Virus record (IMG/VR): IMGVR_UViG_3300008069_000054
Coordinates: 1 to 31,790 of that record
Reading direction: 5' to 3' (one strand)
Origin: a virus
Lineage: Duplodnaviria > Heunggongvirae > Uroviricota > Caudoviricetes
DNA length: 31,790 bases
The position numbers were made by a program, and so were the translations under genes. Numbering within the stretch: the stretch's first letter is position 1; the number at the start of each line of letters is the position of its first letter. Under the pieces are notes generated by a model. It saw nothing but the letters and a program-made list of their open reading frames with translations. It had not been told where the DNA came from and made no database searches. This document shows, piece after piece, positions 1 to 31,790 of this stretch.

Positions 1-219
1 TCACATCCACATAATTTGCTGCCCTGACGGCAACGGGTGCGGCCTTACGGCGTGGACTTCTCCCGGCTTCACGATGTATCGCTGTACCGACTCATAAGTG
101 ATGAACGTGGCGCTGCAATTCACGTTCTGACACTGGTGATAACGCTCTTTTGTCGTGTCAGTGATATAGCGACTTGTACGCGCATGTGCGGCATGCTGGC
201 ATAAAGGACAATGAAACAT
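1..219 (-). CDS. ogr: Ogr late-gene transcriptional activator (Cys4 zinc-finger)
   Basis: Translation from the internal Met (MFHCPLCQHAAHARTSRYITDTTKERYHQCQNVNCSATF...) matches P2 Ogr as I recall it (72 aa, CxxC...CxxxxC). The supplied ORF is extended 21 codons upstream; start placed at MFHC. Confidence 0.9.
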   Translation of the reverse strand: MFHCPLCQHAAHARTSRYITDTTKERYHQCQNVNCSATFITYESVQRYIVKPGEVHAVRPHPLPSGQQIMWM

Positions 220-300
220 CGCGAGCACCTCTTCCGGTTTTGTTGATGGTGCCATTTTAGTTAATTTATCCTTATAAAACAAACAGATAAAATAAAAACA

Positions 301-1464
301 TCACTCATCACCTTCTGTTTCGTACTCCACATCAGAAAGCCTGACCTCAAGCTCTAAGGACGTCGTGAAGCCGCTATTATTCAGAAAATGTATCACCTTA
401 GTGATTGTCCAGTCCTGCTCGTCTATGACGCGCTTAAAGCCTGACACTTTGACCGGCGTTTCCGTGTAAATATCTGCACGACCGGTAGCCAGGATGATGG
501 AGAACTCCGCTACACCCCGTTGCAGTTTATCCCACTTCGCCTGAGCGGCGCGCATGGCCTGCGCTTTTGTGGCATATACCGTAGTCAGGGCAAAAACGTT
601 GTCAGCTTCACCGGCCATGTATTCACCTTCGCGCGCTTCAGGTACTTTTGGCGCTTTCTTCTGCGTGACCGGTTTTGCTTTCGGGTGCTCCAGTGCGCGC
701 AGGTGTTTTTCTTTCTTTTTGCGTTTCAGTTTTACCTTCTGCTTTTGTGGTTTCGGGTCTTTGGTGTGTAACCACTTTGCCGTTACGCCGGTATAGGCTC
801 CACGGTCAGCAATCGCAAAATGATGACGGTCGCCGTCGCTGCGGGTGATGGTAATCTGCGGGATTTTTTTACCGCTGGCCGTCACCCCCTGCCCCGCTTT
901 GAGAAACAGCAGTTTTCCCATTTTTACCGACACCTCGCCGCCGTTGCGTTCAGCAAGACGGGTCAGGAATTTCACATCGGACTCCTGCGACTGGTCGATG
1001 TGCGGGATTTTAATTCCGGCCAGTGACGGAGCGACACTGGCTTCCAGCTTATTACGGGAGGCTATCGCCTCAACAATCGCACCGAGCGTGGTGTCATGCC
1101 ATGAGCCTTCACGGCGGGAATTGAGCGTCCCGCGAAAATCTGCACTCCGGGCGCGGATGGTGACCACATCCGGTGCGCCCCGGTGTTCAACCTCATCAAC
1201 GGTAAATTTCCCTTTGCATACCAGGGCAAAACCTTTCCAGCCGATATACACCGTCAGGACAGCGCCACGAACCGGCAGCCCGACCTGCCCGTCGGCATCG
1301 TTCAGTTCAATATCAAGCTGGTCAGCCTCAAAGCCCCGGTTATCCGTCAGGGTCATGCTCATCAGACGGTCGCTGATATTGCCGGTAATATCCCTGCTGT
1401 CGAGCATCAGCATGTAATCCGGCGTCAGCGTACTGCCTGCATCAAATGTCAGTGCATCCAGCAT
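301..1464 (-). CDS. D: Tail protein D (late control gene D)
   Basis: 387-aa ORF, same length as P2 gpD, with lysine-rich central linker (KPQKQKVKLKRKKKEKH); position between U and ogr. Confidence 0.9.
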   Translation of the reverse strand: MLDALTFDAGSTLTPDYMLMLDSRDITGNISDRLMSMTLTDNRGFEADQLDIELNDADGQVGLPVRGAVLTVYIGWKGFALVCKGKFTVDEVEHRGAPDVVTIRARSADFRGTLNSRREGSWHDTTLGAIVEAIASRNKLEASVAPSLAGIKIPHIDQSQESDVKFLTRLAERNGGEVSVKMGKLLFLKAGQGVTASGKKIPQITITRSDGDRHHFAIADRGAYTGVTAKWLHTKDPKPQKQKVKLKRKKKEKHLRALEHPKAKPVTQKKAPKVPEAREGEYMAGEADNVFALTTVYATKAQAMRAAQAKWDKLQRGVAEFSIILATGRADIYTETPVKVSGFKRVIDEQDWTITKVIHFLNNSGFTTSLELEVRLSDVEYETEGDE

Positions 1465-1943
1465 TATCCCGCCCCCGTCATACCCGTGAATTTAGTCGCC
1501 ATACTGCCAGCCTTACCGATGAGCGATTCCGCCTGTTTACCGATATCGCCATAAAGCGCGGCCAGTGATTCATCAACGCGGGTGAGCGACAGCGTAAAAT
1601 CAATTTTCCGGGGTGTGCCGTCTGCAAAGAAAATACTCCCTGTTTCACTCACCCTGCTGATGACATACATGCCGTAAATCATGCCGGTGCCATCCAGCAA
1701 CGGCCACGCCCGCCCCTCCTCTGCCATCAGCCTGAGCGTGGTCATCGTCAGCTTTCCGCCGGTCAGTTCGGGATAAAGCACACCGGCAAGCGTCATGTTT
1801 TCCTCACCCACACCGAGAAACTGATAGGCATCCCGTTTACCGATACGGGAATTTGACGGCCAGCGATAATCTGATTCACGCTGCATGGTCTGGTGTGGCA
1901 GCGTCTGGCGCATAAAAACAAACATACCTAACGCGAGCATCAT
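1464..1943 (-). CDS. U: Tail protein U
   Basis: 159 aa, same length and position as P2 gpU; start overlaps the D region by 1 nt (coupled translation). Confidence 0.88.
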   Translation of the reverse strand: MMLALGMFVFMRQTLPHQTMQRESDYRWPSNSRIGKRDAYQFLGVGEENMTLAGVLYPELTGGKLTMTTLRLMAEEGRAWPLLDGTGMIYGMYVISRVSETGSIFFADGTPRKIDFTLSLTRVDESLAALYGDIGKQAESLIGKAGSMATKFTGMTGAG

Positions 1944-1957
1944 TTTTCGTTACCTCC

Positions 1958-4405
1958 TTAACCGTCATGCATCATGCTGGCACGGGCGCGCGCACGTTTA
2001 TCCCGCTCGTATTTTTCGAGCGCATCCTGTAACTGGCGGTCAAGCTGTGTCCCCGGCGCAGTACCGCCCGTCAGGTTGATGTGATATTCGTTTTTACTCT
2101 GGTCCACATAAGAGCGACCAGCCGGTGCCGTGACCGGCTGGTAAGCCTGATAGCCTGCATAAGAGCTGGTCGCCGGAATATAACCACCTGTGCCATACGT
2201 GGCGGCATGAGTTCTGGCGGCGGTCTGGTCAAGTGCGTCAGACTCTTTGTTGATGACGCCGAGTTTTTCCAGTACCCAGTCAATACCGCTGCGCAGTTTG
2301 TTGAACGCATTAAGCGGCAGCATCAGCGCGTCAGCCAGTGCCTGCCCGAACATGACGCCAGTATCACGGCAACGGTTCAGGGTGTCCTGGGTGGCTTTGA
2401 CCGGGGCAATCAGGTTTTTAAACCACTGCCACGCGGCCTGTAACTTTTCACCCAGCCAGTCAAACACCGGTTTAAGTGGCGTGAACAGTTCCCCCACCGG
2501 CGCAAATGCCGCTTTCAGCCCTTCAATCACACCGCCAAAAAATGCGCTGACAGGCTCCCAGTATTTACGGATAAGTAACGCCCCGGCGACAATGGCGGCC
2601 ACCACGGCCACTACCGGCCAGCTAATCGCGCCGATAGCCGTCATAACGGCACTGCCAACCGTCGTGAAGATTGCCCCCATTGCACTTGCTGCTGCGATAA
2701 TGGCATTGATGCCGGTGATAACCGGCCAGGCTACGAGGCCAATGGCACCGATGACACCAATCAGCGCCAGTGCGCCACCGGCAATGAGACCAATGGTTGA
2801 CGCCAGTGATTTGTTTTTCTGTATCCAGCCGTCGAGTTTTAACACATACTTTGTGGCCGTCTGCGTGAGCTTACGCAGTGCGCCTTCCTGCTGGTCAAAC
2901 AGGTCTGTCCCCACCGCCTCATAAGCGGACTGAAACTCCTTAAAGTCACCGCCGAGGTTGTCCTGCATGATATTTACCAGCTCTGCGGTCTTCCCGTCTG
3001 AGGCTTTAAACGCAGCGGTCAGTTTGTCCAGCTTTCCGGTTGACGCGGCAGTCATCAGCACGGCGGCGGCTGAGCTGGCCTCCTCCCCGAAAATGGTTTT
3101 CATGTATTCAGCCTGCTGGGCAGTACCGAGCCGGTTTTTCTCAAAACTGGCCTGCATTTCTTTCAGAATGGTAAATACTGGTCGGGTGTTTCCCTTACTG
3201 TCTGAGGTTTTCACGCCAAGCTCTTTGAGTGCATCCCATGCTTTTCCCGTCGGTGCCTGCAGGCGACTTAACACGGCACGGCTTCCCGTCCCCGCCATTG
3301 AGCCTGTGATTTTTGCATCATGCAGCGCTCCGACCATTGCGGCGGTTTCTTCAATGCTGACACCGGCATTTTTTGCCACAGGTGCAGCATAGGTCAGCGC
3401 ATCGCTCATACCGTCAAAATCGGCGGCGGTTTTGTTCATCGTCATGGAGAGAACATCCCCAATATGAGCGACCTTATCGTTTGAAAGCTGAAAGGCGGAT
3501 TTCATCCCCATCAGCAGGGCAGCGTTTTCTTCCATCGTGCGGCGGTTCGCCAGCGCCATATTCAGCGTGACCGGCGTTGCCGCCTGAATGGCATCAACAT
3601 CCCCACCCGCTTTCGCGATGATTATCTGTGCACCGGCCGCATCATCCGCCGAGGCGGCGGTGTTGTCGCCGAGCTGGCGCGCCTGTTTGCGGAGCGCGGC
3701 CATTTCGGCGGAGTCTTTTGCCACTCCGAGCACAGCCTGTAATTCTGAGTTTTTCTGCGCAAACTCATAACCGGGCATCAGCAGCTTAACTCCGGCCATC
3801 GTTCCCGCCGCCGCAATCCCCACACCGGCAGCGCCCACTGAGGCCATATTTCCGGCCAGTTCCTTGCCGGCCTGATAACGCTGTTTGACTGCGTTAAGTT
3901 TTGCCTGTTGTGCACTGACACGCGCCAGTGCGTCGCGCTGACGGTTAAGCTGTGCGGTGGTTTCACTGATACGTTTTTTCAGCCCCTGCTCATCATGTGC
4001 AAGATTGCGGGTATTAATTCCCACAACGGCCAGTTCCCGCTGCTGGCGTTTAACGGAATCCGTCAGGCGGTTATATTTCGCCTGTAAGTCCTCCGCCGCA
4101 CGCTTCGCGGATTCCAGCACTTTCGCCTGAGCACGTGTCGGACGTTCGGTGTTTTTAAACTGTGTGGCAAGGGCTTCGGCCTCCTGCCGTGCCTTTTCAA
4201 GTGCATGACCAGTCACGGCGAGCTGTGCACTGGTCTTGCGAAATCCCTCAATACGGGATGCGTGACCGTTCAGCTCGCGCAGTGATTTTTGTGTTTCCCG
4301 GATATCCCCCGACAGCGATTTGCTCGCTGTGCGGATGGATTTAAACGGGCGGGATGCCTGGTCAACAGCCCTGAGCAATACCTGTAATTTTACATTGTTA
4401 CTCAT
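1958..4405 (-). CDS. T: Tail tape measure protein T
   Basis: 815 aa, coiled-coil-rich N-terminal half and Ala/Gly-rich hydrophobic segment typical of tape measure proteins; same length as P2 gpT; located directly downstream of E/E'. Confidence 0.92.
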   Translation of the reverse strand: MSNNVKLQVLLRAVDQASRPFKSIRTASKSLSGDIRETQKSLRELNGHASRIEGFRKTSAQLAVTGHALEKARQEAEALATQFKNTERPTRAQAKVLESAKRAAEDLQAKYNRLTDSVKRQQRELAVVGINTRNLAHDEQGLKKRISETTAQLNRQRDALARVSAQQAKLNAVKQRYQAGKELAGNMASVGAAGVGIAAAGTMAGVKLLMPGYEFAQKNSELQAVLGVAKDSAEMAALRKQARQLGDNTAASADDAAGAQIIIAKAGGDVDAIQAATPVTLNMALANRRTMEENAALLMGMKSAFQLSNDKVAHIGDVLSMTMNKTAADFDGMSDALTYAAPVAKNAGVSIEETAAMVGALHDAKITGSMAGTGSRAVLSRLQAPTGKAWDALKELGVKTSDSKGNTRPVFTILKEMQASFEKNRLGTAQQAEYMKTIFGEEASSAAAVLMTAASTGKLDKLTAAFKASDGKTAELVNIMQDNLGGDFKEFQSAYEAVGTDLFDQQEGALRKLTQTATKYVLKLDGWIQKNKSLASTIGLIAGGALALIGVIGAIGLVAWPVITGINAIIAAASAMGAIFTTVGSAVMTAIGAISWPVVAVVAAIVAGALLIRKYWEPVSAFFGGVIEGLKAAFAPVGELFTPLKPVFDWLGEKLQAAWQWFKNLIAPVKATQDTLNRCRDTGVMFGQALADALMLPLNAFNKLRSGIDWVLEKLGVINKESDALDQTAARTHAATYGTGGYIPATSSYAGYQAYQPVTAPAGRSYVDQSKNEYHINLTGGTAPGTQLDRQLQDALEKYERDKRARARASMMHDG

Positions 4406-4825
4406 TCGTGTTTCCGCTTCGCCGGAGCGCCTTTTCGCGCCATGTGATGAGTTCGGTCAGGCTCATGGGATACAGTTCTGATGGCGGCCAGTGAAATATC
4501 ACTGCCACATCCGCCATCAGGTCATCGACCGAGAGATTTTTCGGAAACGTCACTGCACCGAGTTCGGCGACAAAAAACCGACCACCTTACCGGCCAGCGC
4601 CACAAGGTCAGGCAGTTCCAGTGCGGCGACTTCCTGCTCGGTCAGCATCGGTGCCGTCATGCGCGGCAACACCTTAATCAGTGCATCGACTTCGGAGTTT
4701 GCGACCGCTGCCAGACTGACACCGCGCAGCGTCCCGGCACTGGGTTTCATCAGCGTGACCTGTTCGATAACCTGCTCACCACGTTTGACCGGATTGTCCA
4801 GGGTAATCACATTTTCTTTGTTCAT
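4398..4825 (-). CDS. E': Tail assembly chaperone E+E' (programmed -1 ribosomal frameshift product, 142 aa)
   Basis: Minus-strand heptamer TTTTTTG at about 4571-4577 inside E. The -1 frame continues for 57 codons (VAELGAVTFPKNLSVDDLMADVAVIFHWPPSELYPMSLTELITWREKALRRSGNTNE) and stops at 4398-4400, overlapping the T start codon. 85 + 57 = 142 aa, as in P2 E+E'. Confidence 0.85.
4550..4825 (-). CDS. E: Tail assembly chaperone E
   Basis: 91-aa ORF MNKENVITLDNPVKRGEQVIEQ... in the position of P2 gpE; ends 9 codons after the T6G slippery run. Confidence 0.9.
   Translation of the reverse strand: MNKENVITLDNPVKRGEQVIEQVTLMKPSAGTLRGVSLAAVANSEVDALIKVLPRMTAPMLTEQEVAALELPDLVALAGKVVGFLSPNSVQ
4571..4577 (-). 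other. Slippery heptamer TTTTTTG for the E/E' -1 frameshift
   Basis: Read directly: plus-strand CAAAAAA at 4571-4577 is TTTTTTG on the minus strand, in frame as GGT-TTT-TTG of E. Confidence 0.85.
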
Positions 4826-4881
4826 GGTTTTCTCACTTATGAATCGGGGTTAACCGGTCAGCCAGGCTGACCGGATGAAAA

Positions 4882-5400
4882 TCACAGGCCGATATTGCGG
4901 CGGTGTTGCTCCAGCCGGTCGACGCCGTTCACCTTCTCAATCATGTTGATGGTGTCGATTTCGACCAGCTCCTTACCGTCCATCGTCAGCCGGAAATAGG
5001 TGCAGACCACGGAGATTTTCGACTCGGTGTCTTCTCCCTGTTTACCCTCGCCGGTGTCGATTTCTTTCTGACGTCCACGCATGACCACCTCGACGGCCAC
5101 CGTTTCGCCGGTATCGTCACGCTGGTAAGAGCCTGCAAAACGAATCGGCACAGCATCCACACCGGTTGCGGCGTAAAGCTCCCAGATAACCGAATCCGGG
5201 AAGCCACCCAGCGACCACTCCATTGACAGCGCATCGTCATCAAGGCCGAGGTCTACCGGTGCGCTGCCGTTCATTCCCGCACCGCGATAGTTTTCGAGCT
5301 TACGGGTCAGTTTTGGCAGCGTGACGGACTTTGCAACGCCCTGATAGCTGTAGCCGTTCAGAAAGACGTTCATTAACTTGAGTTTGCGCGGCATTGCCAT
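4882..5400 (-). CDS. FII: Tail tube protein FII
   Basis: 172 aa, same length as P2 gpFII; immediately downstream of FI. Confidence 0.92.
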   Translation of the reverse strand: MAMPRKLKLMNVFLNGYSYQGVAKSVTLPKLTRKLENYRGAGMNGSAPVDLGLDDDALSMEWSLGGFPDSVIWELYAATGVDAVPIRFAGSYQRDDTGETVAVEVVMRGRQKEIDTGEGKQGEDTESKISVVCTYFRLTMDGKELVEIDTINMIEKVNGVDRLEQHRRNIGL

Positions 5401-5412
5401 CGGTCAGGCTCC

Positions 5413-6603
5413 TTAATTGCTGTTAACCGAGGTGACCAGATTTGCCAGGTATTTATCGGTAATACGCTGGCGCAGGGTCAGGTTTTCGAGAGGAGGCACC
5501 GGTGTATAGTCGTAGTCGATATACAGTTTTCCGGCCTTGAGGGTTTCCGCATCATTGGCTTCTTCACTGAACCAGCATGTGCCATCCACGATATAACCGT
5601 TGCTTTTCAGTTCACGGAATTTGGCATTGATGCCGTCAACGATGTCGCGAATCAGCGTTGCGGTGATGGGCTTATCAATAGCCCACATGTGTGCCTCAGC
5701 CATCGTGTCAGCCAGTACCTGCGCGGTGCGTGTGTAGCTTTCAAAGAGGAACAGTGGGTCATCGGAGCAGGTACGGTTACCCCAGAAACGGAAACCGTCG
5801 CGGCGAACCAGCGTTGTGACGCCTGCCTCGTTCAGTAGGTCAGCATCAGTGCCGGACTTCTGCAAATCCCAGAATACAGATGCGCTGATGCCGGTAACAC
5901 CGTTTACCCCGACGTTGGACAGCGTTTTATGCCAGCCCTGCTCCTGGTCGATTTTAGCGCGCAGACCCAGCGCACGGGCGGTGGCATACGCGGTGGCGGT
6001 GGTGCTGGTGACCGTATCCCATGCGAGGAAATCCGGCCAGATGACCATCAGCTCACGCTGGCTGAAATTCTGGCGGTAGGCTTTCACCTCGGAAATGGTT
6101 TTACAGCCCCATGCACTGATATACCCGAATGCATTCAGTTCCTGGCATACCGATGCCAGTGCGACGGCAACCTCTTTGGTGTCCAGCCCCGGCACACCAA
6201 GAATGCGCGGTTTAACGCCGGTAACCGACTCAGCCCCCATCAGGGCTTTCAGTCCGGTGTACTGACCGTTTTCGTCAGTGGTGCCGATGATATTGGAAAC
6301 GGTCTGCGCGAGTTTCGTTTCCTCGTCGTCGCCGGTGCCGTCTTCCACACGCACGACAACGGTGACCGGTTTTGACTGGTCGGCGATGGCCTGCAACGAT
6401 GCCGCTAGCGTGCCTTTTTTACCAGCCTTTGCAATTGCGCTCTGCACATTGGTAATCAGCACCGGTTTATTGAGGGGGAAGGTTTCCGCATCCGCATCGC
6501 TGGCCGTGCAGACCATGCCGACAATGGCAGTGGATACGGTGGAAATGACGCGGGTGCCGTCGTTAATCTCCAGCACCTGCACGCCGTGATGATAGTCACT
6601 CAT
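5413..6603 (-). CDS. FI: Contractile tail sheath protein FI
   Basis: 396 aa, same length as P2 gpFI; position and sheath-like sequence. Confidence 0.93.
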   Translation of the reverse strand: MSDYHHGVQVLEINDGTRVISTVSTAIVGMVCTASDADAETFPLNKPVLITNVQSAIAKAGKKGTLAASLQAIADQSKPVTVVVRVEDGTGDDEETKLAQTVSNIIGTTDENGQYTGLKALMGAESVTGVKPRILGVPGLDTKEVAVALASVCQELNAFGYISAWGCKTISEVKAYRQNFSQRELMVIWPDFLAWDTVTSTTATAYATARALGLRAKIDQEQGWHKTLSNVGVNGVTGISASVFWDLQKSGTDADLLNEAGVTTLVRRDGFRFWGNRTCSDDPLFLFESYTRTAQVLADTMAEAHMWAIDKPITATLIRDIVDGINAKFRELKSNGYIVDGTCWFSEEANDAETLKAGKLYIDYDYTPVPPLENLTLRQRITDKYLANLVTSVNSN

Positions 6604-6696
6604 CCGTTTAACTCCGTGGTTAATGGGTGCAACTATTGTCTGTTGGGCAGTGCATGAGACGCTATTTGACCTGACTGGTCAGTGGATGAAACAACA

Positions 6697-6727
6697 GATA
6701 AAGAAAAGGCGGGCAATCAGCCCGCCT
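6697..6727 (-). terminator. Rho-independent terminator downstream of the hotspot cargo gene
   Basis: GC-rich inverted repeat GGCGGGC-aatca-GCCCGCC (about 6708-6726) followed on the minus strand by TTTTCTTTATCTGTTGTTT. Confidence 0.6.
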
Positions 6728-7037
6728 GCCTTGATTTGTACTCACTCAGTTTCCAACTGACAATTTACGTAGCCAAAACGCTATCAGCTCTGACAGCCAG
6801 CTTTGAGCGAGTCGAAAAAGTTCATACCTTTCTGCTGGTGAAAGTTTAACTAACAGTTCAACCTATCAATTAATTGATGAACAGGTTGAGGCGTTTTTAA
6901 TATCTCTGCGTCATCTGAGACGATTTTGCGCTACAGGATTTACGGCTTATCTGGGGGCATTCTTGAGCCCTGACTCCTCTGAAAACATAATTAGGCCATA
7001 CCTGTGACCTGCTCTTCGTTGGTAAGGTTAGCGAATA

Positions 7038-8147
7038 TTAATCTGAGTCCATTTTCCCAAACTCTGTCAGGCCGAAAACGGAGCTACCAGAAACATGAGC
7101 TTGTAAGCCCGCTTCCTGCATTTCACTCAATTCAACTTCCTGGCTATCCTCTAATCCGATAGAGAACATGGGATAGGCCCAGTTCCAATTCGGATCAGGA
7201 ACCAAACTATTATTCTCTATCTTGAAAAAGCTGACCATGAGATGATGCCTTCCCTGTATCGCCTCTTCATCATTGATGTTGACCAGTACACCAAAGTGCT
7301 TGTAGCCGGCTTGTCCATTCTCGAACATTTTTATCTTGGTGCCGTTTCTGAACATCCAAAAAGAATGATTTCCAGTGGAATCAGCGACCTGCAAGTTATC
7401 TTCGTCAATTTCCCAATTAAGATATTGTTTGATATCAGACTTTGGTTTGAGTTTTTCGTCATTACTAAACCATTGTATTGCCGGAAGTGGAAGGTGAAGA
7501 CCTTCCGGCTGGGGAGGCTGACCTGCAGCAATGGAATGCATGATCTCTGTCATTGATGGAAGCCCCATCAAATGCCATACATCATGGATATCCTTTTTAA
7601 GTATAAGAAGCCCTTTGGATACACCATCCGCGTAAGTTGACTTTAAGCGGACTAGTATGTCCTTGTTACCATCTTTGTCGAGGTCTTCAATGTTTACTGA
7701 AGAAGCCACAACCTCGTCGTCCCCTGCGTCTGGGATGATTGCCCAATACCCAATATCGTAGAATCCAGGTCTGCCAACCACCTTATCTATCAAACTCTGT
7801 CCAGAGGGCTCGAAGACCATCAGGAAACGGCTAAGGGCACCATTTGTGCTCACAGCTCTTCCGTAGACTACAACGGAGTTTGAGGTGCTTAGATCGAGAG
7901 ACTCTCTAGCCACTGAGTCAAACGCCACTGAGTCCAAATGTGTGGCAAGCTGCTGCTGGATGCACTCCCGAGCCATTTCAACTAATTTTTCGCGAACATC
8001 AGCAGATCGTATTGGCTGTGAAGTGAAATGGAAAAGCCCTACTGTAGCCGCTATGCCTATTATTCCCGAAATAACGGTACTTAGAACCTGCTCCTTTACC
8101 ACTTTCACAACTTTCATCAATAGCTTCTTCAACTTCACTTCAGGCAC
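7038..8147 (-). CDS. Hypothetical membrane-anchored protein (hotspot cargo at the P2 Z/fun position); candidate defence gene
   Basis: 369-aa ORF with one predicted N-terminal transmembrane helix (VLSTVISGIIGIAATVGLF) and a large soluble domain containing a DxDxDG-like motif (DLDKDGNKD). The region is visibly AT-rich compared with flanking tail genes, and the gene has its own flanking hairpins. The supplied ORF starts at GTG (8147); a more likely start is the ATG at 8117, preceded by AAGAAG. No family recognised. Confidence 0.7.
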   Translation of the reverse strand: MPEVKLKKLLMKVVKVVKEQVLSTVISGIIGIAATVGLFHFTSQPIRSADVREKLVEMARECIQQQLATHLDSVAFDSVARESLDLSTSNSVVVYGRAVSTNGALSRFLMVFEPSGQSLIDKVVGRPGFYDIGYWAIIPDAGDDEVVASSVNIEDLDKDGNKDILVRLKSTYADGVSKGLLILKKDIHDVWHLMGLPSMTEIMHSIAAGQPPQPEGLHLPLPAIQWFSNDEKLKPKSDIKQYLNWEIDEDNLQVADSTGNHSFWMFRNGTKIKMFENGQAGYKHFGVLVNINDEEAIQGRHHLMVSFFKIENNSLVPDPNWNWAYPMFSIGLEDSQEVELSEMQEAGLQAHVSGSSVFGLTEFGKMDSD

Positions 8148-8445
8148 CTAAATACTATTAAACTTGTCATGGGAAAATCCGATTATTATTGTAGAGAACA
8201 ACAAAAACTGGCCTCGATTTTAGAGTTTTTCCAGTATCTATTTTCCGACTCGTTCGGCGGTAATCCACCGTTATATTCATGAGGCCGGGGTGCACTATAA
8301 TATTCAACTATATACTCTGTTTGTAGTGGCACATTAAATTTGGTGACAGATATGCATCACGTCCGCTCCTAGCACAGAGCGGACAGTCAGATTAGGTTTT
8401 ACTCTGTGCCATAGATGAGTAATCTCACACCAGAGCTAATACGAT

Positions 8446-9024
8446 TTATTGCGGCATTTCTGGCCATTCTATATCCGGAGCATTTTCCGGCTGAACGCGA
8501 TTCAGTAGCACACGGTATTTTTTCCAGTGTGTCAGGCTTAACTTTTCTTCCTCGGTAGCCATATCTAAATCGACAGCATCCTGCAGCGTGGCAATAATTT
8601 CACCTGCATATGCAATCTGCTCTTTCTTCTGAGACTCCGCCGCTCTGACAAGCGCATCACGTTCTGCATTCTCATCATTCACCCACGCATTTCCGTCCCA
8701 TTTCTGATAATCCCCCTCCGGGGAAATAGCTGTCACGTCTGGAGGTAATACGCCAAGTTCAGAAATATAAATGGCTGCTCCTGTTTTCGTTTCGTAGACG
8801 GTCTTTCCGCGATGGTCTTCCATCAGTTCCCATTTCATTTCATCTGCATTGAAAACGGCTGCATAACCAGCAGGAATATCAGGTGGTGCAATATCTGTAC
8901 TGTTTGCAGGCAGGCCAGTATACGGCGGAATATATGCATCACTTTCGCCAATAAACTCATTGGTTCCATTAAGTAAATTGAAAACGCGGATAGTTTGTGC
9001 TTCTGCACTCATTCTGAAAGCCAT
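8446..9024 (-). CDS. G: Tail fibre assembly chaperone G
   Basis: 192-aa ORF directly downstream of H with a 1-nt ATGA overlap; tail-fibre-assembly-like sequence; position of P2 gpG. Confidence 0.8.
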
Positions 9025-11642
9025 TATGCAAGCCTCACAATATAGTTAAATGCGATGTTTTTGACGGTGTTTTCTGTATTACCTGTAGCATTAACGGTAA
9101 TAGAGTGCCCGTGTGAGCCAATAGCAACCGTATGTGAATGTGCACCAATACCAACCGTATGATTATGTGCACCAATATCTACCGTGTGGGCATGATTCCC
9201 GGCAGCTCCTGATGTGCCATTAAACGATGGGTTGTCAAAGCCTGTTTTACCGGTTTCACCATTAGTATTGGCATTCCCTCTGTAAATGGTATGTGTATGG
9301 TTACCAGTGGTATTAGTGGTTTTTGTTCCGTAGTTAAACGTACTGACTGTCTTCGTCCCGTAATCAAACGAACTGGTTGTTTTCGTTCCCAAATCCGTAT
9401 TTGACGCACTGGCGCTGTGAGTATGCGATTTAATCCCGTCCTGTTCCTGTGACAATACAGCACGCCCACTGGCGGGTTTGCCCTTGATTGTCCAACCGCG
9501 CATATCCGGAATAACACCAGAAGGATAGGCTATAGCCAGTTTCGGATATGCTGCCTTATCAAACGTCTGCCCCTGCATAATTGCATAGCCTGCAGGTGGT
9601 GTATCTGATGGCCACGGCAGCGGAACACCTGGCGGAAACGCTTCAATATTTGCCGAGCCGTCAAATTTTACGCCGTTAATTGTCCTTGCCGTTTTCAGCT
9701 TTGTTGCTGTAGCCGCATTGCCGGACAGTTCGCCTGAAAGACCACCGCTGAATGTCTGTTTCGCCGCCCATGTCTGAGCTTCGTCAATAATTGGCACACG
9801 TCTTGTCGTGATCGTGCGGCTTCCCGGATTTCCTGAAATACGCACCATAAAAAAGCGGTAGTTCGCTTTACTTACAGTGCTGCGCCATACATGCATTGAG
9901 CGCCCCGTACCGGAATCATCACTCGGACCAACTGCGATGTTTATCAGGTTGCCATCAATGACGCCCCAGTCCATACCGTCGGGAATGTTGGTCATGTTAT
10001 CAAGCCGAACGGTTATCAGACTGCCCGGCACAAAGTCGTAGGTCTGCCAGTCCAGGCTAGTGAGCTTTGCCACAGCACCGCCGATACCCAGATTCAGGGG
10101 AAGTGAATACGAGGTGTAGACTTCCCGCCATTCGCTCCACGAACTGCCGGTATAGACGCGCTCAAACGTGCGACCTTTCGTTGTCGTTCCTGTCCCTGTA
10201 GTGGTATAGCGTTGCAATACAGCAACGTAATCAAAACGTCTGATAACCTCTAACACCCCTAGTAGTGTTGCACCAGATGAATCCAGCAATGGACCATTGG
10301 TTGCTTTACCCGTCACACTGTAAATACCAGGGTCGGTTAGATCATTCAAATCACCGTCATAAAAGCTGCTTGCAGTCTGGCTGCCAATTCTCAGCCACGG
10401 TTCCCACTGTGGGTTTGATGCATCCCAGTTTGCAGCAAGGCAGCGGACATACATGTTCCCACGGCGAGTGGTATAACGCTGGGTATAACTGAATCCACCA
10501 CCTTTCATAACTTCAAGCACTCCCTGCGCGTAACTACCAGCTTCGGGATAGTGCAACGCAAGAGAAGCTAACGTACTGGAACTGTTTCTCCATGTACCCA
10601 GGTTATCCTCCCCGGCCAGAAAATCGAGATCCATACTGTCATCCAGCGTTCTGGCCGTCCCCTGAACGTTACGCCATACGCTCCACGGACCATCTTTGCC
10701 GTTCCATTTAGCCGTCAGGTGGCGAATATAAGTATTTCCATTGCGAACAGTGTAACGCTGTGTTCCGTTAAAATTTCCTGCTGCAAATACTTCCAGGACA
10801 CCAACGGCATTCTCTTCCGGGAAGTGTTTGGCTATCTGTGCATTAGTCGAAGTGCCTTTTGACCATGTACCCAGATAAGCTTTAACGGGACCAAATGTAT
10901 TCAGATCAGCATCAACCGGCATTTCGCCGTTGTTTTTCATAAACGTCAGGCTGGTAACGCCAACATTGTCCAGAAAAGCGCCCTTATCTGGAATATCGCC
11001 ACCGTTCTGGTCTTTCTGCAGACGTTTCTCAGCATTGTCATAGGCTGCTTTTACTGCCTTTGGCGTTGCCGCCAGCTTTTCACTGGTGCTGTTTGTTGCA
11101 CTGCTTAACTGAGTAAAACCTTTTTCTGTCAGTGTGGCGTCAGGATGGCGGCGGGACTGCTCATGCTCTGCGATTTTGTCATCGACGTAATCCTGCGTCG
11201 CCATCACTGTGCTGGCATCAATACTCAGCTCAACGGACGCCACGTTGCTGAGAATAATAACCATGCGGCAGGTCTGCGCACGTCCGGAGCCTTCAGCCAG
11301 TTCTGGCTTATAGCTTTCTGCCATGTTGGATACCGCAATCAGTGTTCCGGCATCGTCATACAGACCCAGCTCACGCATCCAGAAGCCGCCCACTTCGGGC
11401 GGTACAACCAGTTCAGCCACGATATAGTTTTTATTCTTATTATCCACGCTGACTTTATTCAGAGCGTGACGCCAGACCTCATGCACCAGTTTCGTCTGAC
11501 CGGCATCCGGCACCGGCAATTTGCCATTACCGTCACCCACGGCCATTGCAGACAGGTTTACTTTTTTCCCGCCGGGGACAGTGGCGGCTGCCAGCTTTGC
11601 GGCTCCGGCAGTAGTGATAACGGTTTTAAATTTCGTGCTCAT
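9024..11642 (-). CDS. H: Tail fibre protein H (mosaic: P2-like N-terminus, three internal ~85-aa repeats, His-rich GxHxH tip domain)
   Basis: 872 aa; N-terminus [20 protein letters not shown]... is P2 gpH-like. Residues about 250-510 contain three tandem repeats (GVLEV...QRYT.R.GN.Y.R...W). C-terminus carries GNHTHTI / [36 protein letters not shown] repeats. Confidence 0.9.
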
Positions 11643-11652
11643 TGTTTCTCAC

Positions 11653-12183
11653 TTATCCGGGATAAACAGTAATAACATCACCATCACAGACCACACCGCC
11701 TGTATACAGATAGCCGGGGATGTCCTGGATAATGTTCAGACCGATAAGGTGGCGACTTGCGGGTTTGGCATCGGCAATCAGCCGTTCCATTTCCAGATAC
11801 ATCTCCTCCGTGATGCCGCTTTCCAGTACGCCGATATCAAGGCGGAAGGTTCCGGGCGGGTCGTTTGTCTCCCACCATTCCTTTACGTTAATGAGATAGC
11901 CGAGCGGCTCCACCACACGCCGGATTGCGCCGACAGTGCCTTTATGACAATGAATGAAATAGGCATCGCGGATAACGGCGCGTTTTGTCGCTTCCGGCCA
12001 CTTTTCATCCCACCTGTCGACCGAAAACGCCCACGCCAGCCACGGCAGCAGATTTGCCGGACAGGAGTCCGGGTTCCACAGCTCACGAATACTGACCGGT
12101 GTTTTTTCAATTTCCGCACAGGCTTTTGCGGCGGCGACTTCAAGCGGTGATGAGCCGGTCGGCAGCAGGCGCGAATCACTCAT
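11653..12183 (-). CDS. I: Baseplate assembly protein I
   Basis: 176 aa, same length and position as P2 gpI. Confidence 0.88.
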   Translation of the reverse strand: MSDSRLLPTGSSPLEVAAAKACAEIEKTPVSIRELWNPDSCPANLLPWLAWAFSVDRWDEKWPEATKRAVIRDAYFIHCHKGTVGAIRRVVEPLGYLINVKEWWETNDPPGTFRLDIGVLESGITEEMYLEMERLIADAKPASRHLIGLNIIQDIPGYLYTGGVVCDGDVITVYPG

Positions 12184-13084
12184 CCGAGCCTCCGGTCACG
12201 ACGCGGTATTCGGTACAGAAAGACGCCTGCGTACTGTTGAGCACGATGTCGGCCAGTGGTGCAGCCAGTTCGACACGCTGCACGCCTTCCACATGCAAAG
12301 CGGCATAAATGGCAGACAGACGGATGTCGCGCCCCAGCCGGTGCTGTGCCGTGATGTATGCTTCCAGTTTTTTCACGGCGGCGGCGCGGATGGGTTCGCT
12401 TTCGGGACCAGGGTAAAGGTACAGCGTGGCGTTTATCTGGTATTCAACAATGGCGGCAGACTGCACGGTCACTCGGTCGGCCACCGGCCTGACGTCCTCG
12501 CCATTAAGGGCGTTACGCACCACTGCCAGCAGGTCTTCGGATGCGACACCGTTATTTTCACGTGACAGCACAGAGATGGTGACGCAGGCCGGAGACGGAC
12601 TGGTGACAGAAATATCCGCGACACGCCCGTCGGCACTGCGACCATGATACTGATAGGCTCCCACCGACCCGGCGACGCTTAAGCCCTCAAACGCCTGCTG
12701 AATACGCAGACGATAATCGGTGTCAGACTCCATCACTGCCGGTGTCGGCGGGATAGTCGAATCATCTGCCGGGGTGATAATCAGGCGCGTGGTGTTGTAA
12801 TTGGCACCAATCACATCAAGGTCATTACCGGCGGCACAGGCCAGCATCACCGCCCGTGCGGCCTCATTCACACGCTGACGCCAGATAAGCTCACGATAAG
12901 CGTTTTCCTCCAGCAGTTTGACGAGAGGCTCGGATTCCAGCGTCAGGGTACTGGCGACCGCCTCCTGCTGGTCTTCCGGGTAAAGGGAAATCAGTGTCGC
13001 CTTGCGTTCAGCGAGAATGGTTTCAAAGTCCAGCTCCTCGACCACATCCGGTGCGGGTAGCTGGTTCAGGTCGATAATCGGCAT
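12176..13084 (-). CDS. J: Baseplate assembly protein J
   Basis: 302 aa, same length and position as P2 gpJ. Confidence 0.9.
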   Translation of the reverse strand: MPIIDLNQLPAPDVVEELDFETILAERKATLISLYPEDQQEAVASTLTLESEPLVKLLEENAYRELIWRQRVNEAARAVMLACAAGNDLDVIGANYNTTRLIITPADDSTIPPTPAVMESDTDYRLRIQQAFEGLSVAGSVGAYQYHGRSADGRVADISVTSPSPACVTISVLSRENNGVASEDLLAVVRNALNGEDVRPVADRVTVQSAAIVEYQINATLYLYPGPESEPIRAAAVKKLEAYITAQHRLGRDIRLSAIYAALHVEGVQRVELAAPLADIVLNSTQASFCTEYRVVTGGSDE

Positions 13085-13088
13085 GGTT

Positions 13089-13436
13089 TCAACTCACAGG
13101 GATGGTTAACGAAAGTGGCTGGCCGGTGTCGTTGTGCTGGCCGGTTAACGTGACCGTCATTCGCCCGTCAAAACTGCGCGCAGTGGTGACGGATGACAGG
13201 GTGACGCGGGGTTCCCATTTCAGCACCGCCATGTAACAGGCGACCTTAATCTGCAACTCAAGCGCCGGGGTCTGCGGCTGGTCAATCATTGACGCCAGCA
13301 ACGAGCCGTAATCACGACGCATCACCCGTGAGCCGACGGGGGTACGCAGGATATCGCCGATACTCTGGCTGATATGCTCAAGGTCAGTGACAGTCAGGCC
13401 ATCACTGCGATTCATTCCGAGATAACGCGCTGTCAT
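13089..13436 (-). CDS. W: Baseplate wedge protein W
   Basis: 115 aa, same length and position as P2 gpW (GPW/gp25-like). Confidence 0.88.
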   Translation of the reverse strand: MTARYLGMNRSDGLTVTDLEHISQSIGDILRTPVGSRVMRRDYGSLLASMIDQPQTPALELQIKVACYMAVLKWEPRVTLSSVTTARSFDGRMTVTLTGQHNDTGQPLSLTIPVS

Positions 13437-14068
13437 AAAGGACTCCCGGTTGTGCCGCCGCTGTCGCCGGGGTGTTTGTGGGTATGCAGTACCTTACCGT
13501 TTGAGGAGAGTTCACCGCCGGTGTGTTCAATGTTGCCGCGCATCGTCCCGCCCTTCTGCACTTCCAGCGTGCCGGTAATCAGCCTGTTGGTGCAGACCAC
13601 CTCCGGTGTGTCCAGGGTAACGCGGGTTGATGCTTTCACCGTGACCACCGGCACCGTGGCAGTAACAGAATCAGAAGCCGTCACGCTGGCCGTTTTAATT
13701 CCGCTTACCGTGAGTGCACTGGTTTCGGGTTCATACTCAATCACCGCCCCGTCAGGGAAACGGATATGCAGGGCATCCGCCGACGCAGACGGCGCGGGGT
13801 TATCACCGGAATAAATCCCCGGCAGAACGAACGCCGTGTCGAGTTCACCACCCACGGCCAGAATCAGCACCTGTTCCCCCACGGAAGGTGCCCACCATGT
13901 GCGCGAACGTCCTGCGCGATGGGTCAGCCACTGAAGCCAGTCGGTGCACATGCCGCCGGTCTGCACACGGCAGCGACCGGCGTTAAGGTCGGTTTCGACG
14001 ATAATGCCGGTGCGTATCATGTTGCGCAGTGCGCGCGCGAGTTCCTGAATATTTGCGAGAGTGTTCAT
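13433..14068 (-). CDS. V: Baseplate central spike protein V
   Basis: 211 aa, same length as P2 gpV; OB-fold spike-like sequence; overlaps the W start by 4 nt. Confidence 0.9.
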   Translation of the reverse strand: MNTLANIQELARALRNMIRTGIIVETDLNAGRCRVQTGGMCTDWLQWLTHRAGRSRTWWAPSVGEQVLILAVGGELDTAFVLPGIYSGDNPAPSASADALHIRFPDGAVIEYEPETSALTVSGIKTASVTASDSVTATVPVVTVKASTRVTLDTPEVVCTNRLITGTLEVQKGGTMRGNIEHTGGELSSNGKVLHTHKHPGDSGGTTGSPL

Positions 14069-14134
14069 AACGGGAAGGATGCCGCCGGGTCATACCGGCG
14101 GCAATGTGACGATGAGGTGTCGGGAATGGCACAA

Positions 14135-14587
14135 CTAACGGTCGAGGTGAGCCAGGATAATCTCTTCAATCATCTGCATATCCTCACCGGTAAAGCCGAG
14201 CAGAGGACGCGCCGGATAATCAATTTTCTTACCGTCTTTTCGGTTTTCTTCCGACAGACCGAACTGATGCACACTGGCAATTTTCGGCGACTTCCCGCCG
14301 TAAAACTCCATTGATGCCTGTTCCGGGCTGGCGCGGATATGCAAAAAACGACTGGTGATAAGTTTCGCAAACATTTTTCGCTTAACACGACCAGTCTTTT
14401 TTCTGGCGCTCTGCTGCTGGCGTGGTGCGTAGGGTGTGCCGTCCGGGGCTTTCTGTGCCATCACCCGGCGCTGCTGACTCTGACGCAGACGTTTCGCCAG
14501 TTCGGCGCTCAGTCGCCGACGCCCTGACGGTGACAGCGACTCAATCAGTCCGGTCAGCCGGTCTTCAAAACGCTTAAACTCATTCAT
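14135..14587 (-). CDS. S: Tail completion protein S
   Basis: 150 aa, same length and position as P2 gpS. Confidence 0.88.
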   Translation of the reverse strand: MNEFKRFEDRLTGLIESLSPSGRRRLSAELAKRLRQSQQRRVMAQKAPDGTPYAPRQQQSARKKTGRVKRKMFAKLITSRFLHIRASPEQASMEFYGGKSPKIASVHQFGLSEENRKDGKKIDYPARPLLGFTGEDMQMIEEIILAHLDR

Positions 14588-15047
14588 CCCACTTACTCAC
14601 CAGTTCACCATTGATATAAAGCTCCATCGGGCGGGTGACCGGCTCCGGCGGCGGGGGTTCCGGGATATTCTTCACATGCAGCGCGCCGTCCACCTCACTG
14701 ACCAGCGTGCGCTCGGTCAGCATCAGGCTGATGCTGATATCAAAGCTGCTGTCATTGTTGATGTCTGCATAAAACGTGAAGCCCTTTTTCTGGCCTTCGT
14801 CGGTGGTCATGATGTCGGGCTGATTTTCCCGCAGCCAAGCCAGCACCGGCACAATGAGCAGGTCAAAATCACCGGTAAAGTCGGTCACAATCACATTGAG
14901 CGTGTAACGCTTTTCGAACGACAACGACGTCGCCAGCGTGGAGGCAATACTCCCGTTATCCACGAATATCCGCAGCATCTCGGGACTGGTTTTCAGCACC
15001 GTGACGGCATCAGTCAGCGCCCTGCGCAGGCTGTCGGGTTTGAGCAT
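14580..15047 (-). CDS. R: Tail completion protein R
   Basis: 155 aa, same length and position as P2 gpR. Confidence 0.88.
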   Translation of the reverse strand: MLKPDSLRRALTDAVTVLKTSPEMLRIFVDNGSIASTLATSLSFEKRYTLNVIVTDFTGDFDLLIVPVLAWLRENQPDIMTTDEGQKKGFTFYADINNDSSFDISISLMLTERTLVSEVDGALHVKNIPEPPPPEPVTRPMELYINGELVSKWDE

Positions 15048-15300
15048 TGTTTTCGTCCTGACAGTGTTTAATCATTTTTACCTGGCTGGCACAGCGTGCC
15101 AGCGCGTTCTCAAGCTGCCGGATATCGGCACTTAAATCGCCGTTCGTCTCCGGGTCACTGCCCGGCATCGGGCAAAGACTCACTTTCGGGCAGGCGTTGT
15201 GGACAATCACTGGCGTCGGTGCAGGCGGGGCGCTGGTGCAACCGGCGCACAGCATCAGGCAGGTCAGCACCGTACCAGCGGCGAAAATCCTCGTTTTCAT
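15010..15300 (-). CDS. lysC: LysC, Rz1-like outer-membrane lipoprotein o-spanin
   Basis: Internal Met of the 15010..15417 ORF gives MKTRIFAAGTVLTCLMLCAGCTSAPPAP...: signal peptide with lipobox LCAG-C and proline-rich mature part. It overlaps the 3' end of lysB in a different frame (Rz/Rz1 architecture). Confidence 0.8.
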   Translation of the reverse strand: MKTRIFAAGTVLTCLMLCAGCTSAPPAPTPVIVHNACPKVSLCPMPGSDPETNGDLSADIRQLENALARCASQVKMIKHCQDENNAQTRQPAQGAD

Positions 15301-15580
15301 TAAGTAACCTCGTGATGGTTTTCTCGCGCTGTGCTTCACGCTTCGCAGCGTTCTCCAGCTCCTGACGCAGTGCCACCTGCGCCAGCTCGTTTTTGTCTGC
15401 CCTGGTGAGCGCAACATGAAGCTGATTTTTCAGCATGGTGATGGTCGCCTGCTGCTCGCTGGCTACGTTGTTTGCCCTGTCCAGTGAGGTGCGCAGGCTG
15501 GCGTTTTTATGCTTCGCCAGAAACAGACCCGCCACCGCCAGCGATAACAACACAACCATCACAATCATCAGCTTTGACAT
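15155..15580 (-). CDS. lysB: LysB, Rz-like inner-membrane i-spanin
   Basis: 141 aa, N-terminal TM helix (MIVMVVLLSLAVAGLFLA) followed by coiled-coil; position of P2 lysB. Confidence 0.85.
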   Translation of the reverse strand: MSKLMIVMVVLLSLAVAGLFLAKHKNASLRTSLDRANNVASEQQATITMLKNQLHVALTRADKNELAQVALRQELENAAKREAQREKTITRLLNENEDFRRWYGADLPDAVRRLHQRPACTDASDCPQRLPESESLPDAGQ

Positions 15581-15993
15581 GGTTCCCGCCCCTCAAAACG
15601 CTGACGGCAGGCCGTACGTATCAGCCGGAAGAACACCGATACCACGAGATAAATCAGCGCGGTAAAAATCCACCCGGCAGCGACCAGCGAGATAAACGTC
15701 GCCACCATCACTACCAGAGCCACCGCCCGTCTGCGCCACGGCACCGGCTGCAAAAACAGCGACGTGACAATCTTCACGGCCAGCGATTCCGGCGGCAGCT
15801 CCCGCCCGTAGCGTTCCAGCACATACTCCGTGGCATACACGCCGACACCACCGGCAACCACACAGATAACCGTCGCCAGAATCGCCCAGGTGGCGACAAA
15901 ACTGACGGCCACGCTCTGCGGGTAAATCAGGGACAGTGCCAGCATCAGCGCCAGCGACACGTTCAGCATCAGTGAAAGGGATAATTTCTTCAT
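15568..15993 (-). CDS. lysA: LysA, lysis timing membrane protein
   Basis: 141 aa, multiple hydrophobic helices; position of P2 lysA between K and lysB. Confidence 0.8.
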   Translation of the reverse strand: MKKLSLSLMLNVSLALMLALSLIYPQSVAVSFVATWAILATVICVVAGGVGVYATEYVLERYGRELPPESLAVKIVTSLFLQPVPWRRRAVALVVMVATFISLVAAGWIFTALIYLVVSVFFRLIRTACRQRFEGREPCQS

Positions 15994-16007
15994 GGTGTTT
16001 ACTCCGT

Positions 16008-16505
16008 TTAAGCCGGTACGCCGCCGGCGGTACGCCAGACGGTGACCAGTTTTTCCAGTGAATGCTCACGCTGACCGTAACCGGCACCCGGCAGGGACGC
16101 CCAGATATTGCGACAGCGTGAAATGGCGCGCTCAATGCGTCCCGCCCGGATGTCATCCAGTGCACCGCGTTCGCGGATCAACTGAATGGCGAGCCTGTCC
16201 TGTGACAACGGACTGAAATCCGGCAGGGCAAGCTGTTTGCGGTAGTGCGGCCAGAACAGGTAAAGCTGCTGATAGCGACCGGAGGCCGTGGATTTTTCAC
16301 CGCGACGGTTAAACACCTTCGCCGGTCGGCCATGCGCGAACGGGTGGTCACTGTAGTCGGTGAAAATTTCCGGCTTTCCGTCCAGTCCGGTGACTATCAC
16401 GTCATAGCCCCGGTTTTTCGTCAGCGGATGATTCGCCGTCCCTTCGGACACGGCCAGCATGTCGAGAAAGGCGGCGATATTCTGATGCGTGTTAATTACC
16501 GGCAT
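16008..16505 (-). CDS. K: Endolysin K (lysozyme)
   Basis: 165 aa, same length and position as P2 gpK. Confidence 0.9.
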   Translation of the reverse strand: MPVINTHQNIAAFLDMLAVSEGTANHPLTKNRGYDVIVTGLDGKPEIFTDYSDHPFAHGRPAKVFNRRGEKSTASGRYQQLYLFWPHYRKQLALPDFSPLSQDRLAIQLIRERGALDDIRAGRIERAISRCRNIWASLPGAGYGQREHSLEKLVTVWRTAGGVPA

Positions 16506-16786
16506 TACGGTTTCCCCCTGCCCTTAAAGCGGCGCTGAATGGCAATCTCAATCACCTGATAACCGGCGATACCCAGCATGGAACCGATGCCGCACACCGC
16601 AGGCAGTGACAGGTCAGGAAACTGCACCAGAACAACACCGGCAACCATCGAGACAAAACCGCCGAGCAACATGCGCCCGATAAACAGACGCGGGGTGATG
16701 GGTTCACCACCGGCAAGCACCTTGCCGACAACAATCAGCACCCCAATCATGAAAAGCGACAGGACGCTTTTTTCTTCTGCTGTCAT
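16505..16786 (-). CDS. Y: Holin Y
   Basis: 93 aa with hydrophobic TM segments and charged C-terminus; same length and position as P2 gpY. Confidence 0.88.
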   Translation of the reverse strand: MTAEEKSVLSLFMIGVLIVVGKVLAGGEPITPRLFIGRMLLGGFVSMVAGVVLVQFPDLSLPAVCGIGSMLGIAGYQVIEIAIQRRFKGRGKP

Positions 16787-16789
16787 GCG

Positions 16790-16993
16790 TTACTCCCACA
16801 GATTGACAGTTTCAGCCACGGGCGCGGTCTGAACGTCGGGCAGTTCGACGGCGGTGCCGTGTGGCAGCACCGCACCCAGTTCAGCCAGTCCCGGATTTGC
16901 GGCGAGCACGGTCTCAACCACGCCCTCAGTGCGCCCGTAATACCGGACACAAATGGCGTCGAGCGTGTCACCCTGTAGCGCAAAGGTCTTCAT
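16790..16993 (-). CDS. X: Tail protein X (LysM-like)
   Basis: Internal Met gives a 67-aa protein MKTFALQGDTLDAICVRYYGRTEGVVETVLAANPGLAELG..., same length as P2 gpX; the supplied ORF (to 17062) is an upstream extension overlapping L. Confidence 0.85.
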   Translation of the reverse strand: MKTFALQGDTLDAICVRYYGRTEGVVETVLAANPGLAELGAVLPHGTAVELPDVQTAPVAETVNLWE

Positions 16994-17502
16994 CAGATTT
17001 GACTCACGATGCAGCGCGGCTTGTCCTGGATACGCGCCACCGCCCAGCGCATATCCCGCCACAGTTCATCAATGGTGCTGTCAATGCTGTCGGCCTTCTT
17101 GTCGCCTTTCGCACTGGCATCCACGCCGCGATAACGCTCATAAAGCGACGCGGTCGCCATCGCACACACGGCGCGCTCGTAGTAAAAAACTTTGATGCTT
17201 TCACCGTCGATGTCGTCCGCCGGAACGTCCGCCAGACGCGTAAAACCGGCGGCAATTTTCTGTTCGCGGTACTCGTACAGCTCCGCATTCGTCTCCGCCA
17301 TGCCTGACTTGATGGCCTCACGCAGACGGGCGGGGGCGACGGTCTGCTCAAGGCGCATACGTTCCCGGACGCGCTTCGGGTCGATATCGGGAAAAAAGAA
17401 CGTGTTTTTAATCACCGGCTCGTCGCCTGCCGGTTGCGGGATGACCACCGTACCCTCACCGGACACGGGAGCCTCCTTTCGCGGAATAATCAGCGTCATC
17501 AT
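16993..17502 (-). CDS. L: Head completion/stabilisation protein L
   Basis: From the internal Met MMTLIIPRKEAPVSGEG... the protein is 169 aa, same as P2 gpL; the supplied ORF extends 20 codons upstream. Confidence 0.85.
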   Translation of the reverse strand: MMTLIIPRKEAPVSGEGTVVIPQPAGDEPVIKNTFFFPDIDPKRVRERMRLEQTVAPARLREAIKSGMAETNAELYEYREQKIAAGFTRLADVPADDIDGESIKVFYYERAVCAMATASLYERYRGVDASAKGDKKADSIDSTIDELWRDMRWAVARIQDKPRCIVSQI

Positions 17503-17601
17503 GACTACCTCTGAAAAGTCGGGCGGTGGACGCCGGTGCAGTGTCAGGTGATTCACCCTCACTGACCGGCGTGCCGCCCTGGCGCGGGGCGCATTCGGTT
17601 G

Positions 17602-18345
17602 TTAACTGGCTTTCTTTTTCGGGCGTCCACGTTTTGCCGGTGTCACGCTCCGGGTCTTACGCGGGGCGCGGGTGACCGCTTTGGGCTGCGGCTCCGGCTT
17701 CGGTTTCAGCTCCCGCTCCAGTCGTTCAATCTCTTTTTTGACGCCTGCCTGACAGTCGAGCTGTGTCGCACGTTGCAGGTGAGCCAGCGCACCGGCGGCA
17801 TCACCAGCGTCACGCAGAAACAGACCGGTGATTTTGTGCAGCTTTGCGCGCACTTCATCAGGCATGTCAGCCGTGGCGGTCAGTTCAAGGGTCTCCGTCA
17901 GCAGGCGGATATCCACAGATTCACCGGCAGCGTGGGCACGCATGGCCGCGAGTGCGACCTCCTCGGTGAACATGTACGGCGGGGTGCGGCGGTGTTTACC
18001 CGGCATGGTCAGACCGTACTTCAGGGCATAACGGGCAATCTCCAGCGCACCGGCAATATCGCCGGTATCCAGACGCCACAGCATGACCGTCATCAGAATG
18101 TCATCCTGTGCACCTTTGCCCTGCTCCAGCACACCGTTCACCCACGGCAACCAGAACGGCAGCAGTTCGCGCTTTTTCGCGGCCTTAAGCTCTTTTGAAT
18201 AAATCGCTTTCAGTGTGCGCTGGTCTGCGGCCAGCTTGACCAGCATCTGCTCATAGACAGTTGCATGTCGCAGCGGGGCGGCTTCCCGCTGCGCGGTCAT
18301 CGCTGCCGAGACCCGCATCATGTGGCGCTGTGCGGGACTCGTCAT
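17602..18345 (-). CDS. M: Terminase endonuclease (small) subunit M
   Basis: 247 aa, same length and position as P2 gpM; basic C-terminal tail. Confidence 0.9.
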   Translation of the reverse strand: MTSPAQRHMMRVSAAMTAQREAAPLRHATVYEQMLVKLAADQRTLKAIYSKELKAAKKRELLPFWLPWVNGVLEQGKGAQDDILMTVMLWRLDTGDIAGALEIARYALKYGLTMPGKHRRTPPYMFTEEVALAAMRAHAAGESVDIRLLTETLELTATADMPDEVRAKLHKITGLFLRDAGDAAGALAHLQRATQLDCQAGVKKEIERLERELKPKPEPQPKAVTRAPRKTRSVTPAKRGRPKKKAS

Positions 18346-18348
18346 CGG

Positions 18349-19422
18349 TTACGCTCCCGGCTCTGCGGTCGCCTTAGCCGGTGTGGAGAAATCACCGACC
18401 TTGATTTTTTCCACCAGACAACCGGCGGCGTAGTCTTCCACCACGTAATCAATGTTCATTGACTCGTAGTTCTCCACGCGGTCGAGTTTCGGGTTTTCCA
18501 CAATCACGCGGCGATGGCTGTCATCCATGTAGTAGATAGACAGGTTTTCCAGCTTCGTGATGAGCATCGCATCCGCCGGGAAGTACGGGACGCGTACCGC
18601 TGGCAGGTTACCGATGCGTTTCTGGCTGATGATGACGTCAGCAGCCAGCATTTCGCTGTTATCCTGCTCCCTGTTGACGATGGGGAAATACTTGTCCGCC
18701 AGTAGCTGACGCCCCACAATCACCACAAGGTCAGGGTCTTCCTGATACCACGGCTCAATCAGGTTGTTGGTCGCATCCATCACCAGTGCATCGAGGCTGG
18801 CATAATCACCGCCCTTACCCACGCGGATGACCTCAGAGGTGGTGCTGCCTTCCTCGTCAGTGACCTTGCTCATCACGCGAGCCGGGGCTTCATTGCGGTA
18901 TTTCTGCAGCCAGCCGACCGCCACATCCTGCAGCATCGGATTGCTGCTGCGGTCAGAGGTTTCGGCACGCTTCACGCCGTTAAAACCGGCCATGATGAAA
19001 TCAAGGGACTGGCGTTTGATAATGGCGTTACGGATACGGAGCTGGAAATCCTGATAACGCGCCCACAGGTCCAGCGTTTTGTAGCGGATATAAAAATCGA
19101 AGTTAATCTGGTCGCATTCGTACTTGTTTGACGCCAGCTTCGAGAAGTCCTTCGGCTGACGCTCGGTGCCACCGGCGGTGTCGGTGGTGCTGGCGATGGA
19201 GCCGGTGACACCAATACCAATTTTTTCCCCTTTCATTTCGCTGACCGGCACAATGTTGATGCGGGTCAGAAAGTCAGAGGACTCCTGCATGGTGTTCATC
19301 AGGGTCTGGGTGACCGACGGTTCAACAGTGAATTTTTTCGACACATCACCGGCATCAATGCCGTTCAGTTCGGCAACACGGGACAGGTAAGCATTAAATT
19401 TAAAGCGGGTTTCCTGGCGCAT
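18349..19422 (-). CDS. N: Major capsid protein N
   Basis: 357 aa, same length and position as P2 gpN. Confidence 0.93.
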   Translation of the reverse strand: MRQETRFKFNAYLSRVAELNGIDAGDVSKKFTVEPSVTQTLMNTMQESSDFLTRINIVPVSEMKGEKIGIGVTGSIASTTDTAGGTERQPKDFSKLASNKYECDQINFDFYIRYKTLDLWARYQDFQLRIRNAIIKRQSLDFIMAGFNGVKRAETSDRSSNPMLQDVAVGWLQKYRNEAPARVMSKVTDEEGSTTSEVIRVGKGGDYASLDALVMDATNNLIEPWYQEDPDLVVIVGRQLLADKYFPIVNREQDNSEMLAADVIISQKRIGNLPAVRVPYFPADAMLITKLENLSIYYMDDSHRRVIVENPKLDRVENYESMNIDYVVEDYAAGCLVEKIKVGDFSTPAKATAEPGA

Positions 19423-19480
19423 AGTTTTTCCTGAAATTAAGGGTTAATCGTGAAGGTTTTCCCGGACTGACTGACGCCGG

Positions 19481-20335
19481 TCAGCAGTTCGTCATCAGGC
19501 CGTCACCGCCACCACCGGTGGCCTTGCTGCGGCGCTGCTGGGTCAGACTTTCGGTGTGGTCGAGACTGTTTTTCAGGCGGGTGAATGCCTGGCTGGTTTC
19601 ATCCGCCCTGTCAGTCACCGCCTGCTTAAGTGCGGAAAAGGCGGTTTCCATCTCAGCGAGGCGCTGCTCAGTGGCGCTCAGTTTTTCCTGCACATGTTCA
19701 GCAACAGCGGTCACCGCTTCATGCACGTCATTCAGACGGGCGTCATCGCTGGCCTGTTTGCGGCCAAAAATGGATTTCACCTTTTCGGTCAGGGCGGTGA
19801 ACACGGTTTCAGGCAGGTCTTCAAATTCCAGCTCAACGGGCGTTGCCACTGAAATCAGGTTTTCAGGGCTTAATTTGAAGCGGTTCAGAGGGTTGTGTTT
19901 TGCCGTGCGGCAGAATTCCAGGTATTCCGTGCCGAGGCTTGCCGGGTCATCGGTGACGGCCAGCCCCACCAGATAACATTTGCCGGTGTTGGCAAAGTTC
20001 GGCTGAATTTCCATTGAGGTGTAGACCTTCTGCGCGGCCTTGTTCATCGCGATAAGGTCATCGGTCGGGGTGATTTTCGCAAACAGCGCCCATTTGCCTT
20101 TCAGCGCCGAATCATCGTCAATCTTTTCGGCCTTCAGTTCGACCACATCGCCATAACGCTTAAAAATACCGTCAGGCAGGATGCCGCGCAGATGTTCCAG
20201 GTTAATGCGGCAACCATAGACTCGCGGGTCAAAGGTTTCGGCCATTTCCTGAATATCCTGCGCACTGATGACACGCCCGTCACAGGTGTCACCCTCAACG
20301 CCGATACGAAAGAATTTTGAGACTTTTTTTGCCAT
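19481..20335 (-). CDS. O: Capsid scaffolding protein O
   Basis: From the internal Met MAKKVSKFFRIGVEGDTCDGRVISAQDIQEMAETFDP... the protein is 284 aa, matching P2 gpO; the supplied ORF extends 22 codons upstream. Confidence 0.9.
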   Translation of the reverse strand: MAKKVSKFFRIGVEGDTCDGRVISAQDIQEMAETFDPRVYGCRINLEHLRGILPDGIFKRYGDVVELKAEKIDDDSALKGKWALFAKITPTDDLIAMNKAAQKVYTSMEIQPNFANTGKCYLVGLAVTDDPASLGTEYLEFCRTAKHNPLNRFKLSPENLISVATPVELEFEDLPETVFTALTEKVKSIFGRKQASDDARLNDVHEAVTAVAEHVQEKLSATEQRLAEMETAFSALKQAVTDRADETSQAFTRLKNSLDHTESLTQQRRSKATGGGGDGLMTNC

Positions 20336-20508
20336 TGTCAGGAGTCCTGAATAGTGATTAGAGGAGTCACATGTCGGCATCAGTTTCCCGACGATGCGCA
20401 TCCTCCGCCATCAGTCCCGGATGGCTTATCACTGACACAACAGCACCTTAGCGAATCGCGGGGCGCGACTCAGTAGCCTTGCCGTGTATTCATCACGGCG
20501 AGGTATTC
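20336..20508. promoter_or_regulatory. Divergent late promoter region (P_O leftward, P_P rightward; expected Ogr-dependent)
   Basis: About 170-bp intergenic region between the divergently transcribed O and P. In P2 this interval carries the two Ogr-activated late promoters. No motif was mapped confidently by eye. Confidence 0.55.
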
Positions 20509-22281
20509 ATGACCATCACCACAGACACCACTCTTTTACACGACCCGCGTCGTCAGGCGGCGCTGCTGTACTGGCAGGGGTTTTCCGTGCCGCAGATTGC
20601 CGCCATGTTGCAGATGAAACGCCCGACGGTGCAGAGCTGGAAACAGCGCGACGGCTGGGACAGCGTTGCCCCCATCAGCCGTGTCGAAATGAGTCTGGAA
20701 GCGCGGCTGACCCAGCTCATTATCAAACCGCAGAAAACCGGCGGTGACTTCAAGGAAATTGACCTGCTCGGACGCCAGATTGAACGACTGGCACGGGTAA
20801 ACCGCTACAGCCAGACCGGCAACGAGGCAGACCTTAATCCGAACGTCGCTAACCGCAACAAAGGCGGGCGGCGCAAACCGAAAAAGAATTTTTTCAGTGA
20901 CGAGGCTATCGAAAAGCTGGAGCAGATTTTCTTTGAGCAGTCTTTCGACTATCAGTTGCACTGGTATCGCGCCGGGCTTGAGCACCGCATCCGCGATATC
21001 CTGAAATCCCGCCAGATTGGCGCGACATTTTATTTTTCCCGCGAGGCGCTGCTGCGCGCCCTGAAAACCGGTCATAACCAGATTTTTCTGTCGGCCAGTA
21101 AAACGCAGGCGTATGTGTTCCGTGAATACATCATCGCCTTTGCCCGTCTGGTTGACGTTGACCTGACCGGTGACCCGATTGTCCTGGGCAATAACGGCGC
21201 AAAACTGATTTTTCTCGGCACCAACTCCAACACCGCACAGAGCCATAACGGTGACCTGTACGTCGACGAGATTTTCTGGATCCCAAATTTTCAGGTTCTG
21301 CGTAAGGTGGCATCAGGTATGGCCTCACAGAGTCACCTGCGCTCGACCTATTTCTCCACCCCGTCCACACTGGCGCACGACGCCTACCCGTTCTGGTCGG
21401 GTGAACTGTTCAACCGGGGACGCGCCAGCGCCGCCGAACGTGTGGAAATCGACGTCAGTCATAACGCCCTTGCCGGTGGGCTTCTCTGTGCGGACGGCCA
21501 GTGGCGGCAGATTGTCACCATTGAGGACGCCCTGAAAGGTGGCTGCACACTGTTCGACATTGAGCAGCTCAAACGCGAAAACAGCGCCGACGATTTTAAA
21601 AACCTGTTCATGTGTGAATTTGTTGACGACAAGGCATCGGTGTTCCCGTTCGAGGAGCTGCAACGCTGCATGGTCGACACGCTGGAAGAATGGGAAGACT
21701 ATGCACCGTTTGCCGCCAATCCGTTCGGCTCCCGCCCGGTATGGATTGGTTACGACCCGTCACACCGTGGCGACAGCGCCGGATGCGTGGTGCTGGCACC
21801 GCCGGTGGTGGCCGGTGGCAAATTCAGGATACTTGAGCGTCACCAGTGGAAAGGCATGGACTTTGCCACCCAGGCTGAATCCATCCGCAAACTCACCGAA
21901 AAATATAACGTCGAATACATCGGTATTGATGCCACCGGCCTCGGTGTCGGCGTGTTCCAGCTCGTGCGCTCGTTCTATCCCGCCGCGCGCGATATCCGCT
22001 ACACACCGGAAATGAAAACCGCAATGGTGCTCAAGGCAAAAGACGTTATCCGCCGTGGCTGTCTGGAATATGACGTCAGCGCCACCGACATCACCAGCTC
22101 GTTTATGGCTATCCGCAAGACCATGACCAGCAGCGGACGCAGCGCCACCTATGAGGCCAGTCGCAGCGAGGAAGCCAGCCACGCCGACCTCGCCTGGGCG
22201 ACCATGCACGCCCTGTTAAATGAGCCACTCACCGCCGGTATCAGCACCCCGCTGACATCCACCATTCTGGAGTTTTACTGA
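20509..22281 (+). CDS. P: Terminase ATPase (large) subunit P
   Basis: From the internal Met MTITTDTTLLHDPRRQAALLYWQGFSVPQIAAM... the protein is 590 aa, matching P2 gpP; the supplied ORF begins 10 codons upstream. Confidence 0.92.
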   Translation: MTITTDTTLLHDPRRQAALLYWQGFSVPQIAAMLQMKRPTVQSWKQRDGWDSVAPISRVEMSLEARLTQLIIKPQKTGGDFKEIDLLGRQIERLARVNRYSQTGNEADLNPNVANRNKGGRRKPKKNFFSDEAIEKLEQIFFEQSFDYQLHWYRAGLEHRIRDILKSRQIGATFYFSREALLRALKTGHNQIFLSASKTQAYVFREYIIAFARLVDVDLTGDPIVLGNNGAKLIFLGTNSNTAQSHNGDLYVDEIFWIPNFQVLRKVASGMASQSHLRSTYFSTPSTLAHDAYPFWSGELFNRGRASAAERVEIDVSHNALAGGLLCADGQWRQIVTIEDALKGGCTLFDIEQLKRENSADDFKNLFMCEFVDDKASVFPFEELQRCMVDTLEEWEDYAPFAANPFGSRPVWIGYDPSHRGDSAGCVVLAPPVVAGGKFRILERHQWKGMDFATQAESIRKLTEKYNVEYIGIDATGLGVGVFQLVRSFYPAARDIRYTPEMKTAMVLKAKDVIRRGCLEYDVSATDITSSFMAIRKTMTSSGRSATYEASRSEEASHADLAWATMHALLNEPLTAGISTPLTSTILEFY

Positions 22282-23315
22282 TGAGCAAGAAAAAAGGGAA
22301 AACACCGCAACCTGCGGTGAAAACAATGACCGCCAGCGCCCCGAAAATGGAGGCATTCACCTTTGGTGAGCCGGTGCCGGTACTCGACCGCCGTGACATT
22401 CTGGATTACGTCGAGTGCATCAGTAACGGCAGATGGTATGAGCCACCGGTCAGCTTTACCGGTCTGGCAAAAAGCCTGCGTGCTGCCGTACATCACAGCT
22501 CACCGATTTACGTCAAACGTAATATTCTGGCTTCAACGTTTATTCCGCACCCGTGGCTTTCCCAGCAGGATTTCAGCCGCTTTGTGCTGGATTTTCTGGT
22601 GTTCGGTAATGCGTTTCTGGAAAAGCGTTACAGCACCACCGGTAAGGTCATCAGACTGGAAACCTCACCGGCAAAATATACCCGCCGTGGCGTGGAAGAG
22701 GATGTTTACTGGTGGGTGCCGTCCTTCCATGAGCCGACACCTTTCGCGCCCGGCTCCGTGTTTCACCTGCTGGAGCCGGATATTAATCAGGAGCTGTACG
22801 GTCTGCCGGAATATCTCAGCGCCCTTAACTCTGCCTGGCTGAATGAATCAGCCACGCTGTTCCGCCGCAAGTATTACGAAAACGGCGCTCATGCCGGATA
22901 CATCATGTACGTCACTGATGCCGTGCAGGATCGCAACGATATCGAAATGCTCCGCGAAAACATGGTTAAGTCAAAAGGCCGCAACAACTTTAAAAACCTG
23001 TTTCTCTATGCCCCACAGGGAAAAGCCGACGGCATTAAAATTATCCCGCTCAGTGAAGTGGCGACGAAGGACGATTTTTTTAATATCAAAAAAGCCAGTG
23101 CCGCAGACCTGCTGGACGCGCACCGCATCCCCTTTCAGTTGATGGGCGGCAAGCCGGAGAACGTCGGGTCGCTGGGTGATATTGAGAAAGTGGCAAAGGT
23201 CTTTGTCCGCAATGAGCTTATCCCGTTACAGGACAGGATCCGCGAGATAAACGGCTGGCTCGGTCAGGAGGTCATCCGCTTTAAAAACTACTCACTGGAC
23301 ACTGACAACGGCTGA
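22281..23315 (+). CDS. Q: Portal (capsid vertex) protein Q
   Basis: 344 aa, same length as P2 gpQ; start overlaps the P stop (TGATG). Confidence 0.93.
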   Translation: MSKKKGKTPQPAVKTMTASAPKMEAFTFGEPVPVLDRRDILDYVECISNGRWYEPPVSFTGLAKSLRAAVHHSSPIYVKRNILASTFIPHPWLSQQDFSRFVLDFLVFGNAFLEKRYSTTGKVIRLETSPAKYTRRGVEEDVYWWVPSFHEPTPFAPGSVFHLLEPDINQELYGLPEYLSALNSAWLNESATLFRRKYYENGAHAGYIMYVTDAVQDRNDIEMLRENMVKSKGRNNFKNLFLYAPQGKADGIKIIPLSEVATKDDFFNIKKASAADLLDAHRIPFQLMGGKPENVGSLGDIEKVAKVFVRNELIPLQDRIREINGWLGQEVIRFKNYSLDTDNG

Positions 23316-23318
23316 ACA

Positions 23319-23342
23319 TCGCCGCCTGCGGGCGGCTTTTTT
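23319..23342 (+). terminator. Rho-independent terminator of the P-Q operon
   Basis: GCCGCC-tgcg-GGCGGC hairpin at about 23321-23336 followed by TTTTTT, starting 6 nt after the Q stop. Confidence 0.75.
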
Positions 23343-23448
23343 ACAGCCCGTCATCACGCCCTCACACACTCACCACCGCACAATCTAAACGCCATCACGA
23401 CGCGCTCAGACGCTGAAAAAATAAAATCAGCACCACCGCCAGCGCGCA

Positions 23449-23467
23449 GTGCTTTCCCCGCCTCGCC
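23449..23467. other. cos cohesive-end site (19-nt core)
   Basis: Plus-strand GTGCTTTCCCCGCCTCGCC is the reverse complement of GGCGAGGCGGGGAAAGCAC, which I recall as the P2 19-nt cohesive end. It lies in the ORF-free interval next to Q, as cos does in P2. From memory, not searched. Confidence 0.6.
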
Positions 23468-23586
23468 CGCCCGCTTCGTGGGACGATTTTAATGCAGTTG
23501 CCCGCATTAGCTGAATCCGCGCCAGAACAGACATTATGGATATGTCAATACGAACTTATTGACGTGCAAAATCATGCAATCAAGCG

Positions 23587-23613
23587 CAAAAAAAACCGCC
23601 TTCAAAGAGGCGG
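23587..23613 (-). terminator. Rho-independent terminator downstream of the kinase-HIRAN gene
   Basis: Hairpin ACCGCCT-tcaaag-AGGCGGT followed on the minus strand by a run of eight T (plus-strand A8 at about 23587-23594), about 20 nt after the stop of the 547-aa ORF. Confidence 0.8.
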
Positions 23614-23632
23614 TTTATGTTATCCCATTGGA

Positions 23633-25276
23633 TTAAGATCTACATTCAACTAAAAGGTACACTAATGGACGTTCTGGCGTCCCATTCTTCTTTGCAACAA
23701 AAGCAGATATTTTGTGTTTTGCTATTTTTTGCTTGAGTTTTTTACATAACACTTTGTTTATATAACCAAGTTTCCCGCTCTCATGAACAACAGCTATAGC
23801 ATGTGGATCAACCGGGTTATCCTCTTCAGGAACAAGCTTGACCAAATCACCGACCATTACTTTCGACAAATCAAGCCCTTCCTGATAACGAGTTCCTGCC
23901 ACTTCAAAAAGAAGCTCACCTTCACTATTAAGAATTTCTGGATCTGGCACCAAACAAAAACCATCGCCAGGTGATTTTGCTCCTGTATATCCTAACAGCG
24001 CAAAATCAGAGCCTTCAAATGGATGGGGGAGCAAATGTTGAGCCAGATACTCAGCAAAGTCTTTTCTTTTCCGTGGTGGTAAACGCCGAACAAACGGGTC
24101 AAGCACGTTGTTCGTATGTTCTTCACTTTTCAGACTAAATGCGGGATGTCCTGCAAACCCTTTCTCTTGGGCTTTAGCATAATCTTCTGACTGAAAATGG
24201 TATGTGAAGACGTAGTTATCCCCTTGCTGACGATCAATCTGACCAACAACATAACGAGTACCGCCTGTGGGTGGCTGCCATGTAAGAAGCAACCGAGTAG
24301 GCTCCATTATTCTGTTTATAGTACGCATATTTAGAATCAGTGATAACCTTAGGTATCTACGCCTCAATAAACGAATCGTCCAATCCGCTCGTTCCCTAGT
24401 GAACGGCACATCGGAGCTAATTTCGCAAAGTGAATCTATCTTGTCGACCAGTTCCTGAAAATCAAATTCAAGTCTCCGGGCCAAGTACGCTTTTGACTGC
24501 TCATCAAGAGCCAAATCCTGTATAGAAGAAATATGACCTAATCGTTCATGCGTGTCTGCCCGATTCTTCCGCAAATGATGACAACCACGCTGTATGTATT
24601 CATCTACATTTTGATGGTTCCATCCTCTGATCCTCTCTACATACCTTTCATGCCCCAAACTAGTACCATTATCGAAATATGGTGCGAGATATCCCTTCAC
24701 TTTAGGTGGCGTTATGCCTGGTGCAGATTCAGGTACAAAAACAAAACCCCAATTCTCTTGGTGTCTATCACTATTACCGATGAGCGCATCAAAAAGCAGC
24801 ATATCGTAAAGCCATTGGATCCAGTCTGGAGAGATCAGGCCGCGGATACTAAAAGCCCTACAAATTAAGCGTAGATCAACAAGGTTATGGTGTCTTCCGG
24901 AAGAGTCATCAAAATCCGATATCAACACATGAAAAAAATCAGACGCATGAACAAATAACTGGCTACTTTGATCGTAAAACCACTCAAGCAAAGCTCCATA
25001 TTCGTATTCACCGTTCTCCATCATTCTTCGCGCTGGCAATGCTTTAGGAACAGGAACGCCCATAACATCTCCAACTATATAAGCAACGGTTTCCATCCAG
25101 TACTGATCGGGATAAGCATCTCTTGAGAGTTTAAAAAGATAAGGCCATTCCGGTTTTATCCCCTCAGGAGCATCATTCGGTGACCAAAGCATTTTTTTAT
25201 CCCTCGCTCCTCGAGGAAAAATGCCATGCTCATCATCTTTACGCCAACTAGTTACATCTATTAAATTGATATCCAT
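23633..25276 (-). CDS. HipA-like Ser/Thr protein kinase fused to a C-terminal HIRAN domain (hotspot cargo; candidate defence or abortive-infection effector)
   Basis: 547-aa ORF. The motif LLFDALIGNSDRHQENWGF matches the HipA/CtkA-family catalytic loop (GNxDRHxxN). The C-terminal approximately 90 aa (GTRYQEGLDLSKVMVGDLVKLVPEEDNPVDPHAIAVVHESGKLGYINKV) matches the HIRAN pattern (G.ry...G..v.L..E..NpyDpnAi.V.....lGY). Strongly AT-rich DNA (about one third GC in hand-counted stretches). Replaces tin/old of P2. Confidence 0.7.
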   Translation of the reverse strand: MDINLIDVTSWRKDDEHGIFPRGARDKKMLWSPNDAPEGIKPEWPYLFKLSRDAYPDQYWMETVAYIVGDVMGVPVPKALPARRMMENGEYEYGALLEWFYDQSSQLFVHASDFFHVLISDFDDSSGRHHNLVDLRLICRAFSIRGLISPDWIQWLYDMLLFDALIGNSDRHQENWGFVFVPESAPGITPPKVKGYLAPYFDNGTSLGHERYVERIRGWNHQNVDEYIQRGCHHLRKNRADTHERLGHISSIQDLALDEQSKAYLARRLEFDFQELVDKIDSLCEISSDVPFTRERADWTIRLLRRRYLRLSLILNMRTINRIMEPTRLLLTWQPPTGGTRYVVGQIDRQQGDNYVFTYHFQSEDYAKAQEKGFAGHPAFSLKSEEHTNNVLDPFVRRLPPRKRKDFAEYLAQHLLPHPFEGSDFALLGYTGAKSPGDGFCLVPDPEILNSEGELLFEVAGTRYQEGLDLSKVMVGDLVKLVPEEDNPVDPHAIAVVHESGKLGYINKVLCKKLKQKIAKHKISAFVAKKNGTPERPLVYLLVECRS

Positions 25277-25285
25277 ATCTTACGG

Positions 25286-25837
25286 TTACCCAGCTAATGC
25301 ACGGAAAGCAGCACTAACATAAGCTACCTGAAACTTTGCATCTCGAAGCGCATGATGCGCATCAGTAACATTAATGGAAAAATTTGCCCTTACATCAATA
25401 TTCTTAAGGCTTTTAGCTAGTTCAACGATGGTACGCACGTCTCGATCATTTCGAAAACGCCATGGGATATTTTGCGCATGTTTACGGTAAACCGCTGCCA
25501 ATATAGCGTTATCAAAGCTTGCCCCATTCCCCCAAACTTGTACGTCATCGTTACTACGACTTCGTACAAATAGAGAAAATTCTTGTAAGGCTTCATGTAA
25601 GTCAACAGCAGACGGGTCATTAAAAACCGCCCTTGCAGAATCGCTTTGTATCATCCACCACTGTAAAGTTTTTGGGTCTACAAAACTATTTTCCAATGCA
25701 GATGATAGGGTTATAACTCTATAAAACTCATCCCCACACTTGCCAGTCAGAGGCTCAAAGAACACAGCGCCGATTGAAATCAAAGGAGCATCCATTGACA
25801 CACCTAATGTTTCTATATCGAGCATTAAATTATTCAT
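25286..25837 (-). CDS. DEDDh-type (DnaQ-like) 3'-5' exonuclease
   Basis: 183-aa ORF starting MNNLMLDIETLGV... (Exo I motif D-x-E), with HHALRDA near the C-terminus (Exo III H-x4-D, DEDDh subtype). It lies 9 nt upstream of the kinase-HIRAN gene on the same strand (operon). AT-rich. Confidence 0.7.
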   Translation of the reverse strand: MNNLMLDIETLGVSMDAPLISIGAVFFEPLTGKCGDEFYRVITLSSALENSFVDPKTLQWWMIQSDSARAVFNDPSAVDLHEALQEFSLFVRSRSNDDVQVWGNGASFDNAILAAVYRKHAQNIPWRFRNDRDVRTIVELAKSLKNIDVRANFSINVTDAHHALRDAKFQVAYVSAAFRALAG

Positions 25838-25906
25838 TTAACCTCCACCCCAGACATAGCTCAGGGAAACGTAACCTATTGAAATAACGAATCAAGTATT
25901 TGTCAC

Positions 25907-25934
25907 ATTCTATACTAAAACATTCGAATTCCAA
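25907..25934 (-). promoter_or_regulatory. Candidate sigma70 promoter for the exonuclease/kinase operon
   Basis: Minus-strand TTGGAA, 16-nt spacer, TAGAAT about 70 nt upstream of the exonuclease ATG. An alternative weaker promoter (TTCAAA ... TATACA) overlaps the LexA box itself. Assigned by eye only. Confidence 0.35.
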
Positions 25935-25977
25935 AACTTCAGCTTTTGCAACCCCTTACAAGTCAATTGATCCATAA

Positions 25978-25997
25978 TACTGTATACATACACAGTA
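25978..25997. promoter_or_regulatory. LexA box (SOS box) upstream of the cargo operon
   Basis: TACTGTATACATACACAGTA read directly; CTGT-N8-ACAG is perfect and 18 of 20 positions match the E. coli LexA consensus TACTGTATATATATACAGTA. Lies between the A stop (26016) and the exonuclease start (25837). Confidence 0.75.
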
Positions 25998-26015
25998 CTA
26001 CATTTGAAAAACAAA

Positions 26016-28292
26016 TCAAGGGAAATCATTAAAACCCGGCCAATCACAACAAGGCGGATAAACAAATTTTTTCATGTCATAAATAACTTCTGCCCCACGA
26101 GCCAGCGCCTCAAGCTCCCATCTCTGAGGCCTGATACCGTTCTGAGCAAGGTCAACGCGGATACGGGTGATTTGCAATCGTTCAGACCGGGTCAGTCTGG
26201 CCGATGGTGCAATTTCATGCGGTTTTAACGGGCTTCCGTTTCTTTGCTGACGGTTTGGTCTTCTCAGGCCGTATTTTAATGCACCTCTGAGCGCCCTCAC
26301 GACCTCCGGGTCATTCCATTCGATAACACCGTCATCAACCAGATTAAGCACTGCTGCGGCGTGCTCAGAAGGTGTGGGAGCCAGTAACGAAGTATCACCA
26401 CCGGTGAGCTTTCCACAGTTATTGACAGGACTCCGAGGCGCGGCGATGCCGCTTTTTAAAGTCAAAGGCTCAACGACCGGAACTTTCGGCACAATGCGCC
26501 AGTCCGTCGTTCTGGTGATATGAATATGACGCGCGCCGAGATGCGGCGCGTAAATGCCGACCACTCTCTCGACTTCTTCCTCGTACTCGTTAACGTCATC
26601 CGACAGACTACGGGCGACCCTGACAGTCTGACAATCGCGCGGGACATTTGCCCCGCCCTGCGCGCTGATATACAGCGCAAAATCACCACTGTCTGCGGCG
26701 GCGCGTGCAGCCTCGACGCGCTCGTCAAACTCATCAGCAATGCTGACGCCGCGAGGCAATTTGCGTAGTTCACGGTAAGCCCCCATTGTCGGCAGGCCAA
26801 CCGTTTTAAATTGCGGAATGCGCCACGTTGACGCCCATGCGGTAACAGCCGCGGCAGTATCTTTCAGCGGTCTGCCGGTATCGTTATCGAGCTGCCCATC
26901 CAGTGCATAGCCGTCGATATTTTTTGAGATGTATTTCGCGATATACCCCGCAGCACCGCCCCGATTAAGATGTTTTGCCTGAAAACGGTTTCGCGCGGCT
27001 CCTCTTTCGTCGCCATCCTCTTTGAGCGCATAGCGACGCATGATTTCGATAATCTGGTTACGCTGGCGTGGATTACAAAAAAGCATCATATGCCAGTGCG
27101 GCGTTCCGTCGTGGTGTGGCTCGACGACTCGCAAACCGTAGACCTGTAAATCATTATCCTTGAATGCCGTGCGCATCAGGCTCCAGATACGGCAGAGATA
27201 ACGCTGCGCATCCTTTGGATTAAATGCCTCATCGTTCCAGCCGTGATTAAGCTGAACGGTTTTACTTTCGCCTTTTCCGACCTGACGTGTCGGGTGATAC
27301 TTTGACGGCGCGGTCAGCGTGATAAACATCCCCACATCACCCTCTGCGGCGGCGTAACGCTCAATACCGGCAATGGTGTTCATCAGCTCCATCCGGCGAA
27401 TTTCAGGATTAGAAATACTGCCCATCACCTTACTGATAAGGTCGATGCGCTCGCCGGTTTCCCTGTTTTCAAGGTCACACGATTTAAGAAATTCCAGATT
27501 TGCCTGGCGGCGCGCACGCACATCACGAATGGCGTGTTTACTGGCATAAGGAGAACGGTCTTTATTGACCTCCCCGACAGCTATCAGTAACGCCTCATGC
27601 CAGCGCATACGCTGGCCTTTAAGCTGATGAGTCCACCACTCATCGTTAAACAGGCGGGCAATGGCAGAATATGCCTGCCTCGTGGTCATCTGTCCTTTAC
27701 GGTATTTTTTCCAGTAGAGCGGGGAAATATTGAAAGCACGTGCAGCGCCAGCAACATGACCATACAGGTGAGCCTGCGCCTCATCCGTAAACAGCGATTC
27801 TTTTTCACCATGCGCATCAACCCATGCATCGCAGAGTTCCTCATACATCATGAAAAGCTGCGATGAGATACGGGCGGCAAACTTTTTCAGCTCCTTGTCA
27901 TTCATTCCCGGCAGGCGCGCATAGTGGTCACGCTCTGCCAGAAACAGCAACGACGCGTCGGTGTTCATTTCATGGCGCTGATTCACACGCTCAATGCGCG
28001 GCCATAAACGACGCTGAAAAGTAGATGTGAGGAAATAAAATCCGTGCACCGGGCTTTTATTGCGCCGGATGTAGTCATAGCGTGAAGTAAACAGCGAGCG
28101 CAAAAAGTAAGGCAGGCGATTAATCGTGGATAAAACACCTTGCACCTGACGCATCTCGTCACGTGTAAGGGGTCTTTCGCGCCCGACAGCCTCGCGTGGC
28201 GCGTTCCATGCATAAGCACCGGTAAACGTCTTACCGGTGCCTGCGGCAAATGCTGACGGAGGGACAAAACGCCCGGAGGCTTTAACGGCCAT
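26016..28292 (-). CDS. A: Replication initiation protein A (rolling-circle nickase)
   Basis: Translation from the internal Met MAVKASGRFVPPSAFAAGTGK... is near-identical over most of its length to P2 gpA as I recall it; the supplied ORF extends 14 codons upstream. C-terminal residues differ from P2. Confidence 0.92.
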   Translation of the reverse strand: MAVKASGRFVPPSAFAAGTGKTFTGAYAWNAPREAVGRERPLTRDEMRQVQGVLSTINRLPYFLRSLFTSRYDYIRRNKSPVHGFYFLTSTFQRRLWPRIERVNQRHEMNTDASLLFLAERDHYARLPGMNDKELKKFAARISSQLFMMYEELCDAWVDAHGEKESLFTDEAQAHLYGHVAGAARAFNISPLYWKKYRKGQMTTRQAYSAIARLFNDEWWTHQLKGQRMRWHEALLIAVGEVNKDRSPYASKHAIRDVRARRQANLEFLKSCDLENRETGERIDLISKVMGSISNPEIRRMELMNTIAGIERYAAAEGDVGMFITLTAPSKYHPTRQVGKGESKTVQLNHGWNDEAFNPKDAQRYLCRIWSLMRTAFKDNDLQVYGLRVVEPHHDGTPHWHMMLFCNPRQRNQIIEIMRRYALKEDGDERGAARNRFQAKHLNRGGAAGYIAKYISKNIDGYALDGQLDNDTGRPLKDTAAAVTAWASTWRIPQFKTVGLPTMGAYRELRKLPRGVSIADEFDERVEAARAAADSGDFALYISAQGGANVPRDCQTVRVARSLSDDVNEYEEEVERVVGIYAPHLGARHIHITRTTDWRIVPKVPVVEPLTLKSGIAAPRSPVNNCGKLTGGDTSLLAPTPSEHAAAVLNLVDDGVIEWNDPEVVRALRGALKYGLRRPNRQQRNGSPLKPHEIAPSARLTRSERLQITRIRVDLAQNGIRPQRWELEALARGAEVIYDMKKFVYPPCCDWPGFNDFP

Positions 28293-28557
28293 ATGAGCCA
28301 AAAGCCTCTGAAAAACGCTTGCTGAGTTGCTCAACCTGCGCGTTTAAATCAGCAAAAGACTTTGCGCTTCCGGTCAGAATATCGTGATGCATCAGGCCGG
28401 AAACGAGCTGGCTTAATTTCGGGTAATAACCAACCACCGCCAGCCATTCCTGACCGGCGTTTTTACCGCTTTCCGCTCTCTTTTTCTCGTGGAGAATAAA
28501 CTGAAAGCTGTCACTGGTAACGACATAACGTTCGCCAATTTCAATACGAATACTCAT
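28282..28557 (-). CDS. Hypothetical protein (P2 orf83 position)
   Basis: 91-aa ORF immediately upstream of A, in the early operon. Confidence 0.65.
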   Translation of the reverse strand: MSIRIEIGERYVVTSDSFQFILHEKKRAESGKNAGQEWLAVVGYYPKLSQLVSGLMHHDILTGSAKSFADLNAQVEQLSKRFSEAFGSYGR

Positions 28558-28778
28558 GCCGTTCTCCGGTAATGTTTGTTTTTTGCTTCAAAGACTGACT
28601 GGCAGGAAACACAACGCGTGGCTGACGGATAAGCCGCACGACGGGCAGCAGGTATTGGCGCGTCACACTCTTCGCAAACCAGCGCAGAAACACCGCAATG
28701 CTTTACCCTTGCCGCGTTAATCTGGCGCTCCAGTAATTCAGCCTGTTGTTCCTGAATAAAATCTACGTTGTCCGGCAT
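28554..28778 (-). CDS. TraR/DksA-family C4 zinc-finger protein (P2 orf82 position)
   Basis: 74-aa ORF with CxxC...CxxC (CEECDAPIP...CVSCQ). Confidence 0.7.
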   Translation of the reverse strand: MPDNVDFIQEQQAELLERQINAARVKHCGVSALVCEECDAPIPAARRAAYPSATRCVSCQSVFEAKNKHYRRTA

Positions 28779-29083
28779 TACCAGCTCCTTTTGTCGTTAA
28801 GTTTTTTAAATTCATCAGCGCAATAGCTGGCAATTTCTGTCGTTAATTTCGTCAGTTCGTCCACGGAGGAGATTTGCTTGTGAAATACAGCGCGTTTAAC
28901 AAGTAAATTGACCACATCAGATAGGAGATTTAATTCGTTCTGATAAATCGCGATAACAGACTCAGTTATTTCGCGTTTTTCTTTATCAAGACCAAGTTGA
29001 ATAAGAGATAAATCGCCATTTTTCATAACGGCGATTTTTAAGGCGTTATTCAGTAATACAACTGAACGAGAACAGGACATCAA
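28778..29083 (-). CDS. Hypothetical protein (P2 orf81 position)
   Basis: 101-aa ORF in the early operon between B and A, translationally coupled to neighbours. Confidence 0.65.
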
Positions 29084-29337
29084 AGCACCTCCCCGCGAGA
29101 CAATCCGATATTGTGAAATTTTTCCGACTCCTGACTGAGCAGCTCGACTATCTCCACGCGGGATAACTCCGCCTTTGTGATATGGCGAATCATGGCGTCA
29201 AGATGAGAAGAAAAGCGCGTCGCTGCGTCGGCCTGTGCTTCGGTTCTGGCCTGTTGCAGCAGTAATGCGTATTTACCGCACTGATTTTCAGAAACTGTAT
29301 GCATGACTTTCTCCAGGCAAAAAGAAGCCCCGCACAA
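29080..29337 (-). CDS. Hypothetical protein (P2 orf80 position)
   Basis: 85-aa ORF; the real start may be the internal Met (MHTVSENQ..., about 29304). Confidence 0.6.
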
Positions 29338-29367
29338 TTAAGTGCGTTAAAAACTCTGGTTAATTAC

Positions 29368-29874
29368 TTAATGCAGATATTGCTCTGGTTTTACCGACGT
29401 CAGAATTGTCGGTGCATACTCAAACAGACTGAATAATTCACGTAATGCACGGAATAAAGCATCACGCCAGTAACATGACTCTTCATTAATTCGCCAGTAT
29501 GGCTGGTTGAATTCTTTTTCAGTCAATCCGGCATGCATAAATAAAGTACGACGCTGACTGACTGTTAAAAAACTAATATATGCATACTCACTTGCGCCAA
29601 CCTGACGGCGTTTTGAGAATGCACCACGCAATTCATCAATTGCACATACCAGTCGTTCACGTTCGACGTCGTTCATTTCTTCAAAACACATCGTTGCGTG
29701 ACGCTGTTTTAACTGAGCATGGAAGCAAACCGTTAACCGTTCGCGCTCCATCATCTGATTATAATAATCACATGTATCCTGCCAGCGAGGAACGGCAAGA
29801 TGCTTACCAATTATCCGGCGCATAGCTGCTGGCTGTTTTTCAACGAGATTGAGCGTCATCACTGTCATTTCCAT
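29368..29874 (-). CDS. B: Replication protein B (DnaB helicase loader)
   Basis: Translation MTVMTLNLVEKQPAAMRRIIGKHLAVPRWQDTCDYYNQ... matches P2 gpB as I recall it; the start is likely 2 codons inside the supplied ORF. Confidence 0.9.
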   Translation of the reverse strand: MEMTVMTLNLVEKQPAAMRRIIGKHLAVPRWQDTCDYYNQMMERERLTVCFHAQLKQRHATMCFEEMNDVERERLVCAIDELRGAFSKRRQVGASEYAYISFLTVSQRRTLFMHAGLTEKEFNQPYWRINEESCYWRDALFRALRELFSLFEYAPTILTSVKPEQYLH

Positions 29875-30062
29875 ACCCTCCGGCTTTTCAGAAAGGTCAG
29901 AGCCTTTTTTAACGGACTCTGTTTTTTGGTGCGGATAATGATTCCCTTACGCCCCTTACCGTGGGTGATGGTGAAGTCAATCGCCCTGGGGCTTTCGTTA
30001 CGCAATAACTGAGCAATACAACGCGGCTCATTCATAATCACAACCCCATCCACAAAAGCCAT
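29865..30062 (-). CDS. Small hypothetical protein (P2 orf78 position)
   Basis: 65-aa ORF between cox and B; basic C-terminus. Start uncertain. Confidence 0.5.
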   Translation of the reverse strand: MAFVDGVVIMNEPRCIAQLLRNESPRAIDFTITHGKGRKGIIIRTKKQSPLKKALTFLKSRRVWK

Positions 30063-30310
30063 GCATCACGCTGTTCAACCGGTCGGTTATAAAACGCCTC
30101 ACGTACAGCGCGATTAAACTCAGGAATGAAAACCCATTTTTCACCGGCACGAGCCTTCGGTTTGCAAGGATCACGCAATTCAATAATTGGTAATTTATTT
30201 GCCTTCACCATTTCACTGACGGCTGTCTTTGGCTTCCCTAATAAATCAGCAAATTTATCCACATGAACCGCATCAAGCGGATACTGAATCACATAATTTT
30301 CAGCGTCCAT
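30038..30310 (-). CDS. cox: Cox-like excisionase / transcriptional repressor of the lysogenic promoter
   Basis: About 90-aa protein (MDAENYVIQYPLDAVHVDKFADLLGKPKTAVSEMVKANKLPIIELRD...) resembling P2 Cox in length, HTH-like segment and conserved C-terminal WL.WMGL. It is the first gene of the early operon, divergent from C. Start chosen at the ATG preceded by GAGGG. Confidence 0.8.
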   Translation of the reverse strand: MDAENYVIQYPLDAVHVDKFADLLGKPKTAVSEMVKANKLPIIELRDPCKPKARAGEKWVFIPEFNRAVREAFYNRPVEQRDAWLLWMGL

Positions 30311-30387
30311 ATATGGTACCCTCATAGGATCCAGCCCTTTCTAAACCACTCAAAACCGTTTAGATGCTGGTTTATTCTCAAATCAAT

Positions 30388-30435
30388 GGAACCTATATAG
30401 GTTCCAGTTTTGAGGGAATTTAGTCCCTATATAGG
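30388..30435. promoter_or_regulatory. Immunity-region operator candidates: two copies of the palindrome CCTATATAGG (first extended to GGAACCTATATAGGTTCC)
   Basis: Read directly between cox and C: GGAACCTATATAGGTTCC at about 30388-30405 and CCCTATATAGG at about 30425-30435, centres about 34 bp apart. A third related palindrome CCATATATGG overlaps the cox start codon (about 30307-30316). Confidence 0.5.
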
Positions 30436-30446
30436 CACCATGTCAA

Positions 30447-30740
30447 ATGAAATTAAGCGAAAAGATTAAGGCCTTGCGTGAGGCTGAAGGGCTAAGCCAA
30501 TCAAAATTCTGTGAAATCATAGAGTTACCGCTAAGCACACTTAAAAAATATGAAGGAGGAAACTTTGAACCCGGTGGCACAGCTTTGCTAAAAATCACTA
30601 TGCATCCCACATTCCAAAAATATGCTCTATGGCTTATGACAGATAAAACCGCGCCGGACGCAGGACAAATCGCACCGGCTCTCGCGCACATTGGGCCAGA
30701 GTCAACAGAGTCCAACCACTCCGCGAAAAGGATTGGCTAA
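30447..30740 (+). CDS. C: Immunity repressor C (P2 C-like)
   Basis: 97-aa protein; C-terminal half (ITMHPTFQKYALWLMTDKTAPDAGQIAPALAH...) resembles P2 repressor C; N-terminal HTH region diverged. Position upstream of int and divergent from cox. Confidence 0.85.
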   Translation: MKLSEKIKALREAEGLSQSKFCEIIELPLSTLKKYEGGNFEPGGTALLKITMHPTFQKYALWLMTDKTAPDAGQIAPALAHIGPESTESNHSAKRIG

Positions 30741-30809
30741 CTCTATATAAAGATTACATTTTCACCATTTGCTACCAAGATGGTGAATACAGCGCCGGAG
30801 GGCTTTCTT

Positions 30810-31790
30810 ATGGCAATTAAGAAGCTCGATGATGGTCGCTATGAAGTGGACATTAGACCTCGCGGTCGCGACGGAAAACGCATCCGCAGGAAATTCGAAA
30901 GAAAAGCTGAAGCACTAGCATTTGAGCGATACACAATCGCCAATGCCAGTCAGAAAGAATGGGGAGGCCAGCGAGCAGACCGCCGGACTTTGAGTGAGTT
31001 GCTGGACATCTGGTGGAAATATCACGGGCAAAACCACGAGCATGGAACAAAAGAGTTTAATCATCTACTCAAAACCATCAGCGGCATAGGTGATATACCA
31101 GTGAGCAGGATGAGCAAAAGGGCTTTGATGGATTATCGTTCCATGCGACTACGTGATGGTATCAGTGCCGCAACGATAAACCGTGACATGTACCGATTAT
31201 CCGGCATGTTCACAAAATTAATTCAATTGGATGAATTTTCCGGGCAACACCCAATTCACGGACTGCCGCCACTGGCGGAGGCCAACCCTGAAATGACGTT
31301 CCTGGAAAAAGCAGAAATCGAAAAACTGTTAAATGTTTTGGCTGGTGATGACTTACTTGTCGCGCTTTTATGTCTGAGCACCGGAGGAAGATGGACGGAA
31401 GTTGCCACGCTAAAACCAGCACAGATTACAAATTGCAGGGTTACCTTCCTGAAAACCAAAAACGGTAAAAAGCGAACCGTGCCGATTTCTGAGGAACTGG
31501 AGAAAAAAGTTAAAGAGGAGGCCAGCGCCAAATTATTCAAAGTTGATTATGAGAAATTTTGCGGGATTTTACGCAGAGTGAAACCTGATATACCACCCAA
31601 TCAGGCAACCCACATCCTGCGGCATACATTCGCAAGCCATTTCATGATGAATGGGGGCAATATAATCGCACTGCAACAGATTCTGGGACATGCGAGCATT
31701 CAGCAGACGATGGCCTATGCGCACCTTGCGCCTGACTATCTGCAAAATGCCGTCGCTCTGAATCCACTAAAAGGCGGAGTGACGTTATAA
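30810..31790 (+). CDS. int: Tyrosine integrase (P2 Int-like)
   Basis: From the internal Met MAIKKLDDGRYEVDIRP..., which matches the P2 Int N-terminus; C-terminal catalytic region with HxxR...Y (ILRHTFASHFMMNGGNIIALQQILGHASIQQTMAYAHL). GGAGGG ribosome-binding site upstream of the chosen ATG. Stop is at the window end. Confidence 0.92.
   Translation: MAIKKLDDGRYEVDIRPRGRDGKRIRRKFERKAEALAFERYTIANASQKEWGGQRADRRTLSELLDIWWKYHGQNHEHGTKEFNHLLKTISGIGDIPVSRMSKRALMDYRSMRLRDGISAATINRDMYRLSGMFTKLIQLDEFSGQHPIHGLPPLAEANPEMTFLEKAEIEKLLNVLAGDDLLVALLCLSTGGRWTEVATLKPAQITNCRVTFLKTKNGKKRTVPISEELEKKVKEEASAKLFKVDYEKFCGILRRVKPDIPPNQATHILRHTFASHFMMNGGNIIALQQILGHASIQQTMAYAHLAPDYLQNAVALNPLKGGVTL

Follow-up and report, generated by a model that had tools for sequence, protein, structure and literature searches.

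Two described relatives of bacteriophage P2 (NC_001895), Escherichia phage WPhi (NC_005056) and Yersinia phage L-413C (NC_004745, a P2 relative of the E. coli type), have one common attP core and one site (PMC3448106), and the Wphi1 prophage of E. coli W is located at cpxP-fieF (PMC3032704). The P2-type arm repeats follow the consensus tgTGGaCa (PMC3448106). With respect to accessory genes, the family of HipL kinases has been defined and described (Gerdes et al., 2021; PMC8262856), and a DEDD nuclease beside HipA and HIRAN genes has so far been reported only in Gram-positive bacteria (PMC11706625).

The DNA analyzed here (the window, 31,790 nucleotides) very probably represents the full coding complement of a mosaic P2-like (Peduovirus) temperate myovirus that is integrated in an E. 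coli chromosome and was trimmed at the stop codons of ogr and int. The mosaic combines a structural, lysis, late-control and replication backbone of the P2 type with the int-C-cox module of L-413C, and two AT-rich hotspots, beside FI and beside cos, hold accessory genes different from those of P2.

Limits of the window and the P2-type backbone

The window begins with the ogr stop codon (bases 1-3, TCA, the reverse complement of TGA, minus strand) and ends with that of int (TAA, 31788-31790), as the earlier note had read them. It reads in reverse complement to the standard P2 map, in the permutation of a P2 prophage, with cos internal at 23449-23467. The edges, both of which are CDS boundaries, most likely reflect cutting or extraction and not a biological end; the ogr terminator, the attR-side arm and the att arms lie outside the window. 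A virion or plasmid form was rejected in view of the internal cos and of ends that fit the prophage permutation. The backbone comprises the following features.

1..219, minus strand: ogr, 72 aa, 100% aa identity to the Ogr of P2 and WPhi (ogrK in the RefSeq annotation)
301..6603, minus strand: F operon tail genes, all full length, 95.7-100% aa identity to P2 (D 301-1464, U 1464-1943, T 1958-4405, E' 4398-4553, E 4550-4825, FII 4882-5400, FI 5413-6603)
11653..14068, minus strand: baseplate genes, 92.6-100% aa identity to P2 (I 11653-12183, J 12176-13084, W 13089-13436, V 13433-14068)
14069..14134: short S-V spacer without an orf30 match, at which the alignment block breaks
14135..20335, minus strand: O operon (S, R, lysC, lysB, lysA, K, Y, X, L, M, N, O), full length, 94.3-100% aa identity to P2
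20415..20445, minus strand: Ogr activator-binding site, 31/31 identical to the annotated P2 site
20509-22281, plus strand: P, large terminase subunit, 100% aa identity to P2
22281-23315, plus strand: Q, portal, 98.8% aa identity to P2
23321-23342: tQ terminator after Q, exact P2 match
23449..23467, minus strand: cos cohesive-end sequence, reverse complement of GGCGAGGCGGGGAAAGCAC, 19/19 match to P2 cosL
26016..30035, minus strand: early replication operon, 96-100% aa identity to P2 (A 26016-28292, then orf83, orf82, orf81 and orf80, B 29368-29868, orf78 29865-30035)

BLAST against the permuted P2 genome returned blocks at 3-6811 (95.6%), 11037-14068 (92.2%), 14133-23496 (97.1%) and 26032-30036 (97.4%), all in the same order and orientation, and this check for rearrangement relative to P2 revealed none. 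Altogether 36 P2 proteins were placed in the expected order, and 33 have full-length counterparts with 92.6-100% aa identity; the match is perfect (100%) for Ogr, P, X, Y, K, W, FII, E, B and orf78. The gene order is that of Peduovirus (Q-P / O-N-M-L-X-Y-K-lysABC-R-S / V-W-J-I-H-G / FI-FII-E-E'-T-U-D-ogr / int-C / cox-B-A), and all essential P2 genes retain their full length, free of frameshifts and premature stops. The O operon contains head, lysis and tail-completion genes.

Nevertheless, the description of the window as almost exact P2 went too far, since P2 aligns to only 74% of it (fraction 0.744) at 92-97% nucleotide identity, which corresponds to an identity x coverage of 0.712. The proximity to P2 that had been claimed for the backbone proteins holds for A, B, Ogr, O, L, X and P (97-100%); Int as a whole reaches about 50%. 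Instead of two substituted hotspots, five regions were found to differ from P2, namely the Z/fun locus, the distal part of H together with G, the missing orf30, the old/tin/orf91 locus and the cox-C-int module. The window lacks the P2 genes orf30, fun(Z), orf91, tin and old. The GC content of the hotspots is 0.41-0.46, versus 0.55-0.60 in the backbone.

Several cis-acting sites of P2 are conserved exactly: the ori nick site (26414-26454, within A), the B terminator and the -1 slippery sequence of E/E' (4555-4585). The Ogr activator-binding site listed above is common to the divergent late promoters pO and pP. The P2 activator sites of pV and pF were not recovered in the window at up to 25% mismatch, and the P2 terminators of ogr, the O operon and the V operon, as well as the Pe/Pc operators (including Pe/O1/O2), gave no match within a mismatch of about a quarter of their length. 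As these sites sit in or beside substituted regions or outside the window, their absence is no argument against function. The positions of pV and pF are hotspot borders, which are divergent in WPhi and L-413C also.

The int-C-cox module and the integration site

The part of the window in which the departure from P2 bears on immunity and integration lies at its int end.

30038..30310, minus strand: cox of the L-413C type, excision directionality factor and Pc repressor (Pfam Phage_Cox)
30311..30446: C-cox switch region (promoter scan and repeat search)
30447..30740, plus strand: C immunity repressor, 97 aa, HTH_3, L-413C immunity type
30810..31790, plus strand: int, tyrosine integrase, 326 aa, longest ORF from 30780 (Pfam Int_N and Phage_integrase)

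At the aa level, Int is 99.7% identical to that of L-413C, 98.8% to that of WPhi and about 50% to that of P2; the corresponding values are 100%, 56% and 42% for C, and 98.9%, 82% and 38-43% for Cox. Judged from these protein identities, the module is one of the L-413C/WPhi lineage and not of P2. The similarity between Int and P2 Int is confined to the arm-binding N-terminus (33/40 of the first residues, the first 17 being identical), which accounts for the earlier impression of closeness to P2 there. The near-identity to WPhi C that marks WPhi immunity class III was not found, and with a repressor only 56% identical to WPhi C, the prophage and WPhi are probably heteroimmune. In the switch region, the promoter scan located a Pe-like promoter (TTGACA-18-TAAATT) on the minus strand from 30446 to 30417, and paired CCTATATAGG palindromes are candidate operators.

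The window itself has no host flank, and the evidence for integration comes from identical copies in other records. It is 100% identical to positions 4846998-4878787 of NZ_CP195364.1, between fieF and cpxP. Identical copies in E. coli chromosomes occupy the fieF-cpxP interval and are flanked by a 47-bp direct repeat, GATAAAAAAAACCCCCACATCATGTGGGGGAAGACAGGGATGGTGTC, which in these copies lies outside the window, 111 bp from base 1 and 116 bp from base 31790. This agrees with the earlier proposal that the gene ends face attR (ogr side) and attL (int side) and that the stretch was trimmed just inside the att sites; a look at the chromosomal flanks of the copies likewise revealed the duplicated att core, and other genomes possess the empty site.

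The 47-bp core is the WPhi/L-413C attP core, exact in WPhi attP and absent from the ogr-int spacer of P2. The reconstructed attP (274 bp) aligned end to end with the ogr-int spacer of WPhi at 88%, with the core exact, and P2-type arm repeats are present on both sides of the core, TGTCCACATAGTGTCCACA immediately past the int stop codon and TGTCCACATAGCGTCCACA close to ogr, both outside the window. The empty site matches the reconstructed attB at 100% and is intact in 4591/5426 complete E. coli genomes; P2-like DNA matched 4811/5426 of these. Thus, as tested on the identical copies, the WPhi-type Int, the WPhi core in attL and attR and the cpxP-fieF site place the element in the WPhi/L-413C integration class. 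With its WPhi specificity, Int recombines the 47-bp attP core with an attB of the same sequence, located between the terminator of cpxP and the promoter of fieF, and integration duplicates the core without disrupting a gene. tRNA and Rfam scans of the whole window gave 0 matches and no known ncRNA; since no tRNA was matched, the integration target is not a tRNA gene.

Tail fibre and accessory genes

The remaining differences from P2 concern the tail fibre and the two hotspots.

6812..8445, minus strand: substituted Z/fun hotspot, GC about 0.45
7038-8117, minus strand: 359-aa orphan, phrog_15038, unknown function (longest ORF reaches 8147)
8186-8320: IS3 transposase remnant within the Z/fun hotspot, from the annotation
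8446-9024, minus strand: G, tail-fibre assembly, 192 aa, 40% identical to P2 G over the C-terminus
9024-11642, minus strand: H, tail fibre, 872 aa (Pfam Phage_tail_fib, Collar and Caudo_TAP across the G/H region)
23633..25276, minus strand: HipL-type kinase, first cargo gene of the old/tin hotspot (Pfam HipA_C 23-206, Couple_hipA 343-437, HIRAN 453-525)
25286..25837, minus strand: DEDDh 3'-5' exonuclease, second cargo gene of the old/tin hotspot, 183 aa, Rv2179c-like (Pfam PF16473, E=7e-57)

Residues 1-207 of H are 84% identical to P2 H, and beyond residue 207 no P2 match was found. The best full-length phage match in the G/H region is P24A7b (79%), and no phage record covers the whole Z/fun-G-H region well, the best reaching 47%. 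The swap of the distal part of H together with its chaperone G should alter the host range. In relatives of this prophage ISEc12 is inserted in gene H, and the lineage decays in some hosts.

At Z/fun, a search of the window with the fun(Z) protein gave no match, and the 359-aa orphan had 0 matches in Pfam and PADLOC. The orphan is membrane-anchored and may be beta-propeller-like.

According to its Pfam domains, the protein encoded at 23633-25276 fits the family definition of HipL: a single chain contains the kinase, a HipS-like part and HIRAN. The predicted catalytic-loop motif, GNSDRHQENWGF, was aligned to H. pylori CtkA, the Ser/Thr kinase activity being a prediction. The PADLOC profiles PDC-M03A and PDC-M03B both match (E 4e-31 and 1e-30) as halves of this fused protein, so that both proteins of the candidate system PDC-M03, whose anti-phage role is putative, are present; a two-gene version occurs in a marine MAG (L007). 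The exonuclease sits at the orf91 position downstream of A and also matches phrog_255 (exonuclease) and PDB 8kel ('Exodeoxyribonuclease', E=2e-5). A search of genome contigs for loci related to HipL yielded only 2 marine MAG loci, both split into two genes and with no adjoining exonuclease; therefore, an obligatory link between HipL and the exonuclease is unsupported outside P2-like phages. The searchable literature yielded no experimental study of HipL.

Both cargo loci map precisely to known P2 defence hotspots. We tentatively suggest, at somewhat less than even confidence, that the accessory genes of both hotspots (HipL with or without the exonuclease, and the 359-aa orphan) have uncharacterised functions in anti-phage defence or lysogenic conversion. 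In such a model, the HipS-like part of HipL might act as an auto-inhibitor and HIRAN as a sensor of DNA ends, and HipL, possibly with the adjacent DEDDh exonuclease, might trigger abortive infection on DNA ends from an incoming phage, while the orphan at Z/fun could serve superinfection exclusion. Screens for defence systems could reasonably include the HipL/exonuclease pair and the orphan.

Alternative readings and comparison with known phages

Since the cos, ori nick and E/E' slippery sequences are all exact, the prophage is probably viable, that is, predicted to be able to excise and to form particles. A defective, cryptic P2-like remnant unable to yield phage is the alternative that survives best, although we consider it unlikely. 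Such remnants are common in E. coli, and an IS3 fragment at Z/fun as well as ISEc12 in the H gene of sister copies would fit with decay; however, the IS3 fragment is confined to a non-essential hotspot, the essential P2 genes are all full length, and cos, ori, the slippery site, the terminators, the att cores and the arm repeats are intact. The inferred genome length of 32,064 bp also falls within the Peduovirus range of 30.7-33.8 kb.

According to the ICTV, members of the genus share at least about 70% genome-wide nucleotide similarity with the type species, and members of one species are at least 95% identical in nucleotide sequence across the whole genome. The value of 0.712 against P2, measured on the window only, lies marginally above the genus limit, and the P2-type 19-nt cos (19/19) and the Ogr zinc-finger late activator (72/72) likewise speak for Peduovirus. 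A prophage of one of the named species L-413C, WPhi or Escherichia phage 899 (PV533660.1) is very improbable: the int-C-cox module is essentially that of L-413C, the att core is that of WPhi, and phage 899 matches the window continuously over 15049-31790 (96.8%, HipL and exonuclease included), but identity x coverage amounts to only 0.78, 0.75 and 0.87, respectively, all below 0.95, the repressor region of phage 899 is WPhi-like, and the Z/fun-G-H region is poorly covered by any phage record. That the window belongs to the species Peduovirus P2 and differs from P2 just in two replaced cargo hotspots is hardly credible, since the ten identical proteins, the collinear order and the 17 identical first residues of Int stand against an aligned fraction of 0.744, an identity x coverage far below the 95% required of a species, an integrase, C and Cox of another type, the WPhi core in place of the P2 attP core, a swapped H tip and G, and the lack of orf30.

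We therefore retain the reading of a mosaic Peduovirus prophage. As a prophage it is of little importance, P2-like prophages being common in E. coli; the element should, however, be neither annotated nor reasoned about as P2, since its immunity, integration site and probably host range differ.

Compared with P2, the prophage shares gene order, prophage permutation, 33 backbone proteins, cos, the ori nick site, the E/E' frameshift and the pO/pP activator sites, whereas Int, C, Cox, the att core, the chromosomal site, the H tip, G and the cargo are different. L-413C has the same int, C and cox genes, immunity type and att core and a backbone of 96-97% nucleotide identity, but different contents of the Z/fun and A-to-cos hotspots and a different tail fibre (H/G). 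WPhi agrees in Int, in the exact 47-bp attP core and in the cpxP-fieF site; in contrast, its C, Cox and tail fibre differ, and its cargo consists of a cytosine methylase, orf96 and orf98. In the maps of both WPhi and L-413C orf30 is missing, as in the window. The best overall matches in the phage database, phage 899 and Yersinia phage GMG73, possess the same HipL and 3'-5' exonuclease between A and cos, but have a WPhi-like repressor region, two other hypothetical genes at Z/fun and another tail-fibre tip and G; over the int-C-cox module, phage 899 gives a coverage of only 79%, at 93.6%. The element is an ordinary addition to Peduovirus, whose integration site, integrase class and mosaic style have all been described previously.

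Boundaries and divergence from P2

The window runs exactly from the ogr stop to the int stop, as the earlier note had claimed: TCA at bases 1-3 is the TGA stop, read in reverse complement, of a minus-strand ORF (1-219) whose 72-aa product is 100% identical to P2 Ogr, and the TAA at 31788-31790 is the stop of a plus-strand tyrosine-integrase ORF. That both ends coincide with stop codons looks like the product of an extraction rule, not like a biological boundary. The P2 reference NC_001895 was permuted to prophage order (int stop through cos to ogr stop), reverse-complemented and compared with the window using BLAST, which returned four large blocks in a single order and orientation.

BLAST blocks of the window against permuted P2 (nucleotide identity)
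3-6811, 95.6%
11037-14068, 92.2%
14133-23496, 97.1%
26032-30036, 97.4%

No rearrangement was found in this alignment, so that the collinearity with P2, for which a check had been proposed, was borne out. The cohesive-end site cos lies inside the window (exact at 23449-23467), where an integrated genome, unlike a packaged one, is expected to have it.

The search with all 42 P2 proteins using tblastn matched 33 backbone proteins at full length with 92.6-100% identity. Those named as P2-like in the earlier note were indeed 97.1-100% identical (A, 97.1%; O, 98.9%; L, 99.4%; B, Ogr, P and X, 100%). For Int, the likeness of the N-terminus claimed there is literally correct, since the two proteins share their first 17 residues and agree at 33 of the first 40, but overall Int is only about 50% identical to its P2 counterpart, with 6 identities in 40 across residues 81-120, the almost unrelated core-binding region. 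The N-terminal region is the arm-binding domain, which is conserved across P2-type integrases. C and Cox are 42% and 38-43% identical to those of P2, the tail fibre H is alignable to P2 H over its first 207 residues only and G weakly, and for P2 orf30, fun(Z), orf91, tin and old no counterpart was found in the window using tblastn. No more than 74% of the window can be aligned to P2 (identity times coverage, 0.71). Taken together, these differences amount to five regions differing from P2 rather than the two substituted hotspots proposed, and the description "almost exact P2" is unsupported. What stands of the earlier note are the boundaries, the collinearity, the backbone and the reading as a P2-family prophage that is integrated and cut just within its att sites; the claim on Int does not stand, and the identification with P2 itself gives way to the integration and immunity lineage of L-413C and WPhi at cpxP-fieF.

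Integration site and immunity module

Since the window carries no host flank, the site was read from 100%-identical segments in several complete E. coli genomes, among them NZ_CP195364.1 (4846998-4878787, between fieF and cpxP). The flanks of an identical chromosomal copy (L003) contain a 47-bp direct repeat, GATAAAAAAAACCCCCACATCATGTGGGGGAAGACAGGGATGGTGTC (2841-2887 and 34905-34951), one copy of which ends 111 bp ahead of window base 1 while the other begins 116 bp past base 31790. Thus, the repeated core and the integration locus sought in the flanking sequence were both located on identical chromosomal copies. The att cores, the ogr terminator and the two arm sites of Int lie outside the window, and the phage genome is inferred to measure 31790 + 111 + 116 + 47 = 32,064 bp.

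Joining the phage-side flanks gave an attP of 274 bp that can be aligned over its full length to the ogr-int spacer of WPhi (88%), the core being exact; the 47-bp core is not present in the P2 ogr-int spacer. Paired TGTCCACA arm repeats flank the core on both sides and match the published P2-type arm consensus (PMC3448106). The attB reconstructed from the host-side flanks matches the unoccupied cpxP-fieF spacer, e.g. of Nissle 1917, at 100% identity. Of 5426 complete E. coli genomes, 4591 have this empty site intact, and it is therefore split in about 15%. The core carries the rho-independent terminator hairpin of cpxP, which on the cpxP strand reads CCCCCACATGATGTGGGGG and then T8. Integration leaves a copy of the core at each end and so disrupts no gene, sparing both the termination of cpxP and the region upstream of fieF, as read directly from the sequence. 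E. coli W harbours the Wphi1 prophage at cpxP-fieF (PMC3032704), and WPhi and L-413C have the same attP core and the same MG1655-equivalent site, 4104392, whereas the P2 site is at 2165238 (PMC3448106).

From cox to the int stop, the 1754-bp module shares 99.3-99.9% identity with several Peduovirus genomes, L-413C among them (Int 99.7%, C 100% and Cox 98.9% at the protein level), whereas WPhi matches it over only 79% of its length, at 93.8%, with an Int 98.8% identical yet a C of only 56%. On this pattern of protein identities, the prophage combines the integration specificity of WPhi with the immunity of L-413C. The C-cox spacer contains a Pe-like promoter directed at cox, overlapped by the palindrome CCTATATAGG, which occurs twice about 35 bp apart (30386-30441). 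These palindromes are candidate operators of the L-413C-type repressor, unlike O1/O2 of P2, which are direct repeats.

Integrity and hotspot cargo

All essential genes are full length by tblastn against P2, and the following sites are identical to P2:

4555-4585, E/E' -1 slippery site
20415-20445, Ogr-binding site common to pO and pP
26414-26454, ori nick region, inside A
tQ and B terminators, and the cos site

The prophage is probably viable. Its H gene is intact. In a sister copy (NZ_CP196491.1), the IS21-family element ISEc12 (locus L013, 11642-14341) lies inside H, and this copy is presumably inactivated; in the matches to sister copies H36, H38 and H39, ISEc12 is known only as an annotation under the match. 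Many complete E. coli assemblies, e.g. NZ_CP089445.1, have base 1 inside the prophage, at the end of gene A, which is annotated "replication endonuclease"; each such chromosome matches from record position 3293 or 2262 onward. This looks like an assembly-rotation artefact, in which gpA was mistaken for a replication-start gene and the prophage was split over the origin.

Both hotspots are AT-rich (GC 0.41-0.46 vs 0.55-0.60 in the backbone). The A-to-cos (old/tin) hotspot of P2-like phages is a recognised reservoir of anti-phage systems (PMC9122126); here it holds two genes on the strand of gene A (23633-25837, minus).

Hotspot cargo
25286-25837, minus, 183-aa Rv2179c-like DEDDh 3'-5' exonuclease (Pfam E=7e-57)
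23633-25276, minus, HipL-type fused kinase (HipA core, HipS-like domain, HIRAN), directly downstream of the exonuclease
7038-8117, minus, 359-aa orphan with N-terminal hydrophobic helix, in the Z/fun cassette (about 6800-8190)
8186-8320, IS3-family transposase remnant (C-terminal fragment), between the orphan gene and the tail-fibre assembly gene G

The HipL family was described bioinformatically by its HipA core-HipS-like-HIRAN domain order (Gerdes et al., PMC8262856). The predicted kinase has the catalytic-loop motif, and its halves match the PADLOC candidates PDC-M03A and PDC-M03B. Among 5426 complete E. coli genomes, 61 carry this two-gene cargo, each time next to gene A. A DEDD dinucleotidase adjoining HipA and HIRAN genes has been reported from Gram-positive genomic islands of Actinomycetes and Clostridia (PMC11706625), and HipA-family kinases of other architectures have been validated in defence (PMC13092281); no experimental study of HipL was found in the searchable literature. 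The closest non-enterobacterial relative (53% identity), in a marine uncultured Neptunomonas MAG (locus L007, 5318-7621), is split into overlapping genes, one for a kinase of 323 aa and one for a HipS-HIRAN protein of 229 aa (the hipIN arrangement), lacks the exonuclease and adjoins an integrase fragment. Its split form suggests that the E. coli phage HipL arose by gene fusion.

The 359-aa orphan, with a DLDKDGNKD motif, has no Pfam or PADLOC match, but matches phrog_15038 (no assigned function); its relatives make up only 15 protein clusters, and its AF2 model is poor (pLDDT 58). CP4-57-like islands carry a homologue with 82% identity in their cargo region, where it adjoins a 245-aa gene that is absent from the window. 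The IS3 remnant may point to the way in which the Z/fun cargo was swapped.

Relatives and taxonomic placement

Identity times coverage of the window rises from 0.71 for P2 through 0.75 (WPhi) and 0.78 (L-413C) to 0.87 for Escherichia phage 899, which matches continuously over 15049-31790, cargo beside cos included, but has a different repressor region, Z/fun locus and fibre tip. For Z/fun through G and H, the phage database comparison yielded no record with good coverage, the best full-length phage match of H being P24A7b (79%). Compared with P2, the distal two-thirds of H (872 aa vs 669 aa) and its chaperone G are swapped (8446-11036), which implies a predicted receptor specificity unlike that of P2; other Peduoviruses match at about 86% over H residues 1-673 and differ in the last ~200 residues. 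Usual ICTV practice sets the species threshold at 95% and the genus threshold at 70%, by which the prophage is an unnamed member of Peduovirus. The uncharacterised hotspot cargo is the sole part with some prospect of novelty; as a whole, the prophage is an ordinary finding, assembled from modules each of which has been seen before.

Follow-up and report, generated by a model that had tools for sequence, protein, structure and literature searches.

A P2-like Escherichia coli prophage fibre gene that very probably joins a P2-type anchor, pyocin-type knobs and a T4 gp37-type needle tip

Exchange of tail-fibre modules among P2-like, lambdoid, Mu-like and T-even phages has reportedly been recognised since the early 1990s, with the work of Haggård-Ljungquist and colleagues in 1992. 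R-type pyocin fibres (PA0620; PDB 6CL5, 6CL6 and 6CU2) carry two knobs in tandem, Knob1 and Knob2, followed by a single-iron shaft and a lectin-like foot. T4 bears its tip on the gp34-35-36-37 long fibre; this tip (gp37 D10-D11, PDB 2XGF) consists of a collar, two HxH stems and a C-terminal strand, and a gp38-type chaperone adjoins. The T4 receptor site has been mapped to the distal tip subdomain of the needle, and gp37 also requires the general chaperone gp57A (PMC6957217). A needle with six di-His motifs has been described for the LTF of Bas63 (PMC12609058). GpH of Yersinia phage L-413C was already described as a mosaic of four regions, with P2-like sequence in its first 207 aa (work of Garcia et al. 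2008, summarised in PMC7460101). For the Tfa chaperones, PMC9608196 presents, with reference to the Mu Tfa structure, a modular model in which a variable N-domain binds the fibre tip and a conserved C-domain drives trimerisation. Chimeras of P2 gpH and S16 gp37 have also been built to retarget P2 (PMC9594776).

We analysed a stretch of viral DNA of 31,790 nt (the window), in which gene H encodes a tail-fibre protein of 872 aa at 9024..11642 on the minus strand, as do all features given below. The open reading frame has an ATG start and no internal stops, and it matches PHROG tail-fibre families at E 1e-250. The protein is 100% identical to RefSeq WP_106474431.1, annotated as 'phage tail protein', with V-W-J-I-H-G synteny; H follows gene I in this operon, which is the position of gpH in P2. 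The P2 synteny around it further takes in integrase, gene A, portal, terminase, capsid, sheath and tube, and the host prophage retains every gene of P2, integrase to ogr. This E. coli prophage is thus complete and P2-like (Peduovirus-type), and H is its tail-fibre gene. At least 12 complete E. coli genomes contain H at 100% nucleotide identity, copies that may represent one clone and thus say little about selection. Over at least 80% of its length, H is found in 118 E. coli genomes.

The N-terminus had been described as P2 gpH-like in the initial annotation, and indeed aa 1-204 share 85% identity with gpH of canonical P2 (NC_001895). The baseplate-attachment domain (Phage_tail_fib, Pfam PF12571, E 3e-57) covers aa 1-151 (11190..11642), with 77-93% identity to P2 gpH and about 100% to the H proteins of phage P24A7b and NC_070906. 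It is followed by a Phage_fiber_2 repeat (PF03406, E 3e-21) at aa 170-210 (11013..11135), a segment that matches the Mu gpS structures 5YVQ and 8JU3. The first mosaic junction coincides with the end of canonical P2 similarity at aa ~202-204. At the DNA level, P2 similarity stops at window position 11037 and comes back only at the 3' end of G. No match past H aa 204 was found by blastp of canonical P2 gpH, nor did a repeat HMM find knob repeats like those of H in that protein, which differs further in its length (669 aa versus 872 aa here) and in being without a T4-like tip. Colinearity with P2 gpH had been named beforehand as the finding that would speak against a mosaic gene; the alignment is limited to aa 1-204, and H is thus not colinear with it. 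The proposed exchange was seen, and its breakpoint was refined to at least three junctions within H, which lie in the DNA at window positions 11037, ~10927-10139 and 9676.

The last of these junctions leads into a T4-like module. A conserved linker at aa 631-666 (9645..9752), characterised by a 26-residue sequence and delimited by DNA and protein similarity, forms the boundary: DNA similarity to the NC_070906 H gene stops at window position 9676 (aa 656), while protein similarity to T4 gp37 starts at aa 636. From there to the end, H aa 636-872 are 58% identical to T4 gp37 785-1026 (blastp E 4e-73), and phmmer matched PDB 2XGF (chain residues 16-242) to aa 653-872 with E 3.4e-76. The HxH region, which had merely been called reminiscent of T-even fibre tips, is hence homologous to the gp37 tip. 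The collar domain (the N part of T4 gp37 D10) spans aa 667-738 (9429..9644) and is 76% identical to T4 gp37 811-881; Pfam Collar PF07484 (E 2.3e-10) is found at aa 672-719, ahead of the needle. The needle, which matches 2XGF, occupies aa 739-855 (9078..9428), with two HxH in the ascending stem, a tip subdomain, and four HxH in the descending stem. Using the subdomain limits of PMC6957217, identity to T4 is 64% and 66% in the stems, 14% in the tip subdomain (aa 785-810, nt 9213-9290) and 100% in the C-terminal strand returning to the collar (aa 856-872, 9027..9077), where 17 of 17 residues equal T4 gp37 1010-1026.

The six HxH pairs begin at residues 740, 782, 817, 826, 835 and 844, and all 12 histidines within aa 736-850 belong to them. 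This number was reached in none of 20,000 shuffles, whether the entire protein or just its C-terminal 137 aa was shuffled. Each pair aligns to an HxH of T4, those at 740 and 782 in the ascending and the other four in the descending strand. T4 has seven pairs; H is without one ascending motif, which matches a 5-aa deletion in the descending strand, and the T4-like phage Lv5cm also has a needle with six HxH. TRF detected a 27-nt unit (the 9-aa IGAHxHTV) in 2.5 copies at 9118-9185 and a 30-nt unit in two copies at 9328-9386. The HxH units had been placed at nt ~9027-9390, within about 120 aa. Five of the six pairs do fall there, whereas the sixth lies upstream together with the rest of a module that starts at aa ~636 (nt 9737) and measures about 237 aa.

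Of the 11 T4 tip residues that are lethal when changed to alanine (PMC6957217), six are the same in H. Among the T4 receptor-contact positions, H has other residues at W936, G938 and G942, and a deletion takes in S947 and Y949 (residues from PMC6957217). As the tip subdomain is only 14% identical, the T4 receptors are not to be assumed for H. The alignment thus points to two tips with a common scaffold but not a common receptor-contact (OmpC/LPS) specificity. A further difference is that H carries its tip on a one-piece P2-type fibre.

The adjoining gene G (8446..9024) encodes a tail-fibre assembly chaperone of 192 aa (Pfam Caudo_TAP PF02413, E 1.5e-40), and its start overlaps the stop codon of H by 1 nt (TAATG). 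Over aa 12-192, G is 29% identical to T4 gp38 (E 1e-19). Its N-terminal half matches T4 gp38 (E 5e-13) and not P2 G, while the C-terminal half is 50% identical to P2 G. The only chaperones matched by the N-half are those accompanying gp37-like tips, namely T4 gp38, 613R2 Tfa and P24A7b G. By these similarities, G is classed as an assembly chaperone of the Tfa/T4 gp38 type that was exchanged along with the tip.

Between anchor and tip, H contains tandem repeats. Three times, a GVLEV motif (aa 281, 374, 462) is followed by QRYT (aa 295, 388, 477). Self-blastp of H returned the identity HSP alone, and TRF found no period of ~276 nt in the DNA; the knob repeat is visible in the protein only. Internal repeats were scored by segment-wise Smith-Waterman alignment with shuffles. 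The first and second segments (R1, 236-327; R2, 328-420) are 47% identical over 72 aa (blastp E 2e-22; z = 31, 500 shuffles). Comparison of R1 with R3 (421-512) gave z = 6.7 with the score reached in 0 of 500 shuffles, and that of R2 with R3 gave z = 3.2 with the score reached in 7 of 500. With a repeat-unit HMM, exactly three copies were detected in H and in its homologues: R1 at aa 237-326 (10665..10934; i-E 8.5e-37), R2 at aa 330-419 (10386..10655) and a diverged R3 at aa 422-508 (10119..10379; i-E 2.9e-28). Three copies had been correctly proposed earlier, although with a unit of ~85 aa at nt ~10113-10895; the period is ~92 aa and the array extends over nt 10119-10934.

No Pfam model was found for the repeat unit, and its assignment comes from our own profile and fold searches plus the source names on homologues, which NCBI calls 'pyocin knob domain-containing protein'. 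The repeat-unit profile matched R1/R2 pyocin fibres and Pa193 gp47 (6CL5, E 1.3e-5; 9B45, 2e-5; 6CT8/6CU2, 6.4e-5; 6CL6, 9.6e-5). The match corresponds to the Knob2 region, where the motif G-L-L-V...Q-Y-T...Y-R...W is common to both. Fold search independently found the same pyocin structures, and R1 and R2 were both recognised as pyocin knobs by fold and profile. The repeats are accordingly predicted to adopt the tandem antiparallel beta-sheet knob fold of pyocin type. A further beta-rich domain, D4 (aa 513-630, 9753..10106), is knob-like by predicted fold only and is possibly a fourth knob. H would thus have three, possibly four, knobs where the pyocin fibres have two, and what follows them is a putative multi-iron needle of T4 type in place of the pyocin shaft and foot.

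The same modules recur in other phages. Peduovirus P24A7b (LR595887 / NC_049390), an isolated and sequenced phage, has gpH and gpG of the same architecture. Its H is 79% identical over the full length with identical anchor and tip, and its G is 97% identical. In the DNA, the anchor (aa 1-239) is 98% identical and the part from aa 502 to the end plus G 92%, the tip being 100% identical as protein. The two H proteins differ in the knob region (aa 240-500), which is only 33-63% identical. GpH of L-413C and related Peduovirus H proteins (e.g. NC_070906) are 70-86% identical to H over the P2 anchor, the three knobs and D4, as far as aa ~656-673, but in their C-terminal receptor-binding part they bear no relation to the T4-like tip, and the N-half of their chaperone is of P2 G type. 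Knob repeats are common to many Peduovirus H proteins of the L-413C type and to some T-even gp37 proteins. Stf of the myovirus vB_EcoM-613R2 is 64% identical to H with a different anchor, the distal fibre of Shigella phage JK23 is 57% identical, and gp37 of the T4-like Lv5cm shows 59% identity in the knobs and 68% in the tip. The suggested horizontal exchange of the receptor-binding module is borne out by this occurrence of one cassette on unrelated anchors and in T4-like phages.

H is thus very probably composed of a P2 anchor, tandem pyocin-type knobs and a T4 gp37-type needle tip with its matching chaperone G, all as exchangeable modules. In the proposed build, the P2-type N-terminal domain (aa 1-~205) would plug a trimeric fibre into the P2 baseplate. 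The shaft (aa ~237-630) would comprise three sequence-related knobs and one knob-like domain as in R-type pyocin fibres, and by analogy these knobs may add secondary carbohydrate contacts. Through the linker, the shaft would pass into the gp37-type module (aa ~636-872) with its collar and six-stranded needle. Extrapolating from the T4 alignment, we infer that H trimerises and that its HxH pairs, six in each chain, bind six iron ions along the axis of the trimer, with the small distal tip subdomain presumably making the receptor contact. The gp38-class N-half of the translationally coupled G would bind and fold the tip, and its C-half would serve as a generic Tfa oligomerisation domain as in P2 gpG. 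Tip and chaperone were probably gained jointly via recombination at conserved linker motifs. The receptor specificity of H probably differs from those of both P2 and T4, and a host range other than that of P2 can reasonably be expected for this prophage.

The distal tip subdomain might, however, not be the leading determinant. Since the knobs diverge between a near-identical anchor and a near-identical tip and G in H and P24A7b, the knob block was swapped independently, and the greatest diversity in pyocin fibres is found in Knob2, which has been argued to outweigh the C-terminal domain in the pyocin spectrum (PMC6116203). The knob cassette (aa ~240-500) could accordingly be the main or an equal second host-range determinant, with the needle acting as a more generic secondary binder. 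Such a division of roles seems rather unlikely to us, as the T4 receptor site lies in the distal subdomain of the homologous needle (PMC6957217) and this subdomain is the part of H most diverged from T4, as expected of a specificity determinant. It is far less probable that H is a non-functional relic within a defective prophage, its architecture serving no present purpose. The annotation of NZ_CP089445 (E. coli 5-1) does place a fragment of an IS3 transposase shortly after G, but H and G both remain intact, with coupled translation, the P2 gene set is complete, and the architecture recurs in the isolated phage P24A7b with its identical tip and 97% identical G. A compositional or convergent origin of the HxH run and the repeats is practically untenable: Gly/His/Thr-rich sequence can inflate alignment scores, yet the 58% identity over ~240 aa takes in the non-repetitive collar and the last 17 residues, this alignment and the 2XGF match (E 3e-76) refute such an origin for the HxH run, and for the knobs the profile and fold searches agree independently.

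Returning to the modular fibre, H is an evident yet unexceptional example of swapped tail-fibre modules, and it leaves the picture of tail-fibre evolution unchanged. It is a natural counterpart of the fusions engineered by hand, with natural fusion points at aa ~204-239, ~500 and ~656, and the matching chaperone travels with the tip, which makes it useful as a design template. More speculatively, the two independently exchangeable specificity modules (knobs, aa ~240-500; needle tip, aa ~785-810) could provide bipartite recognition, and in a P2-like phage a Tfa/gp38-class chaperone might by itself, without gp57A, suffice for the folding of a T4-type multi-iron needle; we regard this combination as a tentative idea. 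If it were true, natural P2-like prophages would offer a ready supply of gp37-type tips that need no gp57A, with which P2- or pyocin-based particles could be retargeted. For annotation, the label 'phage tail protein' could become more specific: a P2-type fibre that has pyocin-type knobs and a gp37-type tip.

We also considered whether the tip has an invertible or duplicated alternative of the kind known from Mu and P1, and rejected this, as a tblastn search of the window with H and G revealed no second copy. No NCBIfam family was returned for H, G or the downstream ORF. The GC content drops along the region: it is 0.58 for the baseplate genes, against 0.45 for the needle and 0.46 for G.

The tail-fibre gene H occupies window positions 9024..11642 (-) as a single unbroken ORF of 872 aa, and its place follows the P2 late operon order V-W-J-I-H-G. 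Other P2-type genes in the window encode capsid, terminase, portal, sheath, tube, tape measure, gene D and ogr, and replication gene A and an integrase are likewise present. Gene set and order mark the window as a complete P2-like prophage. At least 12 complete E. coli chromosomes carry H with 100% nucleotide identity; in these, fieF/pfkA adjoin the prophage and the protein is recorded as WP_106474431.1, 'phage tail protein'. Of 5,426 genomes, 118 contain 80% or more of the gene. The baseplate genes have a GC content of 0.58, against 0.45-0.46 in the HxH needle (H aa 739-855) and the chaperone gene G.

The initial annotation regarded H as a mosaic with a P2 gpH-like N-terminus and a single breakpoint. 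The N-terminal part was borne out, as alignment of canonical P2 gpH (669 aa) was confined to H aa 1-204 at 85% identity, and the two proteins were not colinear past aa 204. Pfam identified Phage_tail_fib at aa 1-151 (E 3e-57), a Phage_fiber_2 repeat at aa 170-210 and a Collar domain at aa 672-719. DNA similarity to P2 stopped at window 11037 and returned only in the last ~100 nt of G. H is indeed a mosaic, but 30-aa sliding comparison and blastn gave at least three junctions instead of one: at aa ~204-239, within and just past the Phage_fiber_2 repeat, at aa ~500, and at aa ~656 in a conserved linker (26 residues). Between aa ~205 and ~656-673, H is colinear at 70-86% identity with a different, common Peduovirus H class, including NC_070906, P22H1, P24C9, Yersinia phages vB_YpM_22 and L-413C, and others. 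L-413C GpH has already been described as a four-region mosaic whose first 207 aa are P2-like, according to the account of Garcia et al. 2008 relayed in PMC7460101.

Three tandem repeats of ~85 aa had also been proposed, and they proved real with a period of ~92 aa. GVLEV occurs at aa 281, 374 and 462 and QRYT at aa 295, 388 and 477, while a repeat-unit profile placed the copies at aa 237-326, 330-419 and 422-508. The first two repeats (236-327 and 328-420) are 47% identical (blastp E 2e-22; Smith-Waterman z = 31 against shuffles); the third (421-512) is a diverged copy (z = 6.7 against the first and 3.2 against the second). The repeat exists at the protein level only and was not visible in the DNA by TRF. 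The profile matched fibre structures of the R1 and R2 pyocins and of Pseudomonas phage Pa193 (6CL5, E 1.3e-5; 9B45, 2e-5; 6CT8, 6e-5; 6CL6, 1e-4), falling on the pyocin fibres in the Knob2 region with a common motif pattern. An AlphaFold2 model of aa 226-640 (pLDDT 74) contained four beta-rich domains, the last of which, D4 (aa 513-630), is knob-like by predicted fold only. By profile match and predicted fold, the three repeats are knob domains. The structures 5EFV and 5M9F and T4 gp34 have been named as knob-like relatives of pyocin knobs (PMC6116203). Such knobs are widespread in Peduovirus and some T-even fibres and absent from canonical P2; the same profile found no copy in canonical P2 gpH or T4 gp37. 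Across 1.84 billion cluster representatives, 204 clusters matched at E <= 1e-3 and 96 at E <= 1e-10, mostly proteins of 400-1,500 aa with one to six stretches at varying positions, and this variability fits the expectation for a mobile fibre-shaft module. No Pfam model covers the repeat, and an NCBIfam release 20 scan of H returned no family, although NCBI names many homologues (P0009, P0012, P0014 etc.) 'pyocin knob domain-containing protein'.

The isolated Peduovirus P24A7b agrees with this prophage in the anchor (98% DNA identity) and in the tip together with G (92% DNA identity, tip protein 100%), whereas its knobs are only 33-63% identical to those of H. The knob block (window 10139..10927 against 4716..5510 of the P24A7b locus) is the sole strongly diverged part of H. 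Its position between 98% and 92% DNA flanks suggests that the knob cassette was exchanged by itself. In vB_EcoM-613R2, knobs, D4 and tip stand on an unrelated anchor (64% overall). Three knobs plus D4 also occur in two T4-like phages, Lv5cm (gp37, 59%) and Shigella phage JK23 (57%), and Lv5cm has the short needle as well (68%). Lv5cm gp37 (2689..5475 of its locus) has 928 aa, ~100 aa fewer than T4 gp37, and its aa 105-517 form the Peduovirus-type three-knob and D4 block, 59% identical to H; the repeat HMM found no such block in T4 gp37. Lv5cm thus shares part of its distal half-fibre shaft with P2-like prophages.

A T4-like tip had been placed in the last ~120 aa. The homology to gp37 holds, but the block extends over ~237 aa including the collar: H aa 636-872 matches T4 gp37 785-1026 at 58% identity (E 4e-73) and the crystallised tip 2XGF at E 3.4e-76. 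The HxH units are equally genuine, with six pairs at aa 740, 782, 817, 826, 835 and 844. Every histidine of aa 736-850 sits in such a pair, and none of 20,000 shuffles reached six. TRF independently detected the 9-aa IGAHxHTV unit as a 27-nt repeat at 9118-9185. With subdomain limits from PMC6957217, identity to T4 gp37 was 76% in the collar, 64% in the ascending stem, 14% in the distal tip subdomain (aa 785-810), 66% in the descending stem and 17/17 over the last 17 residues. One ascending HxH of T4 (GGHTHSG) is missing from H, with a matching 5-residue deletion in the descending strand, and H therefore has six HxH layers against seven in T4. The same short form occurs in T4-like Salmonella phage Lv5cm, and a needle with six motifs is documented for Bas63 (PMC12609058). 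Several T4 receptor-binding residues, essential by mutagenesis, are replaced or deleted. The scaffold of the tip is conserved, its contact surface not. The needle alone was found in 343 phage records, comprising Peduoviruses, lambdoid Stf proteins, Felixounaviruses and T-even phages.

The start codon of G (8446..9024) overlaps the stop codon of H by one nucleotide (gcaTAATGgct), and Pfam classes G as a Caudo_TAP protein. Nearly all of G aligns with T4 gp38, at 29% identity (E 1e-19). Taken by themselves, its first 100 aa still match gp38 (E 5e-13) and gave no match to P2 gpG, while the C-terminal half shares 50% identity with P2 gpG. On sequence grounds, the halves fit the modular Tfa model (PMC9608196), which assigns fibre-tip binding to a variable N-domain and trimerisation to a conserved C-domain. 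Tip and chaperone therefore moved as a unit, and G belongs to the exchanged cassette. With this addition, the horizontal exchange of the receptor-binding module suggested by the initial annotation is supported.

By homology, H would form a trimer fastened to the baseplate by its P2-type N-terminus, with the knobs as a beaded shaft that may add sugar contacts, as proposed for pyocin Knob2. The C-terminal chain would run outward along the needle, make the tip and return to the collar, so that six HxH pairs from three chains could give six axial His6 metal sites as in 2XGF. The G N-domain would bind the nascent tip and its C-domain promote trimerisation. Receptor recognition is unlikely to be the same as in P2, because the P2 C-terminal part is unrelated, or as in T4, whose tip subdomain shares only 14% identity. 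In the chief competing reading, specificity depends equally or mainly on the knob cassette, which is swapped independently; diverged knobs between a kept anchor and tip in P24A7b make this reading worth testing.

All the modules come from families already described (P2 gpH anchor, pyocin-type knobs, T4 gp37 tip, Tfa/gp38 chaperone), and both RefSeq and an isolated phage already contain the combination. P2-gp37 chimeras made in the laboratory imitate it (PMC9594776). The main use of the finding is to improve annotation and to offer fibre engineers a natural template.

Elsewhere in the window, a 547-aa ORF (23633..25276, -) lies in an island of low GC (0.39-0.45) flanked by the portal gene and replication gene A. 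This interval is where P2 has its old/tin hotspot. The protein is a HipA-like kinase (HipA_C aa 23-206, Couple_hipA aa 343-437) fused to HIRAN (aa 453-525), and both PADLOC candidate-defence models, PDC-M03A (aa 4-308, E 4e-31) and PDC-M03B (aa 325-525, E 1e-30), fall within it. Directly adjoining in the same island, 25286..25837 (-) encodes a 183-aa Rv2179c-like 3'-5' exoribonuclease (Pfam E 7e-57; weak PADLOC DEDDh match), which may be a partner in a defence system. Between G and the sheath gene, where P2 has Z/fun, lies a 369-aa ORF (7038..8147, -; GC 0.45) that matched phrog_15038 (E 4e-258) and nothing in Pfam, NCBIfam or PADLOC. The annotation of NZ_CP089445 has an IS3 transposase fragment separating this ORF from G.

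Follow-up and report, generated by a model that had tools for sequence, protein, structure and literature searches.

The window analysed here, a 31,790-nucleotide stretch of viral DNA (IMG/VR record IMGVR_UViG_3300008069_000054), holds a P2-type prophage and raises the question of what an AT-rich, two-gene cargo operon is doing where P2 has orf91, tin and old. HipA-type kinases are textbook persistence toxins, and HIRAN, a fork-remodelling domain of eukaryotes, reads the 3' ends of DNA. A kinase-HIRAN fusion controlled by LexA would directly link the SOS response to kinase-mediated growth arrest. The operon, called exo-hipL here, is encoded on the minus strand, with gene A on one side and the portal gene on the other, and has the following parts:

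22281-23315: portal gene (Q), one flank of the operon
23502-26015: acquired cargo segment, approximate limits, flanked by the cos-proximal backbone and the gene A end
23593-23616, minus strand: intrinsic terminator, 17 nt past the hipL stop codon
23633-25276, minus strand: hipL, start through stop codon, three-domain kinase of 547 aa (ORF; AlphaFold model)
23636-23920, minus strand: HIRAN domain, approximately residues 453-547 (Pfam HIRAN, lp_0118 and HLTF matches)
23957-24304, minus strand: HipS-like domain, approximately residues 325-440, equivalent to HipA N-subdomain 1 (Couple_hipA)
24332-25276, minus strand: HipA/CtkA-like kinase core, approximately residues 1-315 (PDC-M03A and CtkA matches)
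25286-25837, minus strand: exo, DEDDh 3'-5' exonuclease of 183 aa (Rv2179c/T4-DexA family)
25838-25977, minus strand: 5' leader of 140 nt, containing a GGAGG ribosome-binding site
25978-25997: LexA box TACTGTATACATACACAGTA, 18/20 with 2 mismatches to consensus
26016-28334: gene A, the other flank (Phage_GPA, E 3e-124)

The ORFs and the base composition confirmed the AT-rich operon, with coding sequences at 23633-25837, that a sequence-only reading of this DNA had described. The GC content is 0.39-0.45 over 23501-26000 compared with 0.51-0.57 in the flanks, and the exo stop and the hipL start are 9 nt apart on the same strand (ORF list). Since gene A and the portal gene bracket the operon, its site is the P2 old/tin hotspot, as that reading had placed it; this A/Q hotspot adjoins cos. 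Other P2-like phages matched the query only at 23400-23501, which together with the drop in GC set the limit of the cargo segment. The leader sequence at 25838-26020 occurred only alongside the exo-hipL module (61 of 5426 E. coli genomes). In the direction of transcription the order is LexA box, leader, exonuclease, kinase and terminator. The exo-hipL unit is a horizontally acquired operon with its own LexA operator and terminator, and we consider its anatomy and its LexA linkage, taken jointly, to be very likely correct.

The exo protein matched Pfam Rv2179c-like PF16473 over profile positions 1-176 of 177 (E 6.8e-57, 192 bits) and the phrog_255 exonuclease (E 1e-62), and its DEDDh residues D7, E9, D109, H161 and D166 were invariant in 12 orthologues. 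The nearest solved structure was 8kel (E 1.7e-5), which is T4 DexA (PMC12153337), and no other solved structure matched at E 0.01 or better. These matches place exo, predicted to be an intact DEDDh enzyme, in the T4-DexA/Rv2179c family; the DEDDh 3'-5' exonuclease seen earlier was correct, but its type is not that of the DnaQ proofreading enzymes. T4 DexA, EcD ("HREX", PMC12153337) and PF16473 share with exo the fold family, the catalytic residues and phage-associated members, although exo is only distantly like T4 DexA, is not EcD, and is operonic with a kinase. Homologues of exo below approximately 50% identity were ordinary phage genes without HipL.

The AlphaFold model of HipL (pLDDT 91.8, pTM 0.91) matched CtkA, HipA, HipT and the HLTF HIRAN domain in Foldseek. 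Conservation of the N-terminal 28 residues among homologues favours M1 as the start. The kinase core has conserved catalytic motifs, namely the catalytic loop IGNSDRHQEN at residues 166-175 and the Mg-binding motif FDNGTS, with K49, D170, H172, N175 and D202 invariant in 69 sequences, and lacks the N-terminal N-subdomain 1. It matched CtkA both by profile (3akj, E 1.3e-9) and by Foldseek (2.5e-11); Pfam HipA_C (residues 23-206, 25.8 bits) fell below its cut-off (30.5). Couple_hipA, the HipS-like profile, matched residues 343-437 with 26.7 bits against a cut-off of 22.5, and HIRAN matched residues 453-525 with 41.2 bits (E 1.4e-10) against a cut-off of 24.7. The HIRAN part also matched lp_0118 (3k2y) by profile and the HLTF HIRAN domain (4s0n, target TM-score 0.58) in Foldseek, and its residues G461, T462, R463, Y464, N487, D490 and A493 were invariant. 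The kinase and HIRAN domains that had been read from the letters were thus both upheld, while a third, internal HipS-like domain that precedes the C-terminal HIRAN in the same polypeptide had been overlooked.

A search of PADLOC assigned HipL residues 4-308 to PDC-M03A (E 3.8e-31) and residues 325-545 to PDC-M03B (E 1e-30), with the HipS-like domain forming the N-terminal half of PDC-M03B. Both matches lie within one ORF, whereas PDC-M03 consists of two genes, A (HipA-like) and B (HipS-HIRAN), has no exonuclease component, and is itself only a candidate defence system. In split hipIN loci the HipS-like domain is on a separate gene product, HipN, and HipL joins a HipI-type kinase and its partner HipN (HipS-like plus HIRAN) in one chain.

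The sequence-only reading had not recognised the pair, but the kinase belongs to the published HipL family, its halves match the candidate PDC-M03, and the pair itself has been cloned. Gerdes, Baerentsen and Brodersen (mBio 2021; PMC8262856) described the HipL kinases and hipIN modules and proposed HipS-like regulation, DNA-end sensing and abortive infection for HipL. [quoted passage not shown] HipL had been published as monocistronic; in this operon and in all its close relatives it comes second, after a DEDDh exonuclease and behind a LexA box, and the published account is corrected accordingly to that of an exo-hipL operon. The HipT structures matched by HipL (7ab3-7ab5 and 8ezs) point to HipBST, in which N-subdomain 1 is likewise missing from the kinase core and comes from a separate HipS-type module. 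Unlike HipBST, exo-hipL has no HipB HTH regulator, its HipS-like module is part of the kinase chain and continues into HIRAN, and the Gly-rich loop of HipL, GARDK, lacks a serine at the positions of autophosphorylation. No HTH match of the kind expected for a HipB-like antitoxin or autorepressor was found beside hipL, the sole partner gene being the exonuclease.

Rousset et al. 2022 (PMC9122126) cloned the same operon with its native promoter as pFR108, listed as "Exonuclease + HipA" in Table S2B and, for its arrangement, as "DUF5051 + HIRAN" in Table S5. The pFR108 exonuclease is identical to exo, and its kinase, annotated from M29, is identical over the portion shown. The insert runs from where gene A ends to where the portal gene ends and so includes the LexA box. 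In that study pFR108 appears only under "additional tested systems" and is absent from those validated with an eight-phage panel in MG1655. The pair was therefore already on record when the sequence-only reading proposed it as a possible defence system, and the pFR108 listing goes part of the way against that proposal. Rousset et al. did not discuss the LexA box, the HipS-like domain or the conservation of the operon across genera. The conserved LexA box of exo-hipL appears not to have been reported before, and the novelty appears to lie in the regulation by LexA and the linkage rather than in the gene pair itself.

The near-consensus LexA box noted earlier upstream of the operon was confirmed. 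It reads TACTGTGTATGTATACAGTA on the minus strand, has the CTGT-N8-ACAG palindrome near the 20-bp consensus, and was the only such site in the window, with none found in 100 shuffles. The promoter elements around it are:

25997-25992, minus strand: putative -10 TACTGT, the first six bases of the LexA box
26014-26019, minus strand: putative -35 TTGATT, read from the sequence, 16 nt upstream of TACTGT

The putative -35 overlaps the gene A stop codon TGA (26018-26016). The -35 hexamer, the 16-nt spacer and the in-box -10 are kept in four leaders, and in the homologous loci L001, L081 and L083 the hexamer and spacing are retained while the spacer sequence diverges. Within the leader, the block from GTTTTGGAATT to TAGTATAGAAT is nearly invariant across four homologous leaders, and no match to Rfam was found. 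A promoter scan detected a second sigma-70-like element, TTGGAA-16 nt-TAGAAT, at 25934-25907; as this lies downstream of the box, LexA bound there would not block it, and expression may be partly constitutive. The strong terminator reported before was also found, with a 9-bp stem containing 5 G-C pairs, a 6-nt loop and then the T-run TTTTTGCGCT.

The layout of the putative promoter is identical to that of the annotated p95 promoter of phage 186, whose SOS operon (p95-tum-orf97) lies directly after gene A with its -10 inside a LexA box. The two operons share position, orientation and TACTGT as the first six bases of an 18/20 box, and both end in a terminator before cos. They differ in content, since the 186 operon encodes the Tum antirepressor (N-terminal and DinI-like domains), whereas the window has no tum or DinI domain and no ORF resembling tum or dinI between 25838 and 26015; exo-hipL stands in place of the unrelated orf97. 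The immunity region encodes a 97-aa repressor with an HTH domain only, which agrees with the earlier statement that the C repressor is not SOS-cleavable, together with Cox. Because this is P2-type C/Cox immunity, SOS cannot induce the prophage by the 186 route. P2-type phages, which are not SOS-inducible, can still bear a 186-style SOS operon with other cargo.

The exo-hipL pairing was seen in 13 distinct loci and its synteny persists from 100% to 54% HipL identity, with the junction ranging from a 17-nt overlap to an 18-nt gap. It occurred in P2-like hotspots of Escherichia, Serratia, Proteus, Yersinia, Klebsiella and Pantoea, at one chromosomal Proteus locus outside any prophage (L090), and, in a split three-gene form, in Shewanella. 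A LexA box lies 100-700 nt upstream in 12 of the 13 loci, including the non-prophage one; Shewanella is the exception. In the 1.07 Mb of fetched loci there were 16 boxes of at least 16/20, 14 of them upstream of exo-hipL. At least four unrelated leader types contain such a box, which overlaps a -10 or -35 in those read by eye. At six loci, what follows the box directly is not exo but a small gene similar to the Tum N terminus, with or without dinI, so that co-transcription with exo is only assumed there. None of seven Peduovirus (P2-type) hotspots with other cargo had a LexA box. The other kinase-HIRAN loci (about 76-77) were nearly all split hipIN pairs; the exonuclease was absent from 76 of these even by profile search, as was the LexA box from nearly all 76, and Aeromonas has a HipL without any exonuclease. 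Since split hipIN loci lack the exonuclease, it is dispensable for the core switch. The exo-hipL pairing and its upstream LexA box are conserved across Enterobacterales, and the conserved box suggests a role tied to DNA damage; it also lends support to the idea, raised earlier, of an SOS-linked function.

We tentatively propose that exo-hipL is a kinase switch that SOS induces and that is gated by DNA 3' ends, the ligand which the exonuclease would trim, although as a whole this mechanism is somewhat more likely to be wrong than right. The p95-type promoter, with its -10 inside the box, would be repressed by LexA, so that expression would rise upon DNA damage, while the second conserved promoter-like element may supply basal expression. 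The HipS-like domain would hold HipL inactive in cis, as HipS holds HipT in HipBST, until HIRAN binds short oligonucleotides or free 3'-OH DNA ends and thereby frees the kinase. The freed kinase would then phosphorylate an essential target and arrest growth; by analogy with HipA and HipT, this may be an aminoacyl-tRNA synthetase. By removing the same 3' ends, the exonuclease could set the activation threshold or reset the switch.

Several other explanations account for part of these data. In conventional abortive infection, HIRAN would sense the ends of incoming or replicating phage DNA, the kinase would stop translation, and the box would keep the toxin quiet until infection-associated damage occurs. 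This hypothesis, raised in the sequence-only reading and stated for HipL by Gerdes et al. (PMC8262856), fits a hotspot rich in validated defence systems (PMC9122126; PMC9519451), the matches of both HipL halves to PDC-M03, and the finding that orf97, at the same position in the 186 SOS operon, blocks 186 infection. We nevertheless consider it rather unlikely, since it is weakened by the failure of pFR108, with its native promoter, to be validated against the eight phages in MG1655, and PDC-M03 is itself not a validated system. Moreover, the seven other hotspot cargos without a box indicate that SOS control is peculiar to exo-hipL rather than usual among defence genes of the hotspot. It should be added that the pFR108 promoter may have been largely LexA-repressed in the plaque screen, a possible reason for that outcome, and that the trigger may be DNA damage rather than the phages in the panel. 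The same non-validation bears on the possibility that the exonuclease is the antiviral effector, degrading modified or linear phage DNA from 3' ends, with HipL as a second-line arrest or a sensor of degradation products. The relationship to T4 DexA, the sole solved relative, and the invariant catalytic residues would be expected of such an effector, and EcD, a DexA homologue encoded on an E. coli plasmid, digests 5hmC-containing DNA and in this way protects against T4 (PMC12153337). EcD is another protein, however (its primer-encoded N terminus is MIDTE, that of exo MNNLML), and the more distant exo homologues are phage genes that have no HipL beside them, and we regard this explanation as improbable.

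An addiction module, which the sequence-only reading had also put forward, with the kinase as toxin and the exonuclease as its antitoxin, would explain the small upstream gene and its tight coupling across 9 nt, and HipA-family kinases are classical toxins (PMC8262856). [quoted passage not shown] Aeromonas HipL and the 76 kinase-HIRAN loci do without the exonuclease, a purely steric antitoxin needs no invariant DEDDh active site, and a HipB-type HTH autoregulator is lacking, all of which make this the least probable of the explanations considered. The box could instead be a relic of a 186-type tum/dinI SOS operon, with exo-hipL driven by the downstream element or by read-through from gene A. 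The six loci with a Tum-like gene between box and exo are consistent with this, as is the conserved TTGGAA-TAGAAT element. On the other hand, the window has no tum or dinI gene and still keeps an 18/20 box and a -35 at fixed spacing amid diverging bases, and the unrelated leaders of L101 (a second E. coli allele) and of the non-prophage Proteus locus L090 also have a promoter-overlapping box, so there seems to be only a slim chance that the box is a relic.

If exo-hipL is an SOS-induced, 3'-end-gated switch, its role may be in damage tolerance or persistence of the lysogen, or in the exclusion of phages present or induced during SOS. It is possible to speculate further, though this is unlikely to hold in full, that the operon is a prophage SOS checkpoint, in which a derepressed kinase turns unrepaired DNA into translation arrest and the exonuclease erases the signal. 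Such a checkpoint would confer tolerance of DNA-damaging antibiotics or block SOS-induced co-resident prophages. Ring nucleases clear cyclic-oligoadenylate signals, and a DexA-type exonuclease would clear a 3'-end signal in like manner. If so, Gram-positive bacteria, in which HipA and HIRAN genes are independently paired with other DEDD nucleases, would follow the same general design of end sensor and signal eraser. In those diDNase-HipA-HIRAN clusters, a small DEDD exonuclease adjoins HipA- and HIRAN-domain genes on mobile elements (PMC11706625). The diDNases have been assigned to a novel DEDD subfamily of their own, they come from other taxa and no link to LexA was reported for them; in these clusters HipA and HIRAN genes have become associated independently with another kind of DEDD nuclease. 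The exo-hipL operon itself is present in approximately 1% of complete E. coli genomes (61/5426), many of them human clinical isolates, and is also carried by infectious P2-like phages.

The exo-hipL operon occupies a low-GC segment of the minus strand of the window (0.39-0.45 over 23501-26000 versus 0.51-0.57 in both flanks), at the position where P2 carries orf91, tin and old. Its two genes are co-oriented and separated by an intergenic gap of 9 nt. ORF, domain and motif analyses confirmed what the sequence-only reading had described here, a two-gene operon with a LexA box and a terminator at the P2 hotspot. The elements of the region are as follows.

26016-28334, P2 replication gene A (Phage_GPA, E 3e-124)
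26019-26014, coding strand, TTGATT hexamer, putative -35, overlapping the gene A stop codon and 16 nt upstream of TACTGT
25978-25997, LexA box TACTGTATACATACACAGTA, 18/20 match to the consensus
25934-25907, second promoter-like element, TTGGAA-16 nt-TAGAAT, conserved in homologous leaders
25837..25286, minus strand, exonuclease gene exo (183 aa, ORF call)
25276..23633, minus strand, kinase gene hipL (547 aa, ORF call)
23616-23593, minus strand, intrinsic terminator, rated good, which ends the operon
22281-23315, portal gene, the other neighbour of the operon

The prophage encodes a repressor of 97 aa with an HTH domain only, together with Cox and an integrase, and its immunity is P2-type. Yersinia phage GMG73 and Escherichia phage 899 carry the 2.7-kb region with 100% identity, and of 5426 complete E. 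coli genomes, 61 have it at ≥99% identity.

Profile and structure matches bore out the earlier calls of a HipA-like kinase and a HIRAN domain. The kinase core matched PDC-M03A (E 3.8e-31), with Pfam HipA_C scoring under its cut-off, while the HipS-like domain (Couple_hipA) and the HIRAN domain were both above the Pfam cut-off. An AlphaFold model built with 69 homologues as input was confident (pLDDT 91.8, pTM 0.91); its core matched CtkA, HipA and HipT and its C-terminus the HIRAN domain of HLTF. K49, D170, H172, N175 and D202 were invariant in 69 sequences, as were the HIRAN motifs GTRY and N..D..A. The kinase is annotated as starting at M29 in Table S2B of Rousset et al. 2022 (PMC9122126), and that start has the better-looking ribosome-binding site (GAGGGA; window 25193-25276). 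However, residues 1-28, which include the Gly-rich loop, are conserved in all homologues, with D7, W11, D14, G23, R25 and K27 invariant, and this conservation indicates that M1, the upstream ATG at 25276, is the real start.

The exonuclease matched the Pfam Rv2179c-like family from end to end (PF16473, E 6.8e-57) and also phrog_255, annotated "exonuclease". Its sole solved sequence relative was 8kel/8ken, which is T4 DexA (PMC12153337), and the DEDDh residues D7, E9, D109, H161 and D166 were invariant across 12 orthologues. These matches indicate a 3'-5' enzyme of the DexA/Rv2179c type rather than a DnaQ-type proofreader, so that the "DnaQ-like" class assigned to it earlier has to be replaced. 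In PADLOC the protein matched a CRISPR-associated DEDDh profile and, weakly, an exonuclease "Effector" profile; neither protein received a usable assignment from NCBIfam. Identity with the published defence exonuclease EcD was considered and rejected, as the N-terminus in the EcD cloning primer differs.

The gene pair had also been thought to be an unrecognised system, a claim that fails, since earlier work had catalogued the pair and named the kinase family. The three-domain architecture seen here is that of HipL, a kinase family that Gerdes et al. 2021 (PMC8262856) described from sequence analysis only. They termed it monocistronic and suggested that recognition of phage DNA ends by HIRAN triggers abortive infection. 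The PADLOC candidate PDC-M03 corresponds to the two halves of HipL; a PADLOC scan of both proteins returned no named, validated system, and the kinase returned only PDC-M03. Plasmid pFR108 of Rousset et al. 2022 (PMC9122126), labelled "Exonuclease + HipA", carries the same operon, taken from E. coli TA255. Its insert, in a low-copy vector, includes the native promoter and stretches between the end of gene A and the end of the portal gene. Their table gives the same exonuclease sequence as the window and, starting at M29, a portion of the kinase that also matches exactly. The clone appears under "additional tested systems" in Table S2B, Table S2A being reserved for validated ones; of the eight additional P2 systems, only three are described in the text as active, and exo-hipL is not one of these (PMC9122126). 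Our literature search, which included phage-defence and LexA contexts, found no experimental study of HipL or of its split two-gene counterpart hipI + hipN, and no paper noting the SOS linkage of exo-hipL. Conserved LexA control, the obligate exonuclease partnership within the exo-hipL clade and the layout homology to the SOS operon of phage 186 appear to be new.

The LexA box is the only 18/20 site within the window, and none arose in 100 shuffles. Its first six bases on the coding strand are TACTGT. The TTGATT hexamer, the spacing and the box are kept in the homologous leaders of Serratia, Proteus and one further genome, in which the spacer bases differ. The same design is annotated at the same position in phage 186, where the SOS promoter p95 follows gene A, takes the TACTGT of its LexA box as -10, drives tum and orf97, and ends in a terminator. 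No relationship was detected between orf97 and HipL (hhalign probability 1.7%), and orf97 has no Pfam domain. LexA bound at the box would not block the TTGGAA-16 nt-TAGAAT element, so some basal expression from this putative downstream promoter is likely. Scanning 23300-26300 against Rfam (E up to 1) yielded only two chance-level matches and no known RNA element in the leader. A 21-codon leader ORF starting near 25974 was dismissed because it is not conserved in the homologous leader of another locus (L001).

A LexA box was present 100-700 nt upstream in 12 of 13 distinct exo-hipL loci. Across 1.07 Mb of fetched loci there were 16 boxes of at least 16/20, and 14 of these were the ones upstream of exo-hipL. 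The exo-hipL boxes span at least four unrelated leader types, as follows.

Window: the box contains the -10
Second E. coli allele (L101-L103): the box TACTGTATTTTTGTACAGCA overlaps the -35 of an extended -10 promoter TGTTATAAT, read by eye
Proteus locus outside any prophage: geometry similar to that of the second E. coli allele, read by eye
P2-like prophages: box, then a 54-62-aa gene, in some dinI, then exo-hipL

Positions of the box and small gene in several loci of the last type are as follows.

L085, 3029-3193
L089, 3069-3239
L092, 3082-3267
L087, 2845-3278
L003, about 4840-5250

All three of the 54-62-aa genes that were scanned matched phrog_8554 and phrog_1993, and that of L085 also matched the N-terminal part of phrog_189, annotated DinI, like the 186 tum products. 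This arrangement of box, small gene, in some loci dinI, and exo-hipL is an SOS operon in the style of phage 186 in which exo-hipL takes the place of orf97; where dinI is separate, it resembles the 186 tum SOS operon in a split form. Seven Peduovirus hotspots with other cargo had no LexA box at all. The occurrence of boxes in 12 of 13 loci, with several leader types, and in none of these seven hotspots indicates that SOS linkage is a specific and recurrent property of the exo-hipL module. We also considered whether leader and box belong to the P2 backbone, and rejected this, since the leader occurs only with exo-hipL and the seven other hotspots lack any box. Only two strong boxes lay elsewhere than upstream of exo-hipL; one of them, in Pseudomonas sp. 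PDM18 (L021, 8062-8081), is about 400 nt beyond a split hipIN pair and beside a 169-aa gene on the opposite strand.

The anatomy of the operon, the intact catalytic residues of both proteins and the conservation of the operon and its LexA boxes are established, and they suggest the following model. LexA would repress a p95-type promoter, so that DNA damage would raise exo-hipL expression. The HipS-like domain may keep the kinase off in cis, by analogy with the action of HipS on HipT, until binding of free 3'-OH ends by HIRAN releases it. The released kinase would phosphorylate an essential factor and arrest growth, while the exonuclease, by degrading those same 3' ends, could set the threshold or reset the switch. 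Common recognition of a free 3' end by both proteins would be the simplest reason for their linkage.

The operon may instead be a classical anti-phage defence. The pFR108 clone carried the LexA box, the panel of Rousset et al. comprised eight phages, and in phage 186 an exclusion gene, orf97, is already known as part of an SOS operon; against this stands one negative test, pFR108 not having been validated on the phage panel (PMC9122126). The same absence from the validated systems (PMC9122126) weighs against the exonuclease as a direct antiviral effector, which it may be in view of the precedent of EcD (PMC12153337), although EcD is a different protein. That the exonuclease is the antidote or antitoxin of the kinase, as had been suggested earlier, is unlikely: HipL carries its own HipS-like domain and is also found without an exonuclease, and the active-site residues of the latter do not vary. 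The LexA box may also be a relic of a tum operon, which fits the loci with a small Tum-like gene but not the three leader types in which the box overlaps a promoter next to exo. The earlier interpretation is partly supported: the conserved boxes favour its SOS-linked function, whereas the unrecognised status and the DnaQ-type class have fallen away.

We favour a function tied to DNA damage, because the plaque screen was negative and SOS control is peculiar to this module. The operon could make a lysogen, whose prophage has no escape through induction, tolerant or persistent, or it could interfere with SOS-induced prophages.

A scan of species-representative genomes gave 80 loci. The kinase was fused in only the three closest and split into hipI and hipN in nearly all others. 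An exonuclease of the PF16473 family was found by tblastn and profile HMM only in the four closest, one being a split form in Shewanella; beside the 76 remaining kinase-HIRAN loci, tblastn and then a profile HMM from 120 homologues detected none. Exonuclease homologues under about 50% identity were ordinary phage genes in other contexts. Confinement of the exonuclease to the closest loci, with relatives lacking it, indicates that it is an accessory that joined one kinase-HIRAN clade and has been tightly linked there since. P2-like prophages of Proteus, Yersinia, Klebsiella, Serratia, Pantoea and one further genome carry the exo-hipL pair at their gene A/portal hotspot; in one case the pair sits beside ahpCF on a Proteus chromosome, away from any prophage. 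The second E. coli allele (exo 4001-4555, hipL 4565-6205 in L101-L103), whose exonuclease is 58% identical, also lies in P2-like hotspots. A P2-like prophage of Aeromonas salmonicida (L091, 3292-5617) has a fused HipL of 41% identity but no exonuclease beside it. This hipL gene follows a CI/LexA-like repressor gene (HTH + Peptidase_S24) at a distance of 25 nt, precedes the integrase, and is probably co-transcribed with the lysogeny repressor.

At one locus (L081, 1791-2772), a Gp49/HTH pair (HigBA-like) and a SymE toxin gene lie directly upstream of exo-hipL in the same hotspot; SymE in E. coli is an SOS-induced toxin. The temperate Clostridioides phage phiCDKH02 (PP767789.1, 1559-2587), which has a Gram-positive host, carries a HIRAN-protein gene adjoining a HipA-protein gene, the latter's product 26% identical to HipL, so the kinase-HIRAN module is phage-borne beyond Proteobacteria too. 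A different DEDD nuclease subfamily has been described beside HipA and HIRAN genes in Gram-positive bacteria (PMC11706625).

The window contains a second AT-rich segment (6500-9500, GC 0.42-0.49), at the P2 Z/fun hotspot, with one cargo ORF.

7038-8147, minus strand, Z/fun cargo ORF (369 aa)

Its product had no Pfam or PADLOC match and matched only phrog_15038, a family without assigned function. The segment is flanked by a tail-fibre assembly gene (8446-9024, Caudo_TAP) and by a 396-aa ORF (5413-6603), which from its position in the P2 gene order we take to be the tail sheath gene FI.

Follow-up and report, generated by a model that had tools for sequence, protein, structure and literature searches.

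A predicted LexA operator ahead of an exonuclease–HipL kinase cargo operon in a P2-like prophage

The Escherichia coli chromosome carries several LexA-repressed toxin genes, namely tisB, symE, hokE and dinJ-yafQ. Among phages, LexA-controlled operons downstream of the replication gene A are already known from 186, Fels-2 and PSP3, and occlusion of promoters by LexA is textbook knowledge. The SOS operon of phage 186 consists of the promoter p95 with its LexA operator, tum, t95a and orf97 (GenBank U32222); p95 is annotated as TTCACA-18-TACTGT, with the LexA site starting at that -10, and orf97 supplied from a plasmid blocks 186 infection (U32222 record). Tum acts as an antirepressor according to work cited in PMC3121763. 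Split tum/dinI SOS modules have been described for Fels-2 and PSP3, and LexA-controlled antirepressors for Gifsy prophages and N15 (PMC3121763).

In toxin-antitoxin modules, kinases of the HipA family serve as toxins, and the HipL architecture was named by Gerdes et al. in 2021, with HipL described as monocistronic (PMC8262856); HIRAN domains bind 3' DNA ends according to work cited in that paper. Clusters of a DEDD diDNase with HipA and HIRAN are found in Gram-positive bacteria, in Actinomycetes and Clostridia (PMC11706625). Neither of these papers on HipL and HipA-HIRAN proteins mentions LexA or SOS. Likewise, SOS or LexA control is not mentioned in two papers on the P2 hotspot, PMC9122126 and the main text of PMC13586616.

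The locus described here resembles the 186 operon in that its cargo comes immediately after A and reads in the same direction, closing the early region ahead of cos and the portal gene. At the sequence level its box begins at a -10 of TACTGT, as in 186, and it likewise precedes passenger genes; in relatives of the cassette, Tum still stands between box and exonuclease. Unlike 186, it lacks tum, its immunity is of the P2-type C and Cox kind rather than 186 CI/Apl, it carries an exonuclease and a HipL kinase as passengers where 186 has orf97, and it has no detectable p95 DNA similarity outside the box. Lacking tum, it has no link to prophage induction, whereas 186 does. The modules of Fels-2, PSP3, Gifsy and N15 also induce the prophage, while the module studied here has lost the antirepressor and DinI genes. 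Similar to tisB, symE, hokE and dinJ-yafQ, a toxin-family protein stands behind a LexA box, HipL being likened to them by predicted family; unlike those chromosomal genes, this operon belongs to a phage and forms part of the cargo of a defence hotspot. The cargo shares its three-domain kinase with described HipL (PMC8262856), matches both halves of the PADLOC candidate defence system PDC-M03 and, like the clusters of PMC11706625, has a DEDD-family nuclease gene adjoining HipA/HIRAN; hipL of Enterobacterales, unlike described HipL, has an exonuclease gene and a LexA box ahead of it. Finally, old and tin of phage P2 occupy the same variable A-to-portal (A-to-Q) locus with anti-phage type cargo (NC_001895; PMC9122126; PMC13586616); they read toward A, the opposite way to the present cargo, from a promoter near cos and have no LexA site (NC_001895).

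The prophage and its exonuclease–hipL cargo

The stretch of DNA analyzed (the window; all 31,790 nucleotides) is a P2-like prophage read in reverse. Its plus strand carries int (30780 onward), the gene for the C protein (30447–30740; a 97-aa HTH protein of P2-type immunity), the terminase gene P and the portal gene Q (22281–23315). The minus strand holds cox, B, small early genes and the replication gene A (26016–28334; Pfam Phage_GPA, E = 3e-124). The order is A, box, cargo, terminator and Q, and the cargo is co-directional with A. The immunity region consists of P2-type C and Cox with no 186-type CI repressor, tblastn found no Tum homologue in the window, and phage P2 itself has no LexA-like site of at least 10 bits between A and cos. 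The earlier note had started from P2 itself not being SOS-inducible, and a non-inducible phage of P2 type is what these observations support.

The first cargo gene (25286–25837, minus strand) encodes a 183-aa DEDDh 3'-5' exonuclease (Pfam Rv2179c-like, E = 6.8e-57; RefSeq name 3'-5' exonuclease). The second (23633–25276, minus strand) starts 9 nt after the exonuclease stop and encodes a 547-aa HipL-type kinase, in which Pfam places HipA_C at residues 23–206, Couple_hipA at 343–437 and HIRAN at 453–525. [quoted passage not shown] Two PADLOC profiles match the same protein, PDC-M03A at residues 4–308 (E = 4e-31) and PDC-M03B at 325–525 (E = 1e-30), and the two are therefore fused here. A search of solved structures returned remote matches only, to exodeoxyribonuclease 8kel for the exonuclease (E = 2e-5) and to CtkA for the kinase (E = 1e-3). 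A terminator-like hairpin with a T-run (23585–23616, minus strand) follows the hipL stop by 17 nt and marks the end of the operon. In these loci hipL is not monocistronic, as the exonuclease gene precedes it in the window and in 12 others. No minus-strand terminator was found between A and the cargo within 25200–26300, which makes read-through from the early operon likely during lytic growth.

By blastn, copies of the A-to-cargo spacer DNA turned up only at 99% identity or above: 61 of the 5426 complete E. coli genomes have one, as do phages 899 and GMG73. Since all copies were this similar, footprinting was moved to loci anchored on the kinase protein. Among the E. coli matches listed, the two spacers below 100% identity each differ by one base. 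One (L174, E. coli EC100) carries G instead of A at 25979, a position of the box whose arm then reads TGCTGT, the form seen in the lexA and colicin operators; the second (L173, E. coli LD27-1) carries C instead of T at 25975, three bases beyond the box. Phages 899 and GMG73, both of 33,804 bp and matching the searched parts of the window at 100%, are the only carriers of hipL among 50,697 phage records. The Clostridioides phage phiCDKH02 carries a split HipA plus HIRAN pair.

The LexA box and its candidate promoter

The predicted LexA operator (SOS box), called on sequence, score and conservation, occupies 25978–25997 and reads TACTGTATACATACACAGTA on the plus strand and TACTGTGTATGTATACAGTA on the gene (minus) strand. 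It lies in the 178-bp spacer (25838–26015) between the A stop codon TGA (26018–26016, minus strand) and the first cargo ATG at 25837. Compared with the consensus TACTGTATATATATACAGTA, it matches at 18 of 20 positions, with two mismatches and a perfect CTGT-N8-ACAG core. Reading of the letters, the consensus count and the coordinates all agree with the earlier note, which had described this core and its place between the A stop and the cargo operon. No other site in the 31.8-kb window comes within three mismatches of the LexA consensus, and none of 100 shuffles produced one.

The weight-matrix scoring that the earlier note had proposed was carried out with a matrix of 30 E. coli operators, and the resulting scores, 24.7 bits and a heterology index of 4.1, are approximate; on this matrix the site ranks about fifth among the 30 operators, and the recA and sulA operators score worse. 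Proven LexA operators reportedly have a heterology index below about 12.6, a threshold that is said to go back to Lewis et al. in 1994, and the approximate value of 4.1 falls inside that range. From the exact score distribution, the per-position probability of the score is 1e-9 to 1e-8, giving an expectation of about 2e-7 to 1.5e-6 chance sites in the spacer and 4e-5 to 3e-4 in the whole window; a chance origin in the intergenic spacer is therefore as improbable as first suggested. Another LexA-like sequence, TCCTGTATATCCTAACAGCG (23981–24000, 15 bits), lies inside hipL and also has a perfect CTGT-N8-ACAG. It was rejected as a second LexA site, as diverged homologous loci have no counterpart of at least 15 bits, and it is probably a chance occurrence.

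The gene strand following the A stop reads cccTTGATTtgtttttcaaatgtagTACTGTgtatgtatacagta. A candidate sigma-70 promoter overlapping the box, P1, is composed of a -35 TTGATT (26019–26014), a 16-nt spacer and a -10 TACTGT (25997–25992), all on the minus strand. The -35 lies in the last codons of A and overlaps its stop codon, and the -10 is the promoter-proximal arm of the LexA box. The match to consensus is weak (four of six positions for the -35, three of six for the -10), and a generic promoter scan did not call P1, preferring a promoter 44 nt downstream. The arrangement parallels 186 p95, whose -10 in U32222 is likewise TACTGT and overlaps the LexA site in the same way. Spacing of the -35 is kept in relatives: in L083, L163 and L164, as in the window, a TTGATT, TTGAAT or TTGCTT hexamer precedes the box by exactly 16 nt, and the spacer sequence differs among these loci.

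The leader from box to exonuclease start (25838–25977, minus strand) measures 140 nt, a greater box-to-ATG distance than in many SOS genes. It contains no conserved ORF; two candidates, a 21-aa ATG ORF and a 34-aa TTG ORF, were rejected, as neither is conserved as coding in L083, L163 and L164. It has no Rfam match at an E-value of 1 or less, and an RNA element is not supported by its consensus fold (-5.5 kcal/mol, one compensatory pair). The promoter-like match preferred by the scan, TTGGAA-16-TAGAAT (25907–25934, minus strand), here called the P2 element, is the sole promoter called by consensus (9 of 12 matches), begins 44 nt downstream of the box and is not overlapped by it. It is the best conserved leader block in the four tum-less loci of P2 type (the window, L083, L163 and L164); matches of its quality are expected 2.6 times by chance in the 1.1 kb scanned. 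The spacer of the element, within the block 25907–25945 (minus strand), holds the palindrome ATTCGAAT, which in L164 is replaced by ATTTAAAT, a double change by which the palindrome is kept. The block may act as a promoter independent of LexA, or another protein may bind it.

Relatives of the cassette and descent of its promoter

Thirteen exonuclease-hipL loci, found via the kinase protein, were compared: the window (Escherichia), two from Serratia, two from Proteus, and one each from Yersinia mollaretii, Kluyvera, Klebsiella, Pantoea, Atlantibacter, Shewanella, a MAG and one further genome. The 12 relatives range from 88% down to 53% identity to the window's HipL. A LexA box of 18.6–29.3 bits lies upstream of the exonuclease in 12 of the 13 loci, the exception (L086, Shewanella) having transposase genes immediately upstream. 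Aligned by the box, the sequences share a mean pairwise identity of 0.82 inside it versus 0.33 in the 45-nt flanks on each side, and across loci the centre of the box varies while the consensus arms hold. Among other P2-like loci, a box of at least 18 bits follows A in 6 of 79 (Fisher p = 6e-10, with loci that are not independent). In 76 distant hipL/hipIN loci that lack the exonuclease, no box precedes the kinase gene; a strong one occurs in two of these loci, at least 2 kb past the kinase start.

The neighborhood of the cassette is variable. Other genes separate the box from A in L085, L164 and L166, and no A is nearby in L163, where cassette and box lie behind a SymE toxin gene, or in L170, where the cassette is outside P2-like prophages, adjoins ahpCF and keeps a 26.6-bit box without the P2 element. 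This pattern favors the earlier suggestion that the site serves the downstream cargo, with which it appears to travel. In L163 (3236–3298) and L164 (3232–3294), some 40 nt immediately preceding the box look like the final codons of A (...DW..F..DF..); the real A gene of L164 stops 430 nt before this stretch and is directly followed by a weak 16.8-bit box. It looks as if the cassette travels with the A 3' end that carries the P1 -35.

Several further arrangements were observed. Immediately before the box, the same hotspot in L163 (1791–2772) also has a Gp49/HTH (HigBA-like) pair and the SymE-family toxin gene; in E. coli K-12, the toxin SymE is induced by the SOS response. In L167 (Klebsiella, 2749–2783), two overlapping boxes of 25.3 and 19.3 bits, offset by 15 nt, precede split tum/dinI and exonuclease-hipL. 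L171 (Aeromonas salmonicida, 3292–5863) is a P2-like prophage with hipL directly after an S24-peptidase CI-type repressor gene and no exonuclease gene; a 22-bit LexA box follows hipL, in front of the integrase gene.

Seven of the relatives contain the box, then within 20–40 nt an RBS and a Tum-like gene, and then the exonuclease gene and hipL. L166 encodes a full 153-aa Tum (197 bits in comparison with the Tum of phage 186) and adjoins 186-type CI, CP76 and Fil. In L167 and L085, tum is split and Tum-N is accompanied by a DinI gene, which is the layout of Fels-2 and PSP3 (LexA box, small antirepressor gene and DinI beside it) placed upstream of exonuclease-hipL. L084, L165, L168 and L169 have Tum-N only, with the signature ER(I/V)(D/E)LIARL...REIAL...IAEL. 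In the five tum-less loci (the window, L083, L163, L164 and L170), the box is followed by a leader of 80–141 nt and then the exonuclease gene. With a Tum homologue first and exonuclease-hipL next in seven relatives, the cargo holds the place of orf97 in the 186 p95-tum-orf97 operon. The argument for descent from a 186-type promoter comes from these relatives and not from the window's own sequence, whose alignment with 186 p95 shows no DNA homology beyond the box. Both the likeness to the 186 tum operon at the equivalent position and the capture of a 186-like SOS promoter by the cargo, proposed in the earlier note, find support in the tum-bearing relatives. The operon of the window is accordingly best described as a tum-less derivative of a 186-type SOS operon, a reading these comparisons support, in which the promoter would have lost its prophage-induction gene.

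Proposed regulation, alternatives and implications

We consider it likely that 25978–25997 is a functional LexA operator on P1, through which LexA would shut the promoter and DNA damage would induce the exonuclease and HipL. The basis for this is the sequence, a design in common with an annotated promoter, and conservation, from which binding, the transcription start and repression with induction are inferred. P1 would be read leftward on the minus strand to the terminator at 23616–23585. As long as the lysogen suffers no DNA damage, a LexA dimer bound there would cover the -10 and the start region and keep P1 shut; upon DNA damage, RecA-stimulated self-cleavage of LexA would free P1 and induce the operon. 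By descent, P1 would be the promoter of an operon of the p95-tum-orf97 type from which tum was lost, and with tum gone from a P2-type, non-inducible phage, LexA would control only the passenger genes. During lytic growth, read-through from A probably contributes to transcription of the operon as well, and basal transcription from the P2 element is possible. With this conserved element lying downstream of the box, LexA may not be the sole control. Expression from the P2 element may be LexA independent, in which case LexA control could be a boost rather than an on-off switch.

A further step in that direction would be that the P2 element drives the operon and the box, left over from the lost tum promoter, adds little or nothing. 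The element is the only promoter called by the scan and the best conserved leader block in its four loci, and LexA bound at the box could not occlude an element 44 nt downstream. Prophage conversion genes such as old and tin of phage P2 are expressed in lysogens. An old-tin mRNA start is mapped in the P2 record (NC_001895). A useless box should decay, however, and all five tum-less loci keep a near-consensus box (24.7–27.8 bits) even as the 40 nt on either side diverge and its central 8 bases vary; the -35 spacing is kept as well, L170 retains its strong box in the absence of any P2 element, and promoter-like matches as good as this element are expected by chance. Such partial or vestigial control is therefore regarded as unlikely. 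The palindrome might instead have a structural role, either as an RNA hairpin ending the A transcript (terminator or processing site) or as a recombination junction of the cassette. As RNA, the region forms a 12-bp hairpin (-12 kcal/mol, z = -3.9), and the palindrome lies 18 nt past the A stop, at the edge of an exchangeable cassette. But any LexA box is a palindrome and will fold, and conservation across loci concerns the LexA consensus (TACTGT, an AT-rich centre and ACAGT) and not compensatory stem changes. In relatives, moreover, other genes intervene between box and A, or A is not nearby at all. A terminator function was rejected, there being no U-run after the palindrome and no terminator called on the minus strand within 25200–26300, and a structural role in general is considered very improbable.

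Symmetry of the box would equally permit a LexA-controlled promoter on the plus strand, directed antisense into the 3' end of A, and CATAAT (25973–25978, plus strand) does resemble a -10. This hexamer has no -35 at 16–18 nt, the scan called no plus-strand promoter, and in relatives the cargo side always presents an RBS with a Tum-like gene or the exonuclease gene while the opposite side varies, leaving this arrangement with very little probability. A chance match devoid of function might be entertained for so AT-rich a spacer, yet with at most 1.5e-6 sites expected there and a box in 12 of the 13 loci, it is barely conceivable and was ruled out by that conservation. A functional LexA operator on P1 thus remains the favored explanation.

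We know of no trigger or target of HipL kinases. The predicted LexA control, a HIRAN of the 3'-end-binding kind and a 3'-5' exonuclease together direct attention to DNA damage or single-stranded DNA as the context, and such a combination would fit a response to DNA that is damaged or single-stranded. The response might consist in arrest of growth, as TisB brings about, in defence, or in interference with SOS-induced prophages residing in the same cell.

In 80 P2-like loci, all LexA-like sites of at least 14 bits were located downstream of A. Boxes of 19–27 bits were seen before other A-to-portal cargo in L004 (5823–5842), L012, L081 (6440–6459), L039 (6590–6609), L073 (6590–6609) and L056 (6109–6128). 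The cargo preceded by such boxes includes a Panacea (SocA-like) antitoxin with a 190-aa partner, for which the box is kept in two loci with different upstream flanks, an ABC-3C set (CTD9, MC5 and an LmuB-like ATPase), a C5-methyltransferase plus HNH nuclease, and an 85-aa ORF. That SOS gating is recurrent for A-to-portal cargo of P2 and 186 relatives, with the 186 SOS promoter as a landing pad for damage-switched passengers, is put forward as a tentative and somewhat doubtful generalization. If it is true, HipL would be a damage-armed effector supplied by cleavage of LexA, its HIRAN would sense the 3' DNA ends on which the exonuclease acts, and the consequence could be arrested growth, or else the blocking of co-resident SOS-induced prophages or of infecting phages.

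Judged against the searchable literature, three points appear to be new: exonuclease-hipL as a conserved unit under a predicted LexA box, a HipL that would not be monocistronic in Enterobacterales, and a P2-type phage apparently keeping an SOS promoter without tum. The exonuclease-hipL pair thereby gains a conserved regulatory input, predicted from sequence. For hotspot cargo cloned with its native promoter and assayed in undamaged cells, the prediction implies that LexA-repressed systems may stay silent and be scored as inactive. More broadly, a phage regulatory module would here have outlived its purpose, the induction promoter of 186 persisting in a non-inducible P2-type phage where it would drive passengers only.

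Follow-up and report, generated by a model that had tools for sequence, protein, structure and literature searches.

In P2-type switches, the early promoter Pe faces the promoter Pc of the immunity repressor C, and the two transcripts share an overlap (PMC1904263). In WPhi, this overlap is 82 nt, and 60 nt separate the promoter-distal operator half-site, O2, from the Pc start (PMC1904263). The C operator of WPhi consists of two 10-bp half-sites that lie 34 bp apart, centre to centre, and flank the Pe -10 element; the half-sites of P2 are 8 bp long at a spacing of 22 bp and those of P2 Hy dis 8 bp long at 26 bp, and by 2007 operators had been mapped only for these three phages (PMC1904268). When one WPhi half-site is mutated repression stays intact, and it is lost when both are mutated (PMC1904268). 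In the structure of P2 C, residues Y31, S35, Y36 and R41 make base-specific contacts (PMC2995052). Seven immunity classes had been described for P2-like coliphages by 2006 and ten by 2011 (PMC2995052, PMC3448106), phages being placed in the same class when their C proteins are at least 95% identical and their cox-C spacers are alignable and near-identical (PMC3448106).

Here we analysed the switch region of a viral DNA of 31,790 nucleotides (31.8 kb; this whole stretch is hereafter called the window). Its cox-C spacer carries two copies of a perfect palindrome, CCTATATAGG, which are very probably the half-sites O1 and O2 of the C operator in a P2-like (Peduovirus) lysis-lysogeny switch of the L-413C type. 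An earlier note on this DNA had proposed palindromic operators at three places; covariation with the repressor, natural mutants and site geometry support this proposal for the two copies of CCTATATAGG, and the third palindrome, CCATATATGG, drops out. For comparison, the operator repeats were recovered from the WPhi record (GTCACCAATA twice, 34 bp apart) and the P2 record (ATCTAAAC twice, 22 bp apart).

The cox-C switch and its relatives

The cox gene (30038-30310, minus strand) encodes Cox, a 90-aa lytic repressor and excisionase (Pfam Phage_Cox, E = 1.2e-23), and the C gene (30447-30740, plus strand) encodes a 97-aa immunity repressor (Pfam HTH_3; PDB entries 2XCJ/2L49 for P2 C, E = 1.9e-21). 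The match of C to the PDB P2 C spans residues 3-97, and Pfam gives helix-turn-helix domains only. An integrase gene (30780-31790, plus strand; Pfam Int_N and Phage_integrase) follows 3' of C in the lysogenic operon, where int is annotated in L-413C, and the order cox, C, int is common to the window, P2, WPhi and L-413C. The C and Cox matches together with this gene order bear out the earlier identification of the region as the cox-C switch of a P2-like phage. The cox start codon is the complement of the CAT at 30308-30310, inside CCATATATGG; it is the annotated start in eight of ten related phage records and is preceded on the minus strand, 8 nt upstream, by the Shine-Dalgarno sequence GAGGG. 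A longer cox reading frame starting at 30325 was set aside, as it would include its own Shine-Dalgarno sequence and most records annotate 30310.

The segment 30000-30800 is 99.1-99.9% identical to that of ten distinct phages (18 GenBank/RefSeq records), namely Yersinia phage L-413C, 'Escherichia phage P2' from O157:H43 T22, FSL SP-004, P24B2, R18C, vB_YpM_50, P2_AC1, MET_P1_103_31, 569R9 and HQ103. Compared with WPhi, the same segment matches in the cox part only (86%), and compared with P37 it matches throughout (80%). The 171-bp switch was also found in 420 of 5,426 complete E. coli genomes (~8%), as a single chromosomal copy. This P2-like immunity region is therefore common and had been sequenced before; it belongs to a known kind and is not unusual within it.

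At the protein level, window C is 100% identical to that of L-413C, 66% to P37, 56% to WPhi and 43% to P2, and Cox is 88% identical to P37, 82% to WPhi and 41% to P2. The differences among C proteins cluster in helices 2-3 of the helix-turn-helix, with a conserved C-terminal half. The earlier view that C has diverged from P2 C, mainly in the helix-turn-helix, thus holds. At the alignment-equivalent positions, the four base-contacting residues of P2 C (Y31, S35, Y36 and R41) are L, K, K and N in window C.

Palindromes and predicted facing promoters in the cox-C spacer

All three perfect palindromes of the earlier note are present, including the one repeated about 34 bp apart. CCATATATGG occupies 30307-30316, and the two copies of CCTATATAGG lie at 30392-30401 and 30426-30435 with a centre-to-centre distance of 34 bp. 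The first of these copies is the core of GGAACCTATATAGGTTCC (30388-30405), which is itself contained in a longer perfect palindrome of 20 bp, TGGAACCTATATAGGTTCCA (30387-30406), the longest of the window. Perfect palindromes of at least 10 bp are not abundant in the window (21, versus 35 +/- 5.5 in dinucleotide shuffles), and three of them fall inside 140 bp in ~25% of the shuffles, so that neither the cluster of three nor CCATATATGG by itself is significant. A 10-bp palindrome repeated within 60 bp is unusual, with 0.05 expected per window, and 0.155 palindromes of at least 18 bp are expected. No further copy of CCTATATAGG at up to one mismatch occurs in the whole 31.8 kb window. The earlier note had contrasted palindromic operators with the direct repeats bound by P2 C. 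The sites are indeed palindromic, but the contrast is weaker than proposed, since a repeated palindrome is also a direct repeat (the two copies extend asymmetrically to CCTATATAGGnnCCA, with 13/15 matching) and the geometry is that of WPhi.

A promoter scan of 30000-30800 gave a single promoter-like match, on the minus strand, which is the predicted Pe. Its -35 element, TTGACA (30441-30446), abuts the C start codon, and its -10 element, TAAATT (30417-30422), follows after an 18-nt spacer, with a 10/12 match, and aligns with the WPhi Pe -10 TATATT. The complementary TGTCAA is kept at this place in P2, where it is the annotated Pe -35, in WPhi, in P37 and in most of 80 C loci, and the predicted Pe is the counterpart of the annotated P2 Pe and of WPhi Pe. 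With respect to this promoter, the copy at 30426-30435 would be the promoter-proximal half-site O1, in the -35/-10 spacer (with its flank, CCTATATAGGCACCA), and the copy at 30392-30401 the promoter-distal half-site O2, at about +10 to +19 relative to the predicted Pe start near 30410. O1 and O2 thus flank the Pe -10, as the WPhi half-sites do. The earlier idea that the TATA cores double as -10 elements did not hold up for the two CCTATATAGG sites, with the Pe -10 (30422-30417) sitting between them.

Pc falls below the scan threshold, and its candidate site near 30312-30327 comes from the WPhi alignment. Transferring the WPhi distances (PMC1904263) by alignment, via locus L003, would place the Pc start near 30327, the Pc -10 near 30312-30319 and a Pe/Pc overlap of ~84 nt. 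On these distances, Pe and Pc of the window appear to face each other, as in other P2-type switches (PMC1904263), rather than diverge as the earlier note had it. Between the two promoters lies an inverted repeat, CCAGC...GCTGG, around TCTAAAC/GTTTAGA (30329-30372); its outer arms covary across C-family loci, and the 12-nt repeats of WPhi Cox align here (PMC5009727). This repeat probably serves as the Cox operator, as the leader of the Pc transcript, or as both. A candidate IHF site at 30381-30393 was rejected because it does not fit the consensus WATCAANNNNTTR, and an Rfam scan of 30200-30560 gave chance-level matches only (mir-2686 and GIR1, E ~0.5, far under gathering scores).

With the elements arranged in this way, C bound at O1 and O2 would keep RNA polymerase off Pe, cox and the replication genes would stay silent, and the lysogen would be immune to phages of the same class. 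C itself would be expressed from the weak facing promoter Pc, the transcript of which must cross O2 and O1. Bound C would then sit in the path of this transcript and could limit its own synthesis, in a manner consistent with the autoregulation reported for P2 C (PMC3448106, PMC1904263).

The third palindrome, over the cox start codon, aligns with the WPhi Pc -10 region, and it alone among the three may overlap the Pc -10. It differs from CCTATATAGG at 6/10 positions and for this reason is no third copy of it. P37 carries CCATCTATGT instead of CCATATATGG, despite a Cox that is 88% identical. Judged by its sequence, the chance test and this absence, CCATATATGG is neither a C site nor an operator copy. 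A lambda-like arrangement, in which three related palindromes form one multipartite operator bound by both C and Cox with differing affinities, might be suggested by the interval between two divergent regulator genes, which holds three AT-centred 10-bp palindromes within 130 bp. We consider it very improbable, as the window has just two related sites, a quarter of the shuffles give a three-palindrome cluster as well, and P37 lacks the third site. C and Cox of the P2 family have moreover been reported to use separate operators (PMC1904263), and the 12-nt direct repeat of WPhi Cox (PMC5009727) aligns to 30333-30364, away from the palindromes.

Site covariation, natural mutants and a predicted hairpin at O2

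To compare the sites across the repressor family, one genome per species was scanned with an alignment of four C proteins, which yielded 80 C-family loci. At each locus the Pe-proximal 26 bp were compared with the next 70 bp in both orientations, and CCTATATAGG-like sites (up to one mismatch) were then counted. The helix-3 motif ST[L/Y]KKYE is present at seven of the 80 loci, and at six of these seven two CCTATATAGG sites flank a -10-like element next to TGTCAA. These are Escherichia L022, Enterobacter L037, Dryocola L041 and Pseudomonas L074, L087 and L093, with spacings of 34, 29, 29, 25, 25 and 24 bp, respectively; at the seventh, Kosakonia L023, the repeated sequence is ACACATATAGGTTCCAT. 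Two CCTATATAGG-like sites were seen at none of 72 other C-family loci, and three near relatives with altered helices (L024, L025 and L040) have one each. The association between motif and sites has a Fisher p of 2.5e-8, to be read with the relatedness of the loci, among which only ~3 (at least three) independent lineages can be counted. The C proteins of the Pseudomonas loci are 41-45% identical to window C, and the site flanks differ between lineages. Spacings of 34, 29 and 25 bp among lineages are not whole helical turns, and such variation fits poorly with a simple model of dimers contacting each other on the same face of the DNA.

Within the sites, variation is tolerated only at position 3 or its mirror position 8 (CCCATATAGG, CCTATATGGG), and the outer CC/GG is invariant. 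Because both halves are conserved, recognition of the whole dyad is favoured, and each palindrome is probably bound by one symmetric C dimer. Palindromic half-sites also occur elsewhere in the C family (L032, L048, L067/84/94, L090 and L096); those of other classes in this survey include TCCTTATAAGGA, TTCCTTGCAAGGAA and GTCACATGTGAC. That such half-sites are common in the family qualifies the textbook description of P2-family repressors as binding non-palindromic direct repeats.

The same comparison bears on whether Cox, rather than C, binds the CCTATATAGG sites. Cox is also a DNA-binding repressor and its gene lies next to the sites; yet WPhi and P37, with Cox proteins 82-88% identical, have no CCTATATAGG, and the site tracks the recognition helix of C. 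The sites overlap Pe, the target of C, and Cox represses Pc (PMC3936717, PMC5009727). Binding by Cox is accordingly hard to credit.

The ten phages sharing the switch were then compared with the window position by position. R18C is a virulent P2-like phage whose lifestyle was left unexplained (PMC6823313). It encodes the same C and Cox proteins as the window, and it has only two private changes in 801 bp, 30401 G>A at the last base of O2 and 30427 C>A at the second base of O1. The probability that two random changes would fall one in each 10-mer core is ~3e-4. L-413C, which is lytic, forms clear plaques and derives from a temperate phage (PMC2893161, PMC3448106), also has a C identical to that of the window. 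It carries 30435 G>T at the last base of O1, 30389 G>T in the part of the 20-bp palindrome that flanks O2, and 30418 A>G within the Pe -10 hexamer. Its Cox also bears P51L, so the operator changes cannot by themselves be held to account for its lytic phenotype. In HQ103 it is C that is altered, by a 7-bp deletion.

Lysogens show the opposite picture. Among the 420 E. coli prophages, a 34-mer around O2 is identical in 415 and a 30-mer around O1 in 407. Prophage variants number ~94 in the 56-bp operator segment, and the eight that were read all lie outside the cores (30385, 30407, 30417 three times, 30436, 30439 and 30440); counting the unread variants, core variants among lysogens number at most 5 at O2 and 13 at O1. 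The double changes in R18C and L-413C and the conserved sites of lysogens match the finding in WPhi that both half-sites must be mutated for repression to be lost. We therefore read R18C and L-413C as putative double operator mutants of the vir type whose repressor gene is intact, which would give a simple explanation for a lytic plague-diagnostic phage (L-413C) and a candidate therapeutic one (R18C), and bears on the safety of phage therapy and on the engineering of obligately lytic P2-like phages.

It is also highly unlikely that the palindromes are by-products of AT-rich promoter DNA, such as TATA-like Pe or Pc -10 elements, with no repressor role. The cores do read TATATA, the region holds two promoters, and single 10-bp palindromes are common by chance. 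However, the Pe -10 set by the conserved TTGACA lies between the sites, and the TATATA of O1 would be 7 nt from the -35. The positions that are conserved, and that are mutated in the lytic phages, are the outer CC/GG and not the TATA, and the exact 10-mer recurs in Pseudomonas switches where C is only 41-45% identical and the flanks differ.

The predicted RNA from Pe adds a further feature at O2. Its 5' end folds into a stem-loop formed by the TGGAACCTATATAGGTTCCA palindrome (MFE -16.0 kcal/mol, z = -4.6). A hairpin is found at the same place in 30 of 30 distinct WPhi-like switches, with unrelated stem sequences (WPhi, TCAAAAGGT/ACCTTTTGA; P37, CCCGAAAAGGT/ACCTTTTCGGG; L033, a 34-bp palindrome), and the P2-like clade lacks it. 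The evidence for these hairpins consists of per-sequence folding z-scores, with covariation judged by eye; when 21 Pe 5' leaders were aligned with MAFFT, RNAalifold returned no consensus fold, the hairpins being out of register with one another. These observations raise the alternative that the 20-bp palindrome works chiefly as an RNA element, either in a stem-loop stabilising the Pe mRNA or through sense-antisense pairing of the Pe and Pc transcripts, its likeness to O1 being secondary. The folding energy, the kept position with differing stems and the L-413C change 30389 G>T, which disrupts a stem pair, all point this way. Such a role would leave unexplained the copy without a hairpin at O1, the tracking of the C recognition helix by the 10-mer across genera and the R18C substitution in O1, and the missing RNAalifold consensus also speaks against it. 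As a replacement for the operator it is thus unlikely. A hairpin and an operator are compatible, and the O2 hairpin is better seen as an added, as yet unproven, layer at the RNA level (a 5' stabilising stem-loop, or pairing in the Pe/Pc overlap) on top of O2 as a C half-site.

A more far-reaching version of the operator reading is possible, if speculative. Each half-site here may be a true dyad read by one symmetric C dimer, the P2 and WPhi repeats being dimer sites that have lost their symmetry, and the distal site may in addition be the apex of a conserved, covarying stem-loop of the early transcript within the ~84-nt overlap. If true, this would address a puzzle of the P2 C crystal structure, a symmetric dimer resembling a binder of palindromes on non-palindromic repeats, and a single sequence would serve as both DNA operator and RNA element.

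Immunity class and comparison with known systems

The switch has the make-up of the P2-type C/Cox kind, with a helix-turn-helix repressor of ~100 aa, Cox opposed to it, int after C and, judging from the sequence, two repeated half-sites at Pe. A 186-type CI switch would combine a two-domain CI of ~190 aa with a cII gene and with multiple inverted-repeat operators belonging to two types; here the repressor has 97 aa and matches P2 C, and no cII-like reading frame lies between cox and B. A lambda-like tripartite operator, with three related palindromes bound by both repressors, is likewise not what the spacer holds. Among P2-type classes, class I (P2) has C proteins ~95% or more identical and ATCTAAAC at 22 bp, and window C is 43% identical; class III (WPhi) has C ~95% or more identical and GTCACCAATA, and here C is 56% identical and the DNA similarity ends inside cox. 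With L-413C, the window shares a C of 100% identity, and the two spacers are the same except at 30365, 30389, 30418 and 30435, which places the switch in the L-413C-type class.

Neither the P2 half-site ATCTAAAC nor the WPhi half-site GTCACCAATA occurs at Pe. Because of this absence, and because four C residues equivalent to base contacts differ, we infer that the phage is heteroimmune to P2 and WPhi. The distinct immunity proposed in the earlier note is supported to this extent by the diverged helix-turn-helix and the missing half-sites; the specificity is not a new one, being that of L-413C and of 420 E. coli genomes. An exact P2 half-site, GTTTAGAT (reverse, 30358-30365), was considered as a route of cross-talk with P2 C and set aside as probably coincidental; it lies ~55-90 bp from the Pe elements, and position 30365 is C in eight of ten related phages and three of six sampled prophages, so that GTTTAGAT is mostly not kept.

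The kind of regulatory region is already known, and the same switch is present in sequenced phages and prophages. What is new is modest. The sites are assigned from their covariation with C in different genera, R18C and L-413C are interpreted as double operator mutants, and palindromic half-sites prove common across the C family as a whole. This assigns the likely operator, at the sequence level, of an immunity type present in ~8% of the complete E. coli genomes.

Among described systems, WPhi shares the gene order, 10-bp half-sites at 34 bp flanking the Pe -10 (PMC1904268), a Pe -35 TTGACA that abuts the C start, a Cox 82% identical and a hairpin at the Pe 5' end. Its Pe/Pc overlap, measured at 82 nt (PMC1904263), is similar to the ~84 nt estimated for the window. 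It differs in a non-palindromic half-site (GTCACCAATA, versus the perfect palindrome CCTATATAGG), in a C only 56% identical with differences in the recognition helix, in DNA similarity that stops at the cox start, and in Cox boxes that form a direct 12-nt repeat, versus the candidate inverted boxes TCTAAAC/GTTTAGA of the window. P2 (class I, 2XCJ) has the same C fold family with a conserved C-terminal half, a short repressor of ~100 aa for which Pfam gives the helix-turn-helix only, half-sites flanking the Pe -10 and facing promoters, as predicted for the window; in contrast to the latter, its half-sites are the 8-bp non-palindromic ATCTAAAC 22 bp apart, C and Cox are 43% and 41% identical, and the four base-contact-equivalent residues are changed (PMC2995052). 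L-413C, R18C and the ~420 E. coli prophages share a C that is 100% identical and switch DNA that is 99.1-100% identical, but L-413C and R18C are lytic with substitutions in or beside both half-sites, whereas the window has wild-type, prophage-like sites. Outside the phages, restriction-modification controllers of the C.Esp1396I type are likened to window C by description. They belong to an unrelated system, with a site spacing of 15 bp and both activation and repression of restriction-modification genes; like P2 C in structure, they are small helix-turn-helix dimers, and they place one dimer per site on two directly repeated palindromes (PMC2995052), the binding mode that the sites described here suggest for window C.

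An inverted repeat between cox and C

The spacer between cox, which encodes the lytic repressor and excisionase Cox, and the gene for the immunity repressor C carries a nested inverted repeat (30329-30372), with outer arms CCAGC...GCTGG and inner arms TCTAAAC (30340-46) and GTTTAGA (30358-64). Many C-family loci have the outer arms ~115-118 nt upstream of C, with compensatory changes from locus to locus, as in WPhi (CCAGTCCCT/AGGGACTGG), L027 (CAAACACCT/AGGTGTTTT), L032 (CAACTGCC/GGCGGTTG) and L042 (CCAACCC/GGGTTGG). The 12-nt Cox repeats of WPhi fall within the equivalent element, and the repeat could be a Cox operator, an RNA stem of the leader from Pc (the promoter for C), or both.

Within the same repeat, GTTTAGAT at 30358-30365 matches the reverse complement of ATCTAAAC, the half-site of the P2 C operator, at every base; TCTAAAC, inverted with respect to it, is 18 bp away. 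Because most members of the L-413C-type immunity class have C at 30365, this match is probably a coincidence.

The Pe transcript 5' end and half-site orientation

A stem-loop (30369-30414, minus strand) is found in the first ~35 nt of the predicted transcript from the early promoter Pe, as well as in P37 (L002), WPhi (L003) and loci L023-L053. All 30 distinct WPhi-like switches examined have this hairpin, whereas it is absent from the P2-like clade. Its stem sequences vary widely among the WPhi-like switches (L033 has a 34-bp palindrome), and the distal C half-site is located either in the stem or in the loop.

In the immunity type of P37, L042 and L046, the promoter-distal and proximal half-sites have opposite orientations (GTCATTAAGTCAGGA versus reverse complement GTCATTGGATCAGGA, ~32 bp apart), so not all P2-family operators follow the 'direct repeat' rule. 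The distal half-site of L034, a locus related to these, is in direct orientation.

Changes in lytic phages and prophages

HQ103, a Yersinia phage isolated on Y. pestis, has a 7-bp deletion at window-equivalent 30603-30609 that cuts C to 61 aa, as annotated in its own record; here a lytic phenotype is reached by another route. L-413C carries P51L in Cox (window-equivalent 30159) relative to the window and all other compared phages, which may add to its lytic phenotype beside operator changes.

Among the 420 E. coli prophages with the L-413C-type switch, about 76 (a count obtained by subtraction) vary within 30414-30418. All three such prophages read (L014, L015 and L016) have 30417 A>G, by which the Pe -10 changes from TAAATT to TAAATC and loses its conserved final T; prophages with this change are probably promoter-down and locked.

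The start of C

An ATG overlaps the Pe -35 in both P2 and the window. In P2 it is the start of C, whereas in the window it opens only a 9-codon ORF in another frame (30440-30469, MSNEIKRKD) and C begins 7 nt downstream, at 30447. The C start of WPhi is placed as in the window, downstream of this ATG.
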